Source: Deltaproteobacteria bacterium (GTDB taxonomy: Bacteria; Desulfobacterota; GWC2-55-46; DRME01). From it: a DNA stretch of 64,000 nucleotides. The stretch covers positions 12,182 through 76,181 of the forward strand of contig DRME01000063.1 in the NCBI GenBank assembly GCA_011375175.1, written 5' to 3'. Positions 1 through 64,000 of this stretch are shown one piece after another. Each line of letters opens with the position of its first letter. The stretch's first letter is position 1. Made by a program: the position numbers and the translations under genes. A model generated the notes under the pieces. The model did not search any database, had not been told where the DNA came from, and was given only the letters and a program-made list of their open reading frames with translations.

Positions 1-157
1 TGAGCTCCCGGTAGGTCTCGACCGTCTCCTCCATGGCCGCCCTCTCCCTGGCGTACTCGCTGTAGAGCTCCGTGCGGCCTATGACACCGGGGTCGGCGAG
101 CAGGCGTCCGAGCTCCTCGTAGCGCTTCTCTATGTCGCTGAGACGTTCGATGAACAT
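1..157 (-). CDS. prfA: Peptide chain release factor 1, N-terminal part (gene continues left of the window)
   Basis: The reverse-complement of 1–157 translates from an ATG at 157 to MFIERLSDIEKRYEELGRLLADPGVIGRTELYSEYARERAAMEETVETYREL. This matches the conserved RF1 N-terminus (MF..L..IE.RYEEL..LL.DP.V…ETYRE). Confidence 0.7.
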   Translation of the reverse strand, partial: MFIERLSDIEKRYEELGRLLADPGVIGRTELYSEYARERAAMEETVETYREL

Positions 158-229
158 TGTCGGATTGCGGGGAAAACCCCGATGGACTTTCCGGCGGGGT
201 TTCTGGGGACCGGGGTGAGCTCGGGTCGG

Positions 230-934
230 CTACGGGCGGTCTTCCCCCAGGGACCTGAATTTCCGTCTTATCTCGTCGGGCCTGCCGCAGCTCATGGCGC
301 CCTCGCTGCAGGGGCCGCGCACGCAGGCCGGGCCCGCGTCGGCGAAGACCGTGGGCGCCAGTTCCTTTACGAGGGAGAGCATGGCGGTCGCCATGCGCCG
401 GATCTCCCACTGGGCCCGCTCGCAGCAGCGCAGCCTGAAGAAGTGAAGCAGCTCGCGGGCGTTCATGGTGACTATGATCTTGGTGCAGGCCGCGTTGGGC
501 AGCAGGTATCGGGCGTCCTCGGCCGGCACCCCGGCGTCGACGAGCTCGCCGTAGAGGGAGTAGAGGGCTGTCACGGCCCCGTCAAAACGCCTTTTGAGAT
601 CGCTTCGGGAGGCTATGGAATCGGGCGTGACGTACTCCGCGTCGCCTCCGGCCCTCACGTAACGCTGGCTCTGCTGCGAGTAGGAGGCGAGCCTGTGACG
701 CACGAGCTGGTGGGACGTGGCCCTCGATATGCCTTCTATGCCGAAGGTGAAGCTCGCGTGCTCGAGGACCGAGTGGTGCCCCATGGCCACGATCCCCTCG
801 ATGAAGCGACCCGTCTCCTCCCCCGCGAGGCGCTCCTCCAGACCGCCGATGTCGCTGTCCGAATAGCAGAGCTTGGCGGCCAGCGCGATGGTCTTCTCCG
901 GGTCGGGAGTGGACTTGAGAAGCCTTACGTTCAT
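230..934 (-). CDS. thyX: Flavin-dependent thymidylate synthase ThyX
   Basis: 234-aa ORF with the ThyX signature RHR-x7-S (LVRHRLASYSQQSQRY), HHSVLEH and MNARELLHFF blocks. Confidence 0.85.
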   Translation of the reverse strand: MNVRLLKSTPDPEKTIALAAKLCYSDSDIGGLEERLAGEETGRFIEGIVAMGHHSVLEHASFTFGIEGISRATSHQLVRHRLASYSQQSQRYVRAGGDAEYVTPDSIASRSDLKRRFDGAVTALYSLYGELVDAGVPAEDARYLLPNAACTKIIVTMNARELLHFFRLRCCERAQWEIRRMATAMLSLVKELAPTVFADAGPACVRGPCSEGAMSCGRPDEIRRKFRSLGEDRP

Positions 935-949
935 GCCGGCCGCCCGGTG

Positions 950-1159
950 TTACGACTTGCGGTAGTCGCCGTACTTGCGCTTGAACTTCTCGACACGGCC
1001 GGCCGTGTCCACGAGCCTCTGTTTGCCCGTGTAGAAGGGGTGGCAGCTTGAGCATATCTCGACGGCGATGTCCTGCTTCGTAGACCTCGTTACGATCTCG
1101 GTGCCGCAGGCGCAGTGGATCTTCGTCTCCCTGTACTCGGGATGGATGCCTTCCTTCAT
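950..1159 (-). CDS. rpmE: 50S ribosomal protein L31
   Basis: 69 aa, MKEGIHPEY…[12 protein letters not shown]…, a typical L31 with the Cys-x-x-Cys zinc ribbon. Confidence 0.9.
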
Positions 1160-1177
1160 CTCCGTGAAACCTCCGTT

Positions 1178-1385
1178 GAAATTTAAGGAACTCTGATTTA
1201 TTGCACTGGGGGAAACTTTCTGTAGAAAGTTTCCCCCAGACCCCCTTCAAAGACTTTAAATACGAGTTGGTTTCCCCCTGTTTTGCCTGGCAAAACAGGG
1301 GGAAACCAACTCGCGTTAAAAGTTTTTGGAGGGAGTCTGAGGGAACCGTGGGTCTGTGACCCTTTTACAAAAAGGTTCCATCGGC
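1178..1385. repeat. Composite palindromic intergenic repeat (REP/MITE-like family), copy 1
   Basis: Nested perfect hairpins gggggaaactttctgtagaaagtttccccc, ggtttccccctgttttgcctggcaaaacagggggaaacc and gggaacc…ggttcc. Near-identical to 18414–18623 and related to 21273–21460, 53700–53880 and 63490–63888. Confidence 0.8.
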
Positions 1386-1466
1386 AAGTATTGAATAATA
1401 ACAAGCGCCGGAGGCGGTTGCAAGGATTTCTTTTGATCCGCCCCGGGTCCCCTTCGGCCTAAGTCC

Positions 1467-1496
1467 TTGACAAGGCCCGCCGCCGCCTGCTAATAT
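1467..1496 (+). promoter_or_regulatory. Putative sigma70-type promoter upstream of wzm
   Basis: TTGACA (1467–1472), then an 18-nt spacer, then TAATAT (1491–1496). It lies ~130 nt upstream of the wzm start. Confidence 0.4.
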
Positions 1497-1626
1497 TTCC
1501 CGATACATTCGGGCGGCGAAGGCCCTTAGGGGCGCCGCCGGTGTCTTTCGTCTGGACGGACCCCTTCTGCGCCGGCTCCGCGTCCGGCCGGCATATCTCC
1601 GGCGCAGGGAGACTACCGCTCACCTC

Positions 1627-2391
1627 ATGAAGATACGGCACACGATAGACCTCATTTTCGTCCTCACGCACAAGGAGATGAAGATACGCTACAAGAGCAG
1701 CGTCTTCGGCTATGTCTGGTCCATCGCCCAGCCCCTGGCCTTCGCCTTCGTCTTCTACGTGGCCTTCAAGATAGTGATGCGCATCGACATGGAGGACTAC
1801 GCCCTCTTCCTCATCGCCGGGCTCTTTCCGTGGCAGTGGTTCAACAACTCGGTCACGGCGGCGCCAATGGTCTTTCTCGGCAACGCATCCATAATAAAGA
1901 AGGTCAACTTTCCGCGCAATGTCACTATTCTTGCTACGGTTTTGCAGGACATGATACACTTTGTGCTCTCCATACCGGTGCTCGTTCTCTTCATCTATAT
2001 CTACGGGCACAGCCCGGCGTACCTGGCCTGGCTCTACGGGATACCGCTTCTGCTGGCCGTGCAGCTTCTCATGGTCTACGGCGTTGCCGTGCTCATCGCG
2101 TCGATAAACCTCTTCTTCCGCGACCTCGAGAGACTTACCATCATATTGATGACCTTCATGTTCTACTTTACGCCCGTGCTCTACTCGGTGGAGATGATCC
2201 CGCGGGAGTATCTCCACCTTGTGAACCTCAACCCTGTGGCCCCGCTCATGATAAGCTGGCGCGAGCTCATCCTCCACGGCGCCCTCGACCCGGCCTCGTT
2301 CTTCATAAGCCTCGGCTACGCCGTGCTCTTCTTCCTCATAGGCCACGGCGTCTACCGCAGCCTCGCCTGGAGATTCGCGGAGGTGCTGTGA
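1627..2391 (+). CDS. wzm: ABC-2 type polysaccharide/teichoic acid export permease (Wzm/TagG/KpsM family)
   Basis: 254 aa with six predicted TM segments. It has an ABC-2 membrane domain pattern (…FPWQWFNNSV…) and is followed by an overlapping ATPase gene. Confidence 0.8.
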   Translation: MKIRHTIDLIFVLTHKEMKIRYKSSVFGYVWSIAQPLAFAFVFYVAFKIVMRIDMEDYALFLIAGLFPWQWFNNSVTAAPMVFLGNASIIKKVNFPRNVTILATVLQDMIHFVLSIPVLVLFIYIYGHSPAYLAWLYGIPLLLAVQLLMVYGVAVLIASINLFFRDLERLTIILMTFMFYFTPVLYSVEMIPREYLHLVNLNPVAPLMISWRELILHGALDPASFFISLGYAVLFFLIGHGVYRSLAWRFAEVL

Positions 2392-3158
2392 GCGAGGCCG
2401 TAATCGTCTTCGACGACGTCTGCAAGAGCTATCCCCTTTACCACCACATCACGGGGGGGCTCAAGCGTTTCCTCTTCAGCCTGCCCTCCAGTCTTTCGCA
2501 GTTGAAGAAGACCCGCTACGAGGCGCTGCGCCACATAAGCTTCGAGGTGGCCCGCGGCGAGTCCTTCGGCATAATAGGGCGCAACGGAGCGGGCAAGAGC
2601 ACGACCCTGGGGCTCATAGCCGGCGTGCTCAGGCCGACGAGCGGCACGGTGACCGTAAGGCTTCGCACCTCCCCCATGCTCGAGCTCGGCGCGGGCTTCC
2701 ATCCCGAACTCACCGGCATCGAGAACATCGTGCTCAACGGGGTCCTCCTCGGGATGACCAGGGCGGCCGTCATGGAGAAGATGGAGGAGATAATCGAGTT
2801 CTCCGAGCTCGGCGAGTTCATCGACCAGCCCATACGGGTCTATTCCAGCGGCATGCTCGCAAAGCTCGGCTTCTCGGTCATAGCACACCTGGACCCGGAG
2901 ATACTCTTGATAGACGAGATACTGGCCGTGGGGGACGTGAACTTCCAGAAAAAGTGCATCGACAAGATGTCGCAGTTCAGGCAAAAGGGTGTTACAATGT
3001 TTTTCGTCTCCCACTCCATGGCCGACGTGGAGAAAATATGCGACCGCGTACTGTGGCTCGAAGAGCGGACCATGCGCATGATCGGCCCGGCCGGCGAAGT
3101 GACCCGCGCCTACACCGAGTACTTCAACGCAGGTGAAGATGAGAAGAAAGAGGCTTGA
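2388..3158 (+). CDS. wzt: ABC transporter ATP-binding protein (Wzt/TagH/KpsT family)
   Basis: GTG start overlaps the wzm stop. It has Walker A GRNGAGKST, an ABC signature YSSGM and Walker B LLIDEILAVGD. The first ~186 aa of the track ORF 1830–3158 is an out-of-frame overlap with wzm. Confidence 0.85.
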   Translation: MSEAVIVFDDVCKSYPLYHHITGGLKRFLFSLPSSLSQLKKTRYEALRHISFEVARGESFGIIGRNGAGKSTTLGLIAGVLRPTSGTVTVRLRTSPMLELGAGFHPELTGIENIVLNGVLLGMTRAAVMEKMEEIIEFSELGEFIDQPIRVYSSGMLAKLGFSVIAHLDPEILLIDEILAVGDVNFQKKCIDKMSQFRQKGVTMFFVSHSMADVEKICDRVLWLEERTMRMIGPAGEVTRAYTEYFNAGEDEKKEA

Positions 3159-5295
3159 CATCGGCATAGTCATACCGGAACTCGCCAAGTACGGGGGGGC
3201 CGAGCGTCTGCTCATCGAGTGCGTAAGGAGGTGGCAGACGTGCCACGACATCACCATCTACGCCACCAGGTTCGACCGCGACATCCTGCGCGAGCACGGC
3301 GTAAGGCGCAGCGTGGAGCTCGTGCGCATCTCGCCCTACTACGAGGGGCCCCACTCCATACTCCTCAACTGCGTGCTCTTGCCCAAGATATGGGAGCAGG
3401 AGATAGGCGTCCACGACATCTACCATACCCACCTGTGGTCGACCCATCTCCTCGACCTCCATCCCTCGGTCTGGTATCCCCACGAGCCGCTGCGCATACT
3501 CCACGACCTGCGCTACAACCAGTCCATGGAGGGGCTCGTCAACAACCTGGTGCGCAACATCCACATCTACCCCAAGTACAACTACGACAAGGTGACCGAC
3601 GTCCTCTTCGAGGCCTACCTCAACTCCATGGACGCCTACGACAAGCTCGGAAAGCCCGACAGGATAGTGGCCAACAGCCGCTACACGGCGTCGTACCTCG
3701 AGGAGGTCTACCAGAGGAAGGTCGACGACGTCGTGTATCCGGGCGTCAACGTCGACGACTTCATATACACGCCTCCCGAAGAGAACATCGTCCTCACCAT
3801 AGGCCAGCTCTGGCCCCACAAGAGGATAAGGCTCATCATAGAGGCCGTCAAGCACGTGGAGGACGTGCAGCTCTATGTCGTGGGCAACGGTCCCGACGCG
3901 GCGAAGCTGAAGAAGACGGCCCGCAGCCTCGGTGTCTCGGACCGGGTCTTCTTCCTTCACGGCCTTACGAACCTGGAGGTGCAGATACTCTTCTCGCGGT
4001 GCATGGCCGTCGTCTTCACGCCCATCAAGGAGCCCTTCGGCATAGTGCCGCTCGAGGCCATGGCCGCGGGCAAGCCCCTCATCGGTGTGAACGAGGGCGG
4101 CTTCACCGAGGTCGTGGACGACAGTTGCGCCTTTCTCGTGCCTCCGCAGCCGCTGGCCATAGCCGAGAGGATCCGATACCTGCGCGACAACAAGGACGTG
4201 GCCGCGAAGATGGGCCTTGCGGGGCTTGAGAAGGTCAGGGCCTACAACTGGGACCGCACGGCCGAGGAGCTCATCGCCATAATAGAGGACACCCATGCCC
4301 GGTGGGAGAAGAGCCACAGGAAGCGGGCCTCCCGCAGGGGAGGAGACCGGACGCTCTTCGGCGCCCAGTACTACTGCTGGTACGGCGACGGCGTGGGGTC
4401 GGCCCACTGGAACGACAATCTCCAGTTCGGGGGGGTGACGGACATGCCCGAACTGGGCTACTACGCCTCGTCCCACGGCACCGTCATAGAAGAGCACCTG
4501 AGGACCCTCGAGGCAGCGGGCCTGGACTTCCTCATCCTCAACCTCCACCTCGACTCCGACGGCGTCAACGCATACGAGCTCGCCGTCATCGAAAACATCT
4601 TCAGCGTGGCCGAAGAGATCGGCTCGAAGCTGCGCCTGGCCGTGCAGCTCTGTTTCTACGACGCCAGGAAAAAGGACGCCGTGACGGTCCTCAAGCTCAT
4701 CGGCAAGGTGCTCTCCCGCAGGGAGCACTACCTGCGCATGAGCGGCAAGCCCGTGCTCTTCTTCTTCTGGACGGGCGTGCTCGACGGCAACAAGTCCTTC
4801 ATCTCCACGGTGGACGAGTACACGGAAGGGTTCATCCGCGTGGCCACATCCCTGCGGATGTATTCGAGGAAGACGGAGCACAAGAAGACCTTCGGCCTCT
4901 TCGACGGCTTTACGCTCTTTTCGCCCCTTGAGATGTGCGCGCCCGAGAAGTGGACGAAGCTGTGGCAGGAGGCCTACGACAACTGCGACGCCGGGGCCAT
5001 GGGACTTCAGATCATCACCGTCTCTCCAGGCTACGACGATTCGCACCTCAAGGACCCCCAGCGCCAGGGCAACATCTACAGGACCGTGGACCGCGACGGC
5101 GGGGCGACCTACCGGAAGATGCTCGACTTCACGCTCTCGCAGCAGAGGCGTCCCCACATGGTGGTGGTCTCCACCTTCAACGAGTACCATGAGAACACGC
5201 ATATCGAGGCGAGCGTGAACAACGGCTCCAGGTACATGGACATGACCAGGGCATTCATTTCCCAGGGAAGGAAACGATGGAGAAAAAGTCGATAA
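3133..5295 (+). CDS. Bifunctional glycosyltransferase: N-terminal GT4 (group-1) domain plus C-terminal GH99/WbsX-like domain
   Basis: N-terminal ~390 aa has the GT4 C-domain motifs (…FTPIKEPFGIVPLEAMAAGKPLIG…). The C-terminal ~330 aa has a GH99-like signature (YYCWYGDG…HWN…GYYASSHGTVIEEHLRTLEAAGLDF…FNEYHE). It is paralogous to 13415–15557. Confidence 0.7.
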   Translation: MKMRRKRLDIGIVIPELAKYGGAERLLIECVRRWQTCHDITIYATRFDRDILREHGVRRSVELVRISPYYEGPHSILLNCVLLPKIWEQEIGVHDIYHTHLWSTHLLDLHPSVWYPHEPLRILHDLRYNQSMEGLVNNLVRNIHIYPKYNYDKVTDVLFEAYLNSMDAYDKLGKPDRIVANSRYTASYLEEVYQRKVDDVVYPGVNVDDFIYTPPEENIVLTIGQLWPHKRIRLIIEAVKHVEDVQLYVVGNGPDAAKLKKTARSLGVSDRVFFLHGLTNLEVQILFSRCMAVVFTPIKEPFGIVPLEAMAAGKPLIGVNEGGFTEVVDDSCAFLVPPQPLAIAERIRYLRDNKDVAAKMGLAGLEKVRAYNWDRTAEELIAIIEDTHARWEKSHRKRASRRGGDRTLFGAQYYCWYGDGVGSAHWNDNLQFGGVTDMPELGYYASSHGTVIEEHLRTLEAAGLDFLILNLHLDSDGVNAYELAVIENIFSVAEEIGSKLRLAVQLCFYDARKKDAVTVLKLIGKVLSRREHYLRMSGKPVLFFFWTGVLDGNKSFISTVDEYTEGFIRVATSLRMYSRKTEHKKTFGLFDGFTLFSPLEMCAPEKWTKLWQEAYDNCDAGAMGLQIITVSPGYDDSHLKDPQRQGNIYRTVDRDGGATYRKMLDFTLSQQRRPHMVVVSTFNEYHENTHIEASVNNGSRYMDMTRAFISQGRKRWRKSR

Positions 5296-7001
5296 GGGGC
5301 CGCGGCGGGCCCGCACCGCTCTTTGCCAGGGTCGACAGGGAGAGGCTCGACCTGTCGAGGGCCAAGAGCGCTTCGTTCAATATCTCCTTTCCGGCGGCGG
5401 CGTCGGCGGTGGGCTGCGACGAGTACTTCGTGGTCGTCGACGTCTACTCGGCCCACAGCCACGTTCACCCCGAAGGACACGTAGGCTGGTGGCGCTACGA
5501 CCTCGGCGGCTGGGACGACATAAACGTCAAGGTCTCGCGGGCGGGGCGGCGGCTTTCCGTCTCTTTCAAGGGCTCCGGCAGGAGCGTGGACCAGTGGATA
5601 AACGACGACTGTCCCCGCGCCGGCGACGACGTGCTCGCCGTATCCGTCGTCATCCGCAGCAGCGAAACGGACGCCATCGAGTTCGAGGACAGGATATTCC
5701 TATATACCGACAGGGCGGCGCTCAGGCGCTCCGAGCAGTTGAGGCGCGAGGCCGCGGCCGTACCCGCCTCAATAAAAAGGCTGCCGGCGCGGTGGTTCTG
5801 CTGGCCCAGGGACGTGAAGGTCCATATCGTCGCCTGCAACATAAGGAGCCTCGACGCCGTCGGCAACTTCACCTTCGACCTCTACCGCTTCTTCAGCAGC
5901 CAGGGCATAGGGTGCCGCATATACGCCCAGTCCTTCGACCCCGCGCTGCGCGGCCTCATAAGCCACGTCTGCGAGCTCCTCTACAGCGCCGGCGAGCGGG
6001 ACCTGGTGATATTCAACTTCTCCATATACGACGAGTACCTGCGCGCCATAGCCGCTCTGCCGTGCCGCAAGATCGTCTACTACCACAACATCACGCCGCC
6101 TTCCATGTTCCAGATATACGACGCCGAGTACGCCCAGTACTGCTCGAAGGCTTACGGCCAGTTCAGGATATTGAAGGACTTCGACGTGGTAATGGTCAAC
6201 TCGCTGATGTCGAAACGGGAGTTCCTCGAGCTCGTGGAGCGCGAGCCCGACGAGAGCGAAGCGTCCGGCGAGGCCGAAGGGTTCGAGGACGCCGATGGGC
6301 AAGACGACCCGGCAGGGACGCCGGCCGGGGGCAGCCGTGACGGCGCCCCGCCCGTGCTCGTCGCCCCGCCCTTCCTCGCCGGACCGCGCAAGTGGGAGAC
6401 GGTGGAAGAGGAAGATGTGGAGATACCGCAGGCCTCGGAACTCCTGCTCTACGTGGGCAGGATAGCGCCCCACAAGAAGATCGAGGACCTGCTCCATCTC
6501 TACGACGAGTACAGGCGGCTCAGCCGCGCATCGAGGCTCCTCATCGTGGGCGCGGCCAGCTTCAAGGGCTACGGCAACTACATAAACTACCTCCTCGAAA
6601 AGGAGTTCCCGAGGATAAAGGAGAGGATACACATCTACAACGACGTGAGCGACGGCCAGCTCAAGCGTCTCTACTCGGCCGCCACGGCCTACGTCTCCAT
6701 GAGCGAGCACGAGGGATACTGCATCCCCGTGGTCGAGGCCATGGCCTTCGGAAAGCCTGTCTTCGCCTACGCCCAGGAGGCGGTACGCGAGACGCTGGGG
6801 GGCACGGGCAGGGTCTTCCATGAGAAGGACTTTCCCGCCATAGCCCGGGACATACACGGCGTGCTGACAGACGGCTCCGAGCTTGAGAAGATGCTGGCGG
6901 CCCAGGGGCGGAGGCTTGCAAGGATAGAGCGGGAAGCAGACGGCACGACGCTGTGGCGCGCCGTGGAGGCGGCTCTCTTCGGCCATGCGGGTGATCTTTA
7001 A
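5277..7001 (+). CDS. Glycosyltransferase, GT4-like C-terminal domain with a ~370-aa N-terminal region of unknown function
   Basis: C-terminus has …LYVGRIAPHKKIEDLL…EHEGYCIPVVEAMAFGKPVFAY…, the GT-B C-domain EX7E motif. The N-terminal half has no recognisable motif. It overlaps the upstream gene by 19 nt. Confidence 0.65.
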   Translation: MEKKSIRGRGGPAPLFARVDRERLDLSRAKSASFNISFPAAASAVGCDEYFVVVDVYSAHSHVHPEGHVGWWRYDLGGWDDINVKVSRAGRRLSVSFKGSGRSVDQWINDDCPRAGDDVLAVSVVIRSSETDAIEFEDRIFLYTDRAALRRSEQLRREAAAVPASIKRLPARWFCWPRDVKVHIVACNIRSLDAVGNFTFDLYRFFSSQGIGCRIYAQSFDPALRGLISHVCELLYSAGERDLVIFNFSIYDEYLRAIAALPCRKIVYYHNITPPSMFQIYDAEYAQYCSKAYGQFRILKDFDVVMVNSLMSKREFLELVEREPDESEASGEAEGFEDADGQDDPAGTPAGGSRDGAPPVLVAPPFLAGPRKWETVEEEDVEIPQASELLLYVGRIAPHKKIEDLLHLYDEYRRLSRASRLLIVGAASFKGYGNYINYLLEKEFPRIKERIHIYNDVSDGQLKRLYSAATAYVSMSEHEGYCIPVVEAMAFGKPVFAYAQEAVRETLGGTGRVFHEKDFPAIARDIHGVLTDGSELEKMLAAQGRRLARIEREADGTTLWRAVEAALFGHAGDL

Positions 7002-7995
7002 CACCTACCCCGTCGCCTTCGACTGTCCCGGCGGCGGAGAGATACAGCTCTGCAGCACGAGGAGCGCCGTCGAGGCCGCGGGGGTGGAGGTGCTGCTCTA
7101 CGACCAGTGGCGTCCCCGCCTCGACGACGCCGACCTGGTCCACTATTTCTCGGTCCAGGGCGGCTCCATGAACTTCTGCTCCCATGTGAAGCGCCGCGGG
7201 CTGCCTCTTGTCATCTCCCCCATCATATGGCTCGGCCGCGACAGGGACTCCTATCCCCTCGGCGAGATAAGGGACCTGCTCCACCTTGCGGACATGATCC
7301 TCCCGAACTCGGCGGCCGAGGCCGGGCTCCTGAGGGAGTTCTTTTCCCTGCCCGAGGAGAAGTTCACCGTAACGCACAACGGCGTTGACCGCTCCTTTGC
7401 CGCAGAGGTTGCGCCCGCGCTCTTCAGGGAGCGTTTCGGCATCGAAGGCCCCTTCGTCTTCAACGCAGCCAACGTGGAGCCCCGAAAAAACCAGCTCTCG
7501 CTGGTAAGGGCGCTCAAGGGCACGGGCATGAGGCTCGTAATCGCCGGGGGGGTGCGTGACCGCGCCTACTTCGAGGCATGCATGGCCGAGGGCGGGGGGT
7601 TCACCGCCTACGTGGGCCGCATCGCCCACGAAGACGACCTGCTCAAGAGCGCCTACGGGGGCTGCGAGCTCTTCGTGCTGCCGAGCCTCCTGGAGACGCC
7701 GGGGCTGTCGGCGCTCGAGGCGGCCGCCGCAGGGGCGAGGCTCGTTGTGACGGCCGTGGGGAGCGCAAGGGAGTACTTCGGCGACGAGGCCGTCTACGTG
7801 GACCCCTATGACGTGGACGATATAAGAAGAGGGATCGGGGAGGGGCTGGCGAGGGAGCGCGGCGGCGCTCTCAGGCGTCTCGTGACGGAGCGCTACACCT
7901 GGGAGAATACGGCCGCCGAGGTCGTCTCGGCCTATGAGGCCGTGCTGGGGCGCCGCCGCGAAGCGGGCGGCGGGGCTGGTGAGGCGGCGTGCTGA
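6985..7995 (+). CDS. Glycosyltransferase family 4 (group 1)
   Basis: 336 aa. It has …FVLPSLLETPGLSALEAAAAGARLVVT… and the GT4 architecture. Confidence 0.75.
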   Translation: MRVIFNTYPVAFDCPGGGEIQLCSTRSAVEAAGVEVLLYDQWRPRLDDADLVHYFSVQGGSMNFCSHVKRRGLPLVISPIIWLGRDRDSYPLGEIRDLLHLADMILPNSAAEAGLLREFFSLPEEKFTVTHNGVDRSFAAEVAPALFRERFGIEGPFVFNAANVEPRKNQLSLVRALKGTGMRLVIAGGVRDRAYFEACMAEGGGFTAYVGRIAHEDDLLKSAYGGCELFVLPSLLETPGLSALEAAAAGARLVVTAVGSAREYFGDEAVYVDPYDVDDIRRGIGEGLARERGGALRRLVTERYTWENTAAEVVSAYEAVLGRRREAGGGAGEAAC

Positions 7996-10900
7996 GGGAG
8001 TTCGTCGGTCCATATCTCGTCTATCCCCTCACCGAGCGCATCGAGGGCAGGCGCATCCGCCCGAAGCTCAGGGTGCTCGAGAGGGAGTGGGCGCTTCCCT
8101 TCGAGCAGAGGCTTGCGCTCCGGCGCCGGGCCCTCGGCAGGATCCTCGAGCTTGCGGGCCGCACGGTCCCCTACTACCGGGACCTCTTCAGGGCCAGGGG
8201 GTTCGACCCCTCGAAGGTCGAGAAGGACCCGGCCCGGCTCGAGGAGCTCCCGTACCTCACAAAGGAGATAATAGCCGAGCAGGGGGAGAGGCTCATAAGC
8301 GGGAACCACCGGCGTGAGGACCTCCACGAACGCAGGACCGGCGGCTCCACCGGCGCTTCCACAGTCGTCTACTATTCGCAGGAGGCGCTGGACTGGACGG
8401 CGGCGGCCAACCTCTTCGTGCTGCGCTGGACGGGCAGGGCCCCCCACATGCGCGAGGCCCGCCTGTCGAGCCGTTTTCCCGAGACCTTTCCCCTGCGGGA
8501 CAGGGTGAGGGAGTGGATAAAGTGCCTGGCGCTCAACAGGGTGAACATAACGACCGACTCCTTTGACGACGACGCCATGGCGCGGCTCTGGGAGGAGCTC
8601 AGGGCGGCGAGGCCCTACCTCGTGCAGGGCCATCCGTCGACCTTCTACGCCCTTGCCCGCTACCTCGAGAGGGAGGGGATCGAGGGCGGGGGGGTGCTGG
8701 AGGTCTTCGAGTCCACCGGCGAAGTCCTTGACAGGAGGAAACGGCAGGCTATAGAATCGATCCTCGGCTGCCGCGTCTTCGACCGCTACGGCGACGCCGA
8801 GTTCGGTGTCGTGGCCTACGAGACGGGCGGCGGCCGGGGACTGAAGGTGCTCGACGCCATGGTCTGGCCCGAGACGGCGCCCGTGGAAGGGGGACGCCCC
8901 GGCAAGGACGCGCCGGGGGAAGAGCCGGGGGAAGAGATCGTCCTTACGGGCCTCACGAACGACGCCATGCCCCTTGTGAGGTATCGCACGGGGGACCTCG
9001 GCATACTCGAAGAGCGCGGGGACGGCTTCTATCTCGACTCCATAGCGGGCCGTGTGCACGACAGGGTGAGGATCGGCGCCAAAAGCTACCCGACCCACTA
9101 CATACAGGACGTGCTCGACAGGCTCGGGCGGATCCACGACTTCCAGATCGAGCTCTGCGACGGCGGGGCGCCCCTTCTGCGGCTCGTGGTGCCCGACGAG
9201 GCGGCGAGACCGGCCATAGAGGAGCGCATCAGGAAGTGGTGGGGAAGGGCCGTGGAGATCGAGTTCTGCGACTTCGCGGGACTCAGGCGGGTGGGCTGGC
9301 GCGGCAAGTTCAGGTACGTGGTCGGCGGCGGGGCGGACGCAGCCTCCCCGCCTTGTCAAGGGGAAGAGGGTATCATGAGGCAAGAGGCAGCGATTGAAAC
9401 GGACGCCCCGGAAGGGGGTGCAGGCTCCGGCCGCGGGCGGCGGCCCCTGTCCGTCTCCCACTCAAGCGGCTGGTACGCCCCTGAAAACGACGGCGTTCGG
9501 GAGTTCCGCTGGTCTTCTCTCGACGCCACCTTCACCATCGACCGGCTGCCGGCTCCCCGGCCTCCCTTCCTGATGATCTACGCCGGCTCGCCGCCGACAG
9601 GCTCCCGCCGAAGGCTCACCCTCTCTGGCGAGGGCGGAGAGGCCTCGCTCGAGGTGAAGCCTGGCTGGCGCTGGTACGTCTTCCCCCTCGACGGCACCAT
9701 CGGGGCCGGCAGGAAGGGGCGCATCGCCGTGGACGTCCCCTTCAGGGCGCCGGGCGACGACAGGACCCTGGGCCTGATGGTCTCGCGCATCGAGTGGTGC
9801 GACGACTTCCACATGCTCTTTGTAAACGACGAGATATCATCGGCCGTAAGACCGGACGTGGAGCTCGTCGAGGGATGGCACGGGCTCGAGGACAGCGGCG
9901 AGAGGCCTTTCCGCTGGTGCGCCGCCGAGGCGACCGTGAGGATAAACCGTCCGCTCGATGGCTGCAAGCCTTTCGTCGTGGTGCGCGCCGGTCTTCCCGA
10001 AGGGTCGGCGCCGAGGCGTATGAGCTTCAGGGGGCGGGCCGGAGAGATGTCCTTCCAGTGCCGGCCGGGCTGGCGCTACTATATCTTTCCCCTGCGGGAT
10101 GTCATGGGCGGCGACAACCTCGTGACCCTGACGGTCGACGGCGCGCAGGTCGACGGGGCCGACGGGCGCACCCTCGGCGTGATGGTGAGCTCCGTGGAGC
10201 TCGCTTCGAGTTACGGCATGCTCCACGTAAACGACGAGGCCTCGGCCGCCGGGCCGCCGGAGGTGGAGCTCCTCGACGGCTGGCGCGCGCTCGAAGAGAC
10301 CGGCCCGTTCCGCTTCCGCTGGTGCGCCGCCGAGGCGACGGGCCGCATAAACGGCCGGTCCGGCGGGGAGGGAGGGCGTCTCGTCGTGCGCTGCGCGCTT
10401 CCCCGTGGAGCCGCTTCGGCCCGCCTCGTCCTCTCCGGCGCCCGCGGGAGCCGCGGTGCGGAACTTCTCGACGGCTGGCGCTTCTATTCCTTCCCCCTCA
10501 AAGAGACGGTGGGAGACGACGGCCGCTTCACCCTCACTGTCGATGGCGGCTGCGTCGTCGGAGACGACGGCGCAAGGCTCGGCGTCATGGTCAGCTCCGT
10601 CGAGCTCGCCGACGATGGGGCCATGGAGGTCTACGACGAGCGCAGGGAGTTCAAAGACGCCGTCCTCTACGAGCTGCGAACGGAAGAGGGGGTTAAGGGG
10701 GCCGTAACCGTCGGCGGCGCGCCGGGCGGAGGGAAGAAGGTCTACCTCGACGTCACCTACGTGGCCGACCCGAGGCGGGGGGGACGCGCGGCCTTCAAGG
10801 CCGGGGGCTTCCACTGCTCGCCGAGGGTGCTCGGCGGGGGGCTGCGCTCCTTTTCCATCGAGGTGCCCGGCGCCGCGCTCGCCGAAGACCGCGCGCTGGC

Positions 10901-12086
10901 CTTCGAGAGCGAAGAGCCCCTTCGAGTGCGCGACATAGTGGTAAGGGCCGACTACTACGACTACATGGGGCTTCGCTCCGGCGAGCACTACGACCGGGAG
11001 GCGAGGGAGGCCGAGGCCCGCTCCATGGAGCGGGCCGGGAGGATCGGGCTCTCCATACAGTGGTTCGTCACATGGAAGTGCACGCTCAAGTGCCCCTACT
11101 GCTGGCAGGAGATAGAGAAGGGCATATACCGGTCCGAGTCGCTCAACCGCATCCCTCCGCAGCGGTGGGCCGAGGGCTTCAACGCCCTGAGACCCGCCAT
11201 GCTCTACTTCACGGGGGGCGAGCCCTCGCTCTACAAGCGCCTGCCCGAGCTCGTGAACCTGCTCGACGGGGATATAAGCCTCATGATGACCTCCAACCTC
11301 GGCCCCTCCTTCGACGTGGAGAGGTTCGCGTCGGTCGTGCCGGCCGACAGGTTCCACGAACTCACCTTCAGCTTCCACCCCACCCAGCAGGACTACGACG
11401 GCTTCTTCGCAAAGCTCGGCTATCTCGCCGAAAAGAAGGTGAAGAACCTGCAGGTGGAGATGGTCCTCTACCCGGAGAACCTGCCCTGGGCCGCCCGGGT
11501 GCTCGATGAGTGCCGCAGGCTCGGCGTGGCGCTCCGCTACGACCCCTGCGTGAGCTCGGAGACCGAGCGCATCGACCTCTCGGGGCTCGACAGGGAGGAG
11601 GTGAGGGACTGGGTCCGCCGGGCCGTGGAGCACACGGCGACGGTGAAGGAGCTCGACCCGGCCTCGGACAGGGACCGCTACTACGACTTCGACAAGAGCC
11701 AGTTCTGGGACGAGTGCGCCGAACCGGACCCCACAGCCCACACCGTAGAGGATGAAGAGCTCCGGTGTGGGGGGGCGGAGGCGGAGAAGCCCCCGGTGGG
11801 ACGCTTCCCCATATTCTGCCCGGCCGGCATGAGGCGCATAAACGTGGACGGCAACGGAAACGCCTTCGTCTGCATGAGCGCCGTGGGCAGGGGCAAGGTC
11901 TTCGGGGCCGAGGCCCTGCCCCACTACGGCTCCATAGGCAACATATTCTCCGAAGACTTCAGGCTCCTCGAGCGTCCCGTCATCTGCTGGGAGTCGTTCC
12001 GCTGCTCGGCCTGCGACTTCCAGCTCCTCGACAGGGCCTGGACCGCCATGGCCCCCCGGCTCAAGGGGCTCCCCATACCGGAATGA
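7989..12086 (+). CDS. Multidomain protein: CapK/PaaK-like adenylate-forming ligase, three copies of a ~125-aa unassigned repeat module, and a radical SAM/SPASM domain
   Basis: aa 1–~450 match the coenzyme F390 synthetase/CapK family (RTGGSTGASTVVYYS…, LVQGHPSTFYALARY). aa ~470–1000 hold three related repeats (GW..LE..G.FRW…GWR.Y.FPL…LT…DDR.LGVMVS.VE). aa ~1010–1365 hold an rSAM core (CTLKCPYC) and a Cys-rich C-terminus (CPAG…CMSAVG…CWESFRCSAC). It is one uninterrupted ORF. Possible internal starts at ~9377 (preceded by GGAAGAGGG) and ~11024 have no intervening stop. Confidence 0.65.
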   Translation: MLREFVGPYLVYPLTERIEGRRIRPKLRVLEREWALPFEQRLALRRRALGRILELAGRTVPYYRDLFRARGFDPSKVEKDPARLEELPYLTKEIIAEQGERLISGNHRREDLHERRTGGSTGASTVVYYSQEALDWTAAANLFVLRWTGRAPHMREARLSSRFPETFPLRDRVREWIKCLALNRVNITTDSFDDDAMARLWEELRAARPYLVQGHPSTFYALARYLEREGIEGGGVLEVFESTGEVLDRRKRQAIESILGCRVFDRYGDAEFGVVAYETGGGRGLKVLDAMVWPETAPVEGGRPGKDAPGEEPGEEIVLTGLTNDAMPLVRYRTGDLGILEERGDGFYLDSIAGRVHDRVRIGAKSYPTHYIQDVLDRLGRIHDFQIELCDGGAPLLRLVVPDEAARPAIEERIRKWWGRAVEIEFCDFAGLRRVGWRGKFRYVVGGGADAASPPCQGEEGIMRQEAAIETDAPEGGAGSGRGRRPLSVSHSSGWYAPENDGVREFRWSSLDATFTIDRLPAPRPPFLMIYAGSPPTGSRRRLTLSGEGGEASLEVKPGWRWYVFPLDGTIGAGRKGRIAVDVPFRAPGDDRTLGLMVSRIEWCDDFHMLFVNDEISSAVRPDVELVEGWHGLEDSGERPFRWCAAEATVRINRPLDGCKPFVVVRAGLPEGSAPRRMSFRGRAGEMSFQCRPGWRYYIFPLRDVMGGDNLVTLTVDGAQVDGADGRTLGVMVSSVELASSYGMLHVNDEASAAGPPEVELLDGWRALEETGPFRFRWCAAEATGRINGRSGGEGGRLVVRCALPRGAASARLVLSGARGSRGAELLDGWRFYSFPLKETVGDDGRFTLTVDGGCVVGDDGARLGVMVSSVELADDGAMEVYDERREFKDAVLYELRTEEGVKGAVTVGGAPGGGKKVYLDVTYVADPRRGGRAAFKAGGFHCSPRVLGGGLRSFSIEVPGAALAEDRALAFESEEPLRVRDIVVRADYYDYMGLRSGEHYDREAREAEARSMERAGRIGLSIQWFVTWKCTLKCPYCWQEIEKGIYRSESLNRIPPQRWAEGFNALRPAMLYFTGGEPSLYKRLPELVNLLDGDISLMMTSNLGPSFDVERFASVVPADRFHELTFSFHPTQQDYDGFFAKLGYLAEKKVKNLQVEMVLYPENLPWAARVLDECRRLGVALRYDPCVSSETERIDLSGLDREEVRDWVRRAVEHTATVKELDPASDRDRYYDFDKSQFWDECAEPDPTAHTVEDEELRCGGAEAEKPPVGRFPIFCPAGMRRINVDGNGNAFVCMSAVGRGKVFGAEALPHYGSIGNIFSEDFRLLERPVICWESFRCSACDFQLLDRAWTAMAPRLKGLPIPE

Positions 12087-13405
12087 GCGGCGGCGCGGGA
12101 GAGGACGGCATCATGTTCGTACTGCAGGACCTCAAGAGAGCAAGACCCATCGAGTTCGACGGCCACGTCCACTTCACCTGGCTCGGCGAGGAGTCGGTCT
12201 TCGACATCGAGTGGCCCGCAGGAGCGGTGACGGGCACCCCCTTCCTCGAACTGCGGCTCGGCTACCCCGAAAAGGACCGGGACAAGCGGATAACGGCCTC
12301 CGGCGCGGTCGTGGAGGGCGGAGCGGTCAGCCTGCCCGTGGAGCGCGGATGGACGAGCTACTTCATCCCCCTCAGGGGGGGCAGGGGGGGAGGCGGGGGG
12401 CCGGTTACGCTTACGGTGAATAAGCCCCTCGACGCGCCCGGTGACGACCGTTTTCTCGGCGTGATGCTCTCCTACGGCGCCGTCACCGACGATGTGCGGC
12501 GCATAGATGAGATACGCCGGGTGAGCCGCGCCGTGAACGAAGGGCTCGATGCCTGCCGGGACGTGGAGCATGAGAGGTGGAACGAAAGGCTCCGGGAGCG
12601 CTTCATCGCCGACGGCGACGACTTCTATACCGCCAACGTCCAGCCCTCTCCGACGGCCCGCGTCCTGGAGGACCCGGTGGAGAGCCTCTCGGTGCGCTAC
12701 AAGCGGGAGCGCTGGATAGCCGGGAAGGTCGAGGGGCCCGGCGTGCTCCTCGACGTGGGCTGCGGCCACGGCGGGCTCACGGCCCTGAAGAAGAAGGGGG
12801 TGGACCTCATAGGGCTGGACCTCTCGTTCGAGAACTGCGCGACGGCGAGAGGGCGCGGCTACGACCTCTGCATAAAGGGCTCGGCCGTTGAGCTCCCCCT
12901 GAGGGACTCGTCGGTCGACTACCTGGTCTCGCTCGACGTGCTCGGCCACATACCGGCGGAGCTCAAGGGCCGCATGATCGACGAGTTCCACCGCGTGCTG
13001 CGGCCCGGCGGCCTCTGTCTCCACCTCATAGAGACCGACAGGTTCGTCCCCTCGGAGATGGACCCGGCCGACTACATGCGCATGGTCGTGGTGGACGGCC
13101 ACGTGGGCATAGAGGAGAGGGCGAAGAGCGAAGCGCTCTTCGCCGCGCGCTTCGAGATCGTCGAGAGCTTTCTGGTCGGCAACGTCTGCATGTCCCTCGA
13201 GCACTGGGTGAGGGCCCACGACCTCTACGGCGCCAACCTGCCGGGCGAGCTCGTCGCCTTCTTCCTCAACGCCTCGGAGCGCGAGCGCCGGTTCTTCGAC
13301 ATCGGCGCGGGCTGGACCTTCTGGAAACTGGTGGACGAGGGCTATGACTCGAAGTCGTCGGGCGGACTGCTCTTCCTTCACGCAAGGAAGCCTTTCGAGG
13401 GGTAG
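12083..13405 (+). CDS. Class I SAM-dependent methyltransferase with one N-terminal copy of the ~125-aa repeat module
   Basis: ATG overlaps the upstream stop (ATGA). The N-terminus (…FTWLGEESVFDIEWP…RGWTSYFIPL…PVTLTVNKPLDAPGDDRFLGVMLSYGAV) aligns to the repeats in 7989–12086. The C-terminus has MTase motif I VLDVGCGHGGLT, then …LDLS…VDYLVSLDVLGHIP… and FHRVLRPGG. Confidence 0.75.
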   Translation: MSGGAGEDGIMFVLQDLKRARPIEFDGHVHFTWLGEESVFDIEWPAGAVTGTPFLELRLGYPEKDRDKRITASGAVVEGGAVSLPVERGWTSYFIPLRGGRGGGGGPVTLTVNKPLDAPGDDRFLGVMLSYGAVTDDVRRIDEIRRVSRAVNEGLDACRDVEHERWNERLRERFIADGDDFYTANVQPSPTARVLEDPVESLSVRYKRERWIAGKVEGPGVLLDVGCGHGGLTALKKKGVDLIGLDLSFENCATARGRGYDLCIKGSAVELPLRDSSVDYLVSLDVLGHIPAELKGRMIDEFHRVLRPGGLCLHLIETDRFVPSEMDPADYMRMVVVDGHVGIEERAKSEALFAARFEIVESFLVGNVCMSLEHWVRAHDLYGANLPGELVAFFLNASERERRFFDIGAGWTFWKLVDEGYDSKSSGGLLFLHARKPFEG

Positions 13406-13414
13406 GGTGGGGCG

Positions 13415-14494
13415 GTGCCCGGCAGTGGATGCAGGGAAGACGGCTTGAAGAGAAGGAGCTGCATACTCGCGGCCGCGGTCCTGGGAGTTCTCGCAGCCGC
13501 GGCCCTGGCCTTTTCACTGTGGTGGTGCGAGCCGTCGCGCCGGCTCGTCCGCGCCGTAGACCTCCACGCCACGGCCCCGGACGTGCGCTTCGGCGTCTAC
13601 TTCTATCCCTGGTACGACAAGGGCCGCTGGGCCGTGCCCCGCCGCCACACCCCCCTTCGTGGCGAGTACGACTCGACCGACCCCGGGCTCATAGCCGCCC
13701 AGATGGACGAGATACGCTCGGCGGGCTTCGACTACGTAATCATCGAGATGGTCCCGCCCGACGACCACGCCTTCGGGGTGGTGGAGAAGGGCATCGAGGC
13801 GGCCGTTGCGAGGCTGCGCGAGATCGGCATGGAGTGGACCTTCCTCATCGACGCGGCCTTCCTGCTCGCCCCGGAGCGGACCGCGAAGATCCACGACATG
13901 ATGGCATACATCGAAAAGCGGGGCTGGACCGACGGACTGACCGACGGGCCGACCGGCAGGGACCTGCTTCTGGTCTTCGCGCCCGACGCCCACGAGGCCG
14001 ACCTGCTGCTCGACCGCTACGGCGGGCGCTACGAGCTGCGCTTTCCGAACTTCCATCCCCGCTGGTCCATGGCCGTTGACGAGGAGATCATCATACCGGG
14101 CCCGAGGACCGGGCGCCTGAGGGAGAAGGCCCGCACGGGGCGGGTCTCCATATACGAGTATCTCAAGGCCCTCGGTTTCATCGCCTTCTGGACGGAGACG
14201 GGGCAGATGCGCCTTTTCGACGGCTTCGTGTCGGTGGTGCCTGGCTATGACGACACGCTCCTGGAGCGCACTCCCCAGGTGGCCCCCATAGTGGGACGGC
14301 GCGAGGGACGCACCTACGCCGAACAGCTCGAAAGGGCCATGGCGCTGGGCCCCGAGCACGTGCTCGTCTACAGCTGGAACGAGTACCTCGAGGCCACGGC
14401 CATAGAGCCCACAAGGGAGTTCGGCCGTCTCTACGTGGATATGACCCGCCGGTTCATCGAGCGGGTGCGCTCGGCGCGGGCCCAGGCCCACTGA
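13415..14494 (+). CDS. GH99/WbsX-like domain protein with signal/anchor peptide (paralog 1)
   Basis: Contains VYFYPWYDKGRW…HTPLRGEYDSTDPGLIAAQMDEIRSAGFDYVII…YSWNEYLEATAIEP. The FYYPWYG/G.Y.S.D/..Q…AG pattern is GH99 (endo-mannosidase-like). The N-terminus is hydrophobic. The true start may be the TTG at ~13448 (MKRRSCILAAAV…). Confidence 0.7.
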   Translation: MPGSGCREDGLKRRSCILAAAVLGVLAAAALAFSLWWCEPSRRLVRAVDLHATAPDVRFGVYFYPWYDKGRWAVPRRHTPLRGEYDSTDPGLIAAQMDEIRSAGFDYVIIEMVPPDDHAFGVVEKGIEAAVARLREIGMEWTFLIDAAFLLAPERTAKIHDMMAYIEKRGWTDGLTDGPTGRDLLLVFAPDAHEADLLLDRYGGRYELRFPNFHPRWSMAVDEEIIIPGPRTGRLREKARTGRVSIYEYLKALGFIAFWTETGQMRLFDGFVSVVPGYDDTLLERTPQVAPIVGRREGRTYAEQLERAMALGPEHVLVYSWNEYLEATAIEPTREFGRLYVDMTRRFIERVRSARAQAH

Positions 14495-14504
14495 GCGGGC
14501 GGGG

Positions 14505-15557
14505 GTGCAGATGAGGTTGCGGGTCCTCGCCGCCGTCTTCGCCGTCCCCGCCGCGGCGGCTCTCATGCTCTGGTACGCCTGTCCGGAGCGCCGCGTAGCG
14601 GCGCTCTTCGATCCGCCCCGGGGCCTGGGGGACGTGAAGGTGGGCATATACTTCTATCCCTGGTACGACGACTCGCGCTGGCGCATCCCCCGCAGGCACA
14701 CCCCCCTTGCCGGCGAGTACCGCTCTGCCGACGGCTCCGTCATAGCCGGCCAGATGGAGCTTATTGCCTCCACCGGCGTGGACTACGTGATCTTCGAGCT
14801 CGTCGCCCCCGAGGACCACGCCTTCGCCCTCGTCGAAGAGGCGATAGCCGCGGCGATCCCCCACCTTCGGAGGCTGGGGCTGCGCTGGAGCTTCCTCTTC
14901 GACGCCGCGCCCTTCAGGCGGCGCGACCGCGACAGGCTCCTGCCGCGGCTCTTCCGGCTCATCGAGGAGCGGGGCTGGACCGACGGGCTCGTGGATGGGC
15001 CGAGCGGCAGGGAGCTCGTCTTCGTCTTCTCGCCCGCCCCGAGCGAGGCGGCGGCGCTCCTGGAACGCTACGGCGGCCGCTACGAGCTCCGCTTCCCCAT
15101 CTTCCTTCCCTCGTGGGACGCGACGCTGGAGCCCTCCAAGTTCGTCGACACGCCCTGGACGGCCGCCCTGCGCGATGAGGCCGCTTCCGGCGCCCTCACG
15201 CTCCACCGCTACTTCGAGGCCCTCCGCTACGTGGCCTTCTGGACCGGGACGGGGCAGATGCGCTCCTTCGACGGCTTCGTGGCGGTTGTGCCAGGCTACG
15301 ACGACACGCTCTTAAGGCGCACGCCACAGCTTGCGCCGGTCCTTGCGAGGCGGGAAGGCATGACGTACCTCGAGCAGTTCCAGGCGGCCGCGCGGCTTGG
15401 CCCCAGCCATATCCTCATCTACGGCTGGAACGAGTACCTCGAGGCCACGACAATCGAGCCGGCCGTGGAGTACGGCTTCTTCTATACCGATCTTACACGG
15501 GAGTTCATAGGGCGACTGAAGGACGGCGGCCGGCACACGAGCGCCGCCGCGCACTGA
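14505..15557 (+). CDS. GH99/WbsX-like domain protein with signal/anchor peptide (paralog 2)
   Basis: Tandem paralog of 13415–14494 with the same blocks throughout (IYFYPWYDDSRW…GEYRSADGSVIAGQME…YGWNEYLEATTIEP). Confidence 0.7.
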   Translation: MQMRLRVLAAVFAVPAAAALMLWYACPERRVAALFDPPRGLGDVKVGIYFYPWYDDSRWRIPRRHTPLAGEYRSADGSVIAGQMELIASTGVDYVIFELVAPEDHAFALVEEAIAAAIPHLRRLGLRWSFLFDAAPFRRRDRDRLLPRLFRLIEERGWTDGLVDGPSGRELVFVFSPAPSEAAALLERYGGRYELRFPIFLPSWDATLEPSKFVDTPWTAALRDEAASGALTLHRYFEALRYVAFWTGTGQMRSFDGFVAVVPGYDDTLLRRTPQLAPVLARREGMTYLEQFQAAARLGPSHILIYGWNEYLEATTIEPAVEYGFFYTDLTREFIGRLKDGGRHTSAAAH

Positions 15558-15560
15558 GAG

Positions 15561-17153
15561 ATGGAGATAGCGGTCCTGCATCACGAGGGGGAGGAGGTGG
15601 CAGGCGCCGTCGTGGAGGCGGCGATGGTCCGCTCCTTCACCGCCGGACAGGTGCGCCGCCGCACCTACGACACCATGGGGGAGCTCCCGGCCGGGGCCGT
15701 GCTCGTCGCCCCCGGCGACGGCGAGAGGGCCCTCGTGGAGAGGCTTTCAAGGGGAGGGCGCAAGGTCCTGGTCCTCGGCGAGCCCGGCCGTGAGGTCGCG
15801 CCGCTTCTCGGGCTCCGCACCGGCGCCCTGCCCGGCGAGGCGAAGGCGTGGCACCACGTGCGTCTCGACGGGAGTGAGCCCTTCAACGCTTCCCCGGTCT
15901 CGGTCCGTTACGACCGATCCCACGGCCTCGGCGCGGCGGCGGTCCTCGAGGAGCGGCCCCTTGCGCGATACGACTTCACCGACGAGTGGAACAACCTCGG
16001 CTACGGCCGCATGGGGCCATGGCCGGAAGAGGAGGGCGGCGGTCTCTGGGCCGTGGCCTGCCTGGCCGACGCCGACGGCGCGCGTCCCCTGGCGGCGCTC
16101 ACCGGCGGCGGCCGCCGCCTCTCGCTCTACGCAGCGGTCCTCGACCTGCCCCATGCCTCGCTCCTGTGGTTCAACAGGGCCGCCGGGCCCGTGGACAGCG
16201 TGGAATGGCGGCTCGTCGAGACCTTCTTCTGCGACTACAGGGCCGGAGAGCTTCCGACCTTCCCGCTTCTGTGCGAGGTGCCCTACGGCCTCGACGGTCT
16301 GGTGACCATGCGCCTGGACTGCGACCAGGCCGTCTCGTCGGCCCGTTGCCTCTTCGAGCTCTACAGTGACGAGGGCGTACCCTTTTCCATGGCCGTGACG
16401 CCGGGGATCGGGCTCGACGGCGAGGACATGAGACTCCTGAGGGACGTTGCGCGAAGCGGAGGGTCGCTGCTCACGCACTCCATGAGCCATCGGCCCGACT
16501 GGGGCGGCTGTTACGAGGCGGCCGTCGATGAGGTGAGGCGCTCGGTCTCCTGGCTGGAAGGCCATATCGAGGGGGCCGCGCCGGTGCGTTACGCCGTCTC
16601 GCCCTTCCACCGCAACCCCCCTTTCGCCGTGAGGGCCATGGCCGATGCCGGCATCGCCGCCTTCGTGGGCGGCATAATACACAACGACCCCCAGTATCTA
16701 CTGGGCCGCGCAGGCCGCGTCCCGGCCCTGCCGGAGTGCGCCGGACCCATGGTCTCGCTGAGCCAGCAGTGCATGCTCCACGGCGACTGCTTCCACCGCT
16801 ACGGCGACAGCGTCGAGCCCTACATCGAGTCCTTCTTCAACCACCTCGCCGCGGGCTCGATCTTCGGGTACCTGGACCATCCCTTCTCCGAGGCCTACAG
16901 CTACGGCTGGCGCGACGAGGAGGAGCGGGCCGGGGCCCACAGGGCCCTGATGGATGCGGTTAAGGGCGCGGGGAACATCGGGTTTTCTTCGCTCGGCGAG
17001 TGTCTCGACTTCCTCGTCATGCGAGACCGCGTGGTGCTGAGAAGCGATGGGGGCCGCCTCGTCGCCGAGGGGGCGACGGAGCAGGCGGGCCTGGAGCTCG
17101 CCGTGCGCCGCGACGGCGAGGTGCGACGGGCCGTCGAGGTGAGAAGGCCGTGA
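15561..17153 (+). CDS. Putative polysaccharide deacetylase (CE4/NodB-like) with N-terminal extension
   Basis: 530 aa. It has NodB-like motif 1 (…LVTMRLDCDQ…) and motif 2 (LLTHSMSHRP). The assignment is tentative. Confidence 0.45.
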   Translation: MEIAVLHHEGEEVAGAVVEAAMVRSFTAGQVRRRTYDTMGELPAGAVLVAPGDGERALVERLSRGGRKVLVLGEPGREVAPLLGLRTGALPGEAKAWHHVRLDGSEPFNASPVSVRYDRSHGLGAAAVLEERPLARYDFTDEWNNLGYGRMGPWPEEEGGGLWAVACLADADGARPLAALTGGGRRLSLYAAVLDLPHASLLWFNRAAGPVDSVEWRLVETFFCDYRAGELPTFPLLCEVPYGLDGLVTMRLDCDQAVSSARCLFELYSDEGVPFSMAVTPGIGLDGEDMRLLRDVARSGGSLLTHSMSHRPDWGGCYEAAVDEVRRSVSWLEGHIEGAAPVRYAVSPFHRNPPFAVRAMADAGIAAFVGGIIHNDPQYLLGRAGRVPALPECAGPMVSLSQQCMLHGDCFHRYGDSVEPYIESFFNHLAAGSIFGYLDHPFSEAYSYGWRDEEERAGAHRALMDAVKGAGNIGFSSLGECLDFLVMRDRVVLRSDGGRLVAEGATEQAGLELAVRRDGEVRRAVEVRRP

Positions 17154-18301
17154 AACGCGACATCATATTCTTCTCCACCGCCGACTGGGACAATCCTTTC
17201 TGGACCAACAAGCAGCACCTCGCCTCGGCGCTGGCCGACGAGGGCTTCAGGGTCCTCTACATCGAGTCGGCGGGGCTGCGGCGTCCCACGGCGCGGGCCG
17301 CCGACCTGCGCCGCATGTGGCGCAGGCTCGTAAAGGGCCTTTCCGGGCTCAAGAGGCCGAGAGAGGGGCTCTGGGTCTGGTCGCCCCTCGTCGTCCCGCT
17401 CCAGTCCAACCCCCTTGTCAAGGCCGTAAACGACGGCGTCATGACGGCGGCGCTGCGGCGACACATCCTGCGGCTTCGTTTCCGGGACCCGCTCTTCTGG
17501 ACCTACAACCCCATGTCGCTTCCCCTTGCTCGAAGCCTCGGCCTCGACGATATAGTCTACCACTGCGTCGACGACCTCTCGGCCATACCGGGCGCGGCGG
17601 CCGACGCCGTGCTTCGGGCCGAGAGCGAGCTTGCGGGGGCGGCCCGCATGGTCTTCACCACGAGCCCGACCCTCCAGCGGCGCTGCGAGGCGGCGGCTCC
17701 CGGAAGGTGCCGCTGCCTGCCCAACGTGGTGGACTTCGACCACTTCTCAAGGGCCATGGAGCCCGGGGACGAGCCCGCAGAGCTCGCCTCGGTAGAACGG
17801 CCGAGGATAGGCTTTGTGGGCGCCCTGAGCGAGTACAAGGTGGACTTCGACCTCATCGCCGCCCTCGCCGCCCGAAGACCGCAGTGGCAGTGGGTCCTGG
17901 TGGGCAAGGTCGGCGAGGGCCAGCCCGGCACTTCGGCGCAACGGCTCAGGGCCCCCAATATCCACCTCGTCGGTCCCAGGCCCTACGCTCTTGTGCCGCG
18001 CTGGCTCGCCGCCTTCGACGCGGCCGTCATACCTGCGCCGCTCAACGACTACACGCGCTCCATGTTCCCCATGAAGTTCTTCGAGTACCTGGCCGCCGGC
18101 AGGCCGGTCGTCGCCACCAGGCTCCCGGCCCTCGTCCCCTACGCCTCCGTGTGCCGGCTCGCATCTTCGGCCGACGAGTTCCTGGCCGGCATCGAAGACG
18201 CCCTCTCCGGCAGGATCGACACGGCGGGGGGAGTGGAACTCGCCCGGCGTCACACCTGGAAGTGGAGGACAGGCGAAATGCTCAGACTCCTCGACCTGTG
18301 A
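17149..18301 (+). CDS. Glycosyltransferase, GT4-like (group 1)
   Basis: GTG start overlaps the upstream stop. The N-terminus is DIIFFSTADWDNPFWTNKQHLASALADEGFRVLYIE. The C-terminus is …FPMKFFEYLAAGRPVV…, as in GT-B glycosyltransferases. Confidence 0.65.
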
Positions 18302-18413
18302 GGGCACAGCCCCCCCGACTGCGCTCCTCCGTCTTTTTGCTGTATTTTCAAATCCTTGCACAGAGCCGCCCGTAACTTTCCACTTGAACCCTCGACCTCT
18401 CTGTCCTAAAATA

Positions 18414-18623
18414 TGAGGAAACTCTGATTTATTACGCTGGGGGAAACTTTCTGTAGAAAGTTTCCCCCAGACCCCCTTCAAAGACTTTCAATACGAGGTG
18501 GTTTCCCCCTGTTTTGCCAAGCAAAACAGGGGGAAACCACCTCGCATTAAAAGTTTTTGGAGGGAGTCTGAGGGAACCTTTTTACAAAAAGGTTCCCTCA
18601 GTGCAATAAATCGGAGTCTCCAT
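18414..18623. repeat. Composite palindromic repeat, copy 2, MITE-like with ~23-bp terminal inverted repeats
   Basis: Left end is aggaaactctgatttattacgctg. Right end is cagtgcaataaatcggagtctcc. These are imperfect inverted repeats. The internal hairpins are identical to copy 1. Confidence 0.8.
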
Positions 18624-18700
18624 AACACCGGACGAAGCATATCTTCCGGCCGGCGGTCTTTCCGGTACGGCGCATGGGGATCGTCTGAAAGGATGTCATC

Positions 18701-19864
18701 GTGGGTCTCGAGGGCCTCAGGATAGCTATAGTCCACGACTATCTCAATCAGAGGGGCGGGGCCGAACGGGTCGTGGCCGCGCTCCACGAGCTCTTTCCCC
18801 GGGCCCCCATCTATACGTCCATCGTCGATTACGACAACCTTCTGCCCGAGCTTGCCGGCGCCGACATCAGGCCCTCGTGGATGCAGCGTCTTCCCGGGGT
18901 TCTGCGCCACTTCAAGAAGTATGTCATGCTCTATCCGCGGGTCTTCGATTCGTTGATGCTCGATGGCTACGACATCATCGTGAGCTCGAGCAGCGCCTTC
19001 GGCAAGGGGGCCACAAAGGCCGACCCCTCCACCTTTCACGTCTGCTACTGTCACACGCCCATGCGTTTTGTCTGGGACTACGAAAGCTACGTGGAGCGCG
19101 AGGGAATGGGGCCGCTCACAAGGGCCGTGCTCCCCCGGTTCATCGAGGGACTCAGGCGGTGGGACCTGGCCACGAAGGACCGTCCCGACCGCTACGTTGC
19201 CAATTCGTCGAAGACGAGGGAGAGGATAGCCCGCTTTTACGGCCGCCACAGCACCGTCATCTTTCCGCCGGTGGAGACCTCCAAGTTCACGCCTTCGGCC
19301 GGCGCCGGCGATTATTACCTGATAGTGTCGCGCCTCAACTCCTACAAGTCCATAGACCTGGCCGTCGAGGCCTTCAACACCCTTGGTCTGCCGCTCAAGG
19401 TCGTGGGCGACGGCCCCTACGCTCCTGCGCTGCGGGCCATGGCGGCGCGCAACGTGGAGTTTCCCGGTCCCTGCGGCGACGACGAGCTCGCCCGCTGGTA
19501 CGCTGGGTGCCGGGCGCTCGTCTTTCCGGGCGAGGAGGACTTCGGCATAGCGCCGCTCGAGGCGAACGCGGCGGGCCGCCCGGTCATCGCCTTCCGCGGC
19601 GGCGGGGCCCTCGATACCGTGAAGGAAGGGGTAAGCGGCATATTCTTCGACGAGAGGACGCCGGAGTCGATAGCCGACGCCGTAAGGCGCTTCGAGGAGG
19701 GCGCCATGGATGTGGACCCCGCGGCCATACGGGCCCACGCCCTGCGCTTCGACAGCCGGGTCTTCAAGGAGAGGTTCCTGGGTTTTATCGAGGAGAAGTT
19801 CGAGGAGTTCGCGGGCGGCGGGCGGACCAGGGCCGCCGCCGGGACGGGAGGGCGCCGTGGTTAA
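18701..19864 (+). CDS. Glycosyltransferase family 4 (group 1)
   Basis: 387 aa. It has …FPGEEDFGIAPLEANAAGRPVIAF…, the EX7E GT4 C-domain. Confidence 0.8.
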   Translation: MGLEGLRIAIVHDYLNQRGGAERVVAALHELFPRAPIYTSIVDYDNLLPELAGADIRPSWMQRLPGVLRHFKKYVMLYPRVFDSLMLDGYDIIVSSSSAFGKGATKADPSTFHVCYCHTPMRFVWDYESYVEREGMGPLTRAVLPRFIEGLRRWDLATKDRPDRYVANSSKTRERIARFYGRHSTVIFPPVETSKFTPSAGAGDYYLIVSRLNSYKSIDLAVEAFNTLGLPLKVVGDGPYAPALRAMAARNVEFPGPCGDDELARWYAGCRALVFPGEEDFGIAPLEANAAGRPVIAFRGGGALDTVKEGVSGIFFDERTPESIADAVRRFEEGAMDVDPAAIRAHALRFDSRVFKERFLGFIEEKFEEFAGGGRTRAAAGTGGRRG

Positions 19865-21272
19865 GAAGAAGGCCCAGGTGCTGGCCGCCGCGGCCTACGG
19901 CATCGACATGGCGGCGACCGTCGCGTCCTTCTATCTCGCCTACTGGATAAGGGATACGTGGTTCACCTCCTTCGACAAGCTCTTCGGACTCGCCCAGTAC
20001 CACTGGCTGCTGCTCTTCATCATCCCGATCTGGACGGCCGCCCTCTTCTACGCCGGCGCCTACAGGTTCTCGCTCACCTCGTCGCTCGTAAGGGACCTCG
20101 TGCGCGCCTGGACGGCCGTGCTCGTCGGGGCGCTCGCGCTCGCGGCCCTCATCTTCCTGTACAAGACCCTCTACTTCAGCCGGCTCTTCCTCGCCGTATT
20201 CGTCGCATCGAACCTGTTGACGCTGACCGTGACGCGGCTCGTCTTCTACAAGGTGGTGGCCTGGGGTCTGCGAAGCGAGCAAAACAGGAGAAACGTCATA
20301 ATCGTCGGCACCGGCGGGACGGCACGCAACATCGGGAGGCTCGTGGCCGAGCACAGGGGCTGGGGCTTCAACCTCCTGGGCTACATAAGGGAGGACGATA
20401 CCGGCGGGGAGGCGGGCGGGCTCGGCGCTCCCGTCATAGGGACCATAGGGGACATACCCGAGCTCGTGCGAAAGAGCGTGGTCGACGAGGTCATCTTCGC
20501 CGTCTCGCGCGAGCGTGTCGAGGAGCTGGAAAACATCTTCCTCTTCCTCGAGGACCACGGCATAAACGCCCGCCTTGCGCTCGACATCTTCCCCCACATG
20601 ATAGCGAGGGTCCACATCGAGGAGATAGGCGATACGCCGCTTCTCACCTTCACCACCATACCGACCAACGAGGTGGCGCTGCTCGTCAAGCGCCTCGTCG
20701 ACATAGTCCTCTCGGCGGCCGCTCTGGTGCTCCTCTCCCCGCTCTTCGCCGTCATACCGGTCCTCATAAAGCTCACCTCGCCGGGGCCGGTCCTCTTCGT
20801 GCAGAAACGCTGCGGGCTGAACGGCAGGGTCTTCGACTTCTACAAGTTCCGCTCCATGTACGTCGGCTCCGAGAAGATGAAGCCACGGCTTGCTTCCCTC
20901 AACGAGAACGACGGTCCGGCCTTCAAGATGCGCAACGACCCGAGGATAACGCCCGTGGGCAGGTTCCTGCGTAAGACGAGTCTCGACGAGCTGCCCCAGT
21001 TCTGGAACGTCCTCAAGGGGGACATGAGCATCGTCGGCCCGCGGCCGCCGATCCCCTCCGAGGTGGCCCGTTACGAGCGCTGGCAGAGGCGAAGGCTCTC
21101 CATGAAGCCGGGACTCACCTGCCTGTGGCAGGTGAGCGGGCGCAGCCTGCTCCACTTCCACGACTGGATGCGCCTGGACCTCCAGTACATAGACAACTGG
21201 AGCCTCTGGCTCGACATAAAGATAATGTTCAAGACCATCCCCGCCGTCTTCTCCGGCAAGGGCGCCTATTGA
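19857..21272 (+). CDS. Initiating polyprenyl-phosphate hexose-1-phosphate transferase (WbaP/WcaJ bacterial sugar transferase family)
   Basis: GTG start overlaps the upstream stop. It has N-terminal TM segments and a C-terminal bacterial sugar transferase domain (…[27 protein letters not shown]…[21 protein letters not shown]…). Confidence 0.85.
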
Positions 21273-21460
21273 ACTGAGGGAACCTTTTTGTAAAAAAGGT
21301 TCCCTCAGACTCCCTCCAAAAACTTTTAACGCCCTGCGGACCATCCCGATTCTGCTTGCAGAATCGGGATGGTCCGCAGGGGATTAAAAGTCTTTGAAGG
21401 GGGTCTGGGGGAAACGTGGGCCTGTGGCCCTTCTGCGGAAAGTTTCCCCCGGTGAAGGCT
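21273..21460. repeat. Composite palindromic repeat, copy 3 (inverted orientation relative to copy 2)
   Basis: Contains ctgagggaacctttttgtaaaaaaggttccctcag, the hairpin tcccgattctgcttgcagaatcggga and gggggaaac…gtttccccc-type modules. Confidence 0.75.
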
Positions 21461-22335
21461 CAGCGGCGGCGGCCCACGGCGAGCAGGCTCGTGCCGTGGC
21501 CCATGCGCGAGCCGTCGATGACGGCGAGTTCTCTCTTGAAGAGCGCCTCCATGAGCATGCCGGCAGGGCCCTTTTTGGGCGCGTGGTCGGCCCTGGTCTC
21601 CGACAGGCGCGTCTTTTCATCGGCGTCCGTGCGGCCGAGCCCGAGCCGGTGGGGGAGGGTCCGCATGATGAAGAGGGGGGCGGCCATGAAGGAGAAGAAG
21701 AAGGTGTGGTACTCGGTCTCGAGGCCGGCCCCGTCGAGGGCGCGGCGGAGGGCGGCCGGGCCGTAGCGCCTGAAGTGACCGGCCCGCACGTCGGCGTGGC
21801 TCCAGAGCCAGTCGTGGGCCGGCACGGTCACGTAGAGCCTTCCGCCGTCACAGAGCGTCCTCGCCGCCTCGCGGAGCAGCCCTTCCGGCCTGCGCAGGTG
21901 CTCGATGACATCGAAGAGCCCTATGCCTCCGACCGTGCCTTCCGCAATGGAGAGCTCCTCGAGGCGGGCGTTTACCACCGTCTCCACGCCCCGCTCCACG
22001 GCGTTTAGGCAGCCGCCGTAGCCGGGCTCCACGAGCCAGGCGTCGAAGCCGGCCTTGCCGAGCGCCATGGTGACGAAGCCGTTTCCCCCTCCCACGTCGA
22101 GCATGGCGCCGGCCGGCGGGAATCGCCTGACCACGGTCGTGATGACGCTGTTTCTGTGGCTGAACCAGAAGGACGACTCTTCGACGGCGTAGCAGCGGTC
22201 GTGGCCGTCTTCGGGGTAGGAGATCTCCCTGTCCCGCTCCTGCGGCAGCCGCCATACCCCCCTTTCGTCGCGCCTCAGGCCCGCCGCCGGGAAGGGCCTG
22301 CCTTCACGGTCTTTCATGGCGCCGGGAGCGGTCAC
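21460..22335 (-). CDS. Class I SAM-dependent methyltransferase
   Basis: 291 aa with motif I LDVGGGNGFVTMAL and a post-I acidic residue. It is the last gene of a minus-strand operon. Confidence 0.7.
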   Translation of the reverse strand: MTAPGAMKDREGRPFPAAGLRRDERGVWRLPQERDREISYPEDGHDRCYAVEESSFWFSHRNSVITTVVRRFPPAGAMLDVGGGNGFVTMALGKAGFDAWLVEPGYGGCLNAVERGVETVVNARLEELSIAEGTVGGIGLFDVIEHLRRPEGLLREAARTLCDGGRLYVTVPAHDWLWSHADVRAGHFRRYGPAALRRALDGAGLETEYHTFFFSFMAAPLFIMRTLPHRLGLGRTDADEKTRLSETRADHAPKKGPAGMLMEALFKRELAVIDGSRMGHGTSLLAVGRRR

Positions 22336-22994
22336 GGCCCGGTCCCGCCGCCCCGCAGGGGCCTGGCCGGCACGCCGGCCACGACCGCACCGTCGGCAAC
22401 GTCCCCCACCACCACGGCTCCGGCCCCCACAACGCTCCCGGCTCCGATCCTCACCCGCTCCTTCACGACCGCGCCGGCGCCGATGTAGGCGCCATCGCCC
22501 ACCGTCACGTGGCCGCAGAGCGTAACCCCCGGACCTATGAAGGCGAACTCTCCTATGCGGTTATTGTGGTTCACCACGGCGCCCATCCTCACGGCCGCCT
22601 GCCTCCCGACGACGACGTCCGCGCCGAAGAGCACGCCCGCCATGACCACGGCGCCCGTGCCCACCTCGACGCCGGCGAGGTCGCAGGCCGGGTGGACGAG
22701 GGTTGCGCAGCGCGCCCCGGCGGCCTCGATCCTCGCCGCCACGGCGCGCCTTGCCGCCGTGGTGGAGAAGACGTTGTTTACCAGCAGGCAGCCACGCTTC
22801 ACGTACTCCTCTATGGCCTCGCCGCCGCCGAGTATGGGAAGGCCCATGAAGGATGTCTCCCTGCCGGCCTTCAGGTCGTCGAGGTAGCCCGCCACGCGGA
22901 AGGCAGGGGCCTCGGCGTTGACGGCGCCGATGAGCTTGAGAGTGTCGGGGTACGACGCCCCGTATATCAAGAGGTCTTCGACGGCGGCCTTCAC
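22332..22994 (-). CDS. Sugar O/N-acetyltransferase, NeuD/PglD family (left-handed beta-helix)
   Basis: GTG start preceded by GGGAGAGGA. The N-terminus is LLIYGASYPDTLKLI…FRVAGYLDD. The C-terminus has hexapeptide repeats (IGPGVTLCGHVTVGDGAYIGAGAVV…). Confidence 0.75.
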   Translation of the reverse strand: MKAAVEDLLIYGASYPDTLKLIGAVNAEAPAFRVAGYLDDLKAGRETSFMGLPILGGGEAIEEYVKRGCLLVNNVFSTTAARRAVAARIEAAGARCATLVHPACDLAGVEVGTGAVVMAGVLFGADVVVGRQAAVRMGAVVNHNNRIGEFAFIGPGVTLCGHVTVGDGAYIGAGAVVKERVRIGAGSVVGAGAVVVGDVADGAVVAGVPARPLRGGGTGP

Positions 22995-23944
22995 GTCCTC
23001 TCCCTTATTATGTAGCGCGGCGAGTGGTTGACCTCCTCGATGATCCTTATGAGGTACTCGCCGATGAGACCCATGGAAAGGAGTATGAGGCCGCTGAAGA
23101 AGGTGATGAGCAGCACGAGCGTTATGAATCCCGGGGCGCTCACCTTGCCCTGCGCGTACCAGAAGGCGTAGAGGGCGGTGAGCAGCAGGCTCAGCGACGC
23201 CGCCGCGAGTCCCACGAGACTCACCACCTTGAGCGGCAGGGTGGAGAAGTTGAGGACGTTGTCGAGCGTGATCTTCACAAGCCTTGCAAGGCTGTAGCCC
23301 GAGCGCCCGTGCCTGCGCTCGTCGTGCTCGACCTCCACGTTGACTATGGAGCGGGCGTTCCTGAGAAGCAGCGGCGTGAGCACGGGATTGCGCGTCCTGT
23401 ACTGGACGAGGGCGTCGCGCACGCCGGCCGTGAAGATACGGAAGCTCGACGTGGTGAGATCGCGGGGCTTGTTGAATATGACGCGGTATATCCACGACAC
23501 GAAGGCCGTGCCCATGTTGCGGTAGAGGCTGTGGCGCTTGGTGCGGGGGGCGCCGATTACGCATTCCACCTCGTCGTCCGACTCTATCCTTGCGATGAGT
23601 TTCGGTATCTCTTCGGGCGGGTTCTGGAGGTCGTCGTCGAGGGTTATGACGTAACGGCCCCTGGCGTGATCGAGGGCGCAGAGCAGGGCCTTGTACTGGC
23701 CCACGTTGCTCATCATGCGAAATCCCCTTATGGCCGGATAGCGCTTCTTCAGCCTCTTTATCTCCCGCCACGAGCCGTCGCGCGATGCGTCGTCCACCAG
23801 TATGACCTCGTAGGGCCGCCCCGTGGCGTCCATTACGGCCGTGAGGCGCTCCATGAGCTCGGCGAGCGTGGCCTGCGAGTTGTAGACGGGGATGGTCACC
23901 GAGTAGACCGTCTCTTCTTCGTCCATGGAAAGGTGCTCAGCCAT
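22991..23944 (-). CDS. GT2 glycosyltransferase, polyprenyl-phosphate sugar synthase-like (DPM1/ArnC/GtrB-like) with C-terminal TM helices
   Basis: ATG preceded by GGAGGA. It has YSVTIPVYNSQATL…VILVDDASRDGS…TLDDDLQNPPEEIP and two C-terminal TM segments. Confidence 0.8.
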   Translation of the reverse strand: MAEHLSMDEEETVYSVTIPVYNSQATLAELMERLTAVMDATGRPYEVILVDDASRDGSWREIKRLKKRYPAIRGFRMMSNVGQYKALLCALDHARGRYVITLDDDLQNPPEEIPKLIARIESDDEVECVIGAPRTKRHSLYRNMGTAFVSWIYRVIFNKPRDLTTSSFRIFTAGVRDALVQYRTRNPVLTPLLLRNARSIVNVEVEHDERRHGRSGYSLARLVKITLDNVLNFSTLPLKVVSLVGLAAASLSLLLTALYAFWYAQGKVSAPGFITLVLLITFFSGLILLSMGLIGEYLIRIIEEVNHSPRYIIRERT

Positions 23945-23987
23945 CGGGTATCCTCCGGGCAGCGCCGGCCGGGGCGGCGGGGCCTCG

Positions 23988-26021
23988 CTATGAGCGGCCC
24001 CCGCCCTCTTCCACGTAGAGGTCGAGGGTCGCCGTCTTCGCCCCCTTCTGGGCGAACCAGGCGACGTTCTCCTGGACAAGGTCGATCTCCACCGTGTAGC
24101 GGCCGGGCCTGCGCGGGGCGATGAAGCGCGCGCCGTTGACCGACGTCGTGCCCGGCGTCACGCAGTAGAGCGGCGTGCGCGAGAAATCCCGGTCGATCAT
24201 GGCGCCGTCGCCGTCGCGCAGCTGCGCGCCGACGCGCACGGGAAAGAACCTCGTGGAGCAGAGCGTGTGGGTGCCCCTGTTCGTTATCTCCACCGGGACC
24301 ACCACGATCTCGCCGGGCAGGGCGCGCACCTGCTCCACGGCGGCGCGCAGCTCCACCCGGAAGGCGCTCTCCGGGAGCCTGAAGTCGAGTGGCCGGGTGA
24401 GGGCGCGGTAGTCGCGCCAGGCCGGCAGGCGCTCGGTTATGTTGTAGTCGAAGGCGAGGATGCGGTACGGGCCGTGGGCGAGCTCGCGGGCCGGGCGGCC
24501 GAGCCGCGTAAAGAGGATTTCGTTGTCGATCTCCTCGCCCGGCGAGAGCATGATGAAGCTCGGTCCCCGGTGGTTCTCGGCCGCGTACCAGCGCCGCGAC
24601 GACAGCCAGTAGTAGGGCTCCAGGAGTCCTTCGGCGTTTATGAGAATCTGGTTCGTCTGCACTCTCCAGTCCGAGAGGGCCGTTATGACGCCGGCGTTCC
24701 AGAAGGTGGCGTAGCCGTAACTCGCGCCTTCGGCCTCTAAGAAGGCCGTGACGTCGGAGAAGTGGTTCCTCTGACGACCGAGCTCGATGGAGCCGTCCGG
24801 GCGGACCTTCAGCAGCGCCGGTGCGTTGAGCAGGAGCATGGAGCTCAAGCAGAAGGGGAGCAGCGCCGCCGTCAGCGCCGCGGCGGACTTCTCGCCGAGG
24901 CGCAGGCCGTCGACGGACATGCCGAGGACGACGGTCGAGAGGAAGAGCGGATAGACGAGGTAGCGCGACGAGAACCTGTCTATGGTGACGGTGGTGAGGA
25001 GCAGCGAGAGCAGCGCCACCGTGAGGCAAAGGCCGTAGTAGGCCACCATCATCCGCAGGCGGCGGTCCCCGCCGCCTCTTGCGGCGACCAGCATCCACAG
25101 CGGCACCAGGAAGACGACGGCGGCGAGAAAGGCGCCGCGCAGCCAGTTGAGCGGCGCAAAGGGGATGTAGAAGGGGGCGCGTCCCGTGAAGACGCCGTTG
25201 AAGAGAAAGCCGAGGCCCTCCAGCACTATCCTTGCGTTTTCGGGGATCCTCTCGTAGGGGACGAGTCTTATGGGCGCGCCCGCGGCCGTGCCCTTGGAGG
25301 CCGCGAAGGCCCAGTAGCTCATGATTCCGCCGAGAGAGGCGAGCACCCATATGCCGGCGACAACGAGGTAGCGGTAGTCGCGCTCCCCGTGGCGCCTGTC
25401 CATGACCCATGCGCCGAGAAGCACGGCGACGAAGGGGAGGATGTTTCGCGCGAGGTTGGATAGGCCGGTGAGGGCGTTGAAGAAGACGAGAAAGAAGAGC
25501 AGGGCCGTCAGCGCCGCGGCCCGGCTCTCCCGGAGAAGGTCGCTATTGAGCAGGGAAAAAGAGACGGCCACGGCGGCCAGCGCCACGAGTGTGCCGTCGA
25601 GATAGGACGCCTGGCCGTACATGTACTCGGCGAAAAAGGACGATACCCCCGTTCCAAGGAGCGACGCCGTCACCAGGAAGCCTATGGAGGTGCGGCCTCC
25701 CATGACGGCCCTGACCGTCCACAGGAGGGCCGCGATGAAGGCGAGGACCGCAAGGCCCCGGCAGGCGATGGAGTAGCCCAGGAAGGGGGAGAAGAGGTGC
25801 ATCAGGAGCGTGGGCTTGAGGAGCATTATGCCCGTGCCGTAGTTCCACAGCGCCGGAAGCAGCGACCACGAGTCGCGCTGTTCCCTGGCAAGCCCCATGT
25901 AGGCCGCCGAGTCGGAGTGGAATATGACCGGATATGTGACGAATATATAGAAGAGCAGCGACAGCGCGCCTGCTACGGCGGTCGCCTGGAGCATGAGTGC
26001 CGCAGGGCGGTTAAAGCTCAA
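23988..26021 (-). CDS. Large polytopic membrane protein, putative GT-C-fold glycosyltransferase
   Basis: 677 aa. It has ≥10 predicted TM helices in the N-terminal two-thirds and a ~250-aa soluble C-terminal domain. It is the first gene of the operon, directly upstream of the GT2 polyprenyl-P-sugar synthase. Confidence 0.45.
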   Translation of the reverse strand: MSFNRPAALMLQATAVAGALSLLFYIFVTYPVIFHSDSAAYMGLAREQRDSWSLLPALWNYGTGIMLLKPTLLMHLFSPFLGYSIACRGLAVLAFIAALLWTVRAVMGGRTSIGFLVTASLLGTGVSSFFAEYMYGQASYLDGTLVALAAVAVSFSLLNSDLLRESRAAALTALLFFLVFFNALTGLSNLARNILPFVAVLLGAWVMDRRHGERDYRYLVVAGIWVLASLGGIMSYWAFAASKGTAAGAPIRLVPYERIPENARIVLEGLGFLFNGVFTGRAPFYIPFAPLNWLRGAFLAAVVFLVPLWMLVAARGGGDRRLRMMVAYYGLCLTVALLSLLLTTVTIDRFSSRYLVYPLFLSTVVLGMSVDGLRLGEKSAAALTAALLPFCLSSMLLLNAPALLKVRPDGSIELGRQRNHFSDVTAFLEAEGASYGYATFWNAGVITALSDWRVQTNQILINAEGLLEPYYWLSSRRWYAAENHRGPSFIMLSPGEEIDNEILFTRLGRPARELAHGPYRILAFDYNITERLPAWRDYRALTRPLDFRLPESAFRVELRAAVEQVRALPGEIVVVPVEITNRGTHTLCSTRFFPVRVGAQLRDGDGAMIDRDFSRTPLYCVTPGTTSVNGARFIAPRRPGRYTVEIDLVQENVAWFAQKGAKTATLDLYVEEGGGRS

Positions 26022-26295
26022 CGGTATTTTCCTCGATATTAATGTTGTCGTCCCGTGCGGGGCCGCAGGCCCCGCCGTGACGGCGCCATGTGTGCATTAT
26101 AATATACAGTATGAGCCGGAAGCAGGGCAATACAAATCTCGACGGCGGCCATAGCGCTTGAAGGAGGTTCGGCGTAGTGGTAAGATCAGCGGAACAGACC
26201 GTTTCTTCCTGCAGTGTTCACGTCGAGGGCGCCGGACGGGCCGCCTCGGCCCTCACCGGCGGCTTCGAGCCGGCCCGCGACTCCGGGACCCCGTA

Positions 26296-27342
26296 ATGTC
26301 TCTGTCAGCCAAATCGTCGTTTCTTCTCAGTCTCCTCTACGCCAGGGCAGCGGGCAGGAGGATACCGCTCACCGTCATATTCAACGTAACGGACCGGTGC
26401 AACCTCAAGTGCGCCTACTGCTACGCCGGGTACCACAGGCGCCGGAAACCGGAGCTCACGACCGGCCAGATAAGGCGCGCAATCGACGAGCTCGCGGAGA
26501 TGGGCTGCCGCCGCGTGAGCATAAGCGGCGGCGAGCCGCTTCTCAGAAAGGACATAGGCGAAATAATAGGGCACGTCAGGTCGCTGGGGCTCATGTGCAC
26601 GGTCAACAGCAACGGCGCGCTCGTGCCCCGCAGGATCGACGACCTCCGGGGCATAGACGCCCTCGCCCTGAGCCTCGACGGCGACAGGGAGGCCCACGAC
26701 GCATACCGCGGCGAGGGGAGTTTTGATCGGGTCATCGAGGCCATAGAGGCGGCCAGGGCCGCGGGCATAAGGGTCCACACCAACACGGTCCTTACGAAAA
26801 AGAACCTCCATACCGTCAAGTTCGTCCTCGATCTGGCCGATGAATATGAAATAATGGCCGAGTTCAACCTCTGCATCGCCTATCTCTTCGACAGGGACAA
26901 GGCGGCCGACTACAAGAGCGACGACGAGAAGATAAGGGATGTGCTAAGAGAGATCATAAGGTACAAGGACGAGGGCAGACGCATTCTCTTTTCGCGGCAG
27001 GCCTACGAGCTGAGCCTCAAGTGGCCGAGCTACGACATGGAGTCGGTCTTCGGCGAGGAGCCGGACTTTCCCCACGCCCGCTGCGCCGCGGGCCGCTACT
27101 TCTGCTTCTTCGACACCGACGGCACGCTCTACGCCTGCCCCCATCTCATGGGTCTGCAGAAAGGGCGCAGCGTCGTGGCCGACGGCCTTGCAAGGGCCTT
27201 CGACGGCCTCGACGACCACGACTGCAGGGCCTGCTACCAGGTATACCACAACGAGTTCAACCTGCTCTTCGGCCTCGACTGGAGGGTGCTGGCCAATCAG
27301 ATACGGAACAACCTCTTTTCCTTTCACCGCGAACGAGAATGA
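26296..27342 (+). CDS. Radical SAM/SPASM domain protein (paralog A)
   Basis: CNLKCAYC (Cx3Cx2C) at residues ~24–31 and GGEPLL. The C-terminus has Cys clusters typical of SPASM auxiliary Fe-S domains (CAAGRYFC…YACPH…HDCRACY). Confidence 0.85.
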   Translation: MSLSAKSSFLLSLLYARAAGRRIPLTVIFNVTDRCNLKCAYCYAGYHRRRKPELTTGQIRRAIDELAEMGCRRVSISGGEPLLRKDIGEIIGHVRSLGLMCTVNSNGALVPRRIDDLRGIDALALSLDGDREAHDAYRGEGSFDRVIEAIEAARAAGIRVHTNTVLTKKNLHTVKFVLDLADEYEIMAEFNLCIAYLFDRDKAADYKSDDEKIRDVLREIIRYKDEGRRILFSRQAYELSLKWPSYDMESVFGEEPDFPHARCAAGRYFCFFDTDGTLYACPHLMGLQKGRSVVADGLARAFDGLDDHDCRACYQVYHNEFNLLFGLDWRVLANQIRNNLFSFHRERE

Positions 27343-27395
27343 GGGGCCGTCTCCCTCGTGCGGAAGGCTTCCCCGGCAACGGAGGGTTATGACCA

Positions 27396-28433
27396 ATGAG
27401 CCTTGCTGACAGGGCCGTATTCTTCGGGAGGGTCATAAAGTCGCGGCTCACCGGCGCGCGCGCGCCGCTCGTGGTTGTGCTCAACGTCATCAACCGCTGC
27501 AACCTGCGGTGCATATACTGTTACGGCGAGTACTACGACAGGAAGGTCGCCGACTTCACCACCGGCGAGCTGAAGGACCTCATAGACGAACTCGCCGCCA
27601 TGGGCACCAAGTCCATAACCATAGGCGGCGGCGAGCCGCTGCTCAGAGGCGACATAGGCGAGATAATAGCCCACGTCAAGAGCCGCCGCATCGAGTGCGG
27701 CATGAACACCAACGGCACTCTCATACCGAAGAAGATCGACGCCGTCTCGCAGCTCGACTCGGTCTGCGTGAGCCTCGACGGCGACGAGGTGCCCAACGAC
27801 CTCAACCGCGGCGACGGCACCTACCGCCGCATCGTGGAGGGCATAAAGGCCGCCAGGGCCGCCGGCGTCCACGTCCACACCAACACGGTGCTCACGAGGA
27901 ACAGCATAGGGTCCATAGACCATATCATGAGGCTCGCCCGCAAGCTCGGCTTCATGACGGAGTTCAACCTGCCCTTCTACCTCGGCGAGAGGGACTCGAA
28001 GAACGACGAGCTCTATCCAGACGACGAGCAGTGCCGCCGGGCGTGGCGCAAGATACTGGACTACAAGGCCAGGGGCTATCCCGTGCTCTTTTCGAGGGCC
28101 TCGCACCTCTACGCCCTGCGCTGGCCCGACTACCGCCGGCGCGTCTACTACGACGAGGACCCCGACTTCGATTACATACGCTGTTACGCCGGCAGGCTCA
28201 TGTGCTTCATAGACAGCGACGGGTCGGTCTACCCCTGCGCGCAGCTTATCGGCACCTTCGAGGCCCGCAACATACGCGACGAGGGCGGCTTCGCCGCCGC
28301 CTGGGAGCACCTGGCGTCAAACCCATGCAGGACCTGTTACTTCACGTGCTTCAACCACTTCAACCTCATCTTCAGGCTCGACGCCTCCACCATCGCCGAG
28401 ACCGTGAAGAACACCTTCAGGGAAGCGCTCTGA
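27396..28433 (+). CDS. Radical SAM/SPASM domain protein (paralog B)
   Basis: CNLRCIYC, GGGEPLL and a C-terminal Cys cluster (CYAGRLMC…YPCAQ…NPCRTCY). It is collinear throughout with paralogs A and C. Confidence 0.85.
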   Translation: MSLADRAVFFGRVIKSRLTGARAPLVVVLNVINRCNLRCIYCYGEYYDRKVADFTTGELKDLIDELAAMGTKSITIGGGEPLLRGDIGEIIAHVKSRRIECGMNTNGTLIPKKIDAVSQLDSVCVSLDGDEVPNDLNRGDGTYRRIVEGIKAARAAGVHVHTNTVLTRNSIGSIDHIMRLARKLGFMTEFNLPFYLGERDSKNDELYPDDEQCRRAWRKILDYKARGYPVLFSRASHLYALRWPDYRRRVYYDEDPDFDYIRCYAGRLMCFIDSDGSVYPCAQLIGTFEARNIRDEGGFAAAWEHLASNPCRTCYFTCFNHFNLIFRLDASTIAETVKNTFREAL

Positions 28434-29476
28434 TGTCAGCCGTGTGGGAGAAGGCCGCTTTCTTTCTGAAACTCCTTCGCCTCAGGGCCACCGGCGCCAG
28501 GGCGCCCCTCTTCGTCTTCTTCAACGTCACCAACAGGTGCAACGCCCGCTGCTCCTACTGCTTCGGCGCCTACTACGAACGTTACGCAAGCGAGCGCCGC
28601 AGGGAGCTCACGACGGGGCAGATACTCTCCGTCATAGACGGGCTCTCGGATATGGGCACGCGCCGCATAGGCATCACGGGCGGAGAGCCCCTTCTGAGAG
28701 AGGACATAGCCGAGATCATAGCCCGCATAAGGGAGCGGGGCATGAGCTGCGGGCTCAACACCAACGGCTTTCTCGTGCCCGCGAGGCTCGACGACATCAG
28801 GGGCGTGGACAACGTGACCATAAGCCTCGACGGCGACAGGGACGCCCACGACGCCAACAGGGGAAAGGGGAGCTTCGACAGGGTCATGGCCGCCGTGGAG
28901 GCCGTGAGGGCCGCCGCCATACCGCTCCACCTGAGCACGGTCGTGACCGCGCGCAACAGGGACTCGCTCGATTTCGTAATGGAGTTCGCCAGGCAAAGGG
29001 GCGTACCCGTCCAGGTGAGCCCCCTCTACGAACGCTTCTGGGGCGAGAAGGACGAGGGCTTCCCGGCAAAGCTCGATCAGGGGGAGCTGCGCGAGACCAT
29101 CGGGCGCGTCATGGAGTACAAGCGCCGGGGATACCCGGTCTTCTTCTCGCTCAGGACCTACGAGAAGATACTGGCCTGGCCCTACGGCGACCGCGACAGG
29201 GTGGTGGGCGAGGAGCCGGACTTTCCCCACGCCCGCTGCTACATGGGCCGCCTGCTCTGCACCATCGACGCCAGCGGCGACGTCTACCCCTGCGCCCAGC
29301 TCGAGGGCTTCAGGGTGAAGAACGCCGTGGAGGACGGCCTGCGCGATGCCTTCGACAACATAGCGGACCACGACTGCCGGGCATGCCTCTGGGCCTGCTA
29401 CAACGAGTACAACCTCCTCTTCGCCCTCGACCCCGCCGTCCTGTGGAACACGGTGAGGAACGCATTGACGCACTGA
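28433..29476 (+). CDS. Radical SAM/SPASM domain protein (paralog C)
   Basis: ATG overlaps the upstream stop (TGATG). It has CNARCSYC, GGEPLL and a C-terminal Cys cluster (CYMGRLLC…YPCAQ…HDCRACLWACY). Confidence 0.85.
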   Translation: MSAVWEKAAFFLKLLRLRATGARAPLFVFFNVTNRCNARCSYCFGAYYERYASERRRELTTGQILSVIDGLSDMGTRRIGITGGEPLLREDIAEIIARIRERGMSCGLNTNGFLVPARLDDIRGVDNVTISLDGDRDAHDANRGKGSFDRVMAAVEAVRAAAIPLHLSTVVTARNRDSLDFVMEFARQRGVPVQVSPLYERFWGEKDEGFPAKLDQGELRETIGRVMEYKRRGYPVFFSLRTYEKILAWPYGDRDRVVGEEPDFPHARCYMGRLLCTIDASGDVYPCAQLEGFRVKNAVEDGLRDAFDNIADHDCRACLWACYNEYNLLFALDPAVLWNTVRNALTH

Positions 29477-29482
29477 GGGGCC

Positions 29483-30517
29483 ATGGACAACGGTACGGAC
29501 ATATCGGTCGTAGTGCCCGTCTACAACGAGCGCGAGGTGCTGCCCCACCTCTACGAGCGGCTCGCCTCGGTGCTCGAGGGCCTGGGGATGAGCTACGAGA
29601 TAATCTTCGTCAACGACGCGAGCACCGACGACTCGCTCCATATCCTGCGGGGCCTTCACGAGCGCGACGGCCGCGTGAAGATACTCTCCTTTTCGCGCAA
29701 CTTCGGCCACCAGACGGCCGTCACCGCCGGGCTCAACTTCAGCCGCGGCCGCGCCGTCGTCGTCATGGACGGCGATCTCCAGGACCCGCCCGAGTGCATA
29801 CCGGCCTTTGTCGCCAGATGGAGGGAGGGCAACGAGGTCGTCTACGGCGTCAGGAGAAAGCGCAAGGAGAGCCTCATGAAGAGGGCGCTCTACAAGGTCT
29901 ACTACCGGGTGCTGCGCCTCCTCTCCAAGGTGGACATACCGCTCGACAGCGGGGACTTCTGCCTCATGGACCGCAAGGTGGTCGAGCTCCTGAACCACAT
30001 GCCCGAGCGCAACCGCTTCGTGCGGGGGCTGCGCCGCTGGGTGGGCTTCAGGCAGGCGGGCGTGCCCTACGAACGCGACGCCCGCTACGCCGGCGAGTCG
30101 AAGTACACCTTCTTCAAGCTCGTAAAGCTCGCGCTCGACGGCATCGTGAGCTTCTCGGAGCTGCCGCTCAAGGCCTCGGTGCTCATAGGCTTCGCCATAT
30201 CGATAATGACGGTCGTATACTCCTTCTATCTCATAGTCAACAGGATCGTCCACCCCGCAAACCAGATACCGGGCTGGACGTCCATCATCGTGGCCGTCAC
30301 CTTTCTCGGCGGCATAGAGCTCATGGTCATGGGTTTCCTCGGCGAGTACCTGCTGAGGATATACGACGAGGTCAAGGACCGTCCCCAGTACATACTCAAC
30401 GGGGTCATAGGATTCGAGGAGAAGGGCGATGCCGAGGGTGTCGGTGGTGATTCCGGCCTACAACGCGGAGAAGTACATAGAGAAGTGCCTGGCCTCTCTC
30501 AGGGCCCAGAGCTATGA
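29483..30517 (+). CDS. GT2 glycosyltransferase, polyprenyl-phosphate sugar synthase-like (ArnC/DPM1-like)
   Basis: ISVVVPVYNERE…IIFVNDASTDDS…VVMDGDLQDPPECIP with C-terminal TM helices. Its last ~30 aa overlap the next gene by 89 nt. Confidence 0.8.
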   Translation: MDNGTDISVVVPVYNEREVLPHLYERLASVLEGLGMSYEIIFVNDASTDDSLHILRGLHERDGRVKILSFSRNFGHQTAVTAGLNFSRGRAVVVMDGDLQDPPECIPAFVARWREGNEVVYGVRRKRKESLMKRALYKVYYRVLRLLSKVDIPLDSGDFCLMDRKVVELLNHMPERNRFVRGLRRWVGFRQAGVPYERDARYAGESKYTFFKLVKLALDGIVSFSELPLKASVLIGFAISIMTVVYSFYLIVNRIVHPANQIPGWTSIIVAVTFLGGIELMVMGFLGEYLLRIYDEVKDRPQYILNGVIGFEEKGDAEGVGGDSGLQRGEVHREVPGLSQGPEL

Positions 30518-31439
30518 CGACTACGAAGTGATAGTCGTCGACGACGGCTCCACGGACCGCACGGCCGAGCTGGCCGCCGCATACGCCCGTGTCGTGAAGG
30601 CGCCGCGAAACCTCGGCGAGGGGGGCGCCCGGAACCTCGGCGCCCGCGAGGCCGAGGGCGAGATACTGGCCTTCACCGACGCCGACGTGGTCGTGCCCGA
30701 GGACTGGCTCGAAAAGATCGTCGCCACCATGGACAAAGAAGGGGTCGAGTGCGTGGGAGGCGGCTACTGCGGCTCCATGGGCGACGGCTTCATCGAGCGC
30801 TTCGCCTTCCACGAGCTCGCCTACAGGCGAAAGGACCTCGCCGGAGAGGTCAACACCATAGTCTCCAACAACTTCGCCTGCCGCCGCGACGTCTTCTGGG
30901 AGTTCGGCGGCTTCCCGGAGCGCTACAAGGTCGAGGACCTGCGGCTCTCCTACCTCATAAGCAGGAAGTACAGGATCCTGTGGGACAGGACGAACGGCGT
31001 CTACCATCACTTCCGTCCCGACCTCTACGGCTACCTGCGCCAGATGTACTACTTCAGCAGGGACACGGTCTGGACCTACTACAGCTACCCGGAGCTCGTC
31101 TTCCACAGGACCCACCAGGGCAGGCTCATATACGTCGAGATAATGAGCGTGCTCGCCGCCCTGGCGGCCGCTCCCCTCTGGCCGGCGGCGCTGCTCTTTG
31201 CGCCCATGGCCGTGGGGGCCCTCAACTACGGGTTCCTCAGCCACCTCGCCCGAAACCGTCTGTCCGTGGCCCGGTCCATGGGCGTTATCATAGCGAGAGA
31301 CCTTGTCGTCTCCCTCGGCATCGTCACGGGCGCGGCGCTCTGCGCCGGCGACGCATGGTCGCGGCGCTTCGGCTCCGCCAGGGGATGCGCGGAAGCGGGG
31401 AGCGACACCGATGAAGAGAGAAAGGACTTCGTGAAGTGA
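30429..31439 (+). CDS. GT2 family glycosyltransferase
   Basis: VSVVIPAYNAEKYIEKCL…VIVVDDGSTDRT…FTDADVVVPEDWL (a DxD-type GT-A fold) with a hydrophobic C-terminal region. Confidence 0.8.
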   Translation: MPRVSVVIPAYNAEKYIEKCLASLRAQSYDDYEVIVVDDGSTDRTAELAAAYARVVKAPRNLGEGGARNLGAREAEGEILAFTDADVVVPEDWLEKIVATMDKEGVECVGGGYCGSMGDGFIERFAFHELAYRRKDLAGEVNTIVSNNFACRRDVFWEFGGFPERYKVEDLRLSYLISRKYRILWDRTNGVYHHFRPDLYGYLRQMYYFSRDTVWTYYSYPELVFHRTHQGRLIYVEIMSVLAALAAAPLWPAALLFAPMAVGALNYGFLSHLARNRLSVARSMGVIIARDLVVSLGIVTGAALCAGDAWSRRFGSARGCAEAGSDTDEERKDFVK

Positions 31440-31449
31440 GGAGACCGTT

Positions 31450-32967
31450 ATGAAGATACTTCTTGTAAACCCTCCGTGGTACAGGCTCCAGGGCGCCTCT
31501 CTGGTGCACTATCCGCCGGGTCCCTGCTTCGTGGCCGGGGCGCTCGAGAAGGCGGGCTACGAGCCGGTGGTCTGGAACGCCGACTTCGACCCGGCCGTCA
31601 GGTCCGTCATAGGGGGCACCAACGTGCTCGACACCGACGAGCTCACGCAAAAGCACAGCATCTACCAGAAGAACCTCAACGACCTCTCGGCGCCCGTGTG
31701 GCGCGAGGTGGCCTCCATGATCGAGCGCTTCGCACCCGACGTGCTCGGCGTCTCGGTCTACAGCGCAACATACAAGGCGGCCCTCAACGTGGCCCGCATA
31801 GCAAAGGAGGTGAACCCCGCCGTAACGACCGTCTTCGGAGGCATACACCCCACCATAGCCACCGAGGAGGTGGCCTCGCAGCGCGACGTGGACTTCGTCG
31901 TCTTCGGCGAGGGCGAGCGCACGGTGGTGGAGCTCGTGGGGGCCCTGGAGGCGAGAGACGGCGCTGGCCGCGACTTCTCCTCCATAAAGGGCATCGCCTT
32001 CAAGGACGGGGACGGCAACGTGGTCAGGACCGAGCGGCGCGAGTACATAGAGGACCTCGACGCCGAGGTCTACCCGGCCCGCCACCTCATCCACGACGTG
32101 GAGAGCTACCCGCCAACGGCCTTCCAGGGCATATACGGCTCGCGGGGCTGTCCCTTCAAGTGCATATTCTGCGGCTCCTTCAACCTCTGGGGCTACAGCG
32201 TGAGGACCAGGAGCGCCGAGACCCTGGTGGCCGAGATCGAGGAGACACACCGCCGCTTCGGCACCCGCTACTTCTACCTCTGCGACGACATATTCTTCAT
32301 AAACCGCGAGCGGGCGCGCCGCTTCTGCGAGCTGCTCATCGAAAAGGACCTGGGCGTCATGTGGTCGGCCCAGACGAGGGCCGAGATGGTGACCGACGAA
32401 CTCCTTGCGCTCATGAAGAAGGCCGGCGGCCAGCACGTGGCCATTGGGGTCGAGACCGGCGACGAGAGGATAAGAAAGCTCATAAAGAAGGGCAACACGC
32501 TCGAGCAGATGCGCCGCGCCGCAAGGCTCGTCCACAAGCACGGCCTGACGCTCGTCGGCTTCTTCATGTTCGGCTTCCCCTGGGAGTCGCGCGAAGAGAT
32601 AAGGCGCACCGTCGAGTTCATGAAGGAGATAAACCCGACAATCGCCTTCCCCTACATAGTCACGCCCGCCCCGGGCACGGAGTTATCGCAGATATCGCAC
32701 GAGATGGGCCTTGTGGGACCCGACCGGGAGCTCGAGAACTTCTACCACGAGAGCCCGGAGATGTGCCTGAGCGTCAACATCCCCGAGGAGGAGAGAAAGG
32801 GCATAATCGACGAAACGCTCAAGGTCTTCGCCGAGCACAACAAGAAGCGCTTCAGGCTCGACGTGCTGAAGAGGCCGCGCTTCTACTACACGCTCTTCCA
32901 CGACTTCGGGTTCTTCAGAAACCCCATGCAGTTCGTCCAGGTCCTGAGGGACGTGGTCGCGGGCTGA
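31450..32967 (+). CDS. B12-binding (class B) radical SAM protein
   Basis: The N-terminal cobalamin-binding-like Rossmann region (MKILLVNPPW…, VLGVSVYSATY…VFGGIHPT) is followed by an rSAM core CPFKCIFC. Length is 505 aa. Confidence 0.85.
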   Translation: MKILLVNPPWYRLQGASLVHYPPGPCFVAGALEKAGYEPVVWNADFDPAVRSVIGGTNVLDTDELTQKHSIYQKNLNDLSAPVWREVASMIERFAPDVLGVSVYSATYKAALNVARIAKEVNPAVTTVFGGIHPTIATEEVASQRDVDFVVFGEGERTVVELVGALEARDGAGRDFSSIKGIAFKDGDGNVVRTERREYIEDLDAEVYPARHLIHDVESYPPTAFQGIYGSRGCPFKCIFCGSFNLWGYSVRTRSAETLVAEIEETHRRFGTRYFYLCDDIFFINRERARRFCELLIEKDLGVMWSAQTRAEMVTDELLALMKKAGGQHVAIGVETGDERIRKLIKKGNTLEQMRRAARLVHKHGLTLVGFFMFGFPWESREEIRRTVEFMKEINPTIAFPYIVTPAPGTELSQISHEMGLVGPDRELENFYHESPEMCLSVNIPEEERKGIIDETLKVFAEHNKKRFRLDVLKRPRFYYTLFHDFGFFRNPMQFVQVLRDVVAG

Positions 32968-32982
32968 ATAGAGGCCGCGGCT

Positions 32983-35412
32983 ATGGAGCAGCACAAAGCA
33001 GCGCAGCGCCGCAGCGCCGCCCCTGTGCTCGTCGGCGCGGCGGCGCTCGCCGCCTTCGCGCTCCTCAGCCGCGGGCTCATCACGGGCGACGAGATATTCA
33101 CCCACGACTCGCTCCTCTCCTACGGCCCCTTCCACTACGCCCTCGACGCCATGAGCGAGGGAATAGTGCCGCTCTGGGACCCCTACAGCATAACGGGGCT
33201 GCCCTTCTATCCCAACCTCAACTTCTCGTCCCTCATAGACCCGCTCATACTGCCCTTCATCCCCCTTGCGCGGCTTTCCGGTCCCGACTTCGTGCTCTGG
33301 TACGTCCACTTCTGGCTCGTAAAGCTCCTCGTCTTCGCCCTGGGCGCCTATCTTCTCTTCTCCCGTGTGGCCGGGAGCAGGGCCGCCGGGGCCGCCGGAG
33401 CGGGCGTTCTCCTTCTGGCCGTCGCGCCCGTCTCCTTCAGGCAGCTCGGCGTCATATGCGCGGTCTACCTGACGCCCATGGTCATGTATCTTCTGCTGCG
33501 GCTCTTCGACCCTGGCACGAGACGGCAGACGAGGCTTCGCCTCGCGCTCTTCGTCCTTACGGCAGGCGTCTCCCTGAACCTCTTCATCCCCGTCTACTTC
33601 CTCTTCAACATCGTCTTCTACGCCGCCGCCCTTGTGGTCGCCGGGGCCGTGAAGTGGAGGGAGGGGCTCGCGAGGTTCCGGGGCGAAGACGGCCCCGGCC
33701 TCCTATTCCTGCTGTTCGTGCTCGCCGCGGCCGTCATGATCTGTGGTCCGCTCCTCGCCCTCTACATCGACTCATCGGGCGGCGAGATATTCCCCCACAT
33801 ACGGATACTCCAGAAGAACGGCTGGGTCTACAAGCAGATGATGGCCTCGGAACTGGCCGGCGACGTGCTCTCCCACAAGTTCACCAGGTCCCTGGGCGTG
33901 TACAGCTCGCTGGGCAACCTCGTAAACCTCGTCTATCCCGACATGTTCCGCTCCTACTTCGCAAGGGCCGACTACTTCAGGATGAACGACCTGACGAGCG
34001 AGGTCTTCCAGTACATGGGCATCGTGCCCTTCGTGCTGGCCCTGGCGGCCCTTGTGCGCTCGCGCTCGCCCCATCGCCTCGCGGCCCTTCTCATGGTCGT
34101 GATCACAGGGGTGAACATGATAAGCCTCGAGGGCGTGCACGACAGGGCGCCCAACGTGGTGCAGAGGCTCTTTTCCGCCGTATTTCCGCCCCTTGAGATG
34201 ATAGACGTGAAGGAGCAGTTCGGGGGGTTCTTCCTCCTCTACCTCTCCATGCTCTTCTCGCTCGGCGTAAGGCCGCTCTTCGAGGGCCGGGACTTGGGGG
34301 CGGCGGCGCGCTCGCTCCTGCGTCCCGTGCTCGTCGCCTCGGCGGCCGTGCTCGCCTTCAAGCTCGCCGTCTCGTGGGCCTGCTTCGGGCGCCTGCTCTT
34401 CGTCTCGGGCCTCGATCTCCTCTGCCTCGCCGTGCTCGCCGCCTTCTGCGCCCTCCTCGTCCTCTTTGCGGGGACCGGCAAGGAGAGACGGCGGCCTCTG
34501 TTCACGGTCCTTCTCACGGCCTTCCTCTTCATCGACCTAACGGCCGCGGGCGCCGCCATGAAGCGTTACGTGGTCCAGCCCAACACCCTCTCCCCCGTCC
34601 TGAAAAAGCACGCCCGCAAGGGCTCTTTCGGCGAAGACTTCGAGCTCTACCGCATCCCCTTCATGGACGTGAGCCTCGTCTACGCCGAGGCGGTCTTCAA
34701 GCGGAAGAGCTCCATCGCCCCCGGCGGCGTCCACAGGCAGATGTTCACCACCAAGCGCTACTACGACCTCCTCACAAACGTCCCTCTCGAAAAACACTTC
34801 GCCCTCACCGGCATCGTCTATCCCCTGTTGCGGTTCGTCCCCGCCGGTGACGCCGAGCTCGTCCCGGGCAGACGGGAGGCCTTCTCGGCCGTAAGGGAGG
34901 CGACCATCGAGGAACTGGGCCGCAAGGTCTTCATAGAGAAGGACGGCGCCGCCGGGGGGCCTGCGGCGGACTTCAAGAGCCTGGACGAGTTTCCCGACGC
35001 CCCCTGGCTCATGGCGGTCAACGTAAAGCGCGCCTACCGCCGTTTCCTCGAAAGGGAGAAGGCCCTTGTGGAAGGGGCGAGGAGACGGGCCGGCGACTAT
35101 ATCGAGACCGACCGCTTCGGGGTGCGGCTCCTGGAGTTCACGCCCAACACGGCGGTCTTCGGCGTCCGAAGCCGCGTCGACGGCTATCTCTACTACAACG
35201 ACGGCTGGAGCCGGTACTGGAGGGCGACGGTCGACGGCCGCGAGGCGGAGCTTCTCGTGGCGGACTACAATTCCAAGGCCGTCGCGCTGTCGGCCGGCGA
35301 GCACACCGTAAGGCTCGTCTACGACCCCCTGCACTACAGGCTCGGTCTCTTCGCCTACCTCGCGGCAATCGCCGCGCTGCTGGGGGTCGTGCTCCTCAAC
35401 ACACGCCGTTGA
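32983..35412 (+). CDS. Large polytopic membrane protein (YfhO-like/GT-C-like)
   Basis: 809 aa with ≥12 predicted TM helices and a C-terminal soluble domain. It lies downstream of two GT2 polyprenyl-P-sugar synthase-like genes. Confidence 0.45.
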   Translation: MEQHKAAQRRSAAPVLVGAAALAAFALLSRGLITGDEIFTHDSLLSYGPFHYALDAMSEGIVPLWDPYSITGLPFYPNLNFSSLIDPLILPFIPLARLSGPDFVLWYVHFWLVKLLVFALGAYLLFSRVAGSRAAGAAGAGVLLLAVAPVSFRQLGVICAVYLTPMVMYLLLRLFDPGTRRQTRLRLALFVLTAGVSLNLFIPVYFLFNIVFYAAALVVAGAVKWREGLARFRGEDGPGLLFLLFVLAAAVMICGPLLALYIDSSGGEIFPHIRILQKNGWVYKQMMASELAGDVLSHKFTRSLGVYSSLGNLVNLVYPDMFRSYFARADYFRMNDLTSEVFQYMGIVPFVLALAALVRSRSPHRLAALLMVVITGVNMISLEGVHDRAPNVVQRLFSAVFPPLEMIDVKEQFGGFFLLYLSMLFSLGVRPLFEGRDLGAAARSLLRPVLVASAAVLAFKLAVSWACFGRLLFVSGLDLLCLAVLAAFCALLVLFAGTGKERRRPLFTVLLTAFLFIDLTAAGAAMKRYVVQPNTLSPVLKKHARKGSFGEDFELYRIPFMDVSLVYAEAVFKRKSSIAPGGVHRQMFTTKRYYDLLTNVPLEKHFALTGIVYPLLRFVPAGDAELVPGRREAFSAVREATIEELGRKVFIEKDGAAGGPAADFKSLDEFPDAPWLMAVNVKRAYRRFLEREKALVEGARRRAGDYIETDRFGVRLLEFTPNTAVFGVRSRVDGYLYYNDGWSRYWRATVDGREAELLVADYNSKAVALSAGEHTVRLVYDPLHYRLGLFAYLAAIAALLGVVLLNTRR

Positions 35413-35747
35413 AGGTCCTGCGCCTCCTCTCCGGGACCGGCTTGAGAAAAAGACGCGGCGGGGTGTTTTTTGTCTTGAGGCCGGCGGCACCCCGTGTTAA
35501 GGTCGCAGAGATGACCTTTCCCGCCTCTGCCTTGCCTCCCAAGTGCTTGATTTTAATAGCAGTTCCATTTCCGTTACACTTTCCGGCGCCACGGCGCCAG
35601 CCTCTCCCCTGAAAGACGAGGGACGAAAAAAAGCTGCCTGTGACCGGCGTCACATACCGTCTTACGCCCCTTTGCTATCATGGAGACAGGATAAAGAAGA
35701 AGAGCTTGCAGTGCATACACTTACAAATATGAGAGAACGGGGGCTTG

Positions 35748-37675
35748 AGATGAATAGGGGAACGGCAAAGACAAGGACGGCGGCGGCGGTGCTCATCTTC
35801 GCACTGTTTTTCCCTGTGGCGTCGTCGTATGGGGCCGATGCTACACTCACGTGGAACCCTCCGACCACGAACACCGACGGCTCTCCGCTCACTGATCTCG
35901 ACGGTTACTACGTCTACTACGGCACCACGTCCGGCAGCTACGACCAGAAGGTCGACGTGGGCAACATAACGGAGTACAAGGTCACGGGACTCACCTCCGG
36001 CACCCGCTACTACTTCGCCGTGACGGCCTACAACACGGCCGGCAGGGAGAGCTCCTATTCGGCGGAGAAGAGCAAGGTCGTCTTCGACGCCGACACCACG
36101 GCTCCCTCCATATCGGGCGTATACGTATCCAACATCGGCCAGACGAGCGCCGAGATAAACTGGACGACCGACGAGGACGCCGATTCGCTTGTCCGTTACG
36201 GCGTCACCGCCTCCTACGGTTCCAACGTCTTCGACTCGTCCATGGGCAAGGCCCACACCATGGTCATAAGCGGGCTCAGCCCCTCGACGACCTACAACTT
36301 CCAGGTGCTCAGCACCGACGCCTCGGGCAACCAGGCCTCTTCGGGCAACTACACGTTCACCACCGCCGACGTGCCCGACACGACGGCCCCCGCCATCTCG
36401 GACATCAGGTTCACCGACATCACCTCTTCGTCGGTGACCGTCACGTGGAAGACCGACGAGCCCTCCACCTCGCAGGTCGAGTACGGCCTCGACACTTCCT
36501 ACGCAAGCGCGAGCGCCCTGGACTCGACGCTCACCACGTCACACCGGGTCGTGATCACCGGGCTGTCGGCCTACACGACCTACCACGCGCGCGTCATCTC
36601 GGCCGACGCCGCCGGCAACAGCGCGGTTTCGAGCGATCACTACTTCATAACCTCCAACACGGCGCCTTCCATAACGTCGCTTGACGCCAGCCCCTCGTCG
36701 GGCTATGCGCCGCTGTATGTGAGCTTCACGGCGGCGGCCTCCGACGCCGACGGCTTCGTGGCGAGCTACGAGTGGGACTTCGACGGCGACGGCGCCTACG
36801 ACGACGACACGGGCACGGTGGCCGCGGCCTCCCACACCTACACGTCGCCCGGCACCTACACGGCCGTCCTCAAGGTGACCGACAACGGCGGCGCCTCGAC
36901 GACGGCCCAGGTTACGGTGACGGTCAAGGACGTGGTCAACACCCTGCCCGTAATATCGTCCTTCACGGCCGATCCCCTCTCGGGCACGGCCCCCCTCGAT
37001 GTGACCTTCAGCGTGTCGGCCTCCGACGCCGACGGCTCCATAGCGGGCTACGAGTGGGACTTCGACGGCAACGGCACCTACGAGGCCTCGACCTCCACCG
37101 TGCCGGTCTCCCACACCTACACGGCCCCGGGGACCTACAAGGCTGTGGTGAGGGTCACCGACGACGACGGCGCCTCGGTGACGGCCTCGGTGACCATAGA
37201 GGTGGCCGACGCGTCGTCCAAGGGCGCCGACACGACGGGGTCGACGACGACGACCACCACCTCGGCGGACAACACCACCACCTCGTCGCTCGCCGCATCG
37301 ACGACGGCCCAGGGGCCGGTGACCTCCGACGGCGGCAACTGCTTCATCGCCACGGCCGCCTTCGGCAGCTACCTGGACCCCCATGTGAACGTCCTCAGGC
37401 AGTTCAGGGACGAGTACCTGCTGACCAACGCCGCGGGCAGGGCGTTCGTGGACTTCTACTACGCCGTATCTCCTCCGCTCGCGGCCTTCATAGCCGACCA
37501 CGACTGGCTGCGGGCCGCTGTCAGGGTCGCTCTCACCCCCCTCATCTTCGCCGTGATGTACCCCGCGGCGGCGTTCATCGCGATGGCCGTCTTTGCGGCC
37601 GCCGCGGCCGTGAGCGTCTCGCTCTACCGTGACCACCGCCGCCGCCGCGCTCTCAGGAAAAAGTACTCCTTCTGA
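35748..37675 (+). CDS. Secreted multidomain surface protein: signal peptide, 3× FN3-like, 2× PKD, a Ser/Thr-rich linker, and a Cys-initiated C-terminal anchor module (TM helix plus basic tail)
   Basis: Signal peptide is [29 protein letters not shown]. There are three ~95-aa repeats with TAPxIS…Y…TTY (FN3-like) and two PKD repeats (YEWDFDGDG…HTY…GTY…V.VTD). The linker is [19 protein letters not shown]. The C-terminus is [28 protein letters not shown]…[44 protein letters not shown]. Confidence 0.8.
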
Positions 37676-38127
37676 GCCACGTCCTCTCATCCTCGCCGCC
37701 GCGTCCCGGCCTGCCCGGTCCACGGGGGGCCGGGCGCGGCCACTCCCTCCCTCCCCGCCGCCGCAGCGGCGGCCCCCGCGGACCCAAAGATTGACTTGCT
37801 AAGCGGCCGTCGCTGTGGTATAAATTCGTATTCAGCGCCTGCGGTCTTCATCCACTGTGAAGGGCCGCGCGAGGGCGGGAAAGGGGCGGACCCGTGCGGC
37901 TCGCGGCCGCCAGCGCCCCCTGCGGGCAGAGGCGAAGCCCTTCCCCGACCCATCTCTCTCCCCGGCGGGCCGGAAACGGCCGCCCGCCGGAAATCCCCGT
38001 GCGCAGCGCCGGAGAGCGGGTGATGAAGAGTCGGCCCCCTGCCGGCGCCGACGGTGTCCTGCGACCTCCCCACAAGAGGGGCGCGCGCAGACCCACCGAC
38101 ATTCTCCAAGCTCTGACGGAGTACAGA

Positions 38128-38918
38128 TGACAAAGAGCAGGCTCCTGAGGCTTCTCATCGTCCTCACAACGGTCTCTTCCCTTGCGGCCGGCTGCTCGGG
38201 CCGCGGCCGGGTGAGGGAAGGGCAGATACCCTTTGTGGTGGCCGACGACGACAGGACCATAGCCGACTACAGGGTGAAGGAAGATGCGTACAGGCTCGTG
38301 CCCGGCGACGTGGTGCAGGTGCTCGTCTACAACCAGAAGGAGCTGTCCATGAAGATACGGATACCTCCTTCCGGCGTCATCACCTACCCCTTCATAGGAG
38401 ACATAGAGGCCCGGGGGCTCACCGTCCAGGAGCTGAGGGACCGCATAGCCGAGGGACTGGCCTCGGGTTACGTGAAGAGACCCCAGGTGGCCGTCAACCT
38501 CGATACCGTAAAGGGCCGCAAGGTGTACATCCTCGGGGAGGTGACGACCCCCAAGGTCCTGCCCCTTACCGACGAGATGGACGTCGTTGAGGCCCTGTCG
38601 CTGGCGGGAGGGTTCACTCCGTCGGCCGACCGCGAAAACGTCTTCATAATCAGGAAGATCGCCGACGGCAGGAGGGTCATGGATGTGGTCAACATTCAGG
38701 CCTTCCTCAAGGAGCTCGATTTCTCGCAGAACGTGATGCTCCAGGGCGGCGACGTCGTCTACGTATCGAGGTCGCTCATCGGTGACGTGGCGGTCTTCAT
38801 GCGCCACCTCTACACCATAACCATGCCCGTCATGCCCAACCTGATGGAAGGTATCATCCTTACTCCAAGGGTTTACGATACGCTCCAGGGCAAGAGAGAG
38901 CGCGTCTTTATCGACTGA
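38128..38918 (+). CDS. wza: Periplasmic polysaccharide export lipoprotein (Wza/KpsD, Poly_export + SLBB)
   Basis: Lipobox LAAGC. It has LVPGDVVQVLVYNQKELS…VITYPFIGDIEARGLTVQELRDRIAEGL…YILGEV (polysaccharide export motif plus a soluble-ligand-binding beta-grasp). Confidence 0.8.
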
Positions 38919-38956
38919 CGCCGCGAGGGGCCGCAGCGGCGGGGGATCTTGAATAG

Positions 38957-41137
38957 ATGGAGCTGAGGGAATACCTTCGAACCATACTGGCCAGGGCGCG
39001 GCTCATCCTGCTCACAACCCTGGTGACCGTGGTGGTCGCCACGGCGGGCGGCTTCATGAAGACGCCGCGCTACGAGGCGACGACGACGGTCCTCATAAAG
39101 TCGGCGCTCACCCAGTCGCAGGTCAACATCCCCGGCATCCAGCTCTCGGCCACCCAGGACATCCAGAGAAAGGGCGAGACCTTCGGCAGGATACTGAAGA
39201 GCCGTGTCATAGCCGAGAAGACGGTCGATATCCTCGGGCTCGACAGGAAGGTCGCCGCCGGTTCCAAGACCGACCCCCGGCTCGCCGCCGTAAAGACCAT
39301 CCAGAACTCCATCTCGGCCCGGCTGCTCTCCAAGACCTCCATAATGGAGATATCGGTGCTCTATCCCGACCGCGAGCTCGCCGCCGACATAGCCAACACG
39401 GCGGCCAGGGTCTTCGTCGACCACATAGGCGAGATGAACTCGGCCGAGGCGAGGGCGGCCAAGGAGTTCATCATGGAGCGCGTCAGTGTGGCCGAGGCCG
39501 ACCTCAAGGCGGCCCAGGACAGGCTCCGCGAGTTCATCGCCGTCGAGGGCGCCATCTATCCCGAGAGCAAGGCCAACCTCGTGCTCGCCGAGTTCGTGAG
39601 CTTCGAGACGGCGCTCAAGAACACGCAGACCGAGATCGAGCAGGCCAGGAAGAAGATCGAGGAGATCCGCAGGCGGCTGAGCGAGGCCGACAGGACGCTC
39701 AAGACGTCGACCACCACCATAATCAACCCCGTGATCCACAACCTCAAGACAAAGCTCGTGGACGTGGAGGTGCGCAAGGCCAACCTCGCAAGCGAGCTCG
39801 GCCCCAGGCACCCCCGCATACTGGCGCTCACCGAAGAGGCGGCGAGCATACGGCGCGCCATAGACGGCGAGGTCAAGCGCATAGTGGAGAACGAGGTGAC
39901 GTCGATCAACCCCGTCTACCAGCAGCTCATGCAGGAACTGGTGACAAAGGAGATCGACTACGGCGTGTTCGTGGAGAAAGAGCGGGCCATACGCGACATC
40001 ATCTCGACCTTCCCCGTGGAGCTGCGCCTCTCGGCCGAGAAGCAGATAGAGTGGGACACGCTGACCAACTCCGTCAAGTTCGCCCAGAAGAACCTCGACT
40101 CCCTCAAAAGCCAGCTCGAGACGGCCCGCATAAGCGAGGCCAGGAAGATAAGCGAGATAAAGGTCATAGACCCGGCCATCCCGCCCACTTCCCCCAAGGG
40201 CATCCCGCCGCTCGGCTATACGCTCATAGGCCTTGTCGTGGGGCTGCTGGGCGGCGCCTCGCTCGCCTTCCTCATCGAGTACCTCGACGACTCCATAAAG
40301 ACCATAGAGGCCGTCGAGGAAGACCTCCAGCTTCCGGTCTACGGCGTCATCCCCCGGATCGGCTCTTCCAGGAAGAGGAGACGCCGGAGAAAGAAGGAGG
40401 AGGGCGAGGCCGTGGAGGTGACGATGCTCGAGGAGAGGCTCATCACCCACCTCGAGCCCAAGAGTCCCATAGCCGAGGCCTACCGCTCCTTCAGGACCAA
40501 CATCCAGTTCACCGATATCGATGAGCGCACCAAGATACTGCTCTTCACGAGCTCGGTGAAGGGCGAGGGCAAGACGACGACGTCGGCGAACCTTGCCATA
40601 ACCATGGCCCAGCTCGGCAACCGGACCCTCCTCGTCGACGCCGACATGAGAAACCCCATGGTCCACGCCGTCTTCGGGCTCGAGCGCGAGCCCGGCCTCT
40701 CCAACATAATAGGCGGGTTCGGCGATCTCAAGAGCGTCGTCAAGCCCTCCGGCATACGCAACCTCGACATCATAACCTCCGGCCCCATTCCGCCCAACCC
40801 CTCGGAGCTGCTGAACTCGAAGAGGCTCGACATGATGATCGAGCGCCTCAGGGACCGTTACGACTTCATCATATTCGACACGCCGCCCATCATCGCCGTC
40901 ACCGACGCGGCCGTGCTCTGCTCCAAGGTTCACGGCGCGTTCCTGGTCATACGGGGCGGGCAGACGAGCCGGCGGCTCTGTGAAAGGGCAAAGGGGCTTC
41001 TGGAGAAGGTCAACGCAAACCTGCTCGGCGCCGTCATCAACAACGTAAGGATGTCGAGCCGTTACGGATATGAATACTATTACCAGTACTACTATGGCGA
41101 GCAGAAGGGATCGCGGAAAAAGAGACGCCGCAAGTAG
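38957..41137 (+). CDS. wzc: Polysaccharide co-polymerase/BY-kinase (Wzc/ExoP/EpsB-like)
   Basis: It has an N-terminal TM, a long coiled-coil periplasmic Wzz-like region and a second TM. The C-terminal P-loop ATPase has SSVKGEGKTTTSANLA (Walker A), VDADMRNP and IIFDTPP, plus a Tyr-rich tail YGYEYYYQYYYG. Confidence 0.85.
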   Translation: MELREYLRTILARARLILLTTLVTVVVATAGGFMKTPRYEATTTVLIKSALTQSQVNIPGIQLSATQDIQRKGETFGRILKSRVIAEKTVDILGLDRKVAAGSKTDPRLAAVKTIQNSISARLLSKTSIMEISVLYPDRELAADIANTAARVFVDHIGEMNSAEARAAKEFIMERVSVAEADLKAAQDRLREFIAVEGAIYPESKANLVLAEFVSFETALKNTQTEIEQARKKIEEIRRRLSEADRTLKTSTTTIINPVIHNLKTKLVDVEVRKANLASELGPRHPRILALTEEAASIRRAIDGEVKRIVENEVTSINPVYQQLMQELVTKEIDYGVFVEKERAIRDIISTFPVELRLSAEKQIEWDTLTNSVKFAQKNLDSLKSQLETARISEARKISEIKVIDPAIPPTSPKGIPPLGYTLIGLVVGLLGGASLAFLIEYLDDSIKTIEAVEEDLQLPVYGVIPRIGSSRKRRRRRKKEEGEAVEVTMLEERLITHLEPKSPIAEAYRSFRTNIQFTDIDERTKILLFTSSVKGEGKTTTSANLAITMAQLGNRTLLVDADMRNPMVHAVFGLEREPGLSNIIGGFGDLKSVVKPSGIRNLDIITSGPIPPNPSELLNSKRLDMMIERLRDRYDFIIFDTPPIIAVTDAAVLCSKVHGAFLVIRGGQTSRRLCERAKGLLEKVNANLLGAVINNVRMSSRYGYEYYYQYYYGEQKGSRKKRRRK

Positions 41138-41143
41138 GGTCGC

Positions 41144-41947
41144 TTGCCGGGCGGGGCGGCTGCGTTGAACTCCGCCGAAGCTCAGCGGCGGGCGTCCGTT
41201 GCCGACCTCTCGGTGGTCGTGCCGGCCTTCAACGAGCAGGAGCGCATAGCGACGACGCTGGAGCGCATGGTCTCCTATCTCGAGTCCCGGGGCATGGACT
41301 TCGAGGTCGTGGTGGTGAACGACGGGAGCACGGACGCCACGGCCGACATCGTCTCCCGCGCGGCGGACGACAACGGCTCCATAAGGCTCATCGACAACGA
41401 GGGCAACCGGGGCAAGGGCTTTTCGGTGAGGCGCGGGGTGCTCGAGGCCAGGGCCCCCTTCATCCTCTTCTCCGACGCCGACCTCTCAACGCCCATCGAG
41501 GAGATCGAGAAGCTCATGCCCTGCTTCGACGAAGGCTACGACGTGGTCATAGGTTCGCGCAGCCTGCCGGAGTCGAGGATAGTGGTCCATCAGCCCTTCT
41601 ACCGCGAGACCATGGGCCGCGTCTTCAACCTCATAGTCCGCCTGCTGCTGCTCGGCGGCTACAGCGACACCCAGTGCGGCTTCAAGTGCTTCAGGCGCGA
41701 GGCCGCCCGCGAGATATTCGGGCGCTCGGTGCTCGACGGCTTCGCCTTCGACGTGGAGGTCCTCTACCTTGCCGAAAGACTCGGCTACAGCGTGAAGGAG
41801 GTCCCCATAGACTGGTACAACTCGCCCAACACGAGGGTGAGCGCCCTGACCGACTCGGTCAAGATGTTCATGGAAGTGGTCAAGATAAGACTGCGCGACT
41901 ACGACGTCGGGGCCGGCCAGGGTCCGGGGCGCCGGCGCGCCCGATAG
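41144..41947 (+). CDS. GT2 glycosyltransferase, polyprenyl-phosphate glycosyltransferase-like (DPM1/GtrB-like)
   Basis: LSVVVPAFNEQERI…VVVVNDGSTDAT…FSDADLSTPIEEIEKL and …DTQCGFKCF…; a soluble GT-A. Confidence 0.8.
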   Translation: MPGGAAALNSAEAQRRASVADLSVVVPAFNEQERIATTLERMVSYLESRGMDFEVVVVNDGSTDATADIVSRAADDNGSIRLIDNEGNRGKGFSVRRGVLEARAPFILFSDADLSTPIEEIEKLMPCFDEGYDVVIGSRSLPESRIVVHQPFYRETMGRVFNLIVRLLLLGGYSDTQCGFKCFRREAAREIFGRSVLDGFAFDVEVLYLAERLGYSVKEVPIDWYNSPNTRVSALTDSVKMFMEVVKIRLRDYDVGAGQGPGRRRAR

Positions 41948-41976
41948 TCCAGCACAGGGTCGAAAGGGAGGAGAGT

Positions 41977-43629
41977 ATGATGGGATGGGTCCCGGCCGGG
42001 GGACGGCGGCTGACGCAGGTCCTCATGGCTCTTCTGGCGGCGGGCGGGCTCTTCGTCTCTTCCTGCACCACCGCCGACGTGGGTGACGAGGGCGAGGGCG
42101 GCCGCCTCGCCGCCGGTTCGGCGGCGGAGATGGAGCGCCGCGAGCGCAGGGCCCTCGGCCTCGACGACGGCCGCCGGGTCGCGGACGAGGGTGAGGCGGA
42201 CCGCGGGGGGGCAGGCGGGCGGAAGAGCCGCACCGCCGCTCCCCGGAGGCCGGCGCCGCCCTTCAGGGGGGTGGAGACCTCGGGCGAGTATCGGGGCCAC
42301 AGGTGGTTCATCGACAAGGACCACATGCTCTGGTGGGACGGCCGCCCCTACGTCCCCTTCGGAGTCAACCTCTTCGCCAGGACGAGGCGCGAGGTCGACA
42401 TCGCCATGGAGCTGGGGCTCAGGGAGTTCGCCATCTGGATAGGCGACTTCCCGGCCGCAGGCTACGAGCGAAGGGCCGCCGCCATGCTGCGCACCGTCGA
42501 CGACCTGACAAGCTACATAACCGAGAGGGGCGGCACCTACGTCGTCATCCTCGAGCAGGTCTTCACCAGCGACTATACGGGCAGCCGCGGCGACGAGATG
42601 ACCTTCGTCACCATGAGCGAACTCACCGGCAGGCCCCGCTACTTCAGGAAAAAGGCCTTCGGCGGAGGCCCCATACCCCCGCTCCACAAGGAGAATATCC
42701 GCCGCATGACCTTCGACTACTTCAGGATGTTCGGCAAGGCCGTGGCAAAGGACGGGCTCAGGGGCCTGTGTTACCTCAACGAGCTTTCCACAAACATAGG
42801 GCTCGGCGGCGAGTGCCTCGAGTCCTCGGCCAGGGCCGGCGAGATGAAGGACGAGGGTTATCCCGACCTGCGCGACGAGCCGGTCCTGCTCGAAGCCTAC
42901 CGCCGCTGGCTGGCCGGGCGCTTCGGCTCCGTCGGGGAGCTCAACGCGCGGCTCGGCACGGACTACGGCGGCTTCGACGAGGTGGAGTGGGTGACGCCCG
43001 CCGACATCACCTATTCGCGCCATCCCTGCCGCAGCCTCCGGGTGCGCGACGACATACAGAACCGCTTCTGGGTCGACTTCTGGGCCGGCCAGTACGTCTC
43101 CTACGCCCGCAAGGCGAGGGAGCTCATCGGCGATGTGCCCTTCTTCTCGAAGGCCCTGGACTACGAGTTCCACCGCTACTCGCTGGAAGAGGCCATAGTG
43201 ACGGCCGGCACCGACGGCATCGGCCACGACATCTACAGGGTCGTCAACACCACGGAGATCGCCGAGCGCGAGGAACTCGGCCTCCCGGCCTCTCTCGACC
43301 TCGACTTCGAGGCCATGCTCGCCGCGGCGCAGAACGCCTCGGGCCGCACAAAGCTCTTCTGGGTGCCCGAGCACGGCTCGGGCGATGCCGAGAGGATGCT
43401 CGTCTTCGGCAGCCGCAGGGAGCTGGAGGAGTTTCTACTCGACATGGTGGAACGGGGGGCCAAGGGCTTTTTCACATACCAGCCCGTGGACCCGGCCACG
43501 GTTCGCGGCGGGGAGCTCAAGGAGCTCGTGGCGAGGTCCCTTCGCTGGCACGCCGAACTCCGCGGGTCGGTGATCGGCGAGGCGACGAGGCGCTCGGAGA
43601 AGGCGGGGGCGGCAGGTCGTGAGAAGTGA
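41977..43629 (+). CDS. Hypothetical secreted lipoprotein, possible glycan-processing enzyme
   Basis: ATG preceded by GGGAGG. Signal plus lipobox is LLAAGGLFVSSC. The ~550-aa protein has no motif I can assign. The track ORF's N-terminal extension overlaps the GT2 gene out of frame. Confidence 0.55.
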   Translation: MMGWVPAGGRRLTQVLMALLAAGGLFVSSCTTADVGDEGEGGRLAAGSAAEMERRERRALGLDDGRRVADEGEADRGGAGGRKSRTAAPRRPAPPFRGVETSGEYRGHRWFIDKDHMLWWDGRPYVPFGVNLFARTRREVDIAMELGLREFAIWIGDFPAAGYERRAAAMLRTVDDLTSYITERGGTYVVILEQVFTSDYTGSRGDEMTFVTMSELTGRPRYFRKKAFGGGPIPPLHKENIRRMTFDYFRMFGKAVAKDGLRGLCYLNELSTNIGLGGECLESSARAGEMKDEGYPDLRDEPVLLEAYRRWLAGRFGSVGELNARLGTDYGGFDEVEWVTPADITYSRHPCRSLRVRDDIQNRFWVDFWAGQYVSYARKARELIGDVPFFSKALDYEFHRYSLEEAIVTAGTDGIGHDIYRVVNTTEIAEREELGLPASLDLDFEAMLAAAQNASGRTKLFWVPEHGSGDAERMLVFGSRRELEEFLLDMVERGAKGFFTYQPVDPATVRGGELKELVARSLRWHAELRGSVIGEATRRSEKAGAAGREK

Positions 43630-44998
43630 CCTCCTCCACGACGGCGGGCTCGTGAGAAGCCTTGCGCTCACCTCGGCGGCCGGGGTGGTCCTCGGGGGGA
43701 TCGTGCTGGCGGCCGGCCCGCTTGCGCCTTTCGTGGTCATCGGCGGCGCGCTGGCGGCGGCCTCGTTCCTCGTGCCGCAGCTCTGGCTCTTCATCACCGT
43801 CGTCTTCTCGCTCGGCGTGCCGGGGCTGCCGCTCAAGAAACCGCTCTTCGCCGTGCTGCTCGTCGTCGCCGCCCCGGCGCTCGTCTCGCGCATCAGGCCC
43901 TACACGGGCGAAGGCCGCGTCGTCTATGCCGCCGGCTTCCTCGCGGCCCTTCTCGTTTCGTTCGTGGCCGGCACGCACGGAAGAGACGTGGTGGTCACGG
44001 CCGAGTCCGTGGCCCCGGTGGTGCTCTTCTTCGTGGTCCTCACCTGCATCGACTCGCTCGAGCGCGTCTACAGGCTCGTGGGCGCCGTAATCTTAAGCGG
44101 TGTCCTCCTCACTCTGTTCCGCTTGACCAACTCGCCGCTGCTGCTCGGCTGGGCCGTGGACCACGTGGCCCTCGGCGCCGTCCTCCTCAAGAGCTTCATC
44201 CTGAGCTCCTTTCTGCTGCTGAGCGGCGCCACCGGGCGCAGGGAGGCGCTCTTTGCCGCGAGCTTCTTCATATGCGTGGGCCTCATGCTGGCGCTCAGCA
44301 AGACCATGTTCATCACCCTGGCCATCCTCCTCGCCGTGGGACTCTTTTTCACGGAGCTGCGCCGCAAGTTCCTCTACTTCATCGTCATACTCTCCTTCGT
44401 CATGCTCGTGCTCCCTCTTTTCATAAGCCCCAGGTTCTTCCTCATCCCCCTCGACGTGGCGCCCACGGGACACCCGGTGCTCTACATGCTCACCGACGCC
44501 ATGTCGAATATAGAGAATCCCGAGGGCACGACCCTTGGCGGCAGGCTCACGGACCTCAAGCGCGGCTTGAACTACCTGGAGGAGCATCCAGGCACGCTCC
44601 TTACCGGTGTGGGCGTAGGCATGGCGACCAAGGCCGTCTACTACTCGCACCTGGCCATAGGGGAGACGGTCTCCCACGGTTTCTTCACGAGCGGCTACCT
44701 GACCATGCTCATCGAGATCGGGACGATGGGGCTTGTCTTCTTTCTGCTGCTGATAGTGACGTCGCTTCGCGATCTCCTGAAACTCATGGCCCGTTACAGG
44801 CGCACGGGACGCACAAGGGAGCTCTATCTCTGCCTCGCCCTCTTCATGATCGTCGTGGGCGTACTCATCGAGGCCCTCGTGGGACACGCGGTCATAGATT
44901 ACATCCTGTGGATATCCTTCGCCCTTACGTCCATACTCAAGCGGCTTGACGAGGGGGGTGGAGAGGGCGGCCCCGAGGCCGCCGGCCGTCATGGATAG
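43619..44998 (+). CDS. O-antigen ligase/polymerase family membrane protein (Wzy-like)
   Basis: 459 aa with ~10–12 TM helices and a periplasmic loop (…HPVLYMLTDAMSNIENPEGTTLGGRLTDLKRGLNYLEEHPGTLLTGVGVG…), as in the Wzy_C/O-antigen ligase family. Confidence 0.65.
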   Translation: MRSDLLHDGGLVRSLALTSAAGVVLGGIVLAAGPLAPFVVIGGALAAASFLVPQLWLFITVVFSLGVPGLPLKKPLFAVLLVVAAPALVSRIRPYTGEGRVVYAAGFLAALLVSFVAGTHGRDVVVTAESVAPVVLFFVVLTCIDSLERVYRLVGAVILSGVLLTLFRLTNSPLLLGWAVDHVALGAVLLKSFILSSFLLLSGATGRREALFAASFFICVGLMLALSKTMFITLAILLAVGLFFTELRRKFLYFIVILSFVMLVLPLFISPRFFLIPLDVAPTGHPVLYMLTDAMSNIENPEGTTLGGRLTDLKRGLNYLEEHPGTLLTGVGVGMATKAVYYSHLAIGETVSHGFFTSGYLTMLIEIGTMGLVFFLLLIVTSLRDLLKLMARYRRTGRTRELYLCLALFMIVVGVLIEALVGHAVIDYILWISFALTSILKRLDEGGGEGGPEAAGRHG

Positions 44999-46535
44999 CC
45001 TGCGCGTCGACGAAAGGGAGCCGCCCCTGGCCGTCGCGGTTGTCGCGGCGGCCTCTATGCTCTGCGCGGTCCTCATCCTCCGGGACCTGCCGGCAAGGAG
45101 CCTCTGGACCGACGAGTTCACGAGCATCGATGTCGCCTCGCTTCCGCTGCGCGAGATCGCGGCCTGGGCGGCCGGCGACGTCCATCCCCCGCTCTATTAC
45201 GTCCTCCTCCACTTCTGGAGGGAGCTCGCAGGAGCGGGCGAGACTGCGGCCCGCATATTCTCGGTGCTGCCGGCCGCGGCCACGGTCCCCCTCGTCTACC
45301 TCTCGGCGCGGCATGTGGCGGGCTGGAGGGTGGGGCTTCTGACCGCCGTGATGCTGGCCGTCTCGCCGCTTCTCGTGCTGCGCGGCGGCATGGTGCGCTG
45401 GTACACACTGGCCCTCGCTCTCTCGTGGGCGTCCATACTCTTTTTCCTGCGGGCCGTCGAGGGGGGAGGGCTGCGCCGCTGGGCGCTCTACGCGGCGGCC
45501 ACGACGCTGCTCATATACACCCACTACCTGCCGGGGAGCATCGTCATCGGCCAGGGCCTCTATCTCCTCATCGAGCACCGCCGGGACCGGCGTCTTGCGC
45601 GAAACTTCTTCCTCGCCCTCTCGGCCGTGGCGCTTTTGTACCTGCCGCAGCTCGGCGTGCTGGCAAGTCAGCTTCTCTACGCGCCGCACCACGGCTCGCC
45701 GGCGCCCATGGCCTACGGCCTCAAGGGCGCCGTGGTGAAGGCGGGCTACACGCTCTACGCCTTCGCCCTCGGCGAGACCGTCCTGCCCTGGGACCTGAAG
45801 GTCACGGCCGCCGCTGCCGCCGCCTTCGCCGCCGCCGCGCTCGCCGGTCTCGTCGGGGCCTGGAGAGTGCGCGGGGTCCCGGCCTTCGTCCTCTGCTTTC
45901 TCATCGTGCCTCTCGTCTTCCTCATACTCCTTACGGCCACGGTCTTTCCGTCCGAATCGTTCCACCTCTTTCCGGGTCTTCTGCTCTTTGTCCTCCCAAC
46001 CTTCTACCTGACGGCGGCCATCGGCCTCACGGTCCTTCCGGCAAGGCTCTCGGCGGTCTCTTTCGCCGTCATCGTGGCGGCCTGGTGCTACTCGCTGGGC
46101 AACCTCTATGCGAAGCGGGGCTACATAAATCCGAATTATGTGATACCATGGAGAGAGGCGGCCGCCGTGCTCGAAGAGCGGGTGAGGCCCGGCGAGCTCG
46201 TCATAGCCACGGACAGGTCGCTCTATTATTACCGCCGGGGCGTGGACATGGTGCTTCTCGACGAGACGAAACGGAAGGGCGCGGTGGAGGAGACGGTGGA
46301 GAGGAGCGCTCCGCCCGCGCTGTGGCTCCAGGTGCGAGATCGGGGCAACCCGGAGGATACGCGCCACATCGAGACCTTTCGCCGCAGCCTCTCCGGCCGC
46401 TACAGACTCGCCTCGGCCCTGGGCTTCGTGGCCGAGGACCCGATGACGGTGAGCTTCAAGGAGCGCCTTCTCCGGCGTCCCGTACCGAAGTACAAACTCA
46501 TGATCTACCGCTATGTAAAAAAAGAAGAAGGATGA
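44989..46535 (+). CDS. GT-C family glycosyltransferase (ArnT/PMT-like, GT39/GT83-like)
   Basis: Polytopic. It has LWTDEFTS (a DE motif in the first extracytoplasmic loop) and HPPLYYVLLHFW. It has ~11 TM helices and a soluble C-terminal domain. Confidence 0.6.
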
Positions 46536-47701
46536 GAGAGAGAGAGGGACCGGCATACTGGCTGGTGAACATTGCGATGGTCCTGGCCGTCGTGGCGGCG
46601 GCGCTTGTGCTCTTCGAGTGGTGGGCCAGGGCCACGGGACGATTCGTGCCGGAGGACAAGAGCCGCATAAGGGCCGAGGAGAGGCTCTACTTCCTCAAGG
46701 ACGACACGCTCGGCTGGATAGGAAAGCCCAAGGCCTCCTACAAGGTCAGGGGCACGCGGGAGGACACGGTGGTGCTCAACAACTCGCTGGGCCTGCGCGA
46801 CCGCGAGTTCGCCGCCGACAGGCCCGCCGGCACCACACGCATAGCCCTGCTCGGCGACTCCTTCATCTGGGGGTTCGGCACCGAGAGGGCCGAGGACCGC
46901 TTCGGCGACGTGCTCGAGGAGCTCCTGCGCCGCCGGGGCCTAAAGGTCGAGGTCTACAACTTCGCCATAGCCGGCTGGGGCACGGACCAGCAGTATCTCG
47001 CCTACAGGCGTATAGTCTCCGCCTACAACCCCGATCTCGTCATCCTGGCCTATTACGTCAACGACGCCCTCGACAACGTGACGCGCCAGGGCAAGCCCTA
47101 CTTCGAGATCGTCGGCGACGGGCTCGAGCTGCGCAACGTGCCCGTGAGCCGCGAGGGCGAGCAGGAGTGGGCCGAGGAGGGGACCATGGGGGGGCTCAAG
47201 ACCTTCCTCGGCACGAGGTCGTACACCTACCGGCTCCTCCGGGACCTGACAAAGCGCAGCGCCCTCTTCTTCAACACCATGGTCTCGCTGGGACTGCTCG
47301 ACGACCCGTTCGAGGGGCGCGACCCCGCCTACCTGCGCAGGCTCGCCTCGATGCTCATAAGGCGTCTGGCCGAAGAGGTGAAAAAGGACGGGGCCGAGCT
47401 CATGCTCCTCTTCATACCCGACAGGGCCGAGGTGGAGGGAGAGCCCATGGACTACGTGATGCGCAGGATCGTGGAGGTGAAGGACGGCCTGGCCGGCGAA
47501 GACTTCGGCGTGCCGTCGCTGGACCTCACGCCGCTGCTCGCCGCCGAGGCGGCCCGCTCGCAGCGGCCTCTGTACCAGCGCTTCGACGGCCGCCACTGGA
47601 CCGTTGAAGGAAACCGCTTCGTGGCGCGGGCCGTGGCGGCGTTCCTCGAGGAGCGCCGCCTCGCGCCCTTTTCCCGCAGGGAAAGTTTTCCGCCTAAATA
47701 A
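46532..47701 (+). CDS. SGNH/GDSL-family hydrolase (putative polysaccharide O-acetyl esterase/acyltransferase), membrane-anchored
   Basis: ATGA overlaps the upstream stop. It has an N-terminal TM, LLGDSFIWGFG (the GDS block), …GWGTDQQ… and DLVILAYYVND. Confidence 0.65.
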   Translation: MREREGPAYWLVNIAMVLAVVAAALVLFEWWARATGRFVPEDKSRIRAEERLYFLKDDTLGWIGKPKASYKVRGTREDTVVLNNSLGLRDREFAADRPAGTTRIALLGDSFIWGFGTERAEDRFGDVLEELLRRRGLKVEVYNFAIAGWGTDQQYLAYRRIVSAYNPDLVILAYYVNDALDNVTRQGKPYFEIVGDGLELRNVPVSREGEQEWAEEGTMGGLKTFLGTRSYTYRLLRDLTKRSALFFNTMVSLGLLDDPFEGRDPAYLRRLASMLIRRLAEEVKKDGAELMLLFIPDRAEVEGEPMDYVMRRIVEVKDGLAGEDFGVPSLDLTPLLAAEAARSQRPLYQRFDGRHWTVEGNRFVARAVAAFLEERRLAPFSRRESFPPK

Positions 47702-47734
47702 TGGGAGTTCCACGGGGCGGGCCGTTTAAACCTC

Positions 47735-47763
47735 TTGACAGAAGTTACGGATATTTATATGAT
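47735..47763 (+). promoter_or_regulatory. Putative sigma70-type promoter for ffh
   Basis: TTGACA (47735–47740), then a 17-nt spacer, then TATGAT (47758–47763). It lies ~45 nt upstream of the ffh ATG in an AT-richer patch. Confidence 0.5.
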
Positions 47764-47804
47764 TAAACATTCTCTTTTTGACGGGTGAGAAGGGACTGCA
47801 TCGT

Positions 47805-49139
47805 ATGCTCGAAGGTCTTTCCGAAAAACTGCGCCGGGTGCTCAAGGGGGTGAGGGGCCAGGGGACCCTCACGGAGTCGAACATAAAGGAGGCCCTGCGC
47901 GAAGTGCGCATGGCGTTGCTCGAGGCGGACGTCAACTTCGCGGTCGTCAAGGAATTCACGGCGGCCGTGAAGGAGAAGGCCATGGGCGGGGAGGTGCTGG
48001 CGAGCCTTACGCCGGGGCAGCAGTTCACCAAGATCGTGAAGGACGAGCTCACCCGTTTTCTCGGCGGCGCCGCGGCGGAGCTCGAGCTGAAGGGGCGTCC
48101 CGCGGTCATCATGATGGTGGGACTGCAGGGCTCCGGCAAGACGACCACGACGGCCAAGCTGGCACGTTTTCTCAAGGGCCGCGGCAGAAGCCCCCTCGTC
48201 GTCGCCGCCGACCTCGTGCGGCCCGCGGCGGTGCTCCAGCTCCAGAGGCTCTCCAGGGAGGTGGGGGCGGACTTCTTCGACATCGGTGACATGAAGGACC
48301 CCGCCTCCATATGCGCCGAGGCGCTGAGGGTGGCGGCCATCAAGGGTTACGACACGATGCTCGTCGACACGGCCGGCCGCCTCCACATCGACGACGGCCT
48401 CATGGAAGAGCTCAGGACGCTCAAGTCCATACTCAAGCCCTGCGAAACACTCTTCGTCGCCGACGCCATGACGGGACAGGACGCGGTGAACACGGCGGGC
48501 GGCTTCCACGAGGCCATCGACATAACGGGCGTGGTGCTCACCAAGCTCGACAGCGACGCCAGGGGCGGCGCGGCCCTCTCCATGCGCATGACCACGGGCA
48601 GGCCCGTGAAGTTCGTGGGCCTGAGCGAGAAGATGGACGGCCTGGAGGTCTTTCATCCCGACAGGCTGGCGGGACGGATCCTCGGCATGGGAGACGTGCT
48701 CACGCTCGTGGAGAAGGCCCAGGCCGTGGTCGACAGGGAGCAGGCCCGAAGCCTGGAGCGCAAGATCCGCAGGGACGCCTTCACGCTCCAGGACTTCAAG
48801 GACCAGCTCCGCCAGATAAGGAAGATGGGCTCGCTCGACTCCATCCTCTCCATGATCCCTGGCTTCGACGCCCTCAAGAAATCCAAGGGACTGACGGTGG
48901 ACGAGCGCGAGTTCAAGGTCGTGGAGGCCATAATCGACTCCATGACCGTCAAGGAGAGGCTCAATCCCGCGTGCCTCAACGCAAGGCGCAAGCAGCGCAT
49001 AGCGGCGGGCAGCGGCACCACCGTGCAGGATGTGAACAGGCTCATAAAGCAGTACGACCAGATGCGAAAGCTCATGAAGCGCTTCAGCAAGAAGGGGGCC
49101 AGGGGCCTGAAGGGGCTCTTCCAGGGCCTGGGACGCTGA
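47805..49139 (+). CDS. ffh: Signal recognition particle protein Ffh
   Basis: It has MLEGLSEKLRRVLKGVRG…, an NG domain with GLQGSGKTTT and DTAGRL, and a methionine-rich M domain. Confidence 0.9.
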   Translation: MLEGLSEKLRRVLKGVRGQGTLTESNIKEALREVRMALLEADVNFAVVKEFTAAVKEKAMGGEVLASLTPGQQFTKIVKDELTRFLGGAAAELELKGRPAVIMMVGLQGSGKTTTTAKLARFLKGRGRSPLVVAADLVRPAAVLQLQRLSREVGADFFDIGDMKDPASICAEALRVAAIKGYDTMLVDTAGRLHIDDGLMEELRTLKSILKPCETLFVADAMTGQDAVNTAGGFHEAIDITGVVLTKLDSDARGGAALSMRMTTGRPVKFVGLSEKMDGLEVFHPDRLAGRILGMGDVLTLVEKAQAVVDREQARSLERKIRRDAFTLQDFKDQLRQIRKMGSLDSILSMIPGFDALKKSKGLTVDEREFKVVEAIIDSMTVKERLNPACLNARRKQRIAAGSGTTVQDVNRLIKQYDQMRKLMKRFSKKGARGLKGLFQGLGR

Positions 49140-49229
49140 GGCCCCGCCGCGCGCTTCATGCACCGGGACGCCGTGTCTTGCCCTGCGGCGTTCCCGCTGA
49201 AAATCCACGATGAAAGGAGGTGATGACTG

Positions 49230-49496
49230 TTGGCGGTAAGGATAAGGCTTGCGAGACACGGACGCAAGAAACGGCCGTTTTACCGTATAGTTGTTGCTGA
49301 TGCGAGCTCTCCGCGAGACGGCAGATGCATCGAAGTGGTAGGCACTTACGATCCTAATCACGATCCGGCTGCTGTTGACCTCAAAGCTGAAAAGATTGTC
49401 GCCTGGCTCAAGAAAGGCGCGAGTCCCTCTGAGACGGTAAGGCAGATCTTGAAGAAGGCAGGGGTAGGGATACAGAAAGCTGGAGGTGCTGGATGA
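49230..49496 (+). CDS. rpsP: 30S ribosomal protein S16
   Basis: TTG start 8 nt after AAAGGAGG. The sequence is [24 protein letters not shown]…. Confidence 0.9.
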
Positions 49497-49723
49497 AGGA
49501 TCTGATAGAGACTATCGCAAAGGCACTGGTGGACCATCCAGAACAGGTCAGGGTGACGGAGGTCGAGGGCGAGCGCTCCTCCGTCATCGAGCTTTCGGTG
49601 GCCAAGGAGGACCTCGGCAAGGTCATAGGCCGGGAAGGCAAGACGGCCAAGGCCATAAGGACCATACTGACGGCCGCCTCCACGAAGTTGAAGAAACGCT
49701 CCGTACTCGAGATCATTGAGTGA
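49493..49723 (+). CDS. KH-domain RNA-binding protein (YlqC/UPF0109 family)
   Basis: 76 aa with …[16 protein letters not shown]… (the KH GxxG loop). It sits in the conserved position between rpsP and rimM. Confidence 0.8.
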
Positions 49724-50228
49724 AGGGAAGGGGCTCGTCGTCGCAGGGCGCATAGTCGGCGTGCACGGCGTGAGGGGCGAGTTGAAGCTCGCGCCCTACG
49801 GGGACCCCGAGGCGTTCGACTTCAGGGAGGTCTCCGTATCGGCCGGAAGGCGTCTGCGCACCCTCGGGGTAGAGAGGGCGAGGGTGCACAAAGGGCGCAT
49901 ACTGCTCAAGCTCCGCGGCCTCGACGACCGCAACGCGGCCGAAGGGCTCGTGGGGGCCGAGGTCCTCGTGGAGAGGGCGGCCCTGCCGCGGCTCGCCGAA
50001 GACGAGTACTACCAGTGCGAACTCCTGGGACTCCGTGTCTGGACCGAGCAGGGAAGGCTGCTCGGCGTGGTGAAAAACATCATCGCTACGGGCGGCAACG
50101 ACGTCTACGAGGTCGAGGGTCCCGGGGGAGAGATCCTTATACCAGCAATAAAAGAGGTCGTCAGGACCGTCGATGTCGAGGGCGGCAGGATCACCGTGAG
50201 GCTCATGGAGGGGCTCGGCGGCGACTGA
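49716..50228 (+). CDS. rimM: Ribosome maturation factor RimM
   Basis: It has …[14 protein letters not shown]… and a PRC barrel. The gene order rpsP–KH–rimM–trmD fits. Confidence 0.85.
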
Positions 50229-50338
50229 CGCCCCCCAGACGGTGCGGCGGACCGCGCAAAGGGGCGTTTTTGTCCCTGCGGCCCCGTGGAAGGCCGGCAA
50301 CGGCCCCCGAATATTTCGACATAACGACCGGCTCGACC

Positions 50339-51058
50339 ATGCGTTTCGACATATTGACGCTCTTTCCGGCCTACTTCGATTCGCCGCTCAAGCAGAGCGT
50401 TCTCGGCAGGGCGGCGCAGCGCGGGCTCATAGAGGTGCGGACCCACGATATAAGGGACTTCGCCCGTGACAGGCACAGGACCACCGACGACAGTCCCTAC
50501 GGCGGCGGTGCGGGCATGGTCATGAAGGTCGAGCCCGTTGTGGCCGCCATAGAGTCGCTCGTCGGCCCGAGGGAGCCGGGCGTGCGGGGCGCCTCCGCCG
50601 GCGAACGGGTCGTGATGCTCACCCCGCAGGGCGAGCCCTTCGACCAGGCCATGGCCTCGAGGCTTGCCGCCCTCGAAAGGGTCGTACTCCTGTGCGGCCG
50701 CTACGAGGGCTTCGACGAGCGCATAAGGGCCTTCGTCGACATGGAGCTCTCGGTGGGCGACTACGTGCTCTCCGGCGGCGAGCCGGCGGCCCTCGTCGTC
50801 GTCGACGCCGTGGCGAGGCTCGTCGAGGGAGTGCTCGGAAACTCCGCGTCGGCCCTGACCGACTCCTTTTCGTCGGGGCTGCTCGAACACCCGCACTACA
50901 CGAGGCCCGATGAGTTCAGGGGACTGACCGTCCCGGCGGTGCTCCTCTCCGGCGACCACGGGGCCATCGAGCGCTGGCGCAGGGCCGAGAGTCGCAGGCG
51001 CACGCTGCAAAGACGGCCCGACCTCGCGGCCCGGGGCGCAAGGCTGGGGGGACGGTGA
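50339..51058 (+). CDS. trmD: tRNA (guanine37-N1)-methyltransferase TrmD
   Basis: It has [17 protein letters not shown]…, [13 protein letters not shown] and …[12 protein letters not shown]…. Confidence 0.9.
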
Positions 51059-51173
51059 GCCGCCAGGGGCTCCATGTAGAGGCAGGGACCCTCTGAGCGG
51101 TGATTATTCTACGATCAACAGTCAGTTGCGGCTTTTAGTTGAAGCGGTACATGAATAGGGAGGATGTGGTGAC

Positions 51174-51515
51174 ATGGCAACCGTAGGCGATATCGAAAAA
51201 GAATTTCTCAGGACCGACCTGCCCGACTTCAGGCCCGGGGACACGGTGGTCGTCAACGTGAGGATCAAGGAGGGCGAGAAGGAGAGGATCCAGGCCTTCC
51301 AGGGCACGGTCATAAGGAAGCGCGGCGGCGGCACGGGCGCCACCTTCACGGTCAGGAAGGTCTCTTACGGCATCGGTGTGGAGAGGATATTCCCCCTCCA
51401 CTGCCCGTCCATCGAGTCCGTCAAGGTGCTCAACCGCGGCAAGGTCCGCCGCGCAAGGCTCTACTACCTGCGAAACCTCAAGGGCAAGGCCGCAAGGATC
51501 AAGACAAGGCGCTGA
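51174..51515 (+). CDS. rplS: 50S ribosomal protein L19
   Basis: 113 aa with …[29 protein letters not shown]…. Confidence 0.9.
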
Positions 51516-51572
51516 GACCGCGGCACCGCGTCCCGTCTCATCCCGCCGCTCTTCACGCCGGAGGGGCACGCC

Positions 51573-52229
51573 ATGGCAGGGGAGAAAGCGTCGGCTCCGG
51601 GCCCCACCGCGGAGCTCGAGGCCCAGGCCCGAAAGATGGGGGTCGAGGCCGTGGCAGGCGTTGACGAGGCCGGACGCGGCCCCCTCGCTGGCCCCGTGGC
51701 CGCCGCGGCGGTGGTCTTCGCGGGCGCGCCGCCAGAGATCGGCATCGACGACTCCAAGAGGCTCGCGCCGCGGCTTCGCACGAGGCTCGCCGCCGAGATA
51801 TTCCGCACTGCCAGGGCCGTGGGCCTTGGCCTTGCCTGGCCGGCCGAGATCGACGGGCTCAACATCCACAGGGCGACCCTCCTCGCCATGGAACGGGCCG
51901 TCGCCCGCCTTGCTCCCGTCAGGCCACGGCTCCTGCTCATCGACGGCATCCACACAACGGCCCTCGGCGTCGAACAGAGGACCGTCAAGGGAGGCGACGC
52001 CAGGTGCCTCTCCATAGCCGCCGCCTCCATAGTGGCCAAGACGGCGCGCGACCGCATCATGGAGGCCTACGAGCGCATCTACCCGGGTTACGGCTTCGGC
52101 AGCAACAAGGGCTACGGCACGGCAAGACACATCGACGCCCTCCGCGCCCTCGGCCCCACGCCCATACACCGCAGGACGTTCCTCGGCAGGATTCTCGATG
52201 TCCGGAACCTTTCCGGCATCTCCCGGTGA
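51573..52229 (+). CDS. rnhB: Ribonuclease HII
   Basis: It has …AGVDEAGRGPLAGPV… and …DDSKRL… catalytic motifs. Confidence 0.85.
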   Translation: MAGEKASAPGPTAELEAQARKMGVEAVAGVDEAGRGPLAGPVAAAAVVFAGAPPEIGIDDSKRLAPRLRTRLAAEIFRTARAVGLGLAWPAEIDGLNIHRATLLAMERAVARLAPVRPRLLLIDGIHTTALGVEQRTVKGGDARCLSIAAASIVAKTARDRIMEAYERIYPGYGFGSNKGYGTARHIDALRALGPTPIHRRTFLGRILDVRNLSGISR

Positions 52230-52253
52230 ACACCCTTAGGCGAACATCTCCCG

Positions 52254-52625
52254 ATGAGCACCTCTGCGAACAGTGAGCTCGGCCGCCGCGGCGAGGACGA
52301 GGCCGCAAGGCTCCTCACGGCGAGGGGCTACAGGATACTCGCCCGCAACTACCGCACGCGCCGCGGCGAGGTCGACATAGTGGCCGCCGACGGAGACGCA
52401 ATCGTCTTCGTCGAGGTCAAGACCCGCGCCGGCGCCGGCTTCGGCGCCCCTGCGGCCGCCGTCGACGCCCGCAAGATGCGCCGCATGACGCTCGCCTCCC
52501 GCGCCTTCCTCGCCCTCCACGGTCTCGAGGACAGGCCCGCCCGCTTCGACGTGGTGAGCGTCGAGATCCGCGACGGCCGCACAAGGTGCGAGCTCATAAA
52601 AAACGCCTTCGATGCCCCCGACTGA
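52254..52625 (+). CDS. yraN: YraN family (UPF0102) putative endonuclease
   Basis: 123 aa with …GEDEAARLLTARGYRILARNYR…GEVDIVA…VFVEVKTR…. Confidence 0.8.
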   Translation: MSTSANSELGRRGEDEAARLLTARGYRILARNYRTRRGEVDIVAADGDAIVFVEVKTRAGAGFGAPAAAVDARKMRRMTLASRAFLALHGLEDRPARFDVVSVEIRDGRTRCELIKNAFDAPD

Positions 52626-52626
52626 C

Positions 52627-52658
52627 CTACTTTCTTTTTTGAAAAAAAAGAAAGTAGG
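52627..52658 (+). terminator. Perfect 15-bp-stem hairpin after yraN (possible terminator)
   Basis: cctactttcttttttGAaaaaaagaaagtagg. The stems are A/T-rich and there is no clean 3' U-tract, so function is uncertain. Confidence 0.35.
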
Positions 52659-52680
52659 CAAAGAAAAAACAATGGATCTT

Positions 52681-53075
52681 CATGGGCGTCGCGGTGTCGT
52701 CGGTACGCAAAGCGGCCCTCGTCTCCATCGCTCGTGCCTGCGCTCCTTCAGGGAAGGTGTTTGGGCAGGGAAAGACAGGGGTTCTTGATGGGGGTCGCGG
52801 CGGCGTCGGCGCGCAAGGCGGCCCTCGTCTCCATCGCTCGTGCCTGCGCTCCTTCAGGGAAGGTGTTTGGGCAGGGAAAGACAGGGGTTCTTGATGGGGG
52901 TCGCGGCGGCGTCGGCGCGCAAGGCGGCCTTCGTCTCCAGCGCTCGTGCCTGCGCTCCTTCAGGGAAGGTGTTTGGGCAGGGAAAGACAGGGGTTCTTGA
53001 TGGGGGTCGCGGCGGCGTCGGCGCGCAAGGCGGCCTTCGTCCCCATCGCTCGTGCCTGCGCTCCTTTAGGGGGCG
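52681..53075. repeat. Tandem direct repeat, 106-bp unit × ~3.7 copies (noncoding minisatellite)
   Basis: Units start at 52681, 52787, 52893 and 52999, with a period of exactly 106 bp and >90% identity. The period is not a multiple of 3. It generates three overlapping artefactual ORFs in the track. Confidence 0.85.
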
Positions 53076-53163
53076 TCTTCCTTCAGGGGTCTTGACGCCC
53101 TGCGGCGGATCTCTTCGGTTTTGATGCGGAATCGAGGGGAGTTGAGAGTCTTTTTCGGGGGGC

Positions 53164-53685
53164 TCAGCGGTCCCACATCCCCCTGCCGCCGCCTTCTTCG
53201 GGTTTGTCCTCGAAGGGCGAGCGGTCGATGAGCGGAACCGGGCGGCGCGGCTCTCGGGGCTTGGGGTGCGAGTCGGTGGAGGTCCTGATCTCCTCCACCG
53301 CCTCAAGGCGCATCCCCTCGAGGAGATCGACGGCCTCGGCCGCCCGTTTGCGCCCGTCCGGGTCGAGCCGCGGCGCAAGGGAGCGGAGCGAGTCGATAAG
53401 CGCCGCCGCGTAGTCGTCGAAGACCCTGGCCACGCGGCGCTGCCTGCGCGGTCCGGGCTCGTCGGACCAGCGGATGTTCCTGAGCATCCGCGCCGTCTCG
53501 TCGCTCCTGCGGGAAGCCTCCTCCATGGCCGGCGCGGCCTCGGGCATGAGGGGCTCCACGGCCCTGCCCAGCGCCGCCTCGAACTCGTCCACGTGCCTTA
53601 GCGCGATGGAGACGCAGTCGGTCTGCGCCGCGGCCGGCCGGGGGATGAGGAAGAAGGCGATAACGAGGATGGCGGTCGTCATAAA
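53164..53685 (-). CDS. Hypothetical secreted protein with signal peptide
   Basis: The ATG at ~53685 gives MTTAILVIAFFLIPRPAAAQTD…, a helical charged protein of ~174 aa. The longer track ORF N-terminus runs into the repeat element and is discounted. Confidence 0.45.
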   Translation of the reverse strand, partial: FMTTAILVIAFFLIPRPAAAQTDCVSIALRHVDEFEAALGRAVEPLMPEAAPAMEEASRRSDETARMLRNIRWSDEPGPRRQRRVARVFDDYAAALIDSLRSLAPRLDPDGRKRAAEAVDLLEGMRLEAVEEIRTSTDSHPKPREPRRPVPLIDRSPFEDKPEEGGGRGMWDR

Positions 53686-53699
53686 GGTATCCTGCCCGC

Positions 53700-53880
53700 G
53701 CCGGCTGCCTCGCGGGGGGCTGCACCGGGGGGGCGGCCCGCAAGGGCGTAAAAAATCCCGCCTGGCGCGGGCCGACCCCCCGGTGCAGCCGAAGACCCGA
53801 ATAACATACGATGGGGGGAAACGCGGGCCTGTGGCCCTTCTACGGAAGAAAATTTCCCCCGGTGCAATAATTATACAGAA
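53700..53880. repeat. Composite palindromic repeat, copy 4
   Basis: Contains gggggaaacgcgggcctgtggcccttctacggaagaaaatttccccc and …ccgaataacatacgatgggg, the reverse-complement of modules in copy 5. Confidence 0.7.
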
Positions 53881-53882
53881 AG

Positions 53883-56501
53883 GTGTCAGGGGTGTCAAAT
53901 CGTCGAGACGGTGATAGAAAGGTTCTCATGCTGGTGGACGGCAACTCCCTCGTCTACCGTGCTTACCATGCCATGCCCCACCTCACCGCGCCCGACTCCA
54001 CGCCCACGGGCGCGGTCTACGGCTTCACGCAGACCCTTCGAAAGCTCATGCGCGAGCACCGTCCCACCCACATGGCCGTGGCCTTCGATCTCAAGGGTCC
54101 CACGGTGCGCCACGCCCTCTACGGCGACTACAAGATCGACCGCCCGCCCATGCCCGGCGACCTGGCGCGGCAGATACCGGTCGTAAAACGCGTCGTCGAG
54201 GCCATGGGCGTGAAGGTGATGGAGATGGAGGGCTACGAGGCCGACGACATCATCGCCACGGCCGTCAAGGCGCTGCAAGACCCGGACGCCGTGGACATAA
54301 AGATAGTCAGCTCCGACAAGGACCTCTGCCAGCTCGTGGGCGAGGGCGTGGTCATGATCGACGCCGCCACCGGCAGGGTGCGGACCCCCGAGTACGTGCG
54401 CGGGAAGTTCGGCGTAGAGCCCGGACGGATCCCCGACTGGCTCGGCCTGGCCGGCGACCCCGCCGACAACATACCGGGCGTGCCCGGCATAGGGCCGCGC
54501 ACGGCGACGAGGCTCATAGACCGCCACGGCTCTATCGACGATATTTATGCAGACCTGTCAAAGATTTCGGGCAAGAAGCTGAGGGAAAATCTCGAAGAGA
54601 ACAGGGACCTTGCCTTCCTCTCCAAGGTCCTGGCCACCGTCATCACCGACGTGCCCCTGGACCTGGAGTTCGAGGGGCTCGAGATCGGCTCGGAGAGCGG
54701 CGACCTTGCGGCGCTTTATGCGGAGCTCGGCTTCGAGAGGCTCCTGCGCGGGCTGCGCGGCGGCGGCGACGGCCCGGACATCGACTATGAGACCATCGAC
54801 GGCGAGGGAGCCTTCGCTCGATTCCGCTCCGCCCTCGCCGGGCCGCTCGCCTTCTACCTCGACGACGCCGGCGGCGGGGCCCTGGCCTTCGCGTCCGCCG
54901 GCGGCGGGCTCTGGTACATGCCTCTCGGCGGAGAAGGGCCTTTGCCGCGGGGCCTTGCCTCGCTCATGGAGGACGGGACGGTCGAGAAGGTGACCGACGA
55001 CGCCAAGAAAGCCCACCTCTTCTTCCTGCGCCGCGGCGTGGCGCCGCGCTCGGTGGTGATGGACACCTCGCTCGCCTCCTACCTGCTCGATCCATCGAGA
55101 AGCGGCCACGCCCTGGAGACCGTGGCGCTGGAGCACCTCTCCAGGAGCCTTGCGCCCATGGAGGGGGGTGAGCACGGGGAGCTTTCCGAACGGGCGAGGG
55201 CGGCCCGGTGCTGCGAGCGGGCCTCGGTCCTCGGAGAGCTCGCGCCGCTTCTCGAGGCGAGGCTCGAAGAGGCGGACCTCTCGGCCCTTCTGCGGTCCAT
55301 GGAGCTGCCCCTTGCGCGCATACTGGCCCGCATGGAGCTTGCGGGCGTCAAGGTGGATACGGCGCAGCTCGAGATGCTTTCCCGCGAGATAGAGGGGCGC
55401 CTTGCCGCCATCGAGGAGGAGATATACAGGCACGCCGGCCGCAGGTTCAACATAAACTCGCCCAAGCAGCTCTCGGCGCTCCTCTTCGGCGAACTGGGGC
55501 TCAAGCCCCTCAAGAAGACGAAGACCGGCTACTCCACCGACGAGGGCGTGCTCACCGCCCTTGCGCCACTCCACGAGGTGCCGCGCCTCATAATCGAGTA
55601 CCGGGGCCTTGCAAAGCTCAAGGGGACCTACGTGGACGCCCTCGTCGCCCTCGCCGACCCGGCCACGGGCCGCATCCACACCTCGCTGAACCAGACCGTC
55701 ACCGCCACTGGCAGGCTTTCGAGCTCGAGGCCCAACCTGCAGAACATACCGGTTCGCAGCGAGCTGGGCCGCCGCATCCGCCGCGCCTTCGTGGCCGAGC
55801 GGGGCAGCGTGCTCCTCTCGGCCGACTACTCGCAGATAGAGCTGCGTCTCGTGGCCCACATGTCGGGCGACCCGGCGCTCATCGAGGCCTTCGGAAACGA
55901 CGAGGACATCCACACCGCCACGGCCGCCTCGGTCTTCGGCGTCCCGCCGGCCGAGGTCACCTCCGAGATGCGACGCAGGGCCAAGGCCATAAACTTCGGC
56001 ATCATCTACGGCATGGGCGGCTACGGACTCGCCAGGGAGCTGGGCGTGGCCGTCGCAGAGGCCGAGGCCTACATAGAGAGTTACTTCGCCCACTACGCCA
56101 GGGTGAGGGAGTTCATCGAGAGGACCGTGGAGCAGGCCGGGAGGCTCGGATGGACGACGACGCTCTTCGGCCGGCGGCGCATGATACCGGAGCTCGCAAG
56201 CGGCAAGGAGAACGTCGTCCGCCTCGGCGAGCGCATGGCCGTCAACACGCCCGTGCAGGGATCGGCGGCCGATATCATCAAGGCCGCCATGATAGCCGTC
56301 GACGGCGAGCTCGAAAGACGGGCCATGAGATCGCGCATGGTGCTCCAGGTCCACGACGAGCTCCTCTTCGAGGCACCCGCCGACGAACGCGACGAGCTCG
56401 AGGAGATCGTCAGGACCCGCATGGAGGGCGTCGTGCGCCTTGACGTCCCGCTGAAGGTCAATATCGGCACAGGTGCCAACTGGTGCGAGCTCGATGGCTG
56501 A
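53883..56501 (+). CDS. polA: DNA polymerase I
   Basis: It has a 5'-nuclease N-terminus (LVDGNSLVYRAYHA…), a middle region, and a family A polymerase domain (…RRRAKAINFGIIYGMG…, …QVHDELLFE…). The start is either the GTG at 53883 or the ATG at 53928. Confidence 0.9.
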   Translation: MSGVSNRRDGDRKVLMLVDGNSLVYRAYHAMPHLTAPDSTPTGAVYGFTQTLRKLMREHRPTHMAVAFDLKGPTVRHALYGDYKIDRPPMPGDLARQIPVVKRVVEAMGVKVMEMEGYEADDIIATAVKALQDPDAVDIKIVSSDKDLCQLVGEGVVMIDAATGRVRTPEYVRGKFGVEPGRIPDWLGLAGDPADNIPGVPGIGPRTATRLIDRHGSIDDIYADLSKISGKKLRENLEENRDLAFLSKVLATVITDVPLDLEFEGLEIGSESGDLAALYAELGFERLLRGLRGGGDGPDIDYETIDGEGAFARFRSALAGPLAFYLDDAGGGALAFASAGGGLWYMPLGGEGPLPRGLASLMEDGTVEKVTDDAKKAHLFFLRRGVAPRSVVMDTSLASYLLDPSRSGHALETVALEHLSRSLAPMEGGEHGELSERARAARCCERASVLGELAPLLEARLEEADLSALLRSMELPLARILARMELAGVKVDTAQLEMLSREIEGRLAAIEEEIYRHAGRRFNINSPKQLSALLFGELGLKPLKKTKTGYSTDEGVLTALAPLHEVPRLIIEYRGLAKLKGTYVDALVALADPATGRIHTSLNQTVTATGRLSSSRPNLQNIPVRSELGRRIRRAFVAERGSVLLSADYSQIELRLVAHMSGDPALIEAFGNDEDIHTATAASVFGVPPAEVTSEMRRRAKAINFGIIYGMGGYGLARELGVAVAEAEAYIESYFAHYARVREFIERTVEQAGRLGWTTTLFGRRRMIPELASGKENVVRLGERMAVNTPVQGSAADIIKAAMIAVDGELERRAMRSRMVLQVHDELLFEAPADERDELEEIVRTRMEGVVRLDVPLKVNIGTGANWCELDG

Positions 56502-56547
56502 GGGGCCCGCAGAGGGGCCGCCGTCCGTTGAAAAGTTAAAAAAAGTC

Positions 56548-56578
56548 TTGACCTTATGGGGGCTGATCTATTATATTC
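56548..56578 (+). promoter_or_regulatory. Putative sigma70-type promoter for the two-component operon
   Basis: TTGACC, then a 17-nt spacer, then TTATAT(TC) in an AT-rich patch ~120 nt upstream of the response-regulator ATG. Confidence 0.45.
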
Positions 56579-56699
56579 CAAAATATAACTCTATGAACCG
56601 GCCGCTCAAGTGTGTTATAATTTCTATAGCTGATGCGGGTTGGTCGCCCCGGCGCTTCGGGCCGCGGGGCAGGCGACAAACGGTAAGAGGGTGAAAGTA

Positions 56700-57305
56700 A
56701 TGGCGATGACTGTGAGAGAGGGCAAGCACAACGGTATCGAGAGGGACGACAAGCCGTACACGACCGGCGAGATAGCTTCCTTTTGTCATGTCACCATAAA
56801 CGCCGTGAAGAAGTGGATATCGTCGGGCAAGCTCAACGCCTTCCGCACGCCCGGCGGCCACTACCGCATAGAGCGCAGCGACTTCAAGGACTTCATAGAC
56901 CGTTACAGGCTTCACATCAAGGACGAGATATTCCCCGAAAAGCGCAAGATACTCATAATAGACGACGACCCGGCCATCGTCGAGTACCTCAAGGGCGCGC
57001 TCGAGATGATGGAGGACGACTTCGAGATAGAGACGGCCATGGACGGCTACGAGGCGCTCATAAAGGTGGGCGACTTCAAGCCCGAGCTGCTCATTCTCGA
57101 CATCAGGATGCCCAAGATCGACGGCTTCGAGGTCTGCCGCAGGCTGCGGGCCGACGACAAGACCCGGGGGACCAAGATACTGGCCGTCACCTCCTACGGC
57201 AACGAGGACATGGAGAACATCATCCGCTGCGGCGCCGACCAGTGCATCTCCAAGTCCCACAACCTCAAGGAGTTCCAGAAGAGCGTGGAAAAGCTTCTCA
57301 AGTGA
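56700..57305 (+). CDS. Response regulator with N-terminal excisionase/MerR-type HTH and C-terminal receiver domain
   Basis: The N-terminus is YTTGEIASFCHVTINAVKKWISSGKLNAFRTPGGHYRIERSDF. The REC domain is KILIIDDDPAIV…LLILDIRMPKIDGFEV…ILAVTSYG. Confidence 0.8.
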   Translation: MAMTVREGKHNGIERDDKPYTTGEIASFCHVTINAVKKWISSGKLNAFRTPGGHYRIERSDFKDFIDRYRLHIKDEIFPEKRKILIIDDDPAIVEYLKGALEMMEDDFEIETAMDGYEALIKVGDFKPELLILDIRMPKIDGFEVCRRLRADDKTRGTKILAVTSYGNEDMENIIRCGADQCISKSHNLKEFQKSVEKLLK

Positions 57306-57347
57306 CGGACTCCGCACCCGATGGGGAGACTCATGGGGTGAACCATC

Positions 57348-60296
57348 ATGGCAAAATCTGTCGGCAGGATCTACGGCTCGCTCAGCATCTCGTGGAAGAT
57401 GGGCTCCGTCTTTCTCCTGCTGCTGTTCATGATGGGCGTAGGCGGCTCCGTCGGTCTCTATAACGCCGTCAGGATCTCCGATGTCTCGGAGTACCTCTAC
57501 AACGACTACTTCCGCAGGGTCCAGACCCTCTCCAGGGCCGAACACGAGTACCTCCTGCTGCGCCAGGACTTCATACGCCACCTCGTGCTCGCCGCCGAGC
57601 CGTCGCCTTCCCGCCTCGACGGCCTCATAGAGAGCCGCCGCGCTTCACTCGACACGCTCCTCGCCGATTACAGGATCATGGGGGTGCCCCCGGCCCTCGG
57701 CCCGGCCTATGAGAAGGTCGAAGAGAGCCTATCGAGGTACATCGACGTCCAGCGGCGCGCCGTGGAGGCCCTGCGCAGCGGCGACGGCGGCCGGCTGAGG
57801 GCGCTTCTCGACAGGGAGGAGCCCGGCGCCTTCTCGGCCTGTCTCGACGCGCTCGGCTCCCTCACGGAGGCCGAGAAGAGGAGCGCCGCGCAGGTCTACA
57901 GCGGCATCTCCTCGTCCGTGGCCGTCACGAAGACCGTCACCCTCGGTCTCTCGGTGGCCGCCATCCTCATAGCCGCCGGCCTCTGGTACGTGCTCACGCG
58001 CTCCATCGTCCACCCCATAGTCACCATCGGAGAAGCGGCCAGGGACATCGCCTCCGGCGACCTCAAGAAACGGATACCCCCCCTTGAGAGTGAAGACGAG
58101 ATCGGAGCCCTGGCCCGGCGATTCAACACCATGGCCGAGTACCTCCAGGACTACTACGAGAGGCTGGAGCAGAAGGTCGAGGAGAGGACCGAGGAGCTGC
58201 GGCGCGCCAACGAGGAGCTCTTCACCCGCAAGCACGAGATCGAGATGGCCAACATGGAGCTCGAGGAGGCCAACAGGCACAAGAGCCAGTTCCTCGCCAA
58301 CGTGAGCCACGAGCTGCGCACCCCCCTCAACTCCATCATAGGCTTCTCCGAGCTCCTTCAGGAGCGGTACTTCGGCGAGCTCAACGAGAAGCAGGCCCAG
58401 TACGTGGGCTTCATCAACTCCAGCGGCACCCACCTGCTCGAGCTCATAAACAACATCCTCGACCTCTCCAAGATCGAGGCCGGCCGCATGGACGTGACCA
58501 TCGACGAGTTCCCGCTCCTTGAGGTCATTGGCGAGACCGTAGACTCGGTGAAGAACATGGCCCAGAAAAAGGGCGTGGAGCTCGGCTACAGGCAGGGCGA
58601 CGGCGGTCCCGTCGTCGCGGCCGACAGGGCAAAGCTCAAGCAGATACTCATAAACCTCCTCTCCAACGCCGTCAAGTTCAACCGCGAGGGCGGCTCCGTC
58701 TACGTGGACTGGCATATCCGGGAAGACCCCAAGGGGGACGCCACCGAGCGCTCGCTCTTCATCTCGGTGAAGGACACGGGCATAGGGATAAAGCAGGAAG
58801 ACCGCGGCAGGCTCTTCAAGGAGTTCGAGCAGATAGACCCTTCGTCCACCCGCGAGTACGGAGGCACGGGCCTGGGGCTCTCGCTCACCAAGAAGCTCGT
58901 GGAGCTCCATCATGGAGAGGTCATGGTCGAGAGCGAGTTCGGCAAGGGGAGCACCTTCACGGTGCGCCTGCCCCAGCCGGCGGCCAACGGCGGCGGGGCG
59001 GAGCCGGCGCCCGCCGTGGAGAGGCCCGGGGCCGAGACCGAGACACGGCGGCCGCTCATCCTCGTGGCCAGCGAGAGCGACGAGATAAACCGCATGCTCG
59101 ACGCCTACCTCGAGAGCGAGTCCTACCGGGTCGCAACCGCCTCGGACGGCGAGGACCTGCTCGTCAAGGCGCGCTCGGAGAGACCCTTCGCCATCGTCAT
59201 GAGCGTCAACATACCGAAAAAGGACGGCTGGGACGTGATGAAGGAGCTCAAGAGCGACCCGCTCACCTGCGAGATCCCCGTGCTCATCATCACTGTCTCG
59301 GACCGCAAGGAGCTCGGCTTCGCCCTCGGCGCCGTCGACTGCCTCGTAAAACCGTCGCCGGGGCGCGACGGGCTCGTGGACCTTCTCAGCCGGGTCGGCA
59401 CCGCGTGGCAGCCGCGCCACAAGCGCACGACCATCCTCATAGTGAACAGCGACGGCAAGGTCCTCGACTTCCTCGACCAGATGCTCAGGGGCGAGGGCTT
59501 CTCGGTCATAACGGCCCGGCGCGGCGAAGAGGCCCTGGCCCTGGCCCAGGAGCGCACGCCCGACATCATCATCATCGATCTCATGCTCGCGGGCCTGAGC
59601 GGCTTCGACGTCATAGACGCCCTCAAGGAGCACCCCATGACGAGGGAGATACCGGTCATGATATTCACGGCCAAGGATATAACCGAGGCCGACAAGGAGA
59701 AACTCGGCGGCGACATACAGAACATCCTCCACAAGTCGAAGTTCAAGAAGGAGGACCTCCTCTCGGAGATACACCTTCTCGAGATGGCCTACCCGGAGAA
59801 GGCCAACATGGTCGACCCCCTCACGGGACTCTTCAACAGGCGGTACTTCAACATCGTGCTATCGAGGGAGCTGAGCCGCTGCACCCGTTACGGCCACATC
59901 TTCTCGGTGCTTCTCGTCGACATCGACCGTTTCGACGAGTTCAACGTCTCCAACTCCTATCTCTCGGGCAACGAGCTCATAAAGAAGCTGGCAAGGAAGC
60001 TCAAGGGCAACGTGCGCAAGGCCGACACGGTGGTAAGGCTCGAGGACGACGAGCTGGCAGTGCTCATGCCGGGCATCACGGCCGACGAGGCGCTCAAGGC
60101 CGCCGAGAAGCTGAGGATAATGGTGGAGCGCATGAGCGTGCCCGCGGTCTCGGGCGACGGGAAGGGGGTCACGGTCACCATAGGCGTAATCGGCCTCCCC
60201 GTGGACGGCGAGGTGGACATCATGGAGGAGCTGCGCCGGTGCGTGCGCCGGGGGCTCGACAGGGGGGGCAACAGGACGGTGGTCTTCGGACGATAA
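57348..60296 (+). CDS. Hybrid sensor histidine kinase: TM–HAMP–HisKA–HATPase, two REC domains (the first with Ser in place of the phospho-Asp) and a GGDEF-like domain with a degenerate active-site motif
   Basis: It has H-box SHELRTPLNSI, an N/G-box GTGLGLSL, REC1 …AIVMSVNIPKKDG… (Asp→Ser) and REC2 …IIIIDLMLAGLSG…. The C-terminus is DPLTGLFNRRYF…VVRLEDDELAVL, where GG(D/E)EF is replaced by EDDEL. Confidence 0.85.
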   Translation: MAKSVGRIYGSLSISWKMGSVFLLLLFMMGVGGSVGLYNAVRISDVSEYLYNDYFRRVQTLSRAEHEYLLLRQDFIRHLVLAAEPSPSRLDGLIESRRASLDTLLADYRIMGVPPALGPAYEKVEESLSRYIDVQRRAVEALRSGDGGRLRALLDREEPGAFSACLDALGSLTEAEKRSAAQVYSGISSSVAVTKTVTLGLSVAAILIAAGLWYVLTRSIVHPIVTIGEAARDIASGDLKKRIPPLESEDEIGALARRFNTMAEYLQDYYERLEQKVEERTEELRRANEELFTRKHEIEMANMELEEANRHKSQFLANVSHELRTPLNSIIGFSELLQERYFGELNEKQAQYVGFINSSGTHLLELINNILDLSKIEAGRMDVTIDEFPLLEVIGETVDSVKNMAQKKGVELGYRQGDGGPVVAADRAKLKQILINLLSNAVKFNREGGSVYVDWHIREDPKGDATERSLFISVKDTGIGIKQEDRGRLFKEFEQIDPSSTREYGGTGLGLSLTKKLVELHHGEVMVESEFGKGSTFTVRLPQPAANGGGAEPAPAVERPGAETETRRPLILVASESDEINRMLDAYLESESYRVATASDGEDLLVKARSERPFAIVMSVNIPKKDGWDVMKELKSDPLTCEIPVLIITVSDRKELGFALGAVDCLVKPSPGRDGLVDLLSRVGTAWQPRHKRTTILIVNSDGKVLDFLDQMLRGEGFSVITARRGEEALALAQERTPDIIIIDLMLAGLSGFDVIDALKEHPMTREIPVMIFTAKDITEADKEKLGGDIQNILHKSKFKKEDLLSEIHLLEMAYPEKANMVDPLTGLFNRRYFNIVLSRELSRCTRYGHIFSVLLVDIDRFDEFNVSNSYLSGNELIKKLARKLKGNVRKADTVVRLEDDELAVLMPGITADEALKAAEKLRIMVERMSVPAVSGDGKGVTVTIGVIGLPVDGEVDIMEELRRCVRRGLDRGGNRTVVFGR

Positions 60297-60365
60297 GAGG
60301 CCGCCGGCTCGACTTCGGCGTCCGCCTTCCGGGGCGGGCCTGGTCACCGCGGACAACGCGGTGCC

Positions 60366-62438
60366 TCAGGAGCCGCCGTCTCTTCTCCCCCCTTGCCTCT
60401 TCCCCGAAGAGAGGGGAGAGGCCGACAACCCTTTTATGCGTCTTCGCACCTCGGCCATGACCCTTGCCGGAGGCTCCACGCCGCCGTAGCGGTGGGCCTC
60501 GAAGACCTCGGTCACGGCCCGCACGTGGGCCGAGCCGCACCTTGCCGCAAGCTCCGAGGGCGTCTCCGAGGGGCGACGCGGGAAGCCCTTCTTTTCAAGG
60601 ACCCTCAGCATCTCCCTGTAATAGGCGGGCGTGTCGCCGCCGGCGCCGGCCGGCCGGCCGTGGCGCCGGAGCGCGAAGAGCGCCGCCGCCGCGACGGCCG
60701 CCGTGGAGAGCGCCGCCGTAACGGGAAATCCTCCCCCGGCCCCCTCGCCCGCGCCCCATGCCCTGGCCCCCAGACCCTTGAGCCAGGTCCGCAGGGAGCC
60801 GAGCATCGAGCCGGCCCGGCGCTCGAGCCCGGCGGCGGCCCTCAACTGGTCGGCCGAGCTGTAGGTTACGACGTACTTTATCCACCTCCACCGCAGCGAG
60901 TCCATGAGGAGGGCCAGGGTCGATACCCCGGAGTCCGGGGCGGGCGCCTGGCCCGGCGTGGGGTCGAAGCGCATCCAGCCCGCCCCTTCGATATAGGCCT
61001 CGACCCACGTATGGGCGTCGCTGTTGCGCACCACCAGGTAGTCGCCGTACTCGTTCCACCGGCCCTGGAGAAAACCGGTCACGAGCCTCGACGGTATGCC
61101 GACGGTCCTGAGCATCACGGCCATGGCCGTTGCGTAGTGCTCGCAGTAGCCCTCCCTGGTGTGGAAGAGGAAGTCGCCTACCGGGTCTCCCGTGGGGCCG
61201 GGCGCCGGGTCGAGCGTATAGCGGTAGTTCTCCGTCAGGTGGCGTCTTATGGCCGAGGCGGCCTCGAGGTCGCCTGACGCATCGGCGGTCACGGTGCGCG
61301 CGAGCCCGGCCACCCGTGGCGATAGCCGCCGTGGCAGTTCCAGGTACAATCGGCGCTCGTTCCGCGCAAGCGCCGACCCGTCGCCGTTCACGGGACGGGA
61401 CCACACCCTGTACTCGGTCCTCGAAAAGGGAGGGGAGGGGAGACGGACCGCCCCCTTGGAGTCGACCCAGAGGTTCTTGAACCGTCCCTCCACGACGACG
61501 GCCCTGCCGGCGGCAAAGAGTGTCTCCGTCTCGAGAGGCTCGAGTACTATGCGCTGAGCGAGAAGCGCGCCTTGCGCGGCCCCGGCGAGCCGGAAGCGGC
61601 CGTTGCCGCCCCTCACGAGCCGCCGCTGCTCGAGGGCCTCGCTCCATTGCCTGCCGTCGAAGGTGTCGAGGGCCCGGCCCCGCAGGTAGAGCGGGGCGGG
61701 AGGAGAGCCGAGCCCCGGGAACTCCACCCTCATCACCACCGTGTCGTCGAGCTTGACGGGTCCCATCGCGCCGAGTTCGACGCTGTCGGAGAAGCCCGAT
61801 ATCTTGACGGTGTCGAGCGTTCGCGTCTGGAAGAAACCGGCCGCCATGCGGGGCAGGATGAAGAAGAGCCCCATGGTCATGACGAGGCACGCGCAGGTGA
61901 GCGCCGCGGTGTACAGGAAGAAGGACGGCCCCAGAAGTCCCGGCGGCGGCTCGGCGTCCGGCCGCCGGGCCGACTCCTCCCAGTCGCGCCTGAGGTTGAG
62001 CAGTATCATGGCCCAGATGGCGCCTATGACGAAGAGGGCGAGCAGGGCGAGGAACGCGGGGCTCACCGTGGAGGCGGCGGCCGAGAGGATGAGGAAGAGG
62101 ACGAGGACGAAGAGGAGGACGTAGTCGCGGGCGGCGCTCATGTCGAAGAGCTTGGCCGCCATGAGCACGGCGAGGAAGCGGGCGAGCGTGTCGATGAGGG
62201 AGGCCGACAGGGCGTAGTGAAAGGAGACGAACACGGCGAAGAGCACGAGGGCGAGGACGTTCCACAGGGCGCCGGGAAGCGGCGGCCTGCGCCTCAGGTT
62301 GACGGGCAGGCTCGCAAGGCAGGCCGCGGCCACGGCCGCGACGAAGCCGCCCCCGACGCTCTCTACGAGCATGAGCGCCGCAAGGCCCGCGGCCGTCATG
62401 ACGTAGGTCGTTATGAGAAGACAGGCGTGGAAGCTCAT
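60366..62438 (-). CDS. Transglutaminase-like membrane protein (TgpA-like)
   Basis: The ATG at 62438 overlaps the DUF58 stop (ATGA). It has an N-terminal multi-TM region and a C-terminal transglutaminase core GYCEHYATAMAVMLRTVGIPSRLVTGF…DAHTWVEAY (Cys-His-Asp). Confidence 0.75.
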   Translation of the reverse strand: MSFHACLLITTYVMTAAGLAALMLVESVGGGFVAAVAAACLASLPVNLRRRPPLPGALWNVLALVLFAVFVSFHYALSASLIDTLARFLAVLMAAKLFDMSAARDYVLLFVLVLFLILSAAASTVSPAFLALLALFVIGAIWAMILLNLRRDWEESARRPDAEPPPGLLGPSFFLYTAALTCACLVMTMGLFFILPRMAAGFFQTRTLDTVKISGFSDSVELGAMGPVKLDDTVVMRVEFPGLGSPPAPLYLRGRALDTFDGRQWSEALEQRRLVRGGNGRFRLAGAAQGALLAQRIVLEPLETETLFAAGRAVVVEGRFKNLWVDSKGAVRLPSPPFSRTEYRVWSRPVNGDGSALARNERRLYLELPRRLSPRVAGLARTVTADASGDLEAASAIRRHLTENYRYTLDPAPGPTGDPVGDFLFHTREGYCEHYATAMAVMLRTVGIPSRLVTGFLQGRWNEYGDYLVVRNSDAHTWVEAYIEGAGWMRFDPTPGQAPAPDSGVSTLALLMDSLRWRWIKYVVTYSSADQLRAAAGLERRAGSMLGSLRTWLKGLGARAWGAGEGAGGGFPVTAALSTAAVAAAALFALRRHGRPAGAGGDTPAYYREMLRVLEKKGFPRRPSETPSELAARCGSAHVRAVTEVFEAHRYGGVEPPARVMAEVRRRIKGLSASPLSSGKRQGGRRDGGS

Positions 62439-63454
62439 GGCTCCACCGTGACGGAGAGGGACGCCGCGGCGCTCCCCTCTACGGGCTCCGTGAGGGCGAG
62501 CGCGGTCAGCACGGCGCGCAGCTGCGCCGGACCGCCCCTCGGCGCAAGCCTCTCGCCGAGGGTGCGAAGCCCCACGCTGTAGCCCCGCTCGATGTAGTGG
62601 GCCGCAAGGCTCGCCGCCCGGTCCACGGCCTCCTCGAACTCCAGCTCCGCCCGGTCCGGCGCGCCGCCGGGGCGGTAGTTGTCGAAGCGTATGGTGACGC
62701 TGCGCTCGCTCTCGACCTCGGTCTCCCTGGCCAGCAGCCTCGCCGCCTTGGCCGTGGAGCGCCAGTGTATGCGCCGGGAGTCGTCGCCGAGGGTGTACTC
62801 GCGCAGCCCGTGAAAGTCGTGGCCCTCGCCGCGCCGGCCGCTGGAGGAGCCGTCGCGCCCGGCGGGGCCGCCTCTCCCGGCCGCCTCCACGGGCCTTACG
62901 GCCGGAAAGACGACGACCTCCTGGGGACGGCGGCAGAGCTTTCCCTTGGTGAAGAGACCGAAGGGAAAGCGGGTCGTGATCCTGAAGCCCTCGAGCCTGT
63001 AGCGCCCCCTCCTCGTGAAGAGATAGGTCGTCGTCACCAGGGCGTCCCCCCGCGGCGGCAGACGGAGCGCGTAGGCCGGGGCCGCCTCGAGCCCGGGCGT
63101 GTCCATCTCGCGGACCGTCACCGAGTAGGAGGAGAAGAGACGCTTGCCGTTGGCCACGGCGATCCCCACCGTCGCGGGCGAGCCCCTGTAAAGGCCGGCG
63201 GGCAGCCTCCGCCCTGCCGTAACGCCCCTCAACGCCGTCTCCGACATGACGCCCGAGATGACGATGAGCGAGAGCAGCGCCGCCGTGACGAGGTAGAGGA
63301 GGTTGTTGCCCGTGTTCACGGCCGCCACGGCGATGACCATGAGCAGCGCGAGAAAGCGCCTCCCCTCGCGCGTTATGCGCAGGGTGCGGGGAAGCCAGAA
63401 CTCCCTGCGGCCGGCGATGCGGGCCGCCCGCCCCCACAGCCCGGCCGCGACCAT
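62435..63454 (-). CDS. DUF58 family protein (MoxR-associated, vWA-like)
   Basis: It has …HDFHGLREYTLGDDSRRIHW…, the DUF58 signature. The N-terminal TM is typical. The start is chosen at the ATG at 63454 because upstream sequence is repeat-derived. Confidence 0.75.
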   Translation of the reverse strand: MVAAGLWGRAARIAGRREFWLPRTLRITREGRRFLALLMVIAVAAVNTGNNLLYLVTAALLSLIVISGVMSETALRGVTAGRRLPAGLYRGSPATVGIAVANGKRLFSSYSVTVREMDTPGLEAAPAYALRLPPRGDALVTTTYLFTRRGRYRLEGFRITTRFPFGLFTKGKLCRRPQEVVVFPAVRPVEAAGRGGPAGRDGSSSGRRGEGHDFHGLREYTLGDDSRRIHWRSTAKAARLLARETEVESERSVTIRFDNYRPGGAPDRAELEFEEAVDRAASLAAHYIERGYSVGLRTLGERLAPRGGPAQLRAVLTALALTEPVEGSAAASLSVTVEP

Positions 63455-63489
63455 GGCGAGCCAGGGAAGCGGCGCCGATATGACACTCT

Positions 63490-63888
63490 TCACGCACATC
63501 TTCTTGCTGGGGGGGACTCTCTTGTTATTCGGATCTTCGGCTGTGCCGGGAAGCTCGGCCCGCGCCAGGCGGGATTGTTACGCCTTTGCGGCCCGAGCTC
63601 CCCGGCACAGCCCCCCGAGGCAGCCGGCGCGGGCAGCCTGGGGGAAACTTTCTGTAGAAGGGCCATAGGCCCGAGGGCCACAGGCCCACGTTCCCCCCTC
63701 GTCCCATCGTATGTTATTCGGATCTTCGGCTGTACCGGGGAGTTCGGCCCGCGCCAGGCGGGGTTGTTACGCCTTTGCGGCCCGAACTCCCCGGCACAGC
63801 CCCCCGAGGCAGCCGGCGCGGGCAGCCTGGGGGAAACGGGGGTCTGAGACCCGTGGGTCCGAGACCCTTTACAAAAGGTTCTCTCAGT
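63490..63888. repeat. Composite palindromic repeat cluster, copy 5 (contains a ~190-bp internal tandem duplication)
   Basis: ttattcggatcttcggctgt[g/a]ccggg…ccccggcacagcc…cagcctggggga occurs twice head-to-tail. Each unit has a ~25-bp-stem hairpin (ggctgtgccggg…gcggcccgagctccccggcacagcc), plus gggggaaac and gggtctgagaccc modules. Confidence 0.8.
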
Positions 63889-64000
63889 CAAAGAGGGACT
63901 TTCACGTCATCGAGGATCTCCTCGATGACGAGGGCCGCGTTCCCGGCGGTTTCGAGCTCATAGCCTTCGGGTATTATTCTGTGGGCGAAGACGGGGACCG
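63889..64000 (-). CDS. MoxR-like AAA+ ATPase, C-terminal end (gene continues right of the window)
   Basis: The minus-strand translation ends …VPVFAHRIIPEGYELETAGNAALVIEEILDDVKVPL*. This matches the conserved MoxR C-terminus. The gene order MoxR–DUF58–TgpA is canonical. Confidence 0.55.

Follow-up and report, generated by a model that had tools for sequence, protein, structure and literature searches.

A 64-kb stretch of DNA from an uncultured hydrothermal-vent deltaproteobacterium (the window) contains an uninterrupted run of ~33 glycan genes at 1627-47701 (~46 kb), bounded by thyX-rpmE and ffh, in which an ABC-transporter-type export system and a Wza/Wzc/Wzy-type machinery occur together. 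An earlier note on this DNA proposed either that two glycans are made or that the parts form a hybrid pathway, and the question is how this mixture should be read. Our preferred reading, with a probability of roughly 0.58, is that at least three ordinary envelope-glycan systems are neighbors in one chromosomal glycan super-locus and do not make up a single hybrid pathway.

Extent, flanks and repeats of the island

Genes were delimited by GC3 frame analysis and their families assigned by Pfam and NCBIfam scans. Every gene named in the earlier note was recovered at its coordinates, and a NeuD/PglD-type acetyltransferase, four radical-SAM genes and a 1365-aa fusion protein can be added to the list. 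The housekeeping genes reported on both sides are also present: thyX and rpmE on the left, with prfA and murA further out, and ffh, a KH-protein gene, rimM, trmD and rplS on the right. The dispersed repeats described inside the island are three copies of a palindromic element of ~160-200 nt (no strand assigned):

1189..1347: REP/MITE-like repeat in intergenic DNA at the island's left edge (families D5, I1, I6, I8)
18417..18621: repeat between the ABC operon and the GT4-PGT pair (family I2)
21267..21450: third copy, inverted relative to 18417-18621 (families I5, I7, I8, I13, I14)

The first matches the copy at 18420-18578 with 95% identity, and the second has 101-nt arms that are 85% complementary. 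Two independent assemblies break at this second repeat, at position 18.5 kb, where contiguity is backed by an 89-nt overlap with copy-specific variants.

Direct copies of the repeat flank the ABC operon and inverted copies flank the GT4-PGT pair, an arrangement that would suit a recently acquired, strain-variable genomic island whose mixed content reflects piecemeal horizontal acquisition. So would the state of the site in L004, which is the nearest of the genomes that show both flanks: there, 6 kb of housekeeping genes and no glycan locus lie between murA-prfA-rpmE and ffh. However, at 65% Ffh identity that difference may be ancient, and the nearest available genomes (65-70% Ffh identity) are too distant for judging locus variability; an AlgX-like counterpart, 24% identical, also lies directly upstream of ffh in L001. 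Related repeat modules occur outside the island (53692-53837 and 63523-63852), no tRNA, integrase or transposase was found for it, and the comparison of codon usage with the flanks that the earlier note had called for revealed no difference: island GC3 is 0.80-0.91, and both GC3 and RSCU distance equal those of the flanking housekeeping genes. The case for an accessory or variable locus is therefore weak, and we consider recent acquisition unlikely.

The ABC-transporter operon

From wzm to 18301 there is a 13-gene operon, with junctions that overlap or are ≤10 nt apart, which includes the following features:

1627..2391 (+): Wzm, ABC-2 permease (PF01061, ABC2_membrane, E 5.5e-12; 5-6 TM segments)
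2388..3158 (+): Wzt, ABC ATPase, 256 aa (PF00005, ABC_tran; TagH/Wzt-like, 195-229 bits)
3139..5295 (+): fusion of a GT4 glycosyltransferase and a GH99/WbsX-like domain (Glycos_transf_1 E 3.9e-33; Glyco_hydro_99 E 5.7e-15)
5277..7001 (+): GT4 glycosyltransferase (Pfam scan)
6985..7995 (+): GT4 glycosyltransferase (Pfam scan)
7989..12086 (+): 1365-aa fusion of a CapK/PaaK-like adenylate-forming domain, repeats and a C-terminal radical-SAM domain
12083..13405 (+): SAM methyltransferase; its N-terminal domain and the 1365-aa protein's repeats are homologous
13415-14494 and 14505-15557 (+): tandem GH99/WbsX-like paralogues, probable glycosyltransferases (families D3/D4/D8, 72-77% nt identity)
15561..17153 (+): 530-aa protein, function not assigned (faint polysaccharide-deacetylase-like signal, PF01522 E 0.3, not significant)
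17150..18301 (+): TuaH-like GT4 glycosyltransferase, closing the operon (Pfam/NCBIfam scans)

Against NCBIfam, Wzm scores best with Wzm/RfbD and KpsM but reaches the cutoff of neither. In the 1365-aa fusion, whose full architecture was found in this MAG only, the adenylate-forming domain (aa 1-447; PaaK structures E 1e-11; DVU_1553-family ligase 84 bits) is followed by three ~135-aa repeats and the radical-SAM domain, and a CX3CX2C motif is present.

The arrangement, with Wzm/Wzt ahead of cytoplasmic glycosyltransferases and a methyltransferase, is that of other ABC-dependent loci (E. coli O8/O9a, Klebsiella O2a, G. stearothermophilus slg), and the slg cluster likewise has a WbaP-type PGT and a Wzy_C-family protein close by (PMC2943079). 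Unlike in those O-antigen and S-layer loci, Wzt lacks the C-terminal carbohydrate-binding domain (Wzt_C), for which its 256-aa length leaves no space, nucleotide-sugar genes are absent, and the operon contains the unique CapK-like/repeat/radical-SAM fusion and three GH99/WbsX-like proteins. We propose that this operon directs an ABC-transporter-dependent polymer: the cytoplasmic GT4 and WbsX-like transferases would assemble the chain, carried on a polyprenyl lipid, the methyltransferase and the CapK-like/radical-SAM fusion would modify it, and Wzm/Wzt would export it. The operon, which is directly followed by a 400-nt gap containing a repeat element, has no initiating transferase of its own and may draw on the WbaP-type enzyme encoded 400 nt downstream; such sharing would tie the ABC and Wzc systems together at least at initiation.

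A conserved Wzc cassette and its GT2/GT-C neighbors

The rest of the island is listed here in two parts. The first extends from 18701 to 37675:

18701..19864 (+): GT4 glycosyltransferase
19857..21272 (+): WbaP-type polyprenyl-phosphate hexose-1-phosphate transferase, PGT (Bac_transf 242 bits, CoA_binding_3)
21460..22335 (-): SAM methyltransferase
22332..22991 (-): NeuD/PglD/VioB-family sugar acetyltransferase (Hexapep; TIGR03570 160.3 bits, cutoff 160.8)
22991..23944 (-): ArnC/PgfS-like GT2, two C-terminal TM helices (full-length ArnC match, 172 bits, below cutoff)
23988..25994 (-): GT-C-fold membrane glycosyltransferase with a C-terminal carbohydrate-binding-like beta-sandwich (family without a Pfam model)
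26158-27342, 27396-28433 and 28433-29476 (+): three tandem radical-SAM paralogues (families D1/D7)
29483..30517 (+): PgfS/ArnC-like GT2, two C-terminal TM helices (PgfS 279 bits, full length, below cutoff)
30429..31439 (+): membrane GT2, Glyco_trans_2_3/GT21 type
31450..32967 (+): B12-binding radical-SAM enzyme
32983..35412 (+): 809-aa YfhO/DUF6541-like membrane protein, 11-14 TM segments
35750..37675 (+): secreted fn3/PKD surface protein, Ser/Thr-rich linker, CFI-box-CTERM anchor (NF041770 110 bits, cutoff 40)

The second contains the export and polymerization genes:

38127..38918 (+): Wza, short (class-3-type) OPX protein (Poly_export and one SLBB; signal peptide ending ...LAAGC), probably a lipoprotein
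38957..41137 (+): Wzc, fusion of a PCP-2a co-polymerase and a BY-kinase (Wzz and P-loop; TIGR01007 219 bits, cutoff 108)
41165..41947 (+): small soluble GT2 resembling Dol-P-hexose/PpgS synthases
41977..43629 (+): 550-aa weakly glycoside-hydrolase-like protein (GH42 E 0.0075; lipobox VSSC), probably a lipoprotein
43619..44998 (+): Wzy_C-family 11-TM protein, polymerase or ligase (41.9 bits, cutoff 31.7)
44946..46535 (+): PMT_2-family GT-C glycosyltransferase (59.6 bits, cutoff 26.1)
46532..47701 (+): SGNH/GDSL, AlgX-like protein (glycan O-acetylation or esterase)

The acetyltransferase gene was absent from the filtered ORF list and was recovered by GC3 phase, and the starts at 22991..23944 and 35750..37675 are those called in the ENA assembly. 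A weak SPASM-type signal is seen only in the second radical-SAM paralogue (27396-28433).

A cassette comprising Wza, Wzc, the small GT2, the secreted GH-like protein, Wzy_C, PMT_2, the WbaP-type PGT, the membrane GT2 and the B12-radical-SAM enzyme recurs in five other organisms at 24-59% identity. Its Wza-Wzc-GT2 unit is 43-59% identical in L082, L086, L087/L099, L088, L097 and L098; the small GT2 always adjoins Wzc (51-59% identity in L082, L086, L087, L097 and L099). A PGT lies directly upstream of this unit in four of the homologous loci (L087, L088, L097 and L099), and the island PGT (TIGR03025 459 bits, cutoff 296) is 37-39% identical to these, as the membrane GT2 is 29-34% identical to the GT2 preceding each of them. 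Downstream, GH-like and Wzy_C proteins follow in L087/L099, L097 and L098, their orthology resting on 24-28% identity plus position (GH-like counterparts in L097 and L098, 24-28%; Wzy_C of L097, 26%). PMT_2 genes are found further on in L097 and L098, and L097 also has the B12-radical-SAM gene (28% identity over 451 aa, E 8e-54). In all homologous loci, wzm/wzt are absent within 10 kb.

Wzc has Walker motifs and a C-terminal YEYYYQYYY cluster. A KpsE-type PCP-3 was ruled out (TIGR01010 33 bits, cutoff 437). The PCP-2a type with a BY-kinase is associated with Wzy-dependent systems. Group 2 capsule export (KpsMTED) similarly combines an ABC-2 exporter, a PCP and an OPX protein in one region, but there the PCP is KpsE and the OPX protein has the KpsD GfcC module missing here; no KpsS/KpsC was detected in the region, and the ABC genes lie 35 kb from the PCP/OPX genes, in different operons.

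Gene content is also shared with Wzx/Wzy loci (E. coli group 1 capsule/colanic acid, P. aeruginosa psl, M. xanthus eps), which have a WbaP-type PGT, Wzy_C, OPX and a PCP-2a Wzc with Walker motifs and Tyr cluster. The periplasmic GH-like protein occupies the position of PslG in psl (PMC13434223), and the OPX protein, by the classes defined in PMC9603273, is of the same short type as Myxococcus EpsY/WzaX (PMC9601211, PMC9603273), with no beta-barrel partner recognized for it. The island differs from these loci in having no linked Wzx, in the small GT2 being invariably fused into the Wza-Wzc unit, and in the inclusion of PMT_2 GT-C and B12-radical-SAM genes in the conserved cassette. This Wzx/Wzy-type cassette, split here by insertions and with the SGNH protein at its end, would make a second, repeat-unit polymer that is polymerized in the periplasm and then exported through Wzc/OPX.

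Several genes of the island recall GT2/GT-C pairs such as ArnC/ArnT, GtrB/GtrC, S. mutans PgfS/PgfM and B. subtilis CsbB/YfhO. Two full-length ArnC/PgfS-like GT2s, of which that at 22991..23944 is predicted from its sequence to be of the polyprenyl-phosphate sugar synthase type, adjoin the GT-C-fold protein (by structure) and the YfhO/DUF6541-like protein (DUF6541 E 8.7e-6, YfhO E 3.6e-3, both below cutoff), a probable GT-C; the short Dol-P-hexose-synthase-like GT2 is three genes from the PMT_2 protein. In contrast to the known pairs, all NCBIfam scores are below equivalog cutoffs, there is no GtrA-type small flippase, one GT-C has a Wzt-CBD-like beta-sandwich, and radical-SAM genes are interleaved. 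The best reading is of two or three polyprenyl-phosphate-sugar GT2/GT-C decoration modules, with a Ser/Thr-rich surface protein beside them. As we infer their products and acceptors, the ArnC/PgfS-like enzymes would make polyprenyl-phosphate monosaccharides, which periplasmic GT-C enzymes would use to decorate polymers or the adjacent fn3/PKD protein, a candidate glycosylation target.

The missing flippase and the number of pathways

The absence of a MOP flippase from the window, as first reported, is confirmed: no multi-TM protein in the 64 kb has a MOP-family match at E≤5, and a six-frame hydropathy scan of the same 64 kb left no multi-TM ORF lacking assignment, so that the proposed search for a cryptic flippase revealed none. 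The only large membrane protein otherwise unassigned, that at 23988..25994, is confidently modeled as a GT-C glycosyltransferase and not a flippase. Nor is there a wzx in the 3 kb upstream of the window or the 10 kb downstream.

Within the 46 kb, wzm/wzt are the only candidate translocators of lipid-linked glycans. This would fit a true hybrid in which Wzm/Wzt replaced a lost Wzx and move Und-PP-linked material to the periplasm, where the polymer is finished and exported by Wzy_C, Wzc, the short OPX protein and GT-C enzymes that draw on polyprenyl-phosphate sugars; codon usage indicates that all parts have long been resident together. However, nothing positively couples wzm/wzt to the Wzc cassette. 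The ABC genes lie 35 kb away from Wza/Wzc at the start of an operon that is separate and self-contained, and the homologous cassettes are never paired with an ABC transporter. The L097 cassette, which alone among the homologous loci can be followed this far downstream (the others stop at contig edges), ends in a canonical MOP flippase (Polysacc_synt_3/Polysacc_synt/MatE). A missing linked wzx is also common and has a precedent in related bacteria: distances between the genes of a single Wzx/Wzy pathway reach >1 Mbp in Myxococcus (PMC9603273). We therefore regard a hybrid as quite improbable, and of the two options first proposed it is the making of two or more glycans that is favored.

The mixture is not in itself a sign of a hybrid, because WbaP, Wzm/Wzt and a Wzy_C enzyme without Wzx have been described together in G. 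stearothermophilus S-layer glycosylation (slg), with a methyltransferase (PMC2943079), and ABC-dependent pathways, too, make use of OPX and PCP proteins (PMC9603273). Those precedents, the proximity of the PGT to the ABC operon and the surface protein with its Ser/Thr-rich linker would also accommodate just one ABC-dependent pathway, of the type that makes Geobacillus S-layer glycans or LPS. WbaP would then initiate, GT4/WbsX-like enzymes would build the whole polymer in the cytoplasm, methylation would cap the chain, Wzm/Wzt would export it, Wza/Wzc would serve only export or regulation, and Wzy_C would be a ligase or O-oligosaccharyltransferase acting on lipid A-core or the fn3/PKD protein. 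Against this, the comparative evidence assigns the PGT and Wzy_C to the other cassette: their homologs travel with Wza-Wzc, in L097 with a MOP flippase too, and never with wzm/wzt, and Wzc is a BY-kinase PCP-2a and not KpsE-type. A single pathway of this kind seems to us doubtful at best.

We return, then, to a super-locus of separate systems, on the assumption that the genome either encodes the cassette's Wzx at another site or no longer has one. The families of the genes, their order, their conservation and the fold are observed directly, whereas the acceptor of each enzyme, the products and the location of the flippase are inferences. Because the L097 cassette carries the flippase that is missing here, the island probably represents neighboring pathways and not a new form of hybrid export.

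Gene content and layout of the glycan block

The source of the window is the hydrothermal-vent metagenome PRJNA290104 (run SRR4453772), where it belongs to a 105-kb contig. The MAG, an NCBI TPA entry under the name "Deltaproteobacteria bacterium", has an Ffh that is only 65-70% identical to those of the nearest species-level genomes. Because the G+C content of the DNA is high (~65%), genes were called from third-position GC phase instead of ORF length, and were annotated with Pfam and NCBIfam. All of the genes named in the earlier note were recovered where it had placed them. Between positions 1627 and 47701, ~33 genes follow one another without a break, almost all of them glycan-related, and they can be divided into five units:

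Left flank: thyX, rpmE; prfA and murA farther out
1627-18301: unit 1, wzm, wzt and eleven further genes
18701-21272: unit 2, GT4 and WbaP-type transferase (PGT), with inverted repeat copies on both sides
21460-26021, minus strand: unit 3, GT-C protein, ArnC-like GT2, NeuD/PglD-type acetyltransferase, methyltransferase
26158-35412: unit 4, three tandem radical-SAM paralogues, PgfS-like GT2, membrane GT2, B12-radical-SAM enzyme, YfhO/DUF6541-like membrane protein
35750-37675, plus strand: fn3/PKD surface protein (Ser/Thr-rich linker, CFI-box-CTERM domain), between units 4 and 5
38127-47701: unit 5, short OPX, Wzc, small GT2, GH-like lipoprotein, Wzy_C protein, PMT_2 GT-C, SGNH/AlgX-like protein
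Right flank: ffh, KH protein, rimM, trmD, rplS, rnhB, polA

Within the window, Rfam gave no match, a search for terminators did no better than chance, and one for promoters returned 6 sites against 2.2 expected, barely above chance.

A glycosyltransferase operon is headed by genes for an ABC-2 permease and an ATPase of the Wzm/Wzt/TagGH/KpsMT type (PF01061, PF00005), the best NCBIfam matches being to Wzm/RfbD, KpsM, TagH and Wzt, all under equivalog cutoffs. wzm and wzt overlap each other and the first glycosyltransferase gene, and since each junction in unit 1 is either overlapping or ≤10 nt, the unit reads as one operon. Among its further genes are those for four GT4s, one of them fused to a GH99/WbsX-like domain, and for two GH99/WbsX-like paralogues; a methyltransferase, a fusion protein of 1365 aa and a 530-aa protein are also encoded. 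At 256 aa, Wzt consists of the NBD only; the C-terminal carbohydrate-binding domain, which recognizes the chain cap in the capped subtype only, is absent. The methyltransferase of the operon is a candidate chain terminator. In the 1365-aa protein (7989-12086, plus strand), an adenylate-forming domain like that of CapK/PaaK is joined to three ~135-aa repeats and a C-terminal radical-SAM domain; the methyltransferase encoded by the next gene has such repeats at its N-terminus as well. This full architecture was seen only in this MAG in a word-indexed search of 5.8 billion clusters; in relatives, such as that of Aliarcobacter butzleri, the ligase domain is instead joined to GT2 or GT4 domains.

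The ArnC/GtrB/PgfS-like GT2s align over their full length to ArnC (172 and 182 bits) and PgfS (279 bits), under equivalog cutoffs, and carry two C-terminal TM segments; a GT-C-fold membrane glycosyltransferase partner for such polyprenyl-P-sugar GT2s is present. Sequence searches of the PDB returned nothing for the 677-aa GT-C-fold protein (minus strand, ~23988-26021), the 809-aa YfhO/DUF6541-like protein (32983-35412), or the Wzy_C, PMT_2 and 550-aa GH-like proteins of unit 5. For the 677-aa protein an MSA-based structural model was used, a single-sequence AF2 model (pLDDT 40) being unusable. Pfam detected only C-terminal Ig-like domains in 43 members of its family, and hhalign revealed no relation between the family and the window's PMT_2 and YfhO-like proteins. 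This large GT-C family is not covered by any Pfam model, and it includes a Wzt-CBD-like domain.

The Thr/Ser-rich linker of the fn3/PKD surface protein is accompanied by a CFI-box-CTERM end, an 11-residue motif followed by a TM helix (NF041770, 110 bits); no publication on this domain turned up in literature searches. The B12-radical-SAM enzyme and the three tandem radical-SAM paralogues are encoded just upstream (26158-32967, plus strand), and one of the paralogues shows a weak SPASM signal; these enzymes may act on the surface protein or on sugars. A mycofactocin-like system was considered and rejected, as matches to MftC and MftF were well under cutoffs.

Flanks, repeats and assembly

With respect to horizontal acquisition, base composition and codon usage in the island (GC3 0.80-0.91 and RSCU distance) are like those of the flanking genes, and no tRNA, integrase or transposase is found at the island. 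On either side of the window, the adjoining genes (3 kb upstream, 10 kb downstream) have housekeeping or regulatory roles. In a compared genome with only 65% Ffh identity (L004), murA-prfA-rpmE and ffh are separated by 6 kb of housekeeping genes (rho, coaE, yfiH, rluD and others) with no glycan block, so the flanks are syntenic and the block is lineage-specific, which at this distance has no bearing on recent variability. In another compared genome (L001), an AlgX-like gene is also located directly upstream of ffh.

Palindromic intergenic repeats (REP/MITE-like) lie at the left border of the island (1189-1347) and at two places inside it, 18417-18621, in the 400-nt gap that follows unit 1, and 21267-21450; related modules lie outside at 53692-53837 and 63523-63852. 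The 17-kb ABC operon lies between direct copies and the GT4-PGT pair between inverted ones; recombination among the copies could lead to deletion or inversion of these blocks. Short-read assemblies are interrupted at these elements, as seen in two independent ones (ENA MEGAHIT and Logan), and 18.4-18.6 kb is spanned by the MAG contig alone. The two ENA contig ends share an 89-nt overlap that is identical to the window, also at six positions where this copy of the repeat differs from that at 1.2 kb; the join at 18.5 kb is therefore probably right, and a misassembly there is unlikely. We also note a tandem repeat at 52677-53071 (106-nt unit, 3.7 copies, 95% matches; no Rfam match) between a UPF0102 gene and a minus-strand 244-aa ORF.

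Wzx/Wzy-type components and the search for a flippase

The polyprenyl-phosphate hexose-1-P transferase that starts the chain in the Wzx/Wzy pathway is provided by the PGT (19857-21272; Bac_transf, 242 bits; TIGR03025, 459 bits, cutoff 296). Wzc (38957-41137) has Wzz and P-loop domains (TIGR01007, 219 bits, cutoff 108), and its Walker A, A' and B motifs and Tyr cluster mark it as a PCP-2a with a BY-kinase. With the OPX protein (38127-38918), a probable lipoprotein, it supplies the PCP-2a/BY-kinase and OPX that the pathway requires. The OPX is of the short class-3 type (~263 aa, with Poly_export and a single SLBB but no detected Wza_C helix); Myxococcus proteins of this type require a separate outer-membrane beta-barrel, and no gene for such a partner was recognized in the window. 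Group 2 capsule (Kps) systems, in contrast, have a KpsD-type class-2 OPX with a GfcC module, and the match to a KpsE-type PCP-3 was far below threshold (TIGR01010, 33 bits, cutoff 437). A PEP-CTERM/XrtA exopolysaccharide system was also rejected: there is no exosortase, and TIGR03027, TIGR03007, TIGR03018 and TIGR03013 were all under cutoffs. The Wzy_C domain of the protein encoded at 43619-44998 scores above the Pfam cutoff, in a family that also includes WaaL ligases and O-OTases, which are inseparable by sequence; a word-indexed search for its homologues returned only the protein itself.

The earlier note had recognized no Wzx, and this is right for the locus. None of the window's multi-TM proteins matched the MOP family (Polysacc_synt, Polysacc_synt_3, MurJ, MatE) at E≤5, and when all 64 kb were scanned for hydropathy in six frames, every ORF of ≥90 aa with ≥3 TM segments fell within the assigned genes, which by the same criterion rules out a small GtrA/ArnEF-type flippase in the window. 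The 550-aa protein encoded upstream of the Wzy_C gene (41977-43629) was rejected as a cryptic flippase, since it has a single N-terminal hydrophobic segment with a lipobox and is hence exported.

Homologous cassettes and the choice of reading

Wzc belongs to a distinct clade of homologues (46-61% identity), and the contexts of six of these and of one short metagenome contig were examined; only one of the four loci obtained by scanning metagenomes with Wzc was close, and that one was just 3.4 kb long. The trio of short OPX, BY-kinase Wzc and ~260-aa soluble GT2 (window 38127-41947) is kept at 43-59% identity across the homologous loci (L082, L086, L087/L099, L088, L097 and L098), which come from unrelated uncultured bacteria, with the small GT2 absent from L088 and L098 only. 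In a Scalinduaceae (Planctomycetota) MAG, the trio stands alone amid housekeeping genes. In L087/L099, L088 and L097, a WbaP-type PGT (37-39% identical to that of the window) is directly upstream of the trio and is itself preceded by a membrane GT2 (29-34% identical to the window gene at 30429-31439). A GH-like protein and a Wzy_C protein come next in L087/L099, L097 and L098, with PMT_2 genes further along in the latter two. L097 also encodes a B12-radical-SAM enzyme related to the window's (28% identity over 451 aa, E 8e-54) and, at its visible end, a MOP flippase of 443 aa that matches Polysacc_synt_3, Polysacc_synt and MatE; tblastn of this Wzx fragment against the window found no remnant. 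No wzm or wzt is located within 10 kb in any of these loci. L088 (3199-4263 and 12259-12582) has LPG_synthase_TM genes (MprF flippase-domain family) and a CapK-like ligase, with no MOP protein in view, and LPG_synthase_TM may be an alternative translocator of lipid-linked sugars in this cassette family.

Such conserved gene contexts decide between the two alternatives of the earlier note, two (or more) glycans or a hybrid ABC/Wzy pathway. Its observation of mixed ABC and Wzy-type machinery stands, and its interpretation is partly supported. The PGT, Wza, Wzc and Wzy-like protein are parts of a recurrent Wzx/Wzy-type cassette, here interrupted by other glycan modules and lacking a linked flippase. 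The most likely reading, to which we assign a probability of a little under 60%, is that several conventional pathways lie side by side and that the Wzx of the Wzy-type cassette is unlinked or lost. In a true hybrid, Wzx would be truly lost and the PGT/Wzy_C/BY-kinase Wzc/short OPX cassette would depend for inner-membrane substrate transfer on the neighboring Wzm/Wzt, or on GT-C periplasmic assembly from polyprenyl-phosphate monosaccharides. We regard such a hybrid as improbable. An apparent "hybrid" precedent in an Aeromonas paper was discarded, the word there meaning hybridisation. In a published scheme for Geobacillus S-layer glycosylation, a WbaP-type PGT, Wzm/Wzt, a Wzy_C transferase and methyl capping operate without Wzx (PMC2943079). 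Because of this scheme, and because OPX and PCP proteins work in Wzx/Wzy- and ABC-dependent routes alike and members of one pathway can be up to >1 Mbp apart in Myxococcus (PMC9603273), the mixture of parts is not very unusual.

For the side-by-side reading, the locus is a well-resolved case of uncultured vent bacteria stacking several envelope-glycan systems in one chromosomal stretch, and it cautions that co-location and an absent flippase are insufficient for inferring a hybrid pathway. The cassette of PGT, short OPX, Wzc, small GT2 (41165-41947 in the window), GH-like, Wzy_C and PMT_2 proteins could be defined as a family, occurring in at least five other uncultured metagenome organisms, one of them the Planctomycetota MAG; this cassette and the GT-C family may both be useful by-products. 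If the flippase is truly missing from the genome, the locus would be a natural test case for the substitution of an ABC transporter in a Wzy-type pathway.

What the first reader, a model, noticed from the sequence alone, without database searches (positions are those of the whole stretch)
7989..12086. 1365-aa single ORF fusing a CapK/PaaK-like adenylating ligase, three copies of an unassigned repeat module and a radical SAM/SPASM domain
I do not know of any precedent for this domain combination. The architecture suggests a substrate, perhaps a sugar acid or acyl group, is activated by adenylation and then transformed by radical chemistry within one polypeptide. The three ~125-aa repeats (GW..LE..G.FRW…GWR.Y.FPL…LT…DDR.LGVMVS.VE) are candidate carbohydrate-binding or scaffold modules. 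No stop codon separates the domains. However, plausible internal start sites exist at ~9377 (GGAAGAGGG-N6-ATG) and ~11024, so the fusion could be a read-through of three genes or a sequencing artefact.
Basis: partly seen in the sequence, partly recalled or inferred. Interest (0 to 1): 0.85.

Follow-up and report, generated by a model that had tools for sequence, protein, structure and literature searches.

The report
Ligase fused to sugar-binding radical SAM enzyme
A real 1365-residue gene in a polysaccharide gene cluster joins an ATP-dependent ligase to a radical SAM enzyme that carries sugar-binding-like modules; the ligase join is a recent one-off, but the module family behind it is widespread and undescribed.

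Summary
The ORF (7989-12086, +, 1365 aa, no in-frame stop) is real and assembles identically in three assemblies. It has five parts. (1) A PaaK-like adenylate-forming ligase (aa 1-445). (2) A 44-aa low-complexity linker. (3) Three tandem 135-aa modules that model as CBM35/CBM6-like beta-jelly-rolls. (5) A radical SAM domain with CX3CX2C plus five auxiliary cysteines (Twitch or partial SPASM, not canonical SPASM). Module + sandwich + rSAM is a conserved single-protein architecture elsewhere, with 0-1 modules, so the proposed internal start near 11024 is not supported. The ligase is normally stand-alone (59 of 63 complete ORFs). It travels with GT4 and CE4-like deacetylase genes, not with this rSAM family. 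In two syntenic loci the ligase ends in a stop codon just upstream of a module-bearing rSAM gene. The window's junction keeps an RBS-like motif and an ATG, has the lowest GC3 of the ORF, and is one mutation away from two genes. The best reading is a recent gene fusion of neighbouring glycan-tailoring enzymes in an ABC-transporter-dependent polysaccharide cluster. The module family (at least 255 representative proteins) decorates rSAM enzymes, methyltransferases and sulfotransferases.

The parts
7989..12086 (+). Whole ORF, 1365 aa (NCBI: hypothetical protein ENJ37_04995, Deltaproteobacteria MAG, hydrothermal-vent metagenome)
7989..9323 (+). PaaK-like adenylate-forming ligase domain (aa 1-445). 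It ends at the family's C-terminal GWRGKFRYVV motif.
9324..9455 (+). Fusion linker (aa 446-489), G/A/S/P/E-rich, with the lowest GC3 of the ORF. It contains TGT 9354-9356 and CAA 9357-9359 (each one base from a stop codon), SD-like GGGGAAGAGGG 9360-9370, ATG 9375-9377 (M463), and a +1-frame TGA at 9376-9378 (an ATGA overlap motif).
9456..9806 (+). CBM-like module copy 1 (aa 490-606)
9858..10208 (+). CBM-like module copy 2 (aa 624-740). Modelled as a beta-jelly-roll, pLDDT 87.6.
10263..10616 (+). CBM-like module copy 3 (aa 759-876)
10638..10946 (+). Family-specific N-terminal beta-sandwich of the rSAM family (aa ~884-986), also CBM35-like by fold. It is followed by the conserved R.DYYD[YF].GL[RK]S motif.
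11022..12083 (+). Radical SAM core plus auxiliary-cluster domain (aa ~1012-1365). CX3CX2C lies at 11079-11102. The five invariant auxiliary Cys (aa 1277, 1295, 1333, 1339, 1342) lie within 11817-12014. The C-terminus has the conserved LP[IL]PE motif.
12083..13405 (+). Adjacent gene: one CBM-like module (about nt 12146-12490) fused to a class I SAM methyltransferase. ATG 12083 overlaps the ORF's TGA; ATG 12113 is an alternative start.
6985..7995 (+). GT4 glycosyltransferase directly upstream and translationally coupled. It is a conserved neighbour of the ligase family.
15561..17153 (+). 530-aa CE4/NodB-like putative polysaccharide deacetylase, the most consistent companion of the ligase family
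1627..3158 (+). Wzm (ABC-2 permease, 1627-2391) and Wzt (ABC ATPase, ~2424-3158, 244 aa, no C-terminal CBM): the export system of the cluster

Best explanation
The ORF is a real gene in a cluster that builds a polysaccharide by the ABC-transporter-dependent route. The cluster holds Wzm/Wzt, six or more GT4 genes plus a GT2, GH99/WbsX-like genes, a Bac_transf priming enzyme, methyltransferases and a CE4-like deacetylase. The ORF is a recent fusion of two neighbouring tailoring enzymes. Part A is a PaaK-like adenylate-forming ligase that is normally a stand-alone ~440-aa protein. Part B is a conserved 'CBM-like module(s) + CBM-like sandwich + radical SAM/Twitch-like' enzyme, here with the module triplicated. 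Shown: the domain identities, the folds, the conservation of part B as one protein, the stand-alone default of part A, synteny with unfused loci, and the scar-like junction. Inferred: because both catalysts need cytoplasmic cofactors (ATP; SAM plus a reductant), the four beta-sandwich domains bind the nascent lipid-linked polymer on the cytoplasmic face. They would hold the catalysts on it, as the same module probably does for the adjacent methyltransferase. The rSAM domain would abstract a hydrogen atom from a sugar residue; the outcome (oxidation, epimerisation, dehydration or decarboxylation) is unknown. The ligase would activate a carboxylate with ATP to form an amide or ester on the glycan. 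The most plausible reaction is re-acylation of an amine freed by the CE4-like deacetylase; the alternative is modification of a uronic acid carboxylate. The fusion co-localises two tailoring steps and does not create a new coupled reaction.
Against: No biochemical data exist for any of the three uncharacterised families. Carbohydrate binding by the module is inferred from fold and partner domains only, at 7-16% identity to CBMs. The fused form is known from a single MAG population, and all three assemblies probably derive from the same reads. Two Planctomycetaceae copies of the rSAM family lie outside any glycan cluster. The retained RBS and ATG at M463 could mean part B is still also made separately.
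Confidence: 0.6

Rival explanations
1. In the cell these are effectively two proteins. Either the missing stop at the ligase/module junction is a consensus error or a minority or strain-level polymorphism, or translation re-initiates at M463 (ATG 9375) so that the module-rSAM enzyme is still made on its own and the fused product is incidental.
For: One base change (TAA->CAA at 9357 or TGA->TGT at 9354-9356), or a +/-1 indel in the G-run after RYVV feeding the +1-frame TGA at 9376-9378, interconverts the fused and unfused forms. An SD-like motif and ATG are retained. The junction has non-coding-like GC3. The closest syntenic loci are unfused. 59 of 63 ligases are stand-alone. The fused form is seen in only one population.
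Against: Three assemblers gave identical sequence. Illumina consensus errors at one specific codon are rare. Other natural fusions of this ligase exist. The linker length and composition are typical of a functional interdomain linker.
Confidence: 0.22
2. One reading: one substrate is adenylated by the ligase and then transformed by the radical SAM domain, or the reverse, in an obligatorily coupled, channelled reaction within one polypeptide.
For: The domains are physically fused. Ligase followed by a module-bearing rSAM gene is conserved in three syntenic loci. Structural neighbours BlsE and DesII act on sugar nucleotides or nucleosides, BlsE on a uronic acid, which is a carboxylate an adenylating enzyme could also address.
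Against: Only 1 marginal hit to this rSAM family in 80 ligase loci. Apart from the window itself, only one of nine other distinct rSAM-family loci (L002) has the ligase. In L094 and L002 the rSAM next to the ligase is a different family with no detectable similarity in its catalytic part. The ligase's consistent partners are a CE4-like deacetylase and GT4s. The rSAM's commonest adjacent partner is a methyltransferase, in 5 of 10 distinct loci.
Confidence: 0.13
3. The C-terminal enzyme is a peptide-modifying (RiPP-type) SPASM/Twitch maturase and the beta-sandwich repeats bind a peptide or protein, not a glycan.
For: The top structural neighbours SuiB, SkfB, PqqE and anSME act on peptides or proteins. 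Two family members lie outside glycan clusters.
Against: No RRE-type domain or precursor peptide gene is evident. In 8 of 10 distinct loci the rSAM gene has glycan-related neighbours (methyltransferase, sulfotransferase, GT4, GH99/WbsX-like or ABC-2 transporter genes). The module's other partners are methyltransferases, sulfotransferases and GT/GH domains. The module fold is closest to CBMs.
Confidence: 0.04

Closest known systems
Phenylacetate-CoA ligase PaaK and PaaK-like ANL ligases (PDB 2y4o, 2y27, 4r1l, 6siw; AjiA1 6wuq)
   Same: End-to-end alignable two-domain adenylate-forming fold. The P-loop (TGGSTG), YRTGD and GR..D hinge motifs and a C-terminal lysine-containing motif (GWRGKF) are conserved.
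   Different: Only 52-55 bits against PaaK equivalog cut-offs of 646-700. The genomic context is glycan assembly (GT4, CE4-like, Wzm/Wzt), not aromatic catabolism. Both the acyl substrate and the acceptor are unknown.
SPASM/Twitch radical SAM enzymes (SuiB, SkfB, anSME, PqqE, MoaA; sugar-acting BlsE, DesII, AbmM, BtrN)
   Same: A partial TIM barrel with CX3CX2C and GGE motifs, followed by a C-terminal Cys-rich auxiliary-cluster domain that starts with a CX12GX4C beta-hairpin. BlsE is a radical SAM enzyme that uses cytosylglucuronic acid as its substrate (PMC3715490).
   Different: At most 19% identity. Five invariant auxiliary Cys spaced C-x17-C...C-x5-C-x2-C instead of the 7-Cys SPASM motif, with no Pfam SPASM hit. 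It has an N-terminal CBM-like sandwich, not an RRE or peptide-binding domain. The reaction is unknown.
CBM35 / CBM6 / CBM22 / CBM36 carbohydrate-binding modules
   Different: 7-16% identity, with no Pfam or NCBIfam match. It is attached to cytoplasmic biosynthetic tailoring enzymes (rSAM, methyltransferase, sulfotransferase) and not to secreted glycoside hydrolases. Binding is untested.
Glycan recognition in ABC-transporter-dependent O-antigen assembly: Wzt C-terminal CBM, the WbdD terminator, and the K. pneumoniae O7 ORF6 terminator with a predicted CBM (PMC11231755, PMC3482155)
   Same: A polymer completed in the cytoplasm is recognised by beta-sandwich modules and decorated by methyltransferase-type enzymes. 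[quoted passage not shown]
   Different: Here Wzt (244 aa) lacks a CBM. No coiled-coil ruler was seen. The module sits on rSAM, methyltransferase and sulfotransferase enzymes, and any relation to chain termination is unknown.
Natural fusions of the same ligase family to glycosyltransferases (P0002-P0007 GT2-ligase; P0008/P0009, L051/L052 ligase-GT4)
   Same: The same ligase family (40-52% identity) is fused through a short linker right after the GWR.KF.Y.V motif to a neighbouring glycan-assembly enzyme.
   Different: The partner is a glycosyltransferase and never a radical SAM enzyme or CBM-like module. Those fusions recur in many clusters, whereas this one is seen once.

Membership tests
PaaK (phenylacetate-CoA ligase) equivalogs / DVU_1553-family ligase (NCBIfam) | Whole-protein HMM score at or above the curated cut-off | tested here: not met
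   DVU_1553 family 84 bits against 300; PaaK TIGR02155 52 bits against 646; NF041878 55 bits against 700. No Pfam AMP-binding hit for the window protein.
ANL superfamily, PaaK-like subgroup (fold level) | End-to-end alignment to solved PaaK-type ligases with the P-loop, the YRTGD motif and the GR hinge | tested here: met
   2y4o aligned over query 43-401 at E 9e-11; 4r1l at E 4e-13; motifs aligned. 128 invariant columns, including these motifs, across 9 family members.
ANL superfamily, PaaK-like subgroup | ATP-dependent adenylation of a carboxylate, and the identity of the acceptor | not testable with these tools
   Needs ATP-PPi exchange or product analysis.
Radical SAM superfamily | CX3CX2C cluster motif, GGE SAM-binding motif, partial TIM-barrel fold | tested here: met
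SPASM domain (PF13186; 7-Cys CX9-15GX4C...CX2CX5CX3C...C) | Pfam SPASM hit and full seven-cysteine spacing for two auxiliary clusters | tested here: not met
   No SPASM hit at E<=1. Only five invariant Cys: CX12GX4C is present, followed by C-x5-C-x2-C.
Twitch-type radical SAM enzymes (one auxiliary cluster) | A C-terminal beta-hairpin Cys pair plus a distal CxxC that ligate a single auxiliary [4Fe-4S] cluster | tested here: inconclusive
   The cysteine pattern and the structural neighbours SkfB, BlsE, MoaA and BtrN are compatible. Cluster stoichiometry cannot be determined in silico.
Carbohydrate-binding modules (CBM35/CBM6-like) | Beta-jelly-roll fold | tested here: met
Carbohydrate-binding modules (CBM35/CBM6-like) | Sequence membership in a CAZy/Pfam CBM family, and demonstrated glycan binding | tested here: not met
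   No Pfam or NCBIfam hit in aa 463-1010, and 7-16% identity to structural matches. Binding itself is not testable here.
ABC-transporter-dependent polysaccharide (O-antigen/capsule-type) gene cluster | Wzm/Wzt pair, several glycosyltransferases and a priming phosphoglycosyl transferase in one locus | tested here: met
   ABC2_membrane and ABC_tran; GT4 genes at 3133, 5277, 6985, 17150 and 18701; GT2 at 22991; Bac_transf at 19857-21272. The same gene order occurs in L002 and L094.

The most novel reading that the evidence does not exclude
The fused protein is a working bifunctional enzyme in which CBM-like modules clamp a nascent, lipid-linked polysaccharide in the cytoplasm while a radical SAM domain performs radical chemistry directly on the polymer and the ligase acylates or amidates it. 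More broadly, the undescribed module would be a general polymer-targeting device. It would define a class of polymer-level tailoring enzymes in ABC-transporter-dependent glycan pathways: two radical SAM families, methyltransferases and sulfotransferases.
Probability: 0.3. Interest if true: 0.8.

Novelty: new variant of a known kind. Interest (0 to 1): 0.55.

Why it matters
No paper in the searchable library describes radical SAM chemistry on bacterial surface polysaccharides. A 2024 study of Klebsiella O antigens (PMC11231755) states that a CBM had been predicted in only one chain-terminating enzyme. This locus exposes a widespread, unannotated CBM-like module: at least 255 representative clusters, spanning Planctomycetota, Omnitrophota, SAR202, Paraburkholderia and marine metagenomes. 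The module is appended to two unrelated radical SAM families, methyltransferases and sulfotransferases in glycan clusters. If it binds the nascent polymer, it gives a handle for predicting which tailoring enzymes act at polymer level, and a tractable system (Paraburkholderia sp. BR10923, P0022) for discovering the rSAM reaction. The ligase fusion itself is a 'Rosetta-stone' hint that the ligase/CE4-like and module-rSAM steps act on the same glycan. It is probably a recent, lineage-specific event and not a new enzymatic principle.

Tried and rejected
(1) A word-prefiltered database search with a 9-sequence repeat alignment found nothing. The exhaustive HMMER search was needed instead. (2) Internal start near 11024: rejected because the upstream ~130 aa are a conserved family domain. 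(3) Assembler artefact: rejected because three assemblies agree at 100% identity. Read-level heterogeneity remains untested. (4) The Radical_SAM gene in the A. butzleri ligase locus (L012 5218-6615) is not detectably related to the window's rSAM. (5) The single rSAM-profile hit among 80 ligase loci (L052) is marginal at 4.9e-6 and lies in a ligase C-fusion locus. (6) NCBIfam and PDB sequence searches gave nothing for the 530-aa partner gene. Its identification as CE4-like rests on orthologues: PF01522 at 23.5 bits against a 23.1 cut-off in L012 and 19.2 bits in L094, with only E=0.3 for the window copy. (7) A regex for methyltransferase motif I found nothing and was replaced by Pfam scans. (8) Rfam at gathering threshold found no RNA family in 1-26000. 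(9) Literature searches for PaaK/CapK in capsule synthesis and for radical SAM in polysaccharide synthesis found no characterisation of these families. (10) Canonical SPASM membership was tested and not met.
Full report
OBSERVATION. The window contains a single ORF at 7989-12086 (+), 1365 aa, with no in-frame stop. Its GTG start overlaps the TGA of the upstream GT4 gene (GTGCTGA), and the N-terminus matches that of homologous ligases. The identical protein is in NCBI as a hypothetical protein of a Deltaproteobacteria MAG. It occurs on three contigs from different assemblies of a hydrothermal-vent metagenome. One of these is 100% identical to the window over 10,098 nt. An assembler artefact is therefore unlikely, but the three assemblies probably share the same reads.

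ANATOMY. (i) aa 1-445 form a PaaK-like adenylate-forming ligase. NCBIfam gives the DVU_1553 family at 9e-24 and PaaK models at about 1e-14, all far below equivalog cut-offs. Solved PaaK structures align end to end, with the P-loop, YRTGD and GR hinge motifs conserved. Every homologue's ligase domain ends at GWR.KF.Y.V.
(ii) aa 446-489 form a G/A/S/P/E-rich linker.
(iii) Three tandem modules of exactly 135 aa (405 nt) lie at aa 490-606, 624-740 and 759-876. They are 34-47% identical to each other, with profile E-values of 4e-37 to 1e-26.
(v) aa ~1012-1365 form a radical SAM domain. CX3CX2C (C1031/1035/1038), GGEP and five further cysteines (C-x17-C...C-x5-C-x2-C) are invariant in 45 family members.

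WHICH JOINS ARE CONSERVED. The rSAM part has a populated, uncharacterised family: 72 hits at 35-52% identity over the full query, all 616 aa or shorter. All full-length members inspected begin with the sandwich domain and the R.DYYD[YF].GL[RK]S motif, and several (P0016, P0036, P0037) have one copy of the module in front. So module + sandwich + rSAM is one protein in several phyla, and the window's version differs by having three modules. An internal start near 11024 would cut off a conserved domain and is not supported. The ligase is the opposite case. Of 63 complete ligase ORFs from metagenomes, 59 are stand-alone and stop 2-12 residues after RYVV. Two are fused to a downstream GT4-sized domain and two to an upstream domain. 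None is fused to an rSAM domain or a module. Among the 150 best module-bearing representatives, only the window protein contains the ligase.

THE JUNCTION. After RYVV the window reads ...GGGADAASPP-TGT-CAA-GGGGAAGAGGG-TATC-ATG.... A single substitution (TAA->CAA or TGA->TGT) would remove a stop at the position where homologues stop. Alternatively, a +/-1 indel in the preceding G-run would disconnect the ligase frame from the +1-frame TGA at 9376-9378. That TGA overlaps ATG 9375-9377 as ATGA, the same coupling motif found at the ORF/methyltransferase boundary at 12083-12086. The 44 linker codons have GC3 of 0.70 against 0.88 for the ORF. The ORF's minimum lies at aa 449, within the lowest 1.7% of windows. 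The junction therefore looks like former intergenic DNA.

SYNTENY. Two loci share the window's gene order (Wzm, Wzt, GT4-GH99, GT4, (GT4), ligase, module-bearing rSAM gene..., CE4-like gene, GT4). One is L002/L006, a Planctomycetia MAG whose ligase is 57-60% identical. The other is L094, whose ligase is 58% identical. In both, the ligase ends in a stop codon and is followed, after ~316 nt or 65 nt, by a gene encoding CBM-like module(s) fused to a radical SAM domain. That rSAM belongs to a different family, with a CX5CX2C motif and a SPASM-like C-terminus, and its catalytic part shows no BLASTP similarity to the window's. L002 additionally has the window-type rSAM further downstream, next to a methyltransferase. 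So 'ligase followed by a module-bearing rSAM' is conserved in this cluster type, while the fusion is unique to the window.

WHO TRAVELS WITH WHOM. In 38 ligase loci of at least 12 kb, the recurrent neighbours are the CE4-like 530-aa gene (22), GT4_6985 (25), GT4_17150 (22), GT4-GH99 (24) and Wzm/Wzt (20). The window-type rSAM gave only one marginal hit in the 80 loci, and the module appeared only in L094. The 530-aa partner is CE4/NodB-like through its orthologues: PF01522 at 23.5 bits, just above the cut-off, in A. butzleri and 19.2 bits in L094, with E=0.3 for the window copy. The rSAM family has a SAM methyltransferase next to it in 5 of 10 distinct loci (window, L001, L002, L003/L004, L007). 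In other loci the neighbour is a sulfotransferase (L010) or a second module-bearing rSAM (L008, and also L002). Two copies lie outside glycan clusters. The module family has 255 representatives at E<=1e-3 and 67 at E<=1e-10, with 1-6 tandem copies, mostly N-terminal. In 89 representatives the partner domains were Radical_SAM (29, of which 11 have a Pfam SPASM hit), class I methyltransferases (8), FkbM methyltransferases (3), sulfotransferases (8 and 5), and single GT2, GT4, GH99, GH130, GDSL and PMT_2 cases. Within one cluster the module can sit on several enzymes: in Paraburkholderia on the methyltransferase and on a GH99/WbsX-like protein, and in the window on the rSAM enzyme and the methyltransferase.

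MECHANISM (inference). ATP-dependent ligases and radical SAM enzymes work in the cytoplasm. In ABC-transporter-dependent pathways the whole polymer is built there on a lipid carrier before export (established knowledge; PMC11231755). CBM-like modules on cytoplasmic tailoring enzymes therefore make sense only in such pathways, and that is where this module is found. I infer that the four beta-sandwiches tether the enzyme to the nascent polymer. The rSAM domain would abstract a hydrogen from a sugar residue with an unknown outcome; its sugar-acting structural neighbours BlsE and DesII are precedents for radical chemistry on sugars (PMC3715490 for BlsE; DesII from my own knowledge). The ligase, together with the CE4-like deacetylase, would replace or add an acyl or amide substituent. 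This is the same logic as the deacetylase/ATP-dependent ligase pair MshB/MshC in mycothiol synthesis (my own knowledge, as an analogy only). The fusion would co-localise these steps. Because ligase and rSAM are otherwise independent, a coupled adenylation-radical reaction is unlikely (about 0.13).

COMPARISON AND NOVELTY. Each catalytic domain belongs to a known superfamily but to an uncharacterised family. PaaK equivalog membership and canonical SPASM membership were tested and not met. The module is CBM-like by fold but belongs to no described family. Literature searches found no characterisation. PMC11231755 notes that a CBM had been predicted in only one O-antigen terminator enzyme. The three-way fusion is unprecedented in the searched collections, but it is best explained as a recent stop-loss fusion in one population. 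I rate it a new variant of a known kind. The broader value lies in the module family and the two rSAM families it marks.

VERDICT. Interest is 0.55. The fusion alone is less remarkable than proposed. The underlying, previously unannotated polymer-targeting module on radical SAM, methyltransferase and sulfotransferase tailoring enzymes is worth follow-up.

Noticed in passing
window 1229-1257 (-), 18460-18488 (-), 21387-21415 (+): Three exact copies of a 29-nt box (AAAGTCTTTGAAGGGGGTCTGGGGGAAAC), each followed by a strong hairpin (a perfect 15-bp stem in two copies; -33.4 kcal/mol, z -3.5 for the 18460 copy). They lie in the three larger intergenic gaps of the polysaccharide cluster; none are expected by chance. 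No Rfam family matched. Possibly a REP-like, terminator or regulatory element.
   Followed up: partly
window 15561-17153 (+): A 530-aa gene with no Pfam hit above threshold and no NCBIfam or PDB sequence hit. It is the most consistent companion of the ligase family (22 of 38 long loci). Its A. butzleri and L094 orthologues hit Polysacc_deac_1 (CE4/NodB) near threshold, and NodB-like 'DCD' and 'HSMSH' motifs are visible by eye.
   Followed up: partly
L094 11368-12837; L002 6691-8462; L008 11305-13401: A second, unrelated radical SAM family with a non-canonical CX5CX2C motif (CNIKPPCVYC) and a SPASM-like C-terminus. It is the commonest partner of the CBM-like module (at least 37 of ~150 representatives) and sits directly after the ligase in the syntenic loci.
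   Followed up: partly
window 13415-14494 and 14505-15557 (+); also 3133-5295: Two tandem paralogous GH99/WbsX-like genes with N-terminal hydrophobic segments, plus a GT4 fused to a GH99-like domain. Similar genes are multiplied in the Paraburkholderia locus L001, one of them carrying the CBM-like module.
   Followed up: no
L002 (Planctomycetia MAG contig_11569) 966-3112, 5050-6374, 6691-8462: Several genes of this syntenic locus are split by frameshifts (GT4-GH99, the ligase, the module-rSAM gene). This suggests indel errors in that long-contig assembly and not pseudogenes.
   Followed up: no
P0002, P0005 (A. butzleri-type GT2-ligase fusions), within the ligase domain: These homologues carry an insertion of roughly 130 aa (W-rich, '...QNVYPYGLTAQSQEFWHWW...') at the position of the window's short 'WPETAPVEGGRPGKDAPGEEPGEE' loop. 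Its function is unknown.
   Followed up: no
window 5277-6380 (+) and 23988-26021 (-): The N-terminal ~370 aa of the GT4 at 5277-7001 and a 676-aa multi-pass membrane protein at 23988-26021 have no significant Pfam match. L094 has a PMT_2-like 863-aa membrane protein at the end of its cluster.
   Followed up: no

Follow-up and report, generated by a model that had tools for sequence, protein, structure and literature searches.

The locus described here raises the question of whether three adjacent radical SAM (rSAM) enzymes with a SPASM-like C-terminus, encoded among polysaccharide genes, mature a peptide or act on a sugar. We analyzed them within a 64,000-nucleotide stretch of DNA (hereafter, the window) and conclude that the likeliest role of the three proteins, P1, P2 and P3, is to remodel a sugar of the cell-surface decoration and not to mature a peptide, because their operon also encodes a putative lipid-carrier sugar transferase and a candidate membrane glycosyltransferase, in a gene set that recurs in many uncultured anaerobes. 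The features on which the argument draws are as follows.

22991–26021, minus strand: divergent pair, an ArnC-like family-2 glycosyltransferase (GT2; 22991–24079) and a 677-aa membrane protein (23988–26021)
26022–26295, no strand: intergenic (promoter) region that separates the divergent 677-aa membrane-protein gene (minus) and rSAM operon (plus)
26296–27342, plus strand: rSAM paralog P1, 348 aa, Twitch-like, P1-type clade
27396–28433, plus strand: rSAM paralog P2, 345 aa, Twitch-like, in the largest clade (P2-type)
28433–29476, plus strand: rSAM paralog P3, 347 aa, Twitch-like, in a rarer clade (P3-type)
29483–30517, plus strand: GT2a, a candidate polyprenyl-monophosphate sugar synthase of the PgfS/ArnC/GtrB type, ending in two TM helices
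30429–31439, plus strand: GT2b, a second membrane-anchored family-2 glycosyltransferase, overlapping the 3' end of GT2a
31450–32967, plus strand: cobalamin-binding (class B) radical SAM enzyme (B12-rSAM), BchE/HpnJ-like
32983–35412, plus strand: 809-aa polytopic membrane protein, candidate YfhO-like GT-C glycosyltransferase
35543–37675, plus strand: fn3/PKD-repeat surface protein (PKD and fn3 domains), a possible acceptor or accessory protein of uncertain membership

The rSAM trio comes first in a tightly packed operon of seven genes (26296–35412, gaps of −89 to +53 nt), itself embedded in a Wza/Wzc/Wzy polysaccharide locus of ~45 kb. As described in the first-pass annotation of this DNA, the trio consists of collinear, head-to-tail paralogs of ~345 aa, and the overlap it reported at their last junction is confirmed: in cTGATGt, the TGA of P2 (28431–28433) and the ATG of P3 (28433–28435) share 1 nt, while P1 and P2 are separated by 53 nt and GT2a follows P3 after 6 nt. 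The 274-nt divergent region contains a local AT-rich stretch; a scan of the operon for promoters and terminators gave no signal exceeding shuffled expectation. The flanking glycosyltransferases had also been recognized, and comprise the two GT2 genes downstream of the trio and, upstream and divergent, the ArnC-like GT2 (172 bits to ArnC in NCBIfam) with the polytopic 677-aa protein, which has 10–11 TM segments by hydropathy and no match in Pfam or NCBIfam; these two genes are a candidate second polyprenyl-phosphate-sugar/GT-C pair. The B12-rSAM and the YfhO-like GT-C of the same operon had been missed.

P1–P3 (pairwise identity 42–49%) belong to the radical SAM superfamily, with Pfam Radical_SAM (PF04055) scores of 96.6–108.9 bits against a cutoff of 29.5 (P1 108.9, P3 98.9), and all three keep the CxxxCxxC, GGEP and SxDG motifs. 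The cluster motif was correctly noticed at first but misplaced at residues ~24–31; it occupies residues 35–42 in P1 and P2 and 36–43 in P3, and C35, C39, C42 and G78-G79-E80 show little or no variation among 102–128 relatives (the P1 cysteines are 35/39/42 and 263/281/310/313). Only 34 residues, modeled as a single helix, precede it, and because the motif begins at residue 35, an N-terminal RRE is absent. A reading of this segment as an amphipathic membrane anchor was dropped, as its hydrophobic moments (0.10–0.31) were unconvincing. P1–P3 also lack a cobalamin domain, so C-methylation, one of the modifications first proposed for them, is unlikely to be their reaction; the B12-rSAM at 31450–32967 is instead the candidate for a step of that type. 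Within the superfamily, no curated NCBIfam or Pfam family was matched above its cutoff, and the best structural match of P1–P3, BlsE (PDB 7vob), is only 19–20% identical to them.

The C-terminus is Cys-rich, as first annotated, but it is not a full SPASM domain, for which we required at least 21.5 bits in Pfam and the seven-cysteine pattern CX9-15GX4C...CX2CX5CX3C...C that goes with two auxiliary clusters. The Pfam SPASM model (PF13186, cutoff 21.5) scored P2 at 19.9 and P3 at 17.7, both below the cutoff, and did not match P1; the CX2CX5CX3C core occurs in none of the three window paralogs and in 0 of 158 retrieved relatives (the best 150 cluster representatives plus cluster members). Across 128 family sequences C263, C281 and C311 are conserved in 100% and C314 in 99%, against 43% for C270 and 48% for C318. 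The segment C263-x12-G276-x4-C281 makes up the half of the SPASM/Twitch motif that forms the hairpin and, together with C311-x2-C314, is 99–100% conserved; this hairpin can be aligned with that of the Twitch domain in SkfB and is built in the rSAM structure model from strands 269–272 and 277–279 (pLDDT >90). Twitch domains are defined by a C-terminal β-hairpin Cys pair and downstream Cys that ligate a single auxiliary Fe–S cluster (PMC9012708), and P1–P3 all carry the hairpin pair and a downstream CxxC. As only four C-terminal Cys are conserved across the 128 relatives, these sequences fit a Twitch-type C-terminus with one predicted auxiliary cluster, in the pattern of BtrN.

The three copies had been taken for a local triplication, but the neighbor-joining (NJ) tree places P1, P2 and P3 in three separate, old ortholog clades, with 49–56% identity within clades and ~38% between them, which rules out a recent tandem event. 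Orthologs of P1 include P0038, P0040 and genes in loci L007, L008, L009 and L090; those of P3 include P0047 and P0053 (57–58% identity); and P1-type and P2-type genes are already paired in Omnitrophota, Patescibacteria and other MAGs. That they are three related but distinct enzymes stands: given their separate clades and 17 clade-specific positions, the copies are, as judged from sequence, functionally distinct. The family is not rare, as might have been thought from a word-indexed search (~104 clusters); an exhaustive profile search gave 6,433 matches at E ≤ 1e-30 and >150 full-length clusters at 50% identity, so the family is common and merely unannotated.

Among the partner genes, GT2a matches PgfS with 279 bits (aligned over 7–306 of 308; equivalog cutoff 500) and ArnC with 182 bits (cutoff 529) in NCBIfam, ends in two hydrophobic TM helices at ~233–286, and is 54–63% identical to genes beside the rSAM pair in L007 and L009. 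GT2b matches Pfam Glycos_transf_2 with 141 bits from residue 5, has a sub-cutoff MftF-like best NCBIfam match (126 bits), and is 49–55% identical in L007, L008 and L009; the B12-rSAM adjoins the rSAM pair in the same three loci at 46–49% identity, and matches B12-binding (72 bits) and Radical_SAM (91.5 bits) in Pfam and, below cutoff, BchE (206 bits) and HpnJ (189 bits, cutoff 577.6) in NCBIfam. The 809-aa protein has at least 12 hydrophobic segments, a soluble C-terminal domain and an invariant Asp42 past TM1. Its direct Pfam YfhO match is 16.2 bits (cutoff 28.5), but in tblastn it scores 124–153 bits against the YfhO-annotated genes of L089 and L010, and its homolog P0275 (36% identity) carries PF09586 YfhO. 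The best 12 PDB matches of its AF2 model are all GT-C enzymes (E 2e-3 to 2e-2), among them Emb, ArnT, PglB, STT3 and DPY19; the model was built from only 5 homologs with pLDDT 56, so these fold matches, and with them the assignment by transitive homology to a YfhO-like GT-C, are suggestive. Its closest homolog, P0274, does not lie within a cassette.

The arrangement is not peculiar to this genome. A GT2a–GT2b–B12-rSAM–P1-type–P2-type cassette occurs at 46–63% identity in L007, L008 and L009, and the cassette is found in Omnitrophota, Patescibacteria, Planctomycetota and others. Our survey covered ~20 loci from the >150 clusters; among nine independent contexts annotated with Pfam, drawn from the window and eight further contigs (L005 was left out, as its sequence is that of the window and its proteins are 100% identical), a GT2 gene is present in seven, a B12-rSAM in eight and YfhO or PMT_2 in seven. 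Six loci (L003, L006, L010, L016, L017 and L018) have a class-III aminotransferase near the family rSAM, and in L003 and L006 its start lies 4 bp ahead of the stop codon of the rSAM gene. One family member, P0192, is fused to an SDR and lies (L091) beside an NTP_transferase, an NDP-sugar epimerase/dehydratase, a transketolase, a GT2 and a sugar C-methyltransferase. The aminotransferase adjacency and the SDR fusion point to a keto-sugar product; the window operon encodes neither enzyme, so the argument for a ketone comes from the family's other clades. A full-text search for radical SAM enzymes with polyprenyl-phosphate, GT-C/YfhO or exopolysaccharide systems found no description of the cassette.

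Taken together, we give an even chance to P1–P3 being three non-redundant Twitch-type rSAMs of an uncharacterized carbohydrate-tailoring family that act in a pathway from carrier-linked sugar to GT-C transfer. Each would contain, besides the SAM cluster, a single auxiliary [4Fe–4S] cluster ligated entirely by Cys. On the cytoplasmic side, GT2a (PgfS/ArnC-like) would attach the sugar to polyprenyl phosphate; GT2b may extend it. The soluble rSAMs would remodel the sugar before or after loading: the 5'-deoxyadenosyl radical would take H from a sugar C–H, and the substrate radical would pass an electron to the auxiliary cluster to yield a keto-sugar, as in BtrN. At other loci the ketone would be transaminated or re-reduced, to an amino sugar or an epimer; in the window operon the BchE/HpnJ-like B12-rSAM would add a further radical step. 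Finally, the modified sugar would be flipped and transferred by the YfhO-like GT-C to the Wza/Wzc/Wzy polysaccharide or to a surface protein. The analysis itself establishes the anatomy of the genes, the conservation of their motifs, the class of fold, the old age of the paralogs, the recurring cassette and a lack of peptide-maturase hallmarks, whereas we infer the dehydrogenation or epimerization chemistry, the carrier-linked substrate, the step order and the acceptor; oxidative decarboxylation is an equally open chemistry, as BlsE is a decarboxylase, and the context in L091 suggests that the substrate could be a nucleotide sugar instead of a lipid-linked one.

Tailoring of the lipid itself (polyprenol, hopanoid-like or membrane-spanning) by the rSAMs and the B12-rSAM, with the GT2s just adding a head group, has precedents in HpnH, HpnP/R, Tes and ladderane-type B12-rSAMs. 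We judge it unlikely: the sequence matches in that direction all fall below threshold and are of a kind common throughout the superfamily, the window contains no squalene, hopene or ether-lipid genes, the locus is of the classical Wza/Wzc/Wzy polysaccharide type, and the aminotransferase, SDR and L091 NDP-sugar contexts indicate a sugar, not a lipid.

Maturation (thioether, epimer, formylglycine or cross-link) of a ribosomal peptide or of the adjacent fn3/PKD protein, for which SkfB, SuiB, anSME and YydG/EpeE are precedents, is improbable in our estimation, even though SkfB, SuiB, anSME and PqqE are strong neighbors in both structure and sequence, a secreted fn3/PKD protein is encoded directly downstream of the operon, a standalone Peptidase_C39 is present in L006 and L001 has a 59-aa ORF ahead of its rSAM pair. 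MftC (TIGR03962), among the best NCBIfam scores, reaches 105–132 bits against a cutoff of 265, as all NCBIfam matches stay far below cutoff; bona fide MftC sequences form an outgroup in the tree, and, although MftC would be expected with its partners MftA and MftB, neither a small precursor nor an RRE protein was found at the locus. The reading as anSME with a sulfatase is rejected: anSME is absent from the best 25 NCBIfam matches, the profile comparison with 4k36 gives just 82 bits, one auxiliary cluster is predicted rather than two, and no sulfatase domain was detected in the 41 ORFs of the 64 kb window scanned with Pfam, in agreement with the first-pass annotation. That annotation had also seen no obvious precursor ORF, and a wider search upholds this. 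The divergent region and the gaps between paralogs contain no convincing small ORF, and the 23–53 aa ORFs of 26022–26295 have no counterpart in 21 related loci. When every ORF of 18–100 aa in 22 loci was enumerated and clustered, only antisense or out-of-frame shadows of big genes emerged before masking of the large ORFs, and nothing common to more than two loci after it; a precursor peptide is thus rejected. Neither an RRE/PqqD-like domain or partner nor an adjacent precursor, the general marks of RiPP rSAM maturases, accompanies P1–P3. The fn3/PKD gene was found only in the window and in L005, and so in this genome only; glycosyltransferases, by comparison, are consistent neighbors. A role in glycan or sugar modification, which the first-pass annotation had proposed next to one on the adjacent secreted protein, is supported over peptide maturation by the missing RRE, conserved small ORF and sulfatase and by the relatives on eight other, independent contigs, whose neighbors are mostly GT2, B12-rSAM and YfhO/PMT_2 GT-C genes.

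Chance placement of cofactor or tetrapyrrole enzymes (NirJ/AhbC/AhbD/MoaA/PqqE-like) in a glycan locus is scarcely credible, as the NirJ (112 bits) and AhbC (110 bits) matches that are the best for P1, and those to MoaA for all three (92–104 bits), lie 3–6 fold under equivalog cutoffs, the window lacks partner genes for heme d1, Moco or PQQ, and the linkage to co-operonic GT2 and GT-C genes is conserved across phyla.

Returning to sugar remodeling, the cassette as a whole may be a system for anaerobic radical-SAM remodeling of a carrier-linked sugar, in which two or three specialized Twitch rSAMs and a BchE/HpnJ-like B12-rSAM would oxidize, epimerize or rearrange the polyprenyl-phosphate sugar supplied by the PgfS/ArnC-like GT2, with a branched, amino or even carbocyclic (cyclitol-like) product that a YfhO-type GT-C attaches to the surface; we offer this wider reading tentatively, as a possibility more readily doubted than believed. 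If true, it would establish surface-glycan decoration of a new class, one that occurs widely in Omnitrophota, Patescibacteria, Planctomycetota and Desulfobacterota. To our knowledge, sugar-acting radical SAM enzymes come almost only from antibiotic pathways (BtrN, DesII, BlsE, AprD4 and GenK), and we know of no radical chemistry in surface decoration by polyprenyl-phosphate-sugar/GT-C systems (Arn, Gtr, CsbB/YfhO and Pgf); the conserved cassette would join the two in several uncultured anaerobic phyla. With >150 clusters and no curated model, the family merits curated annotation and is a testable way into new sugar chemistry, and for it the equation of a SPASM-like rSAM with a peptide maturase is a poor default.

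Among known systems, BlsE is the cytosylglucuronate decarboxylase of blasticidin S biosynthesis, an antibiotic nucleoside pathway, whereas P1–P3 lie in a surface-glycan locus. The motif reported for a putative second cluster in BlsE, C317xC319xxC322 (PMC3715490), differs from the hairpin-plus-CxxC pattern conserved in the P1–P3 family. The BtrN/SpeY-type Twitch dehydrogenases of aminoglycoside and cyclitol pathways have a single four-Cys auxiliary site, as predicted for P1–P3. The ketone made by BtrN is then used by an aminotransferase in the 2-deoxystreptamine pathway, and an aminotransferase likewise accompanies the family rSAM in the six loci above. BtrN itself, with its four-Cys auxiliary [4Fe–4S] cluster, oxidizes a secondary alcohol by two electrons, producing a ketone (PMC9012708).

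The likeness to ArnC/ArnT, GtrB/GtrC, CsbB/YfhO and PgfS/PgfM rests on the full-length match and two TM helices of GT2a and on the YfhO-like protein in the same operon. The Arn pathway, too, carries out sugar oxidation/decarboxylation and transamination before GT-C transfer. We know of no radical SAM enzymes in these four systems, whereas two or three Twitch rSAMs and a B12-rSAM are embedded between GT2 and GT-C here, and GT2a scores below the equivalog cutoffs of the Arn and Pgf enzymes. For lipid-attached sugars, HpnI/HpnK/HpnJ (hopanoid cyclitol ether) and the calditol synthase Cds offer a precedent in which rSAM enzymes contract the sugar ring into a carbocycle (PMC13459092). The operon B12-rSAM has HpnJ as one of its two best NCBIfam matches, but there are no hopanoid or GDGT genes here, and the Twitch-type trio has no counterpart there. 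Decaprenyl-phosphoribose, in turn, is oxidized to a ketone by DprE1, a flavoenzyme and not an rSAM, and re-reduced by the SDR DprE2, ahead of the Emb/Aft GT-C arabinosyltransferases. DprE1/DprE2 have no sequence relationship to P1–P3, and the SDR–rSAM fusion P0192 would mimic the DprE2–DprE1 pair by functional analogy only; should the wider reading of the cassette be correct, it would represent an oxygen-independent counterpart of both the DprE1/DprE2 and the HpnJ/Cds chemistries.

In the window (GC ~65%), genes were picked from the ORF listing together with GC3 filtering, and the three consecutive, head-to-tail radical SAM (rSAM) paralogs of the first-pass annotation proved to be real: P1, P2 and P3 are plus-strand ORFs and the first genes of a compact operon, as follows.

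26296-27342, plus strand: P1, 348 aa
27396-28433, plus strand: P2, 345 aa
28433-29476, plus strand: P3, 347 aa
29483-30517, plus strand: GT2a, a candidate PgfS/ArnC-like polyprenyl-phosphate sugar synthase (PgfS 279 bits, ArnC 182 bits, both full length and sub-cutoff)
30429-31439, plus strand: GT2b, a second family-2 glycosyltransferase (GT2; Glycos_transf_2, 141 bits)
31450-32967, plus strand: B12-rSAM, a cobalamin-binding rSAM enzyme (best matches BchE, 206 bits, and HpnJ, 189 bits, both sub-cutoff)
32983-35412, plus strand: 809-aa polytopic protein, a YfhO-like GT-C (polytopic membrane glycosyltransferase) candidate

P1 and P2 are separated by 53 nt, the P2/P3 junction (cTGATGt) overlaps by 1 nt, and the GT2a gene starts 6 nt past P3. 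Pairwise identity within the trio is 42-49%. All three proteins carry the CxxxCxxC motif, but its position, residues 35-42 (in P3, 36-43), is some eleven residues downstream of the ~24-31 originally assigned. Further along the operon, the overlap of GT2a with GT2b amounts to 89 nt when the start of GT2b is taken as the ATG that keeps the canonical GT2 N-terminus (MPRVSVVIPAYN). The public call on an identical contig (L005) places the GT2b start 33 codons later, which would truncate the GT2 domain; the same junction overlaps by 8-35 nt in locus L007 and in the contig encoding protein P0019.

All three paralogs match Pfam Radical_SAM clearly (97-109 bits versus a cutoff of 29.5). The HMM classification suggested for them yielded no assignment, as no NCBIfam model reached its cutoff for P1-P3; the best matches (MftC, NirJ, AhbC/D, MoaA, StsB and HpnH) scored 87-132 bits versus cutoffs of 225-650. 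A full SPASM domain is not supported for the trio, for which a SPASM-like C-terminus was initially proposed: Pfam SPASM is sub-threshold in P2 and P3 and has no match in P1, and the CX2CX5CX3C core of true SPASM domains occurs in none of the 158 sequences retrieved, a set made up of the top-150 representatives and cluster members. Cysteine conservation was assessed from alignments of 102 relatives and later of 128 sequences. In the larger set, universal conservation is limited to the cysteines of the SAM-cluster triad and to four C-terminal ones, C263, C281 and C311 (each 100%) and C314 (99%), with C270 (43%) and C318 (48%) being optional; C263-x12-G276-x4-C281 corresponds to that half of the SPASM/Twitch motif which forms the hairpin. 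BtrN, which has four Cys ligands, carries out a two-electron oxidation, while the reaction of MoaA, which has three ligands, is redox-neutral (PMC9012708). By the definition in that work, the cysteine pattern of P1-P3 makes them enzymes of the Twitch type, with an auxiliary site predicted to be fully ligated.

When MftC sequences are used to root a neighbour-joining tree, P1, P2 and P3 group in three distinct clades, and every one of these also includes orthologs from other metagenomes. Identity is 49-56% within clades versus ~38% between them, and 17 positions are clade-specific, including residues 316-319 beside the auxiliary-cluster CxxC. P1-type and P2-type genes lie side by side in loci L007, L008 (a Patescibacteria SAG), L009 (Omnitrophota) and L090, and L088 carries P3-type and P2-type copies, probably also a P1-type. 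The three clades with outside orthologs and the P1-/P2-type pairs elsewhere contradict the local triplication that had been envisaged; on these sequence relationships, the window genes are old, specialised paralogs.

Pfam and NCBIfam scans of the window place the operon inside a glycan locus of ~45 kb (1627-46535), which contains an ABC-2 transporter, several GT4 genes, GH99/WbsX-like proteins, methyltransferases, an initiating Bac_transf and a hexapeptide acyltransferase, together with Wza (37857), Wzc (38957), a Wzy_C protein (43619) and a PMT_2 protein (44946). GT2a ends in two C-terminal TM helices. The 809-aa protein matches YfhO-annotated genes in tblastn (124-153 bits), its homolog P0275 carries PF09586, and the top PDB matches of its low-confidence model are all GT-C enzymes, with weak E-values. 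No TM segments were found in P1-P3 or B12-rSAM, so the radical steps would be cytoplasmic. Upstream and divergent (22991-26021, minus strand), a second ArnC-like GT2 gene (172 bits) and the 3' end of the gene for a 677-aa protein overlap. This protein has 10-11 TM segments and matches nothing in Pfam or NCBIfam; together with the GT2 it may form a second, unclassified polyprenyl-phosphate-sugar/GT-C pair.

Elsewhere in the locus, a 1365-aa ORF (7989-12086, plus strand), whose flanking genes are GT4s and a methyltransferase, has a borderline Radical_SAM match at aa 1030-1103 (29.0 bits versus a cutoff of 29.5) and may encode a fifth radical-SAM-type protein. Weak GH99/WbsX-like domains, with matches all sub-threshold or barely above, occur in two tandem ~350-aa proteins (13415-15557) and in a 720-aa GT4 fusion (3133-5295), where the domain lies in the C-terminal half. 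Two long, near-perfect, mutually similar palindromic repeats (18417-18621, 101-nt arms, 85%; 21267-21450, 56-nt arms, 89%) flank GT4 and Bac_transf initiating-transferase genes (18701-21272) and resemble a REP/MITE-like intergenic element on either side of these two genes.

The trio belongs to a family that recurs in comparable surroundings. A word-indexed search returned ~104 relatives before the score fell to MftC, all from metagenomes and MAGs (Deltaproteobacteria, Omnitrophica, Patescibacteria). An exhaustive profile search, with >150 clusters (50% identity) at ≥296 bits, full length, and 6,433 matches at E ≤ 1e-30, shows that the family, as delimited by sequence profile, is larger than this implied. 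None of 10 sampled relatives has an informative name. True family members occur at 14 loci (L008-L021) of GTDB species genomes, all of them MAGs or SAGs; L005, having the same sequence as the window, was left out of counts. The closest independent loci, L007, L008 and L009, share GT2a (54-63% identity to the window), GT2b (49-55%) and B12-rSAM (46-49%), followed by P1-type and P2-type genes, except that L008 (an 11-kb contig) is without GT2a. Across nine independent Pfam-annotated contexts (the window and eight other contigs), GT2 is present in 7/9, B12-rSAM in 8/9 and YfhO or PMT_2 in 7/9; frequent neighbours are a Wzx-like flippase, LPG_synthase_TM, GT4, sugar O- and C-methyltransferases and transketolase subunits. 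Family paralogs number 2-5 in many loci, and B12-rSAMs as many as 5-6. Radical SAM richness is extreme in L011, L013, L014, L009 and L090 (Firestonebacteria, Omnitrophota and unclassified MAGs), with up to five family paralogs (L013) or 5-6 B12-binding rSAMs (L009, L011, L090) within ~20 kb. On a JGI contig (L001), a 59-aa ORF (9733-9912) that has no counterpart in other loci sits directly upstream of a family rSAM and rSAM/SPASM pair, and in protein P0247 a family rSAM is naturally fused to another rSAM, which carries a genuine SPASM domain.

Partner genes at other loci bear on the chemistry. In L003, L006, L010, L016, L017 and L018, the family rSAM has a class-III aminotransferase gene close by, which in L003 and L006 begins 4 bp ahead of the rSAM stop codon. 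P0192 (L091, 9001-10923) is a natural fusion of an N-terminal short-chain dehydrogenase/reductase (SDR) to a family rSAM, with NTP_transferase, NDP-sugar epimerase/dehydratase, transketolase, GT2 and sugar C-methyltransferase genes as neighbours. Aminotransferases and SDRs both use a carbonyl, which fits a BtrN-like radical dehydrogenation as the putative family chemistry; the window operon contains neither partner. In such a reaction, the four-Cys auxiliary cluster would accept an electron, and the resulting ketone could be aminated, re-reduced (net epimerisation) or processed further. BlsE-like decarboxylation is a realistic alternative.

The overall reading in the first-pass annotation is partly supported: glycan tailoring survives as the putative role of the trio, a full SPASM domain and a local triplication do not. 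Tailoring of a lipid is unlikely, and it overlaps partially with sugar tailoring rather than being a strict alternative, given the sub-threshold matches to HpnH, HpnJ, Tes and ladderane-type B12-rSAM and the published precedents for rSAMs acting on lipid-linked sugars (PMC13459092). Peptide or protein maturation, suggested by the structural similarity of the trio to SkfB and SuiB, is likewise unlikely: an RRE is lacking, the stretch ahead of the cluster motif being just 34 residues long with one helix in the predicted model, no small ORF is conserved among 22 loci, and the Pfam and NCBIfam scans of the window detected no sulfatase. A role in cofactor biosynthesis is very hard to credit.

The analysis adds a Twitch-rSAM family without annotation, embedded in a conserved GT2/B12-rSAM/GT-C cassette. 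No account of an rSAM and GT2/GT-C cassette was found in the full-text literature, the coverage of which is incomplete, so an earlier description is possible. Decoration by a polyprenyl-phosphate sugar synthase and a GT-C enzyme is known from ArnC/ArnT, GtrB/GtrC, CsbB/YfhO and PgfS/PgfM, and radical SAM sugar tailoring from BtrN, BlsE, DesII and AprD4; the window operon would join decoration of the former type with radical tailoring of the latter.
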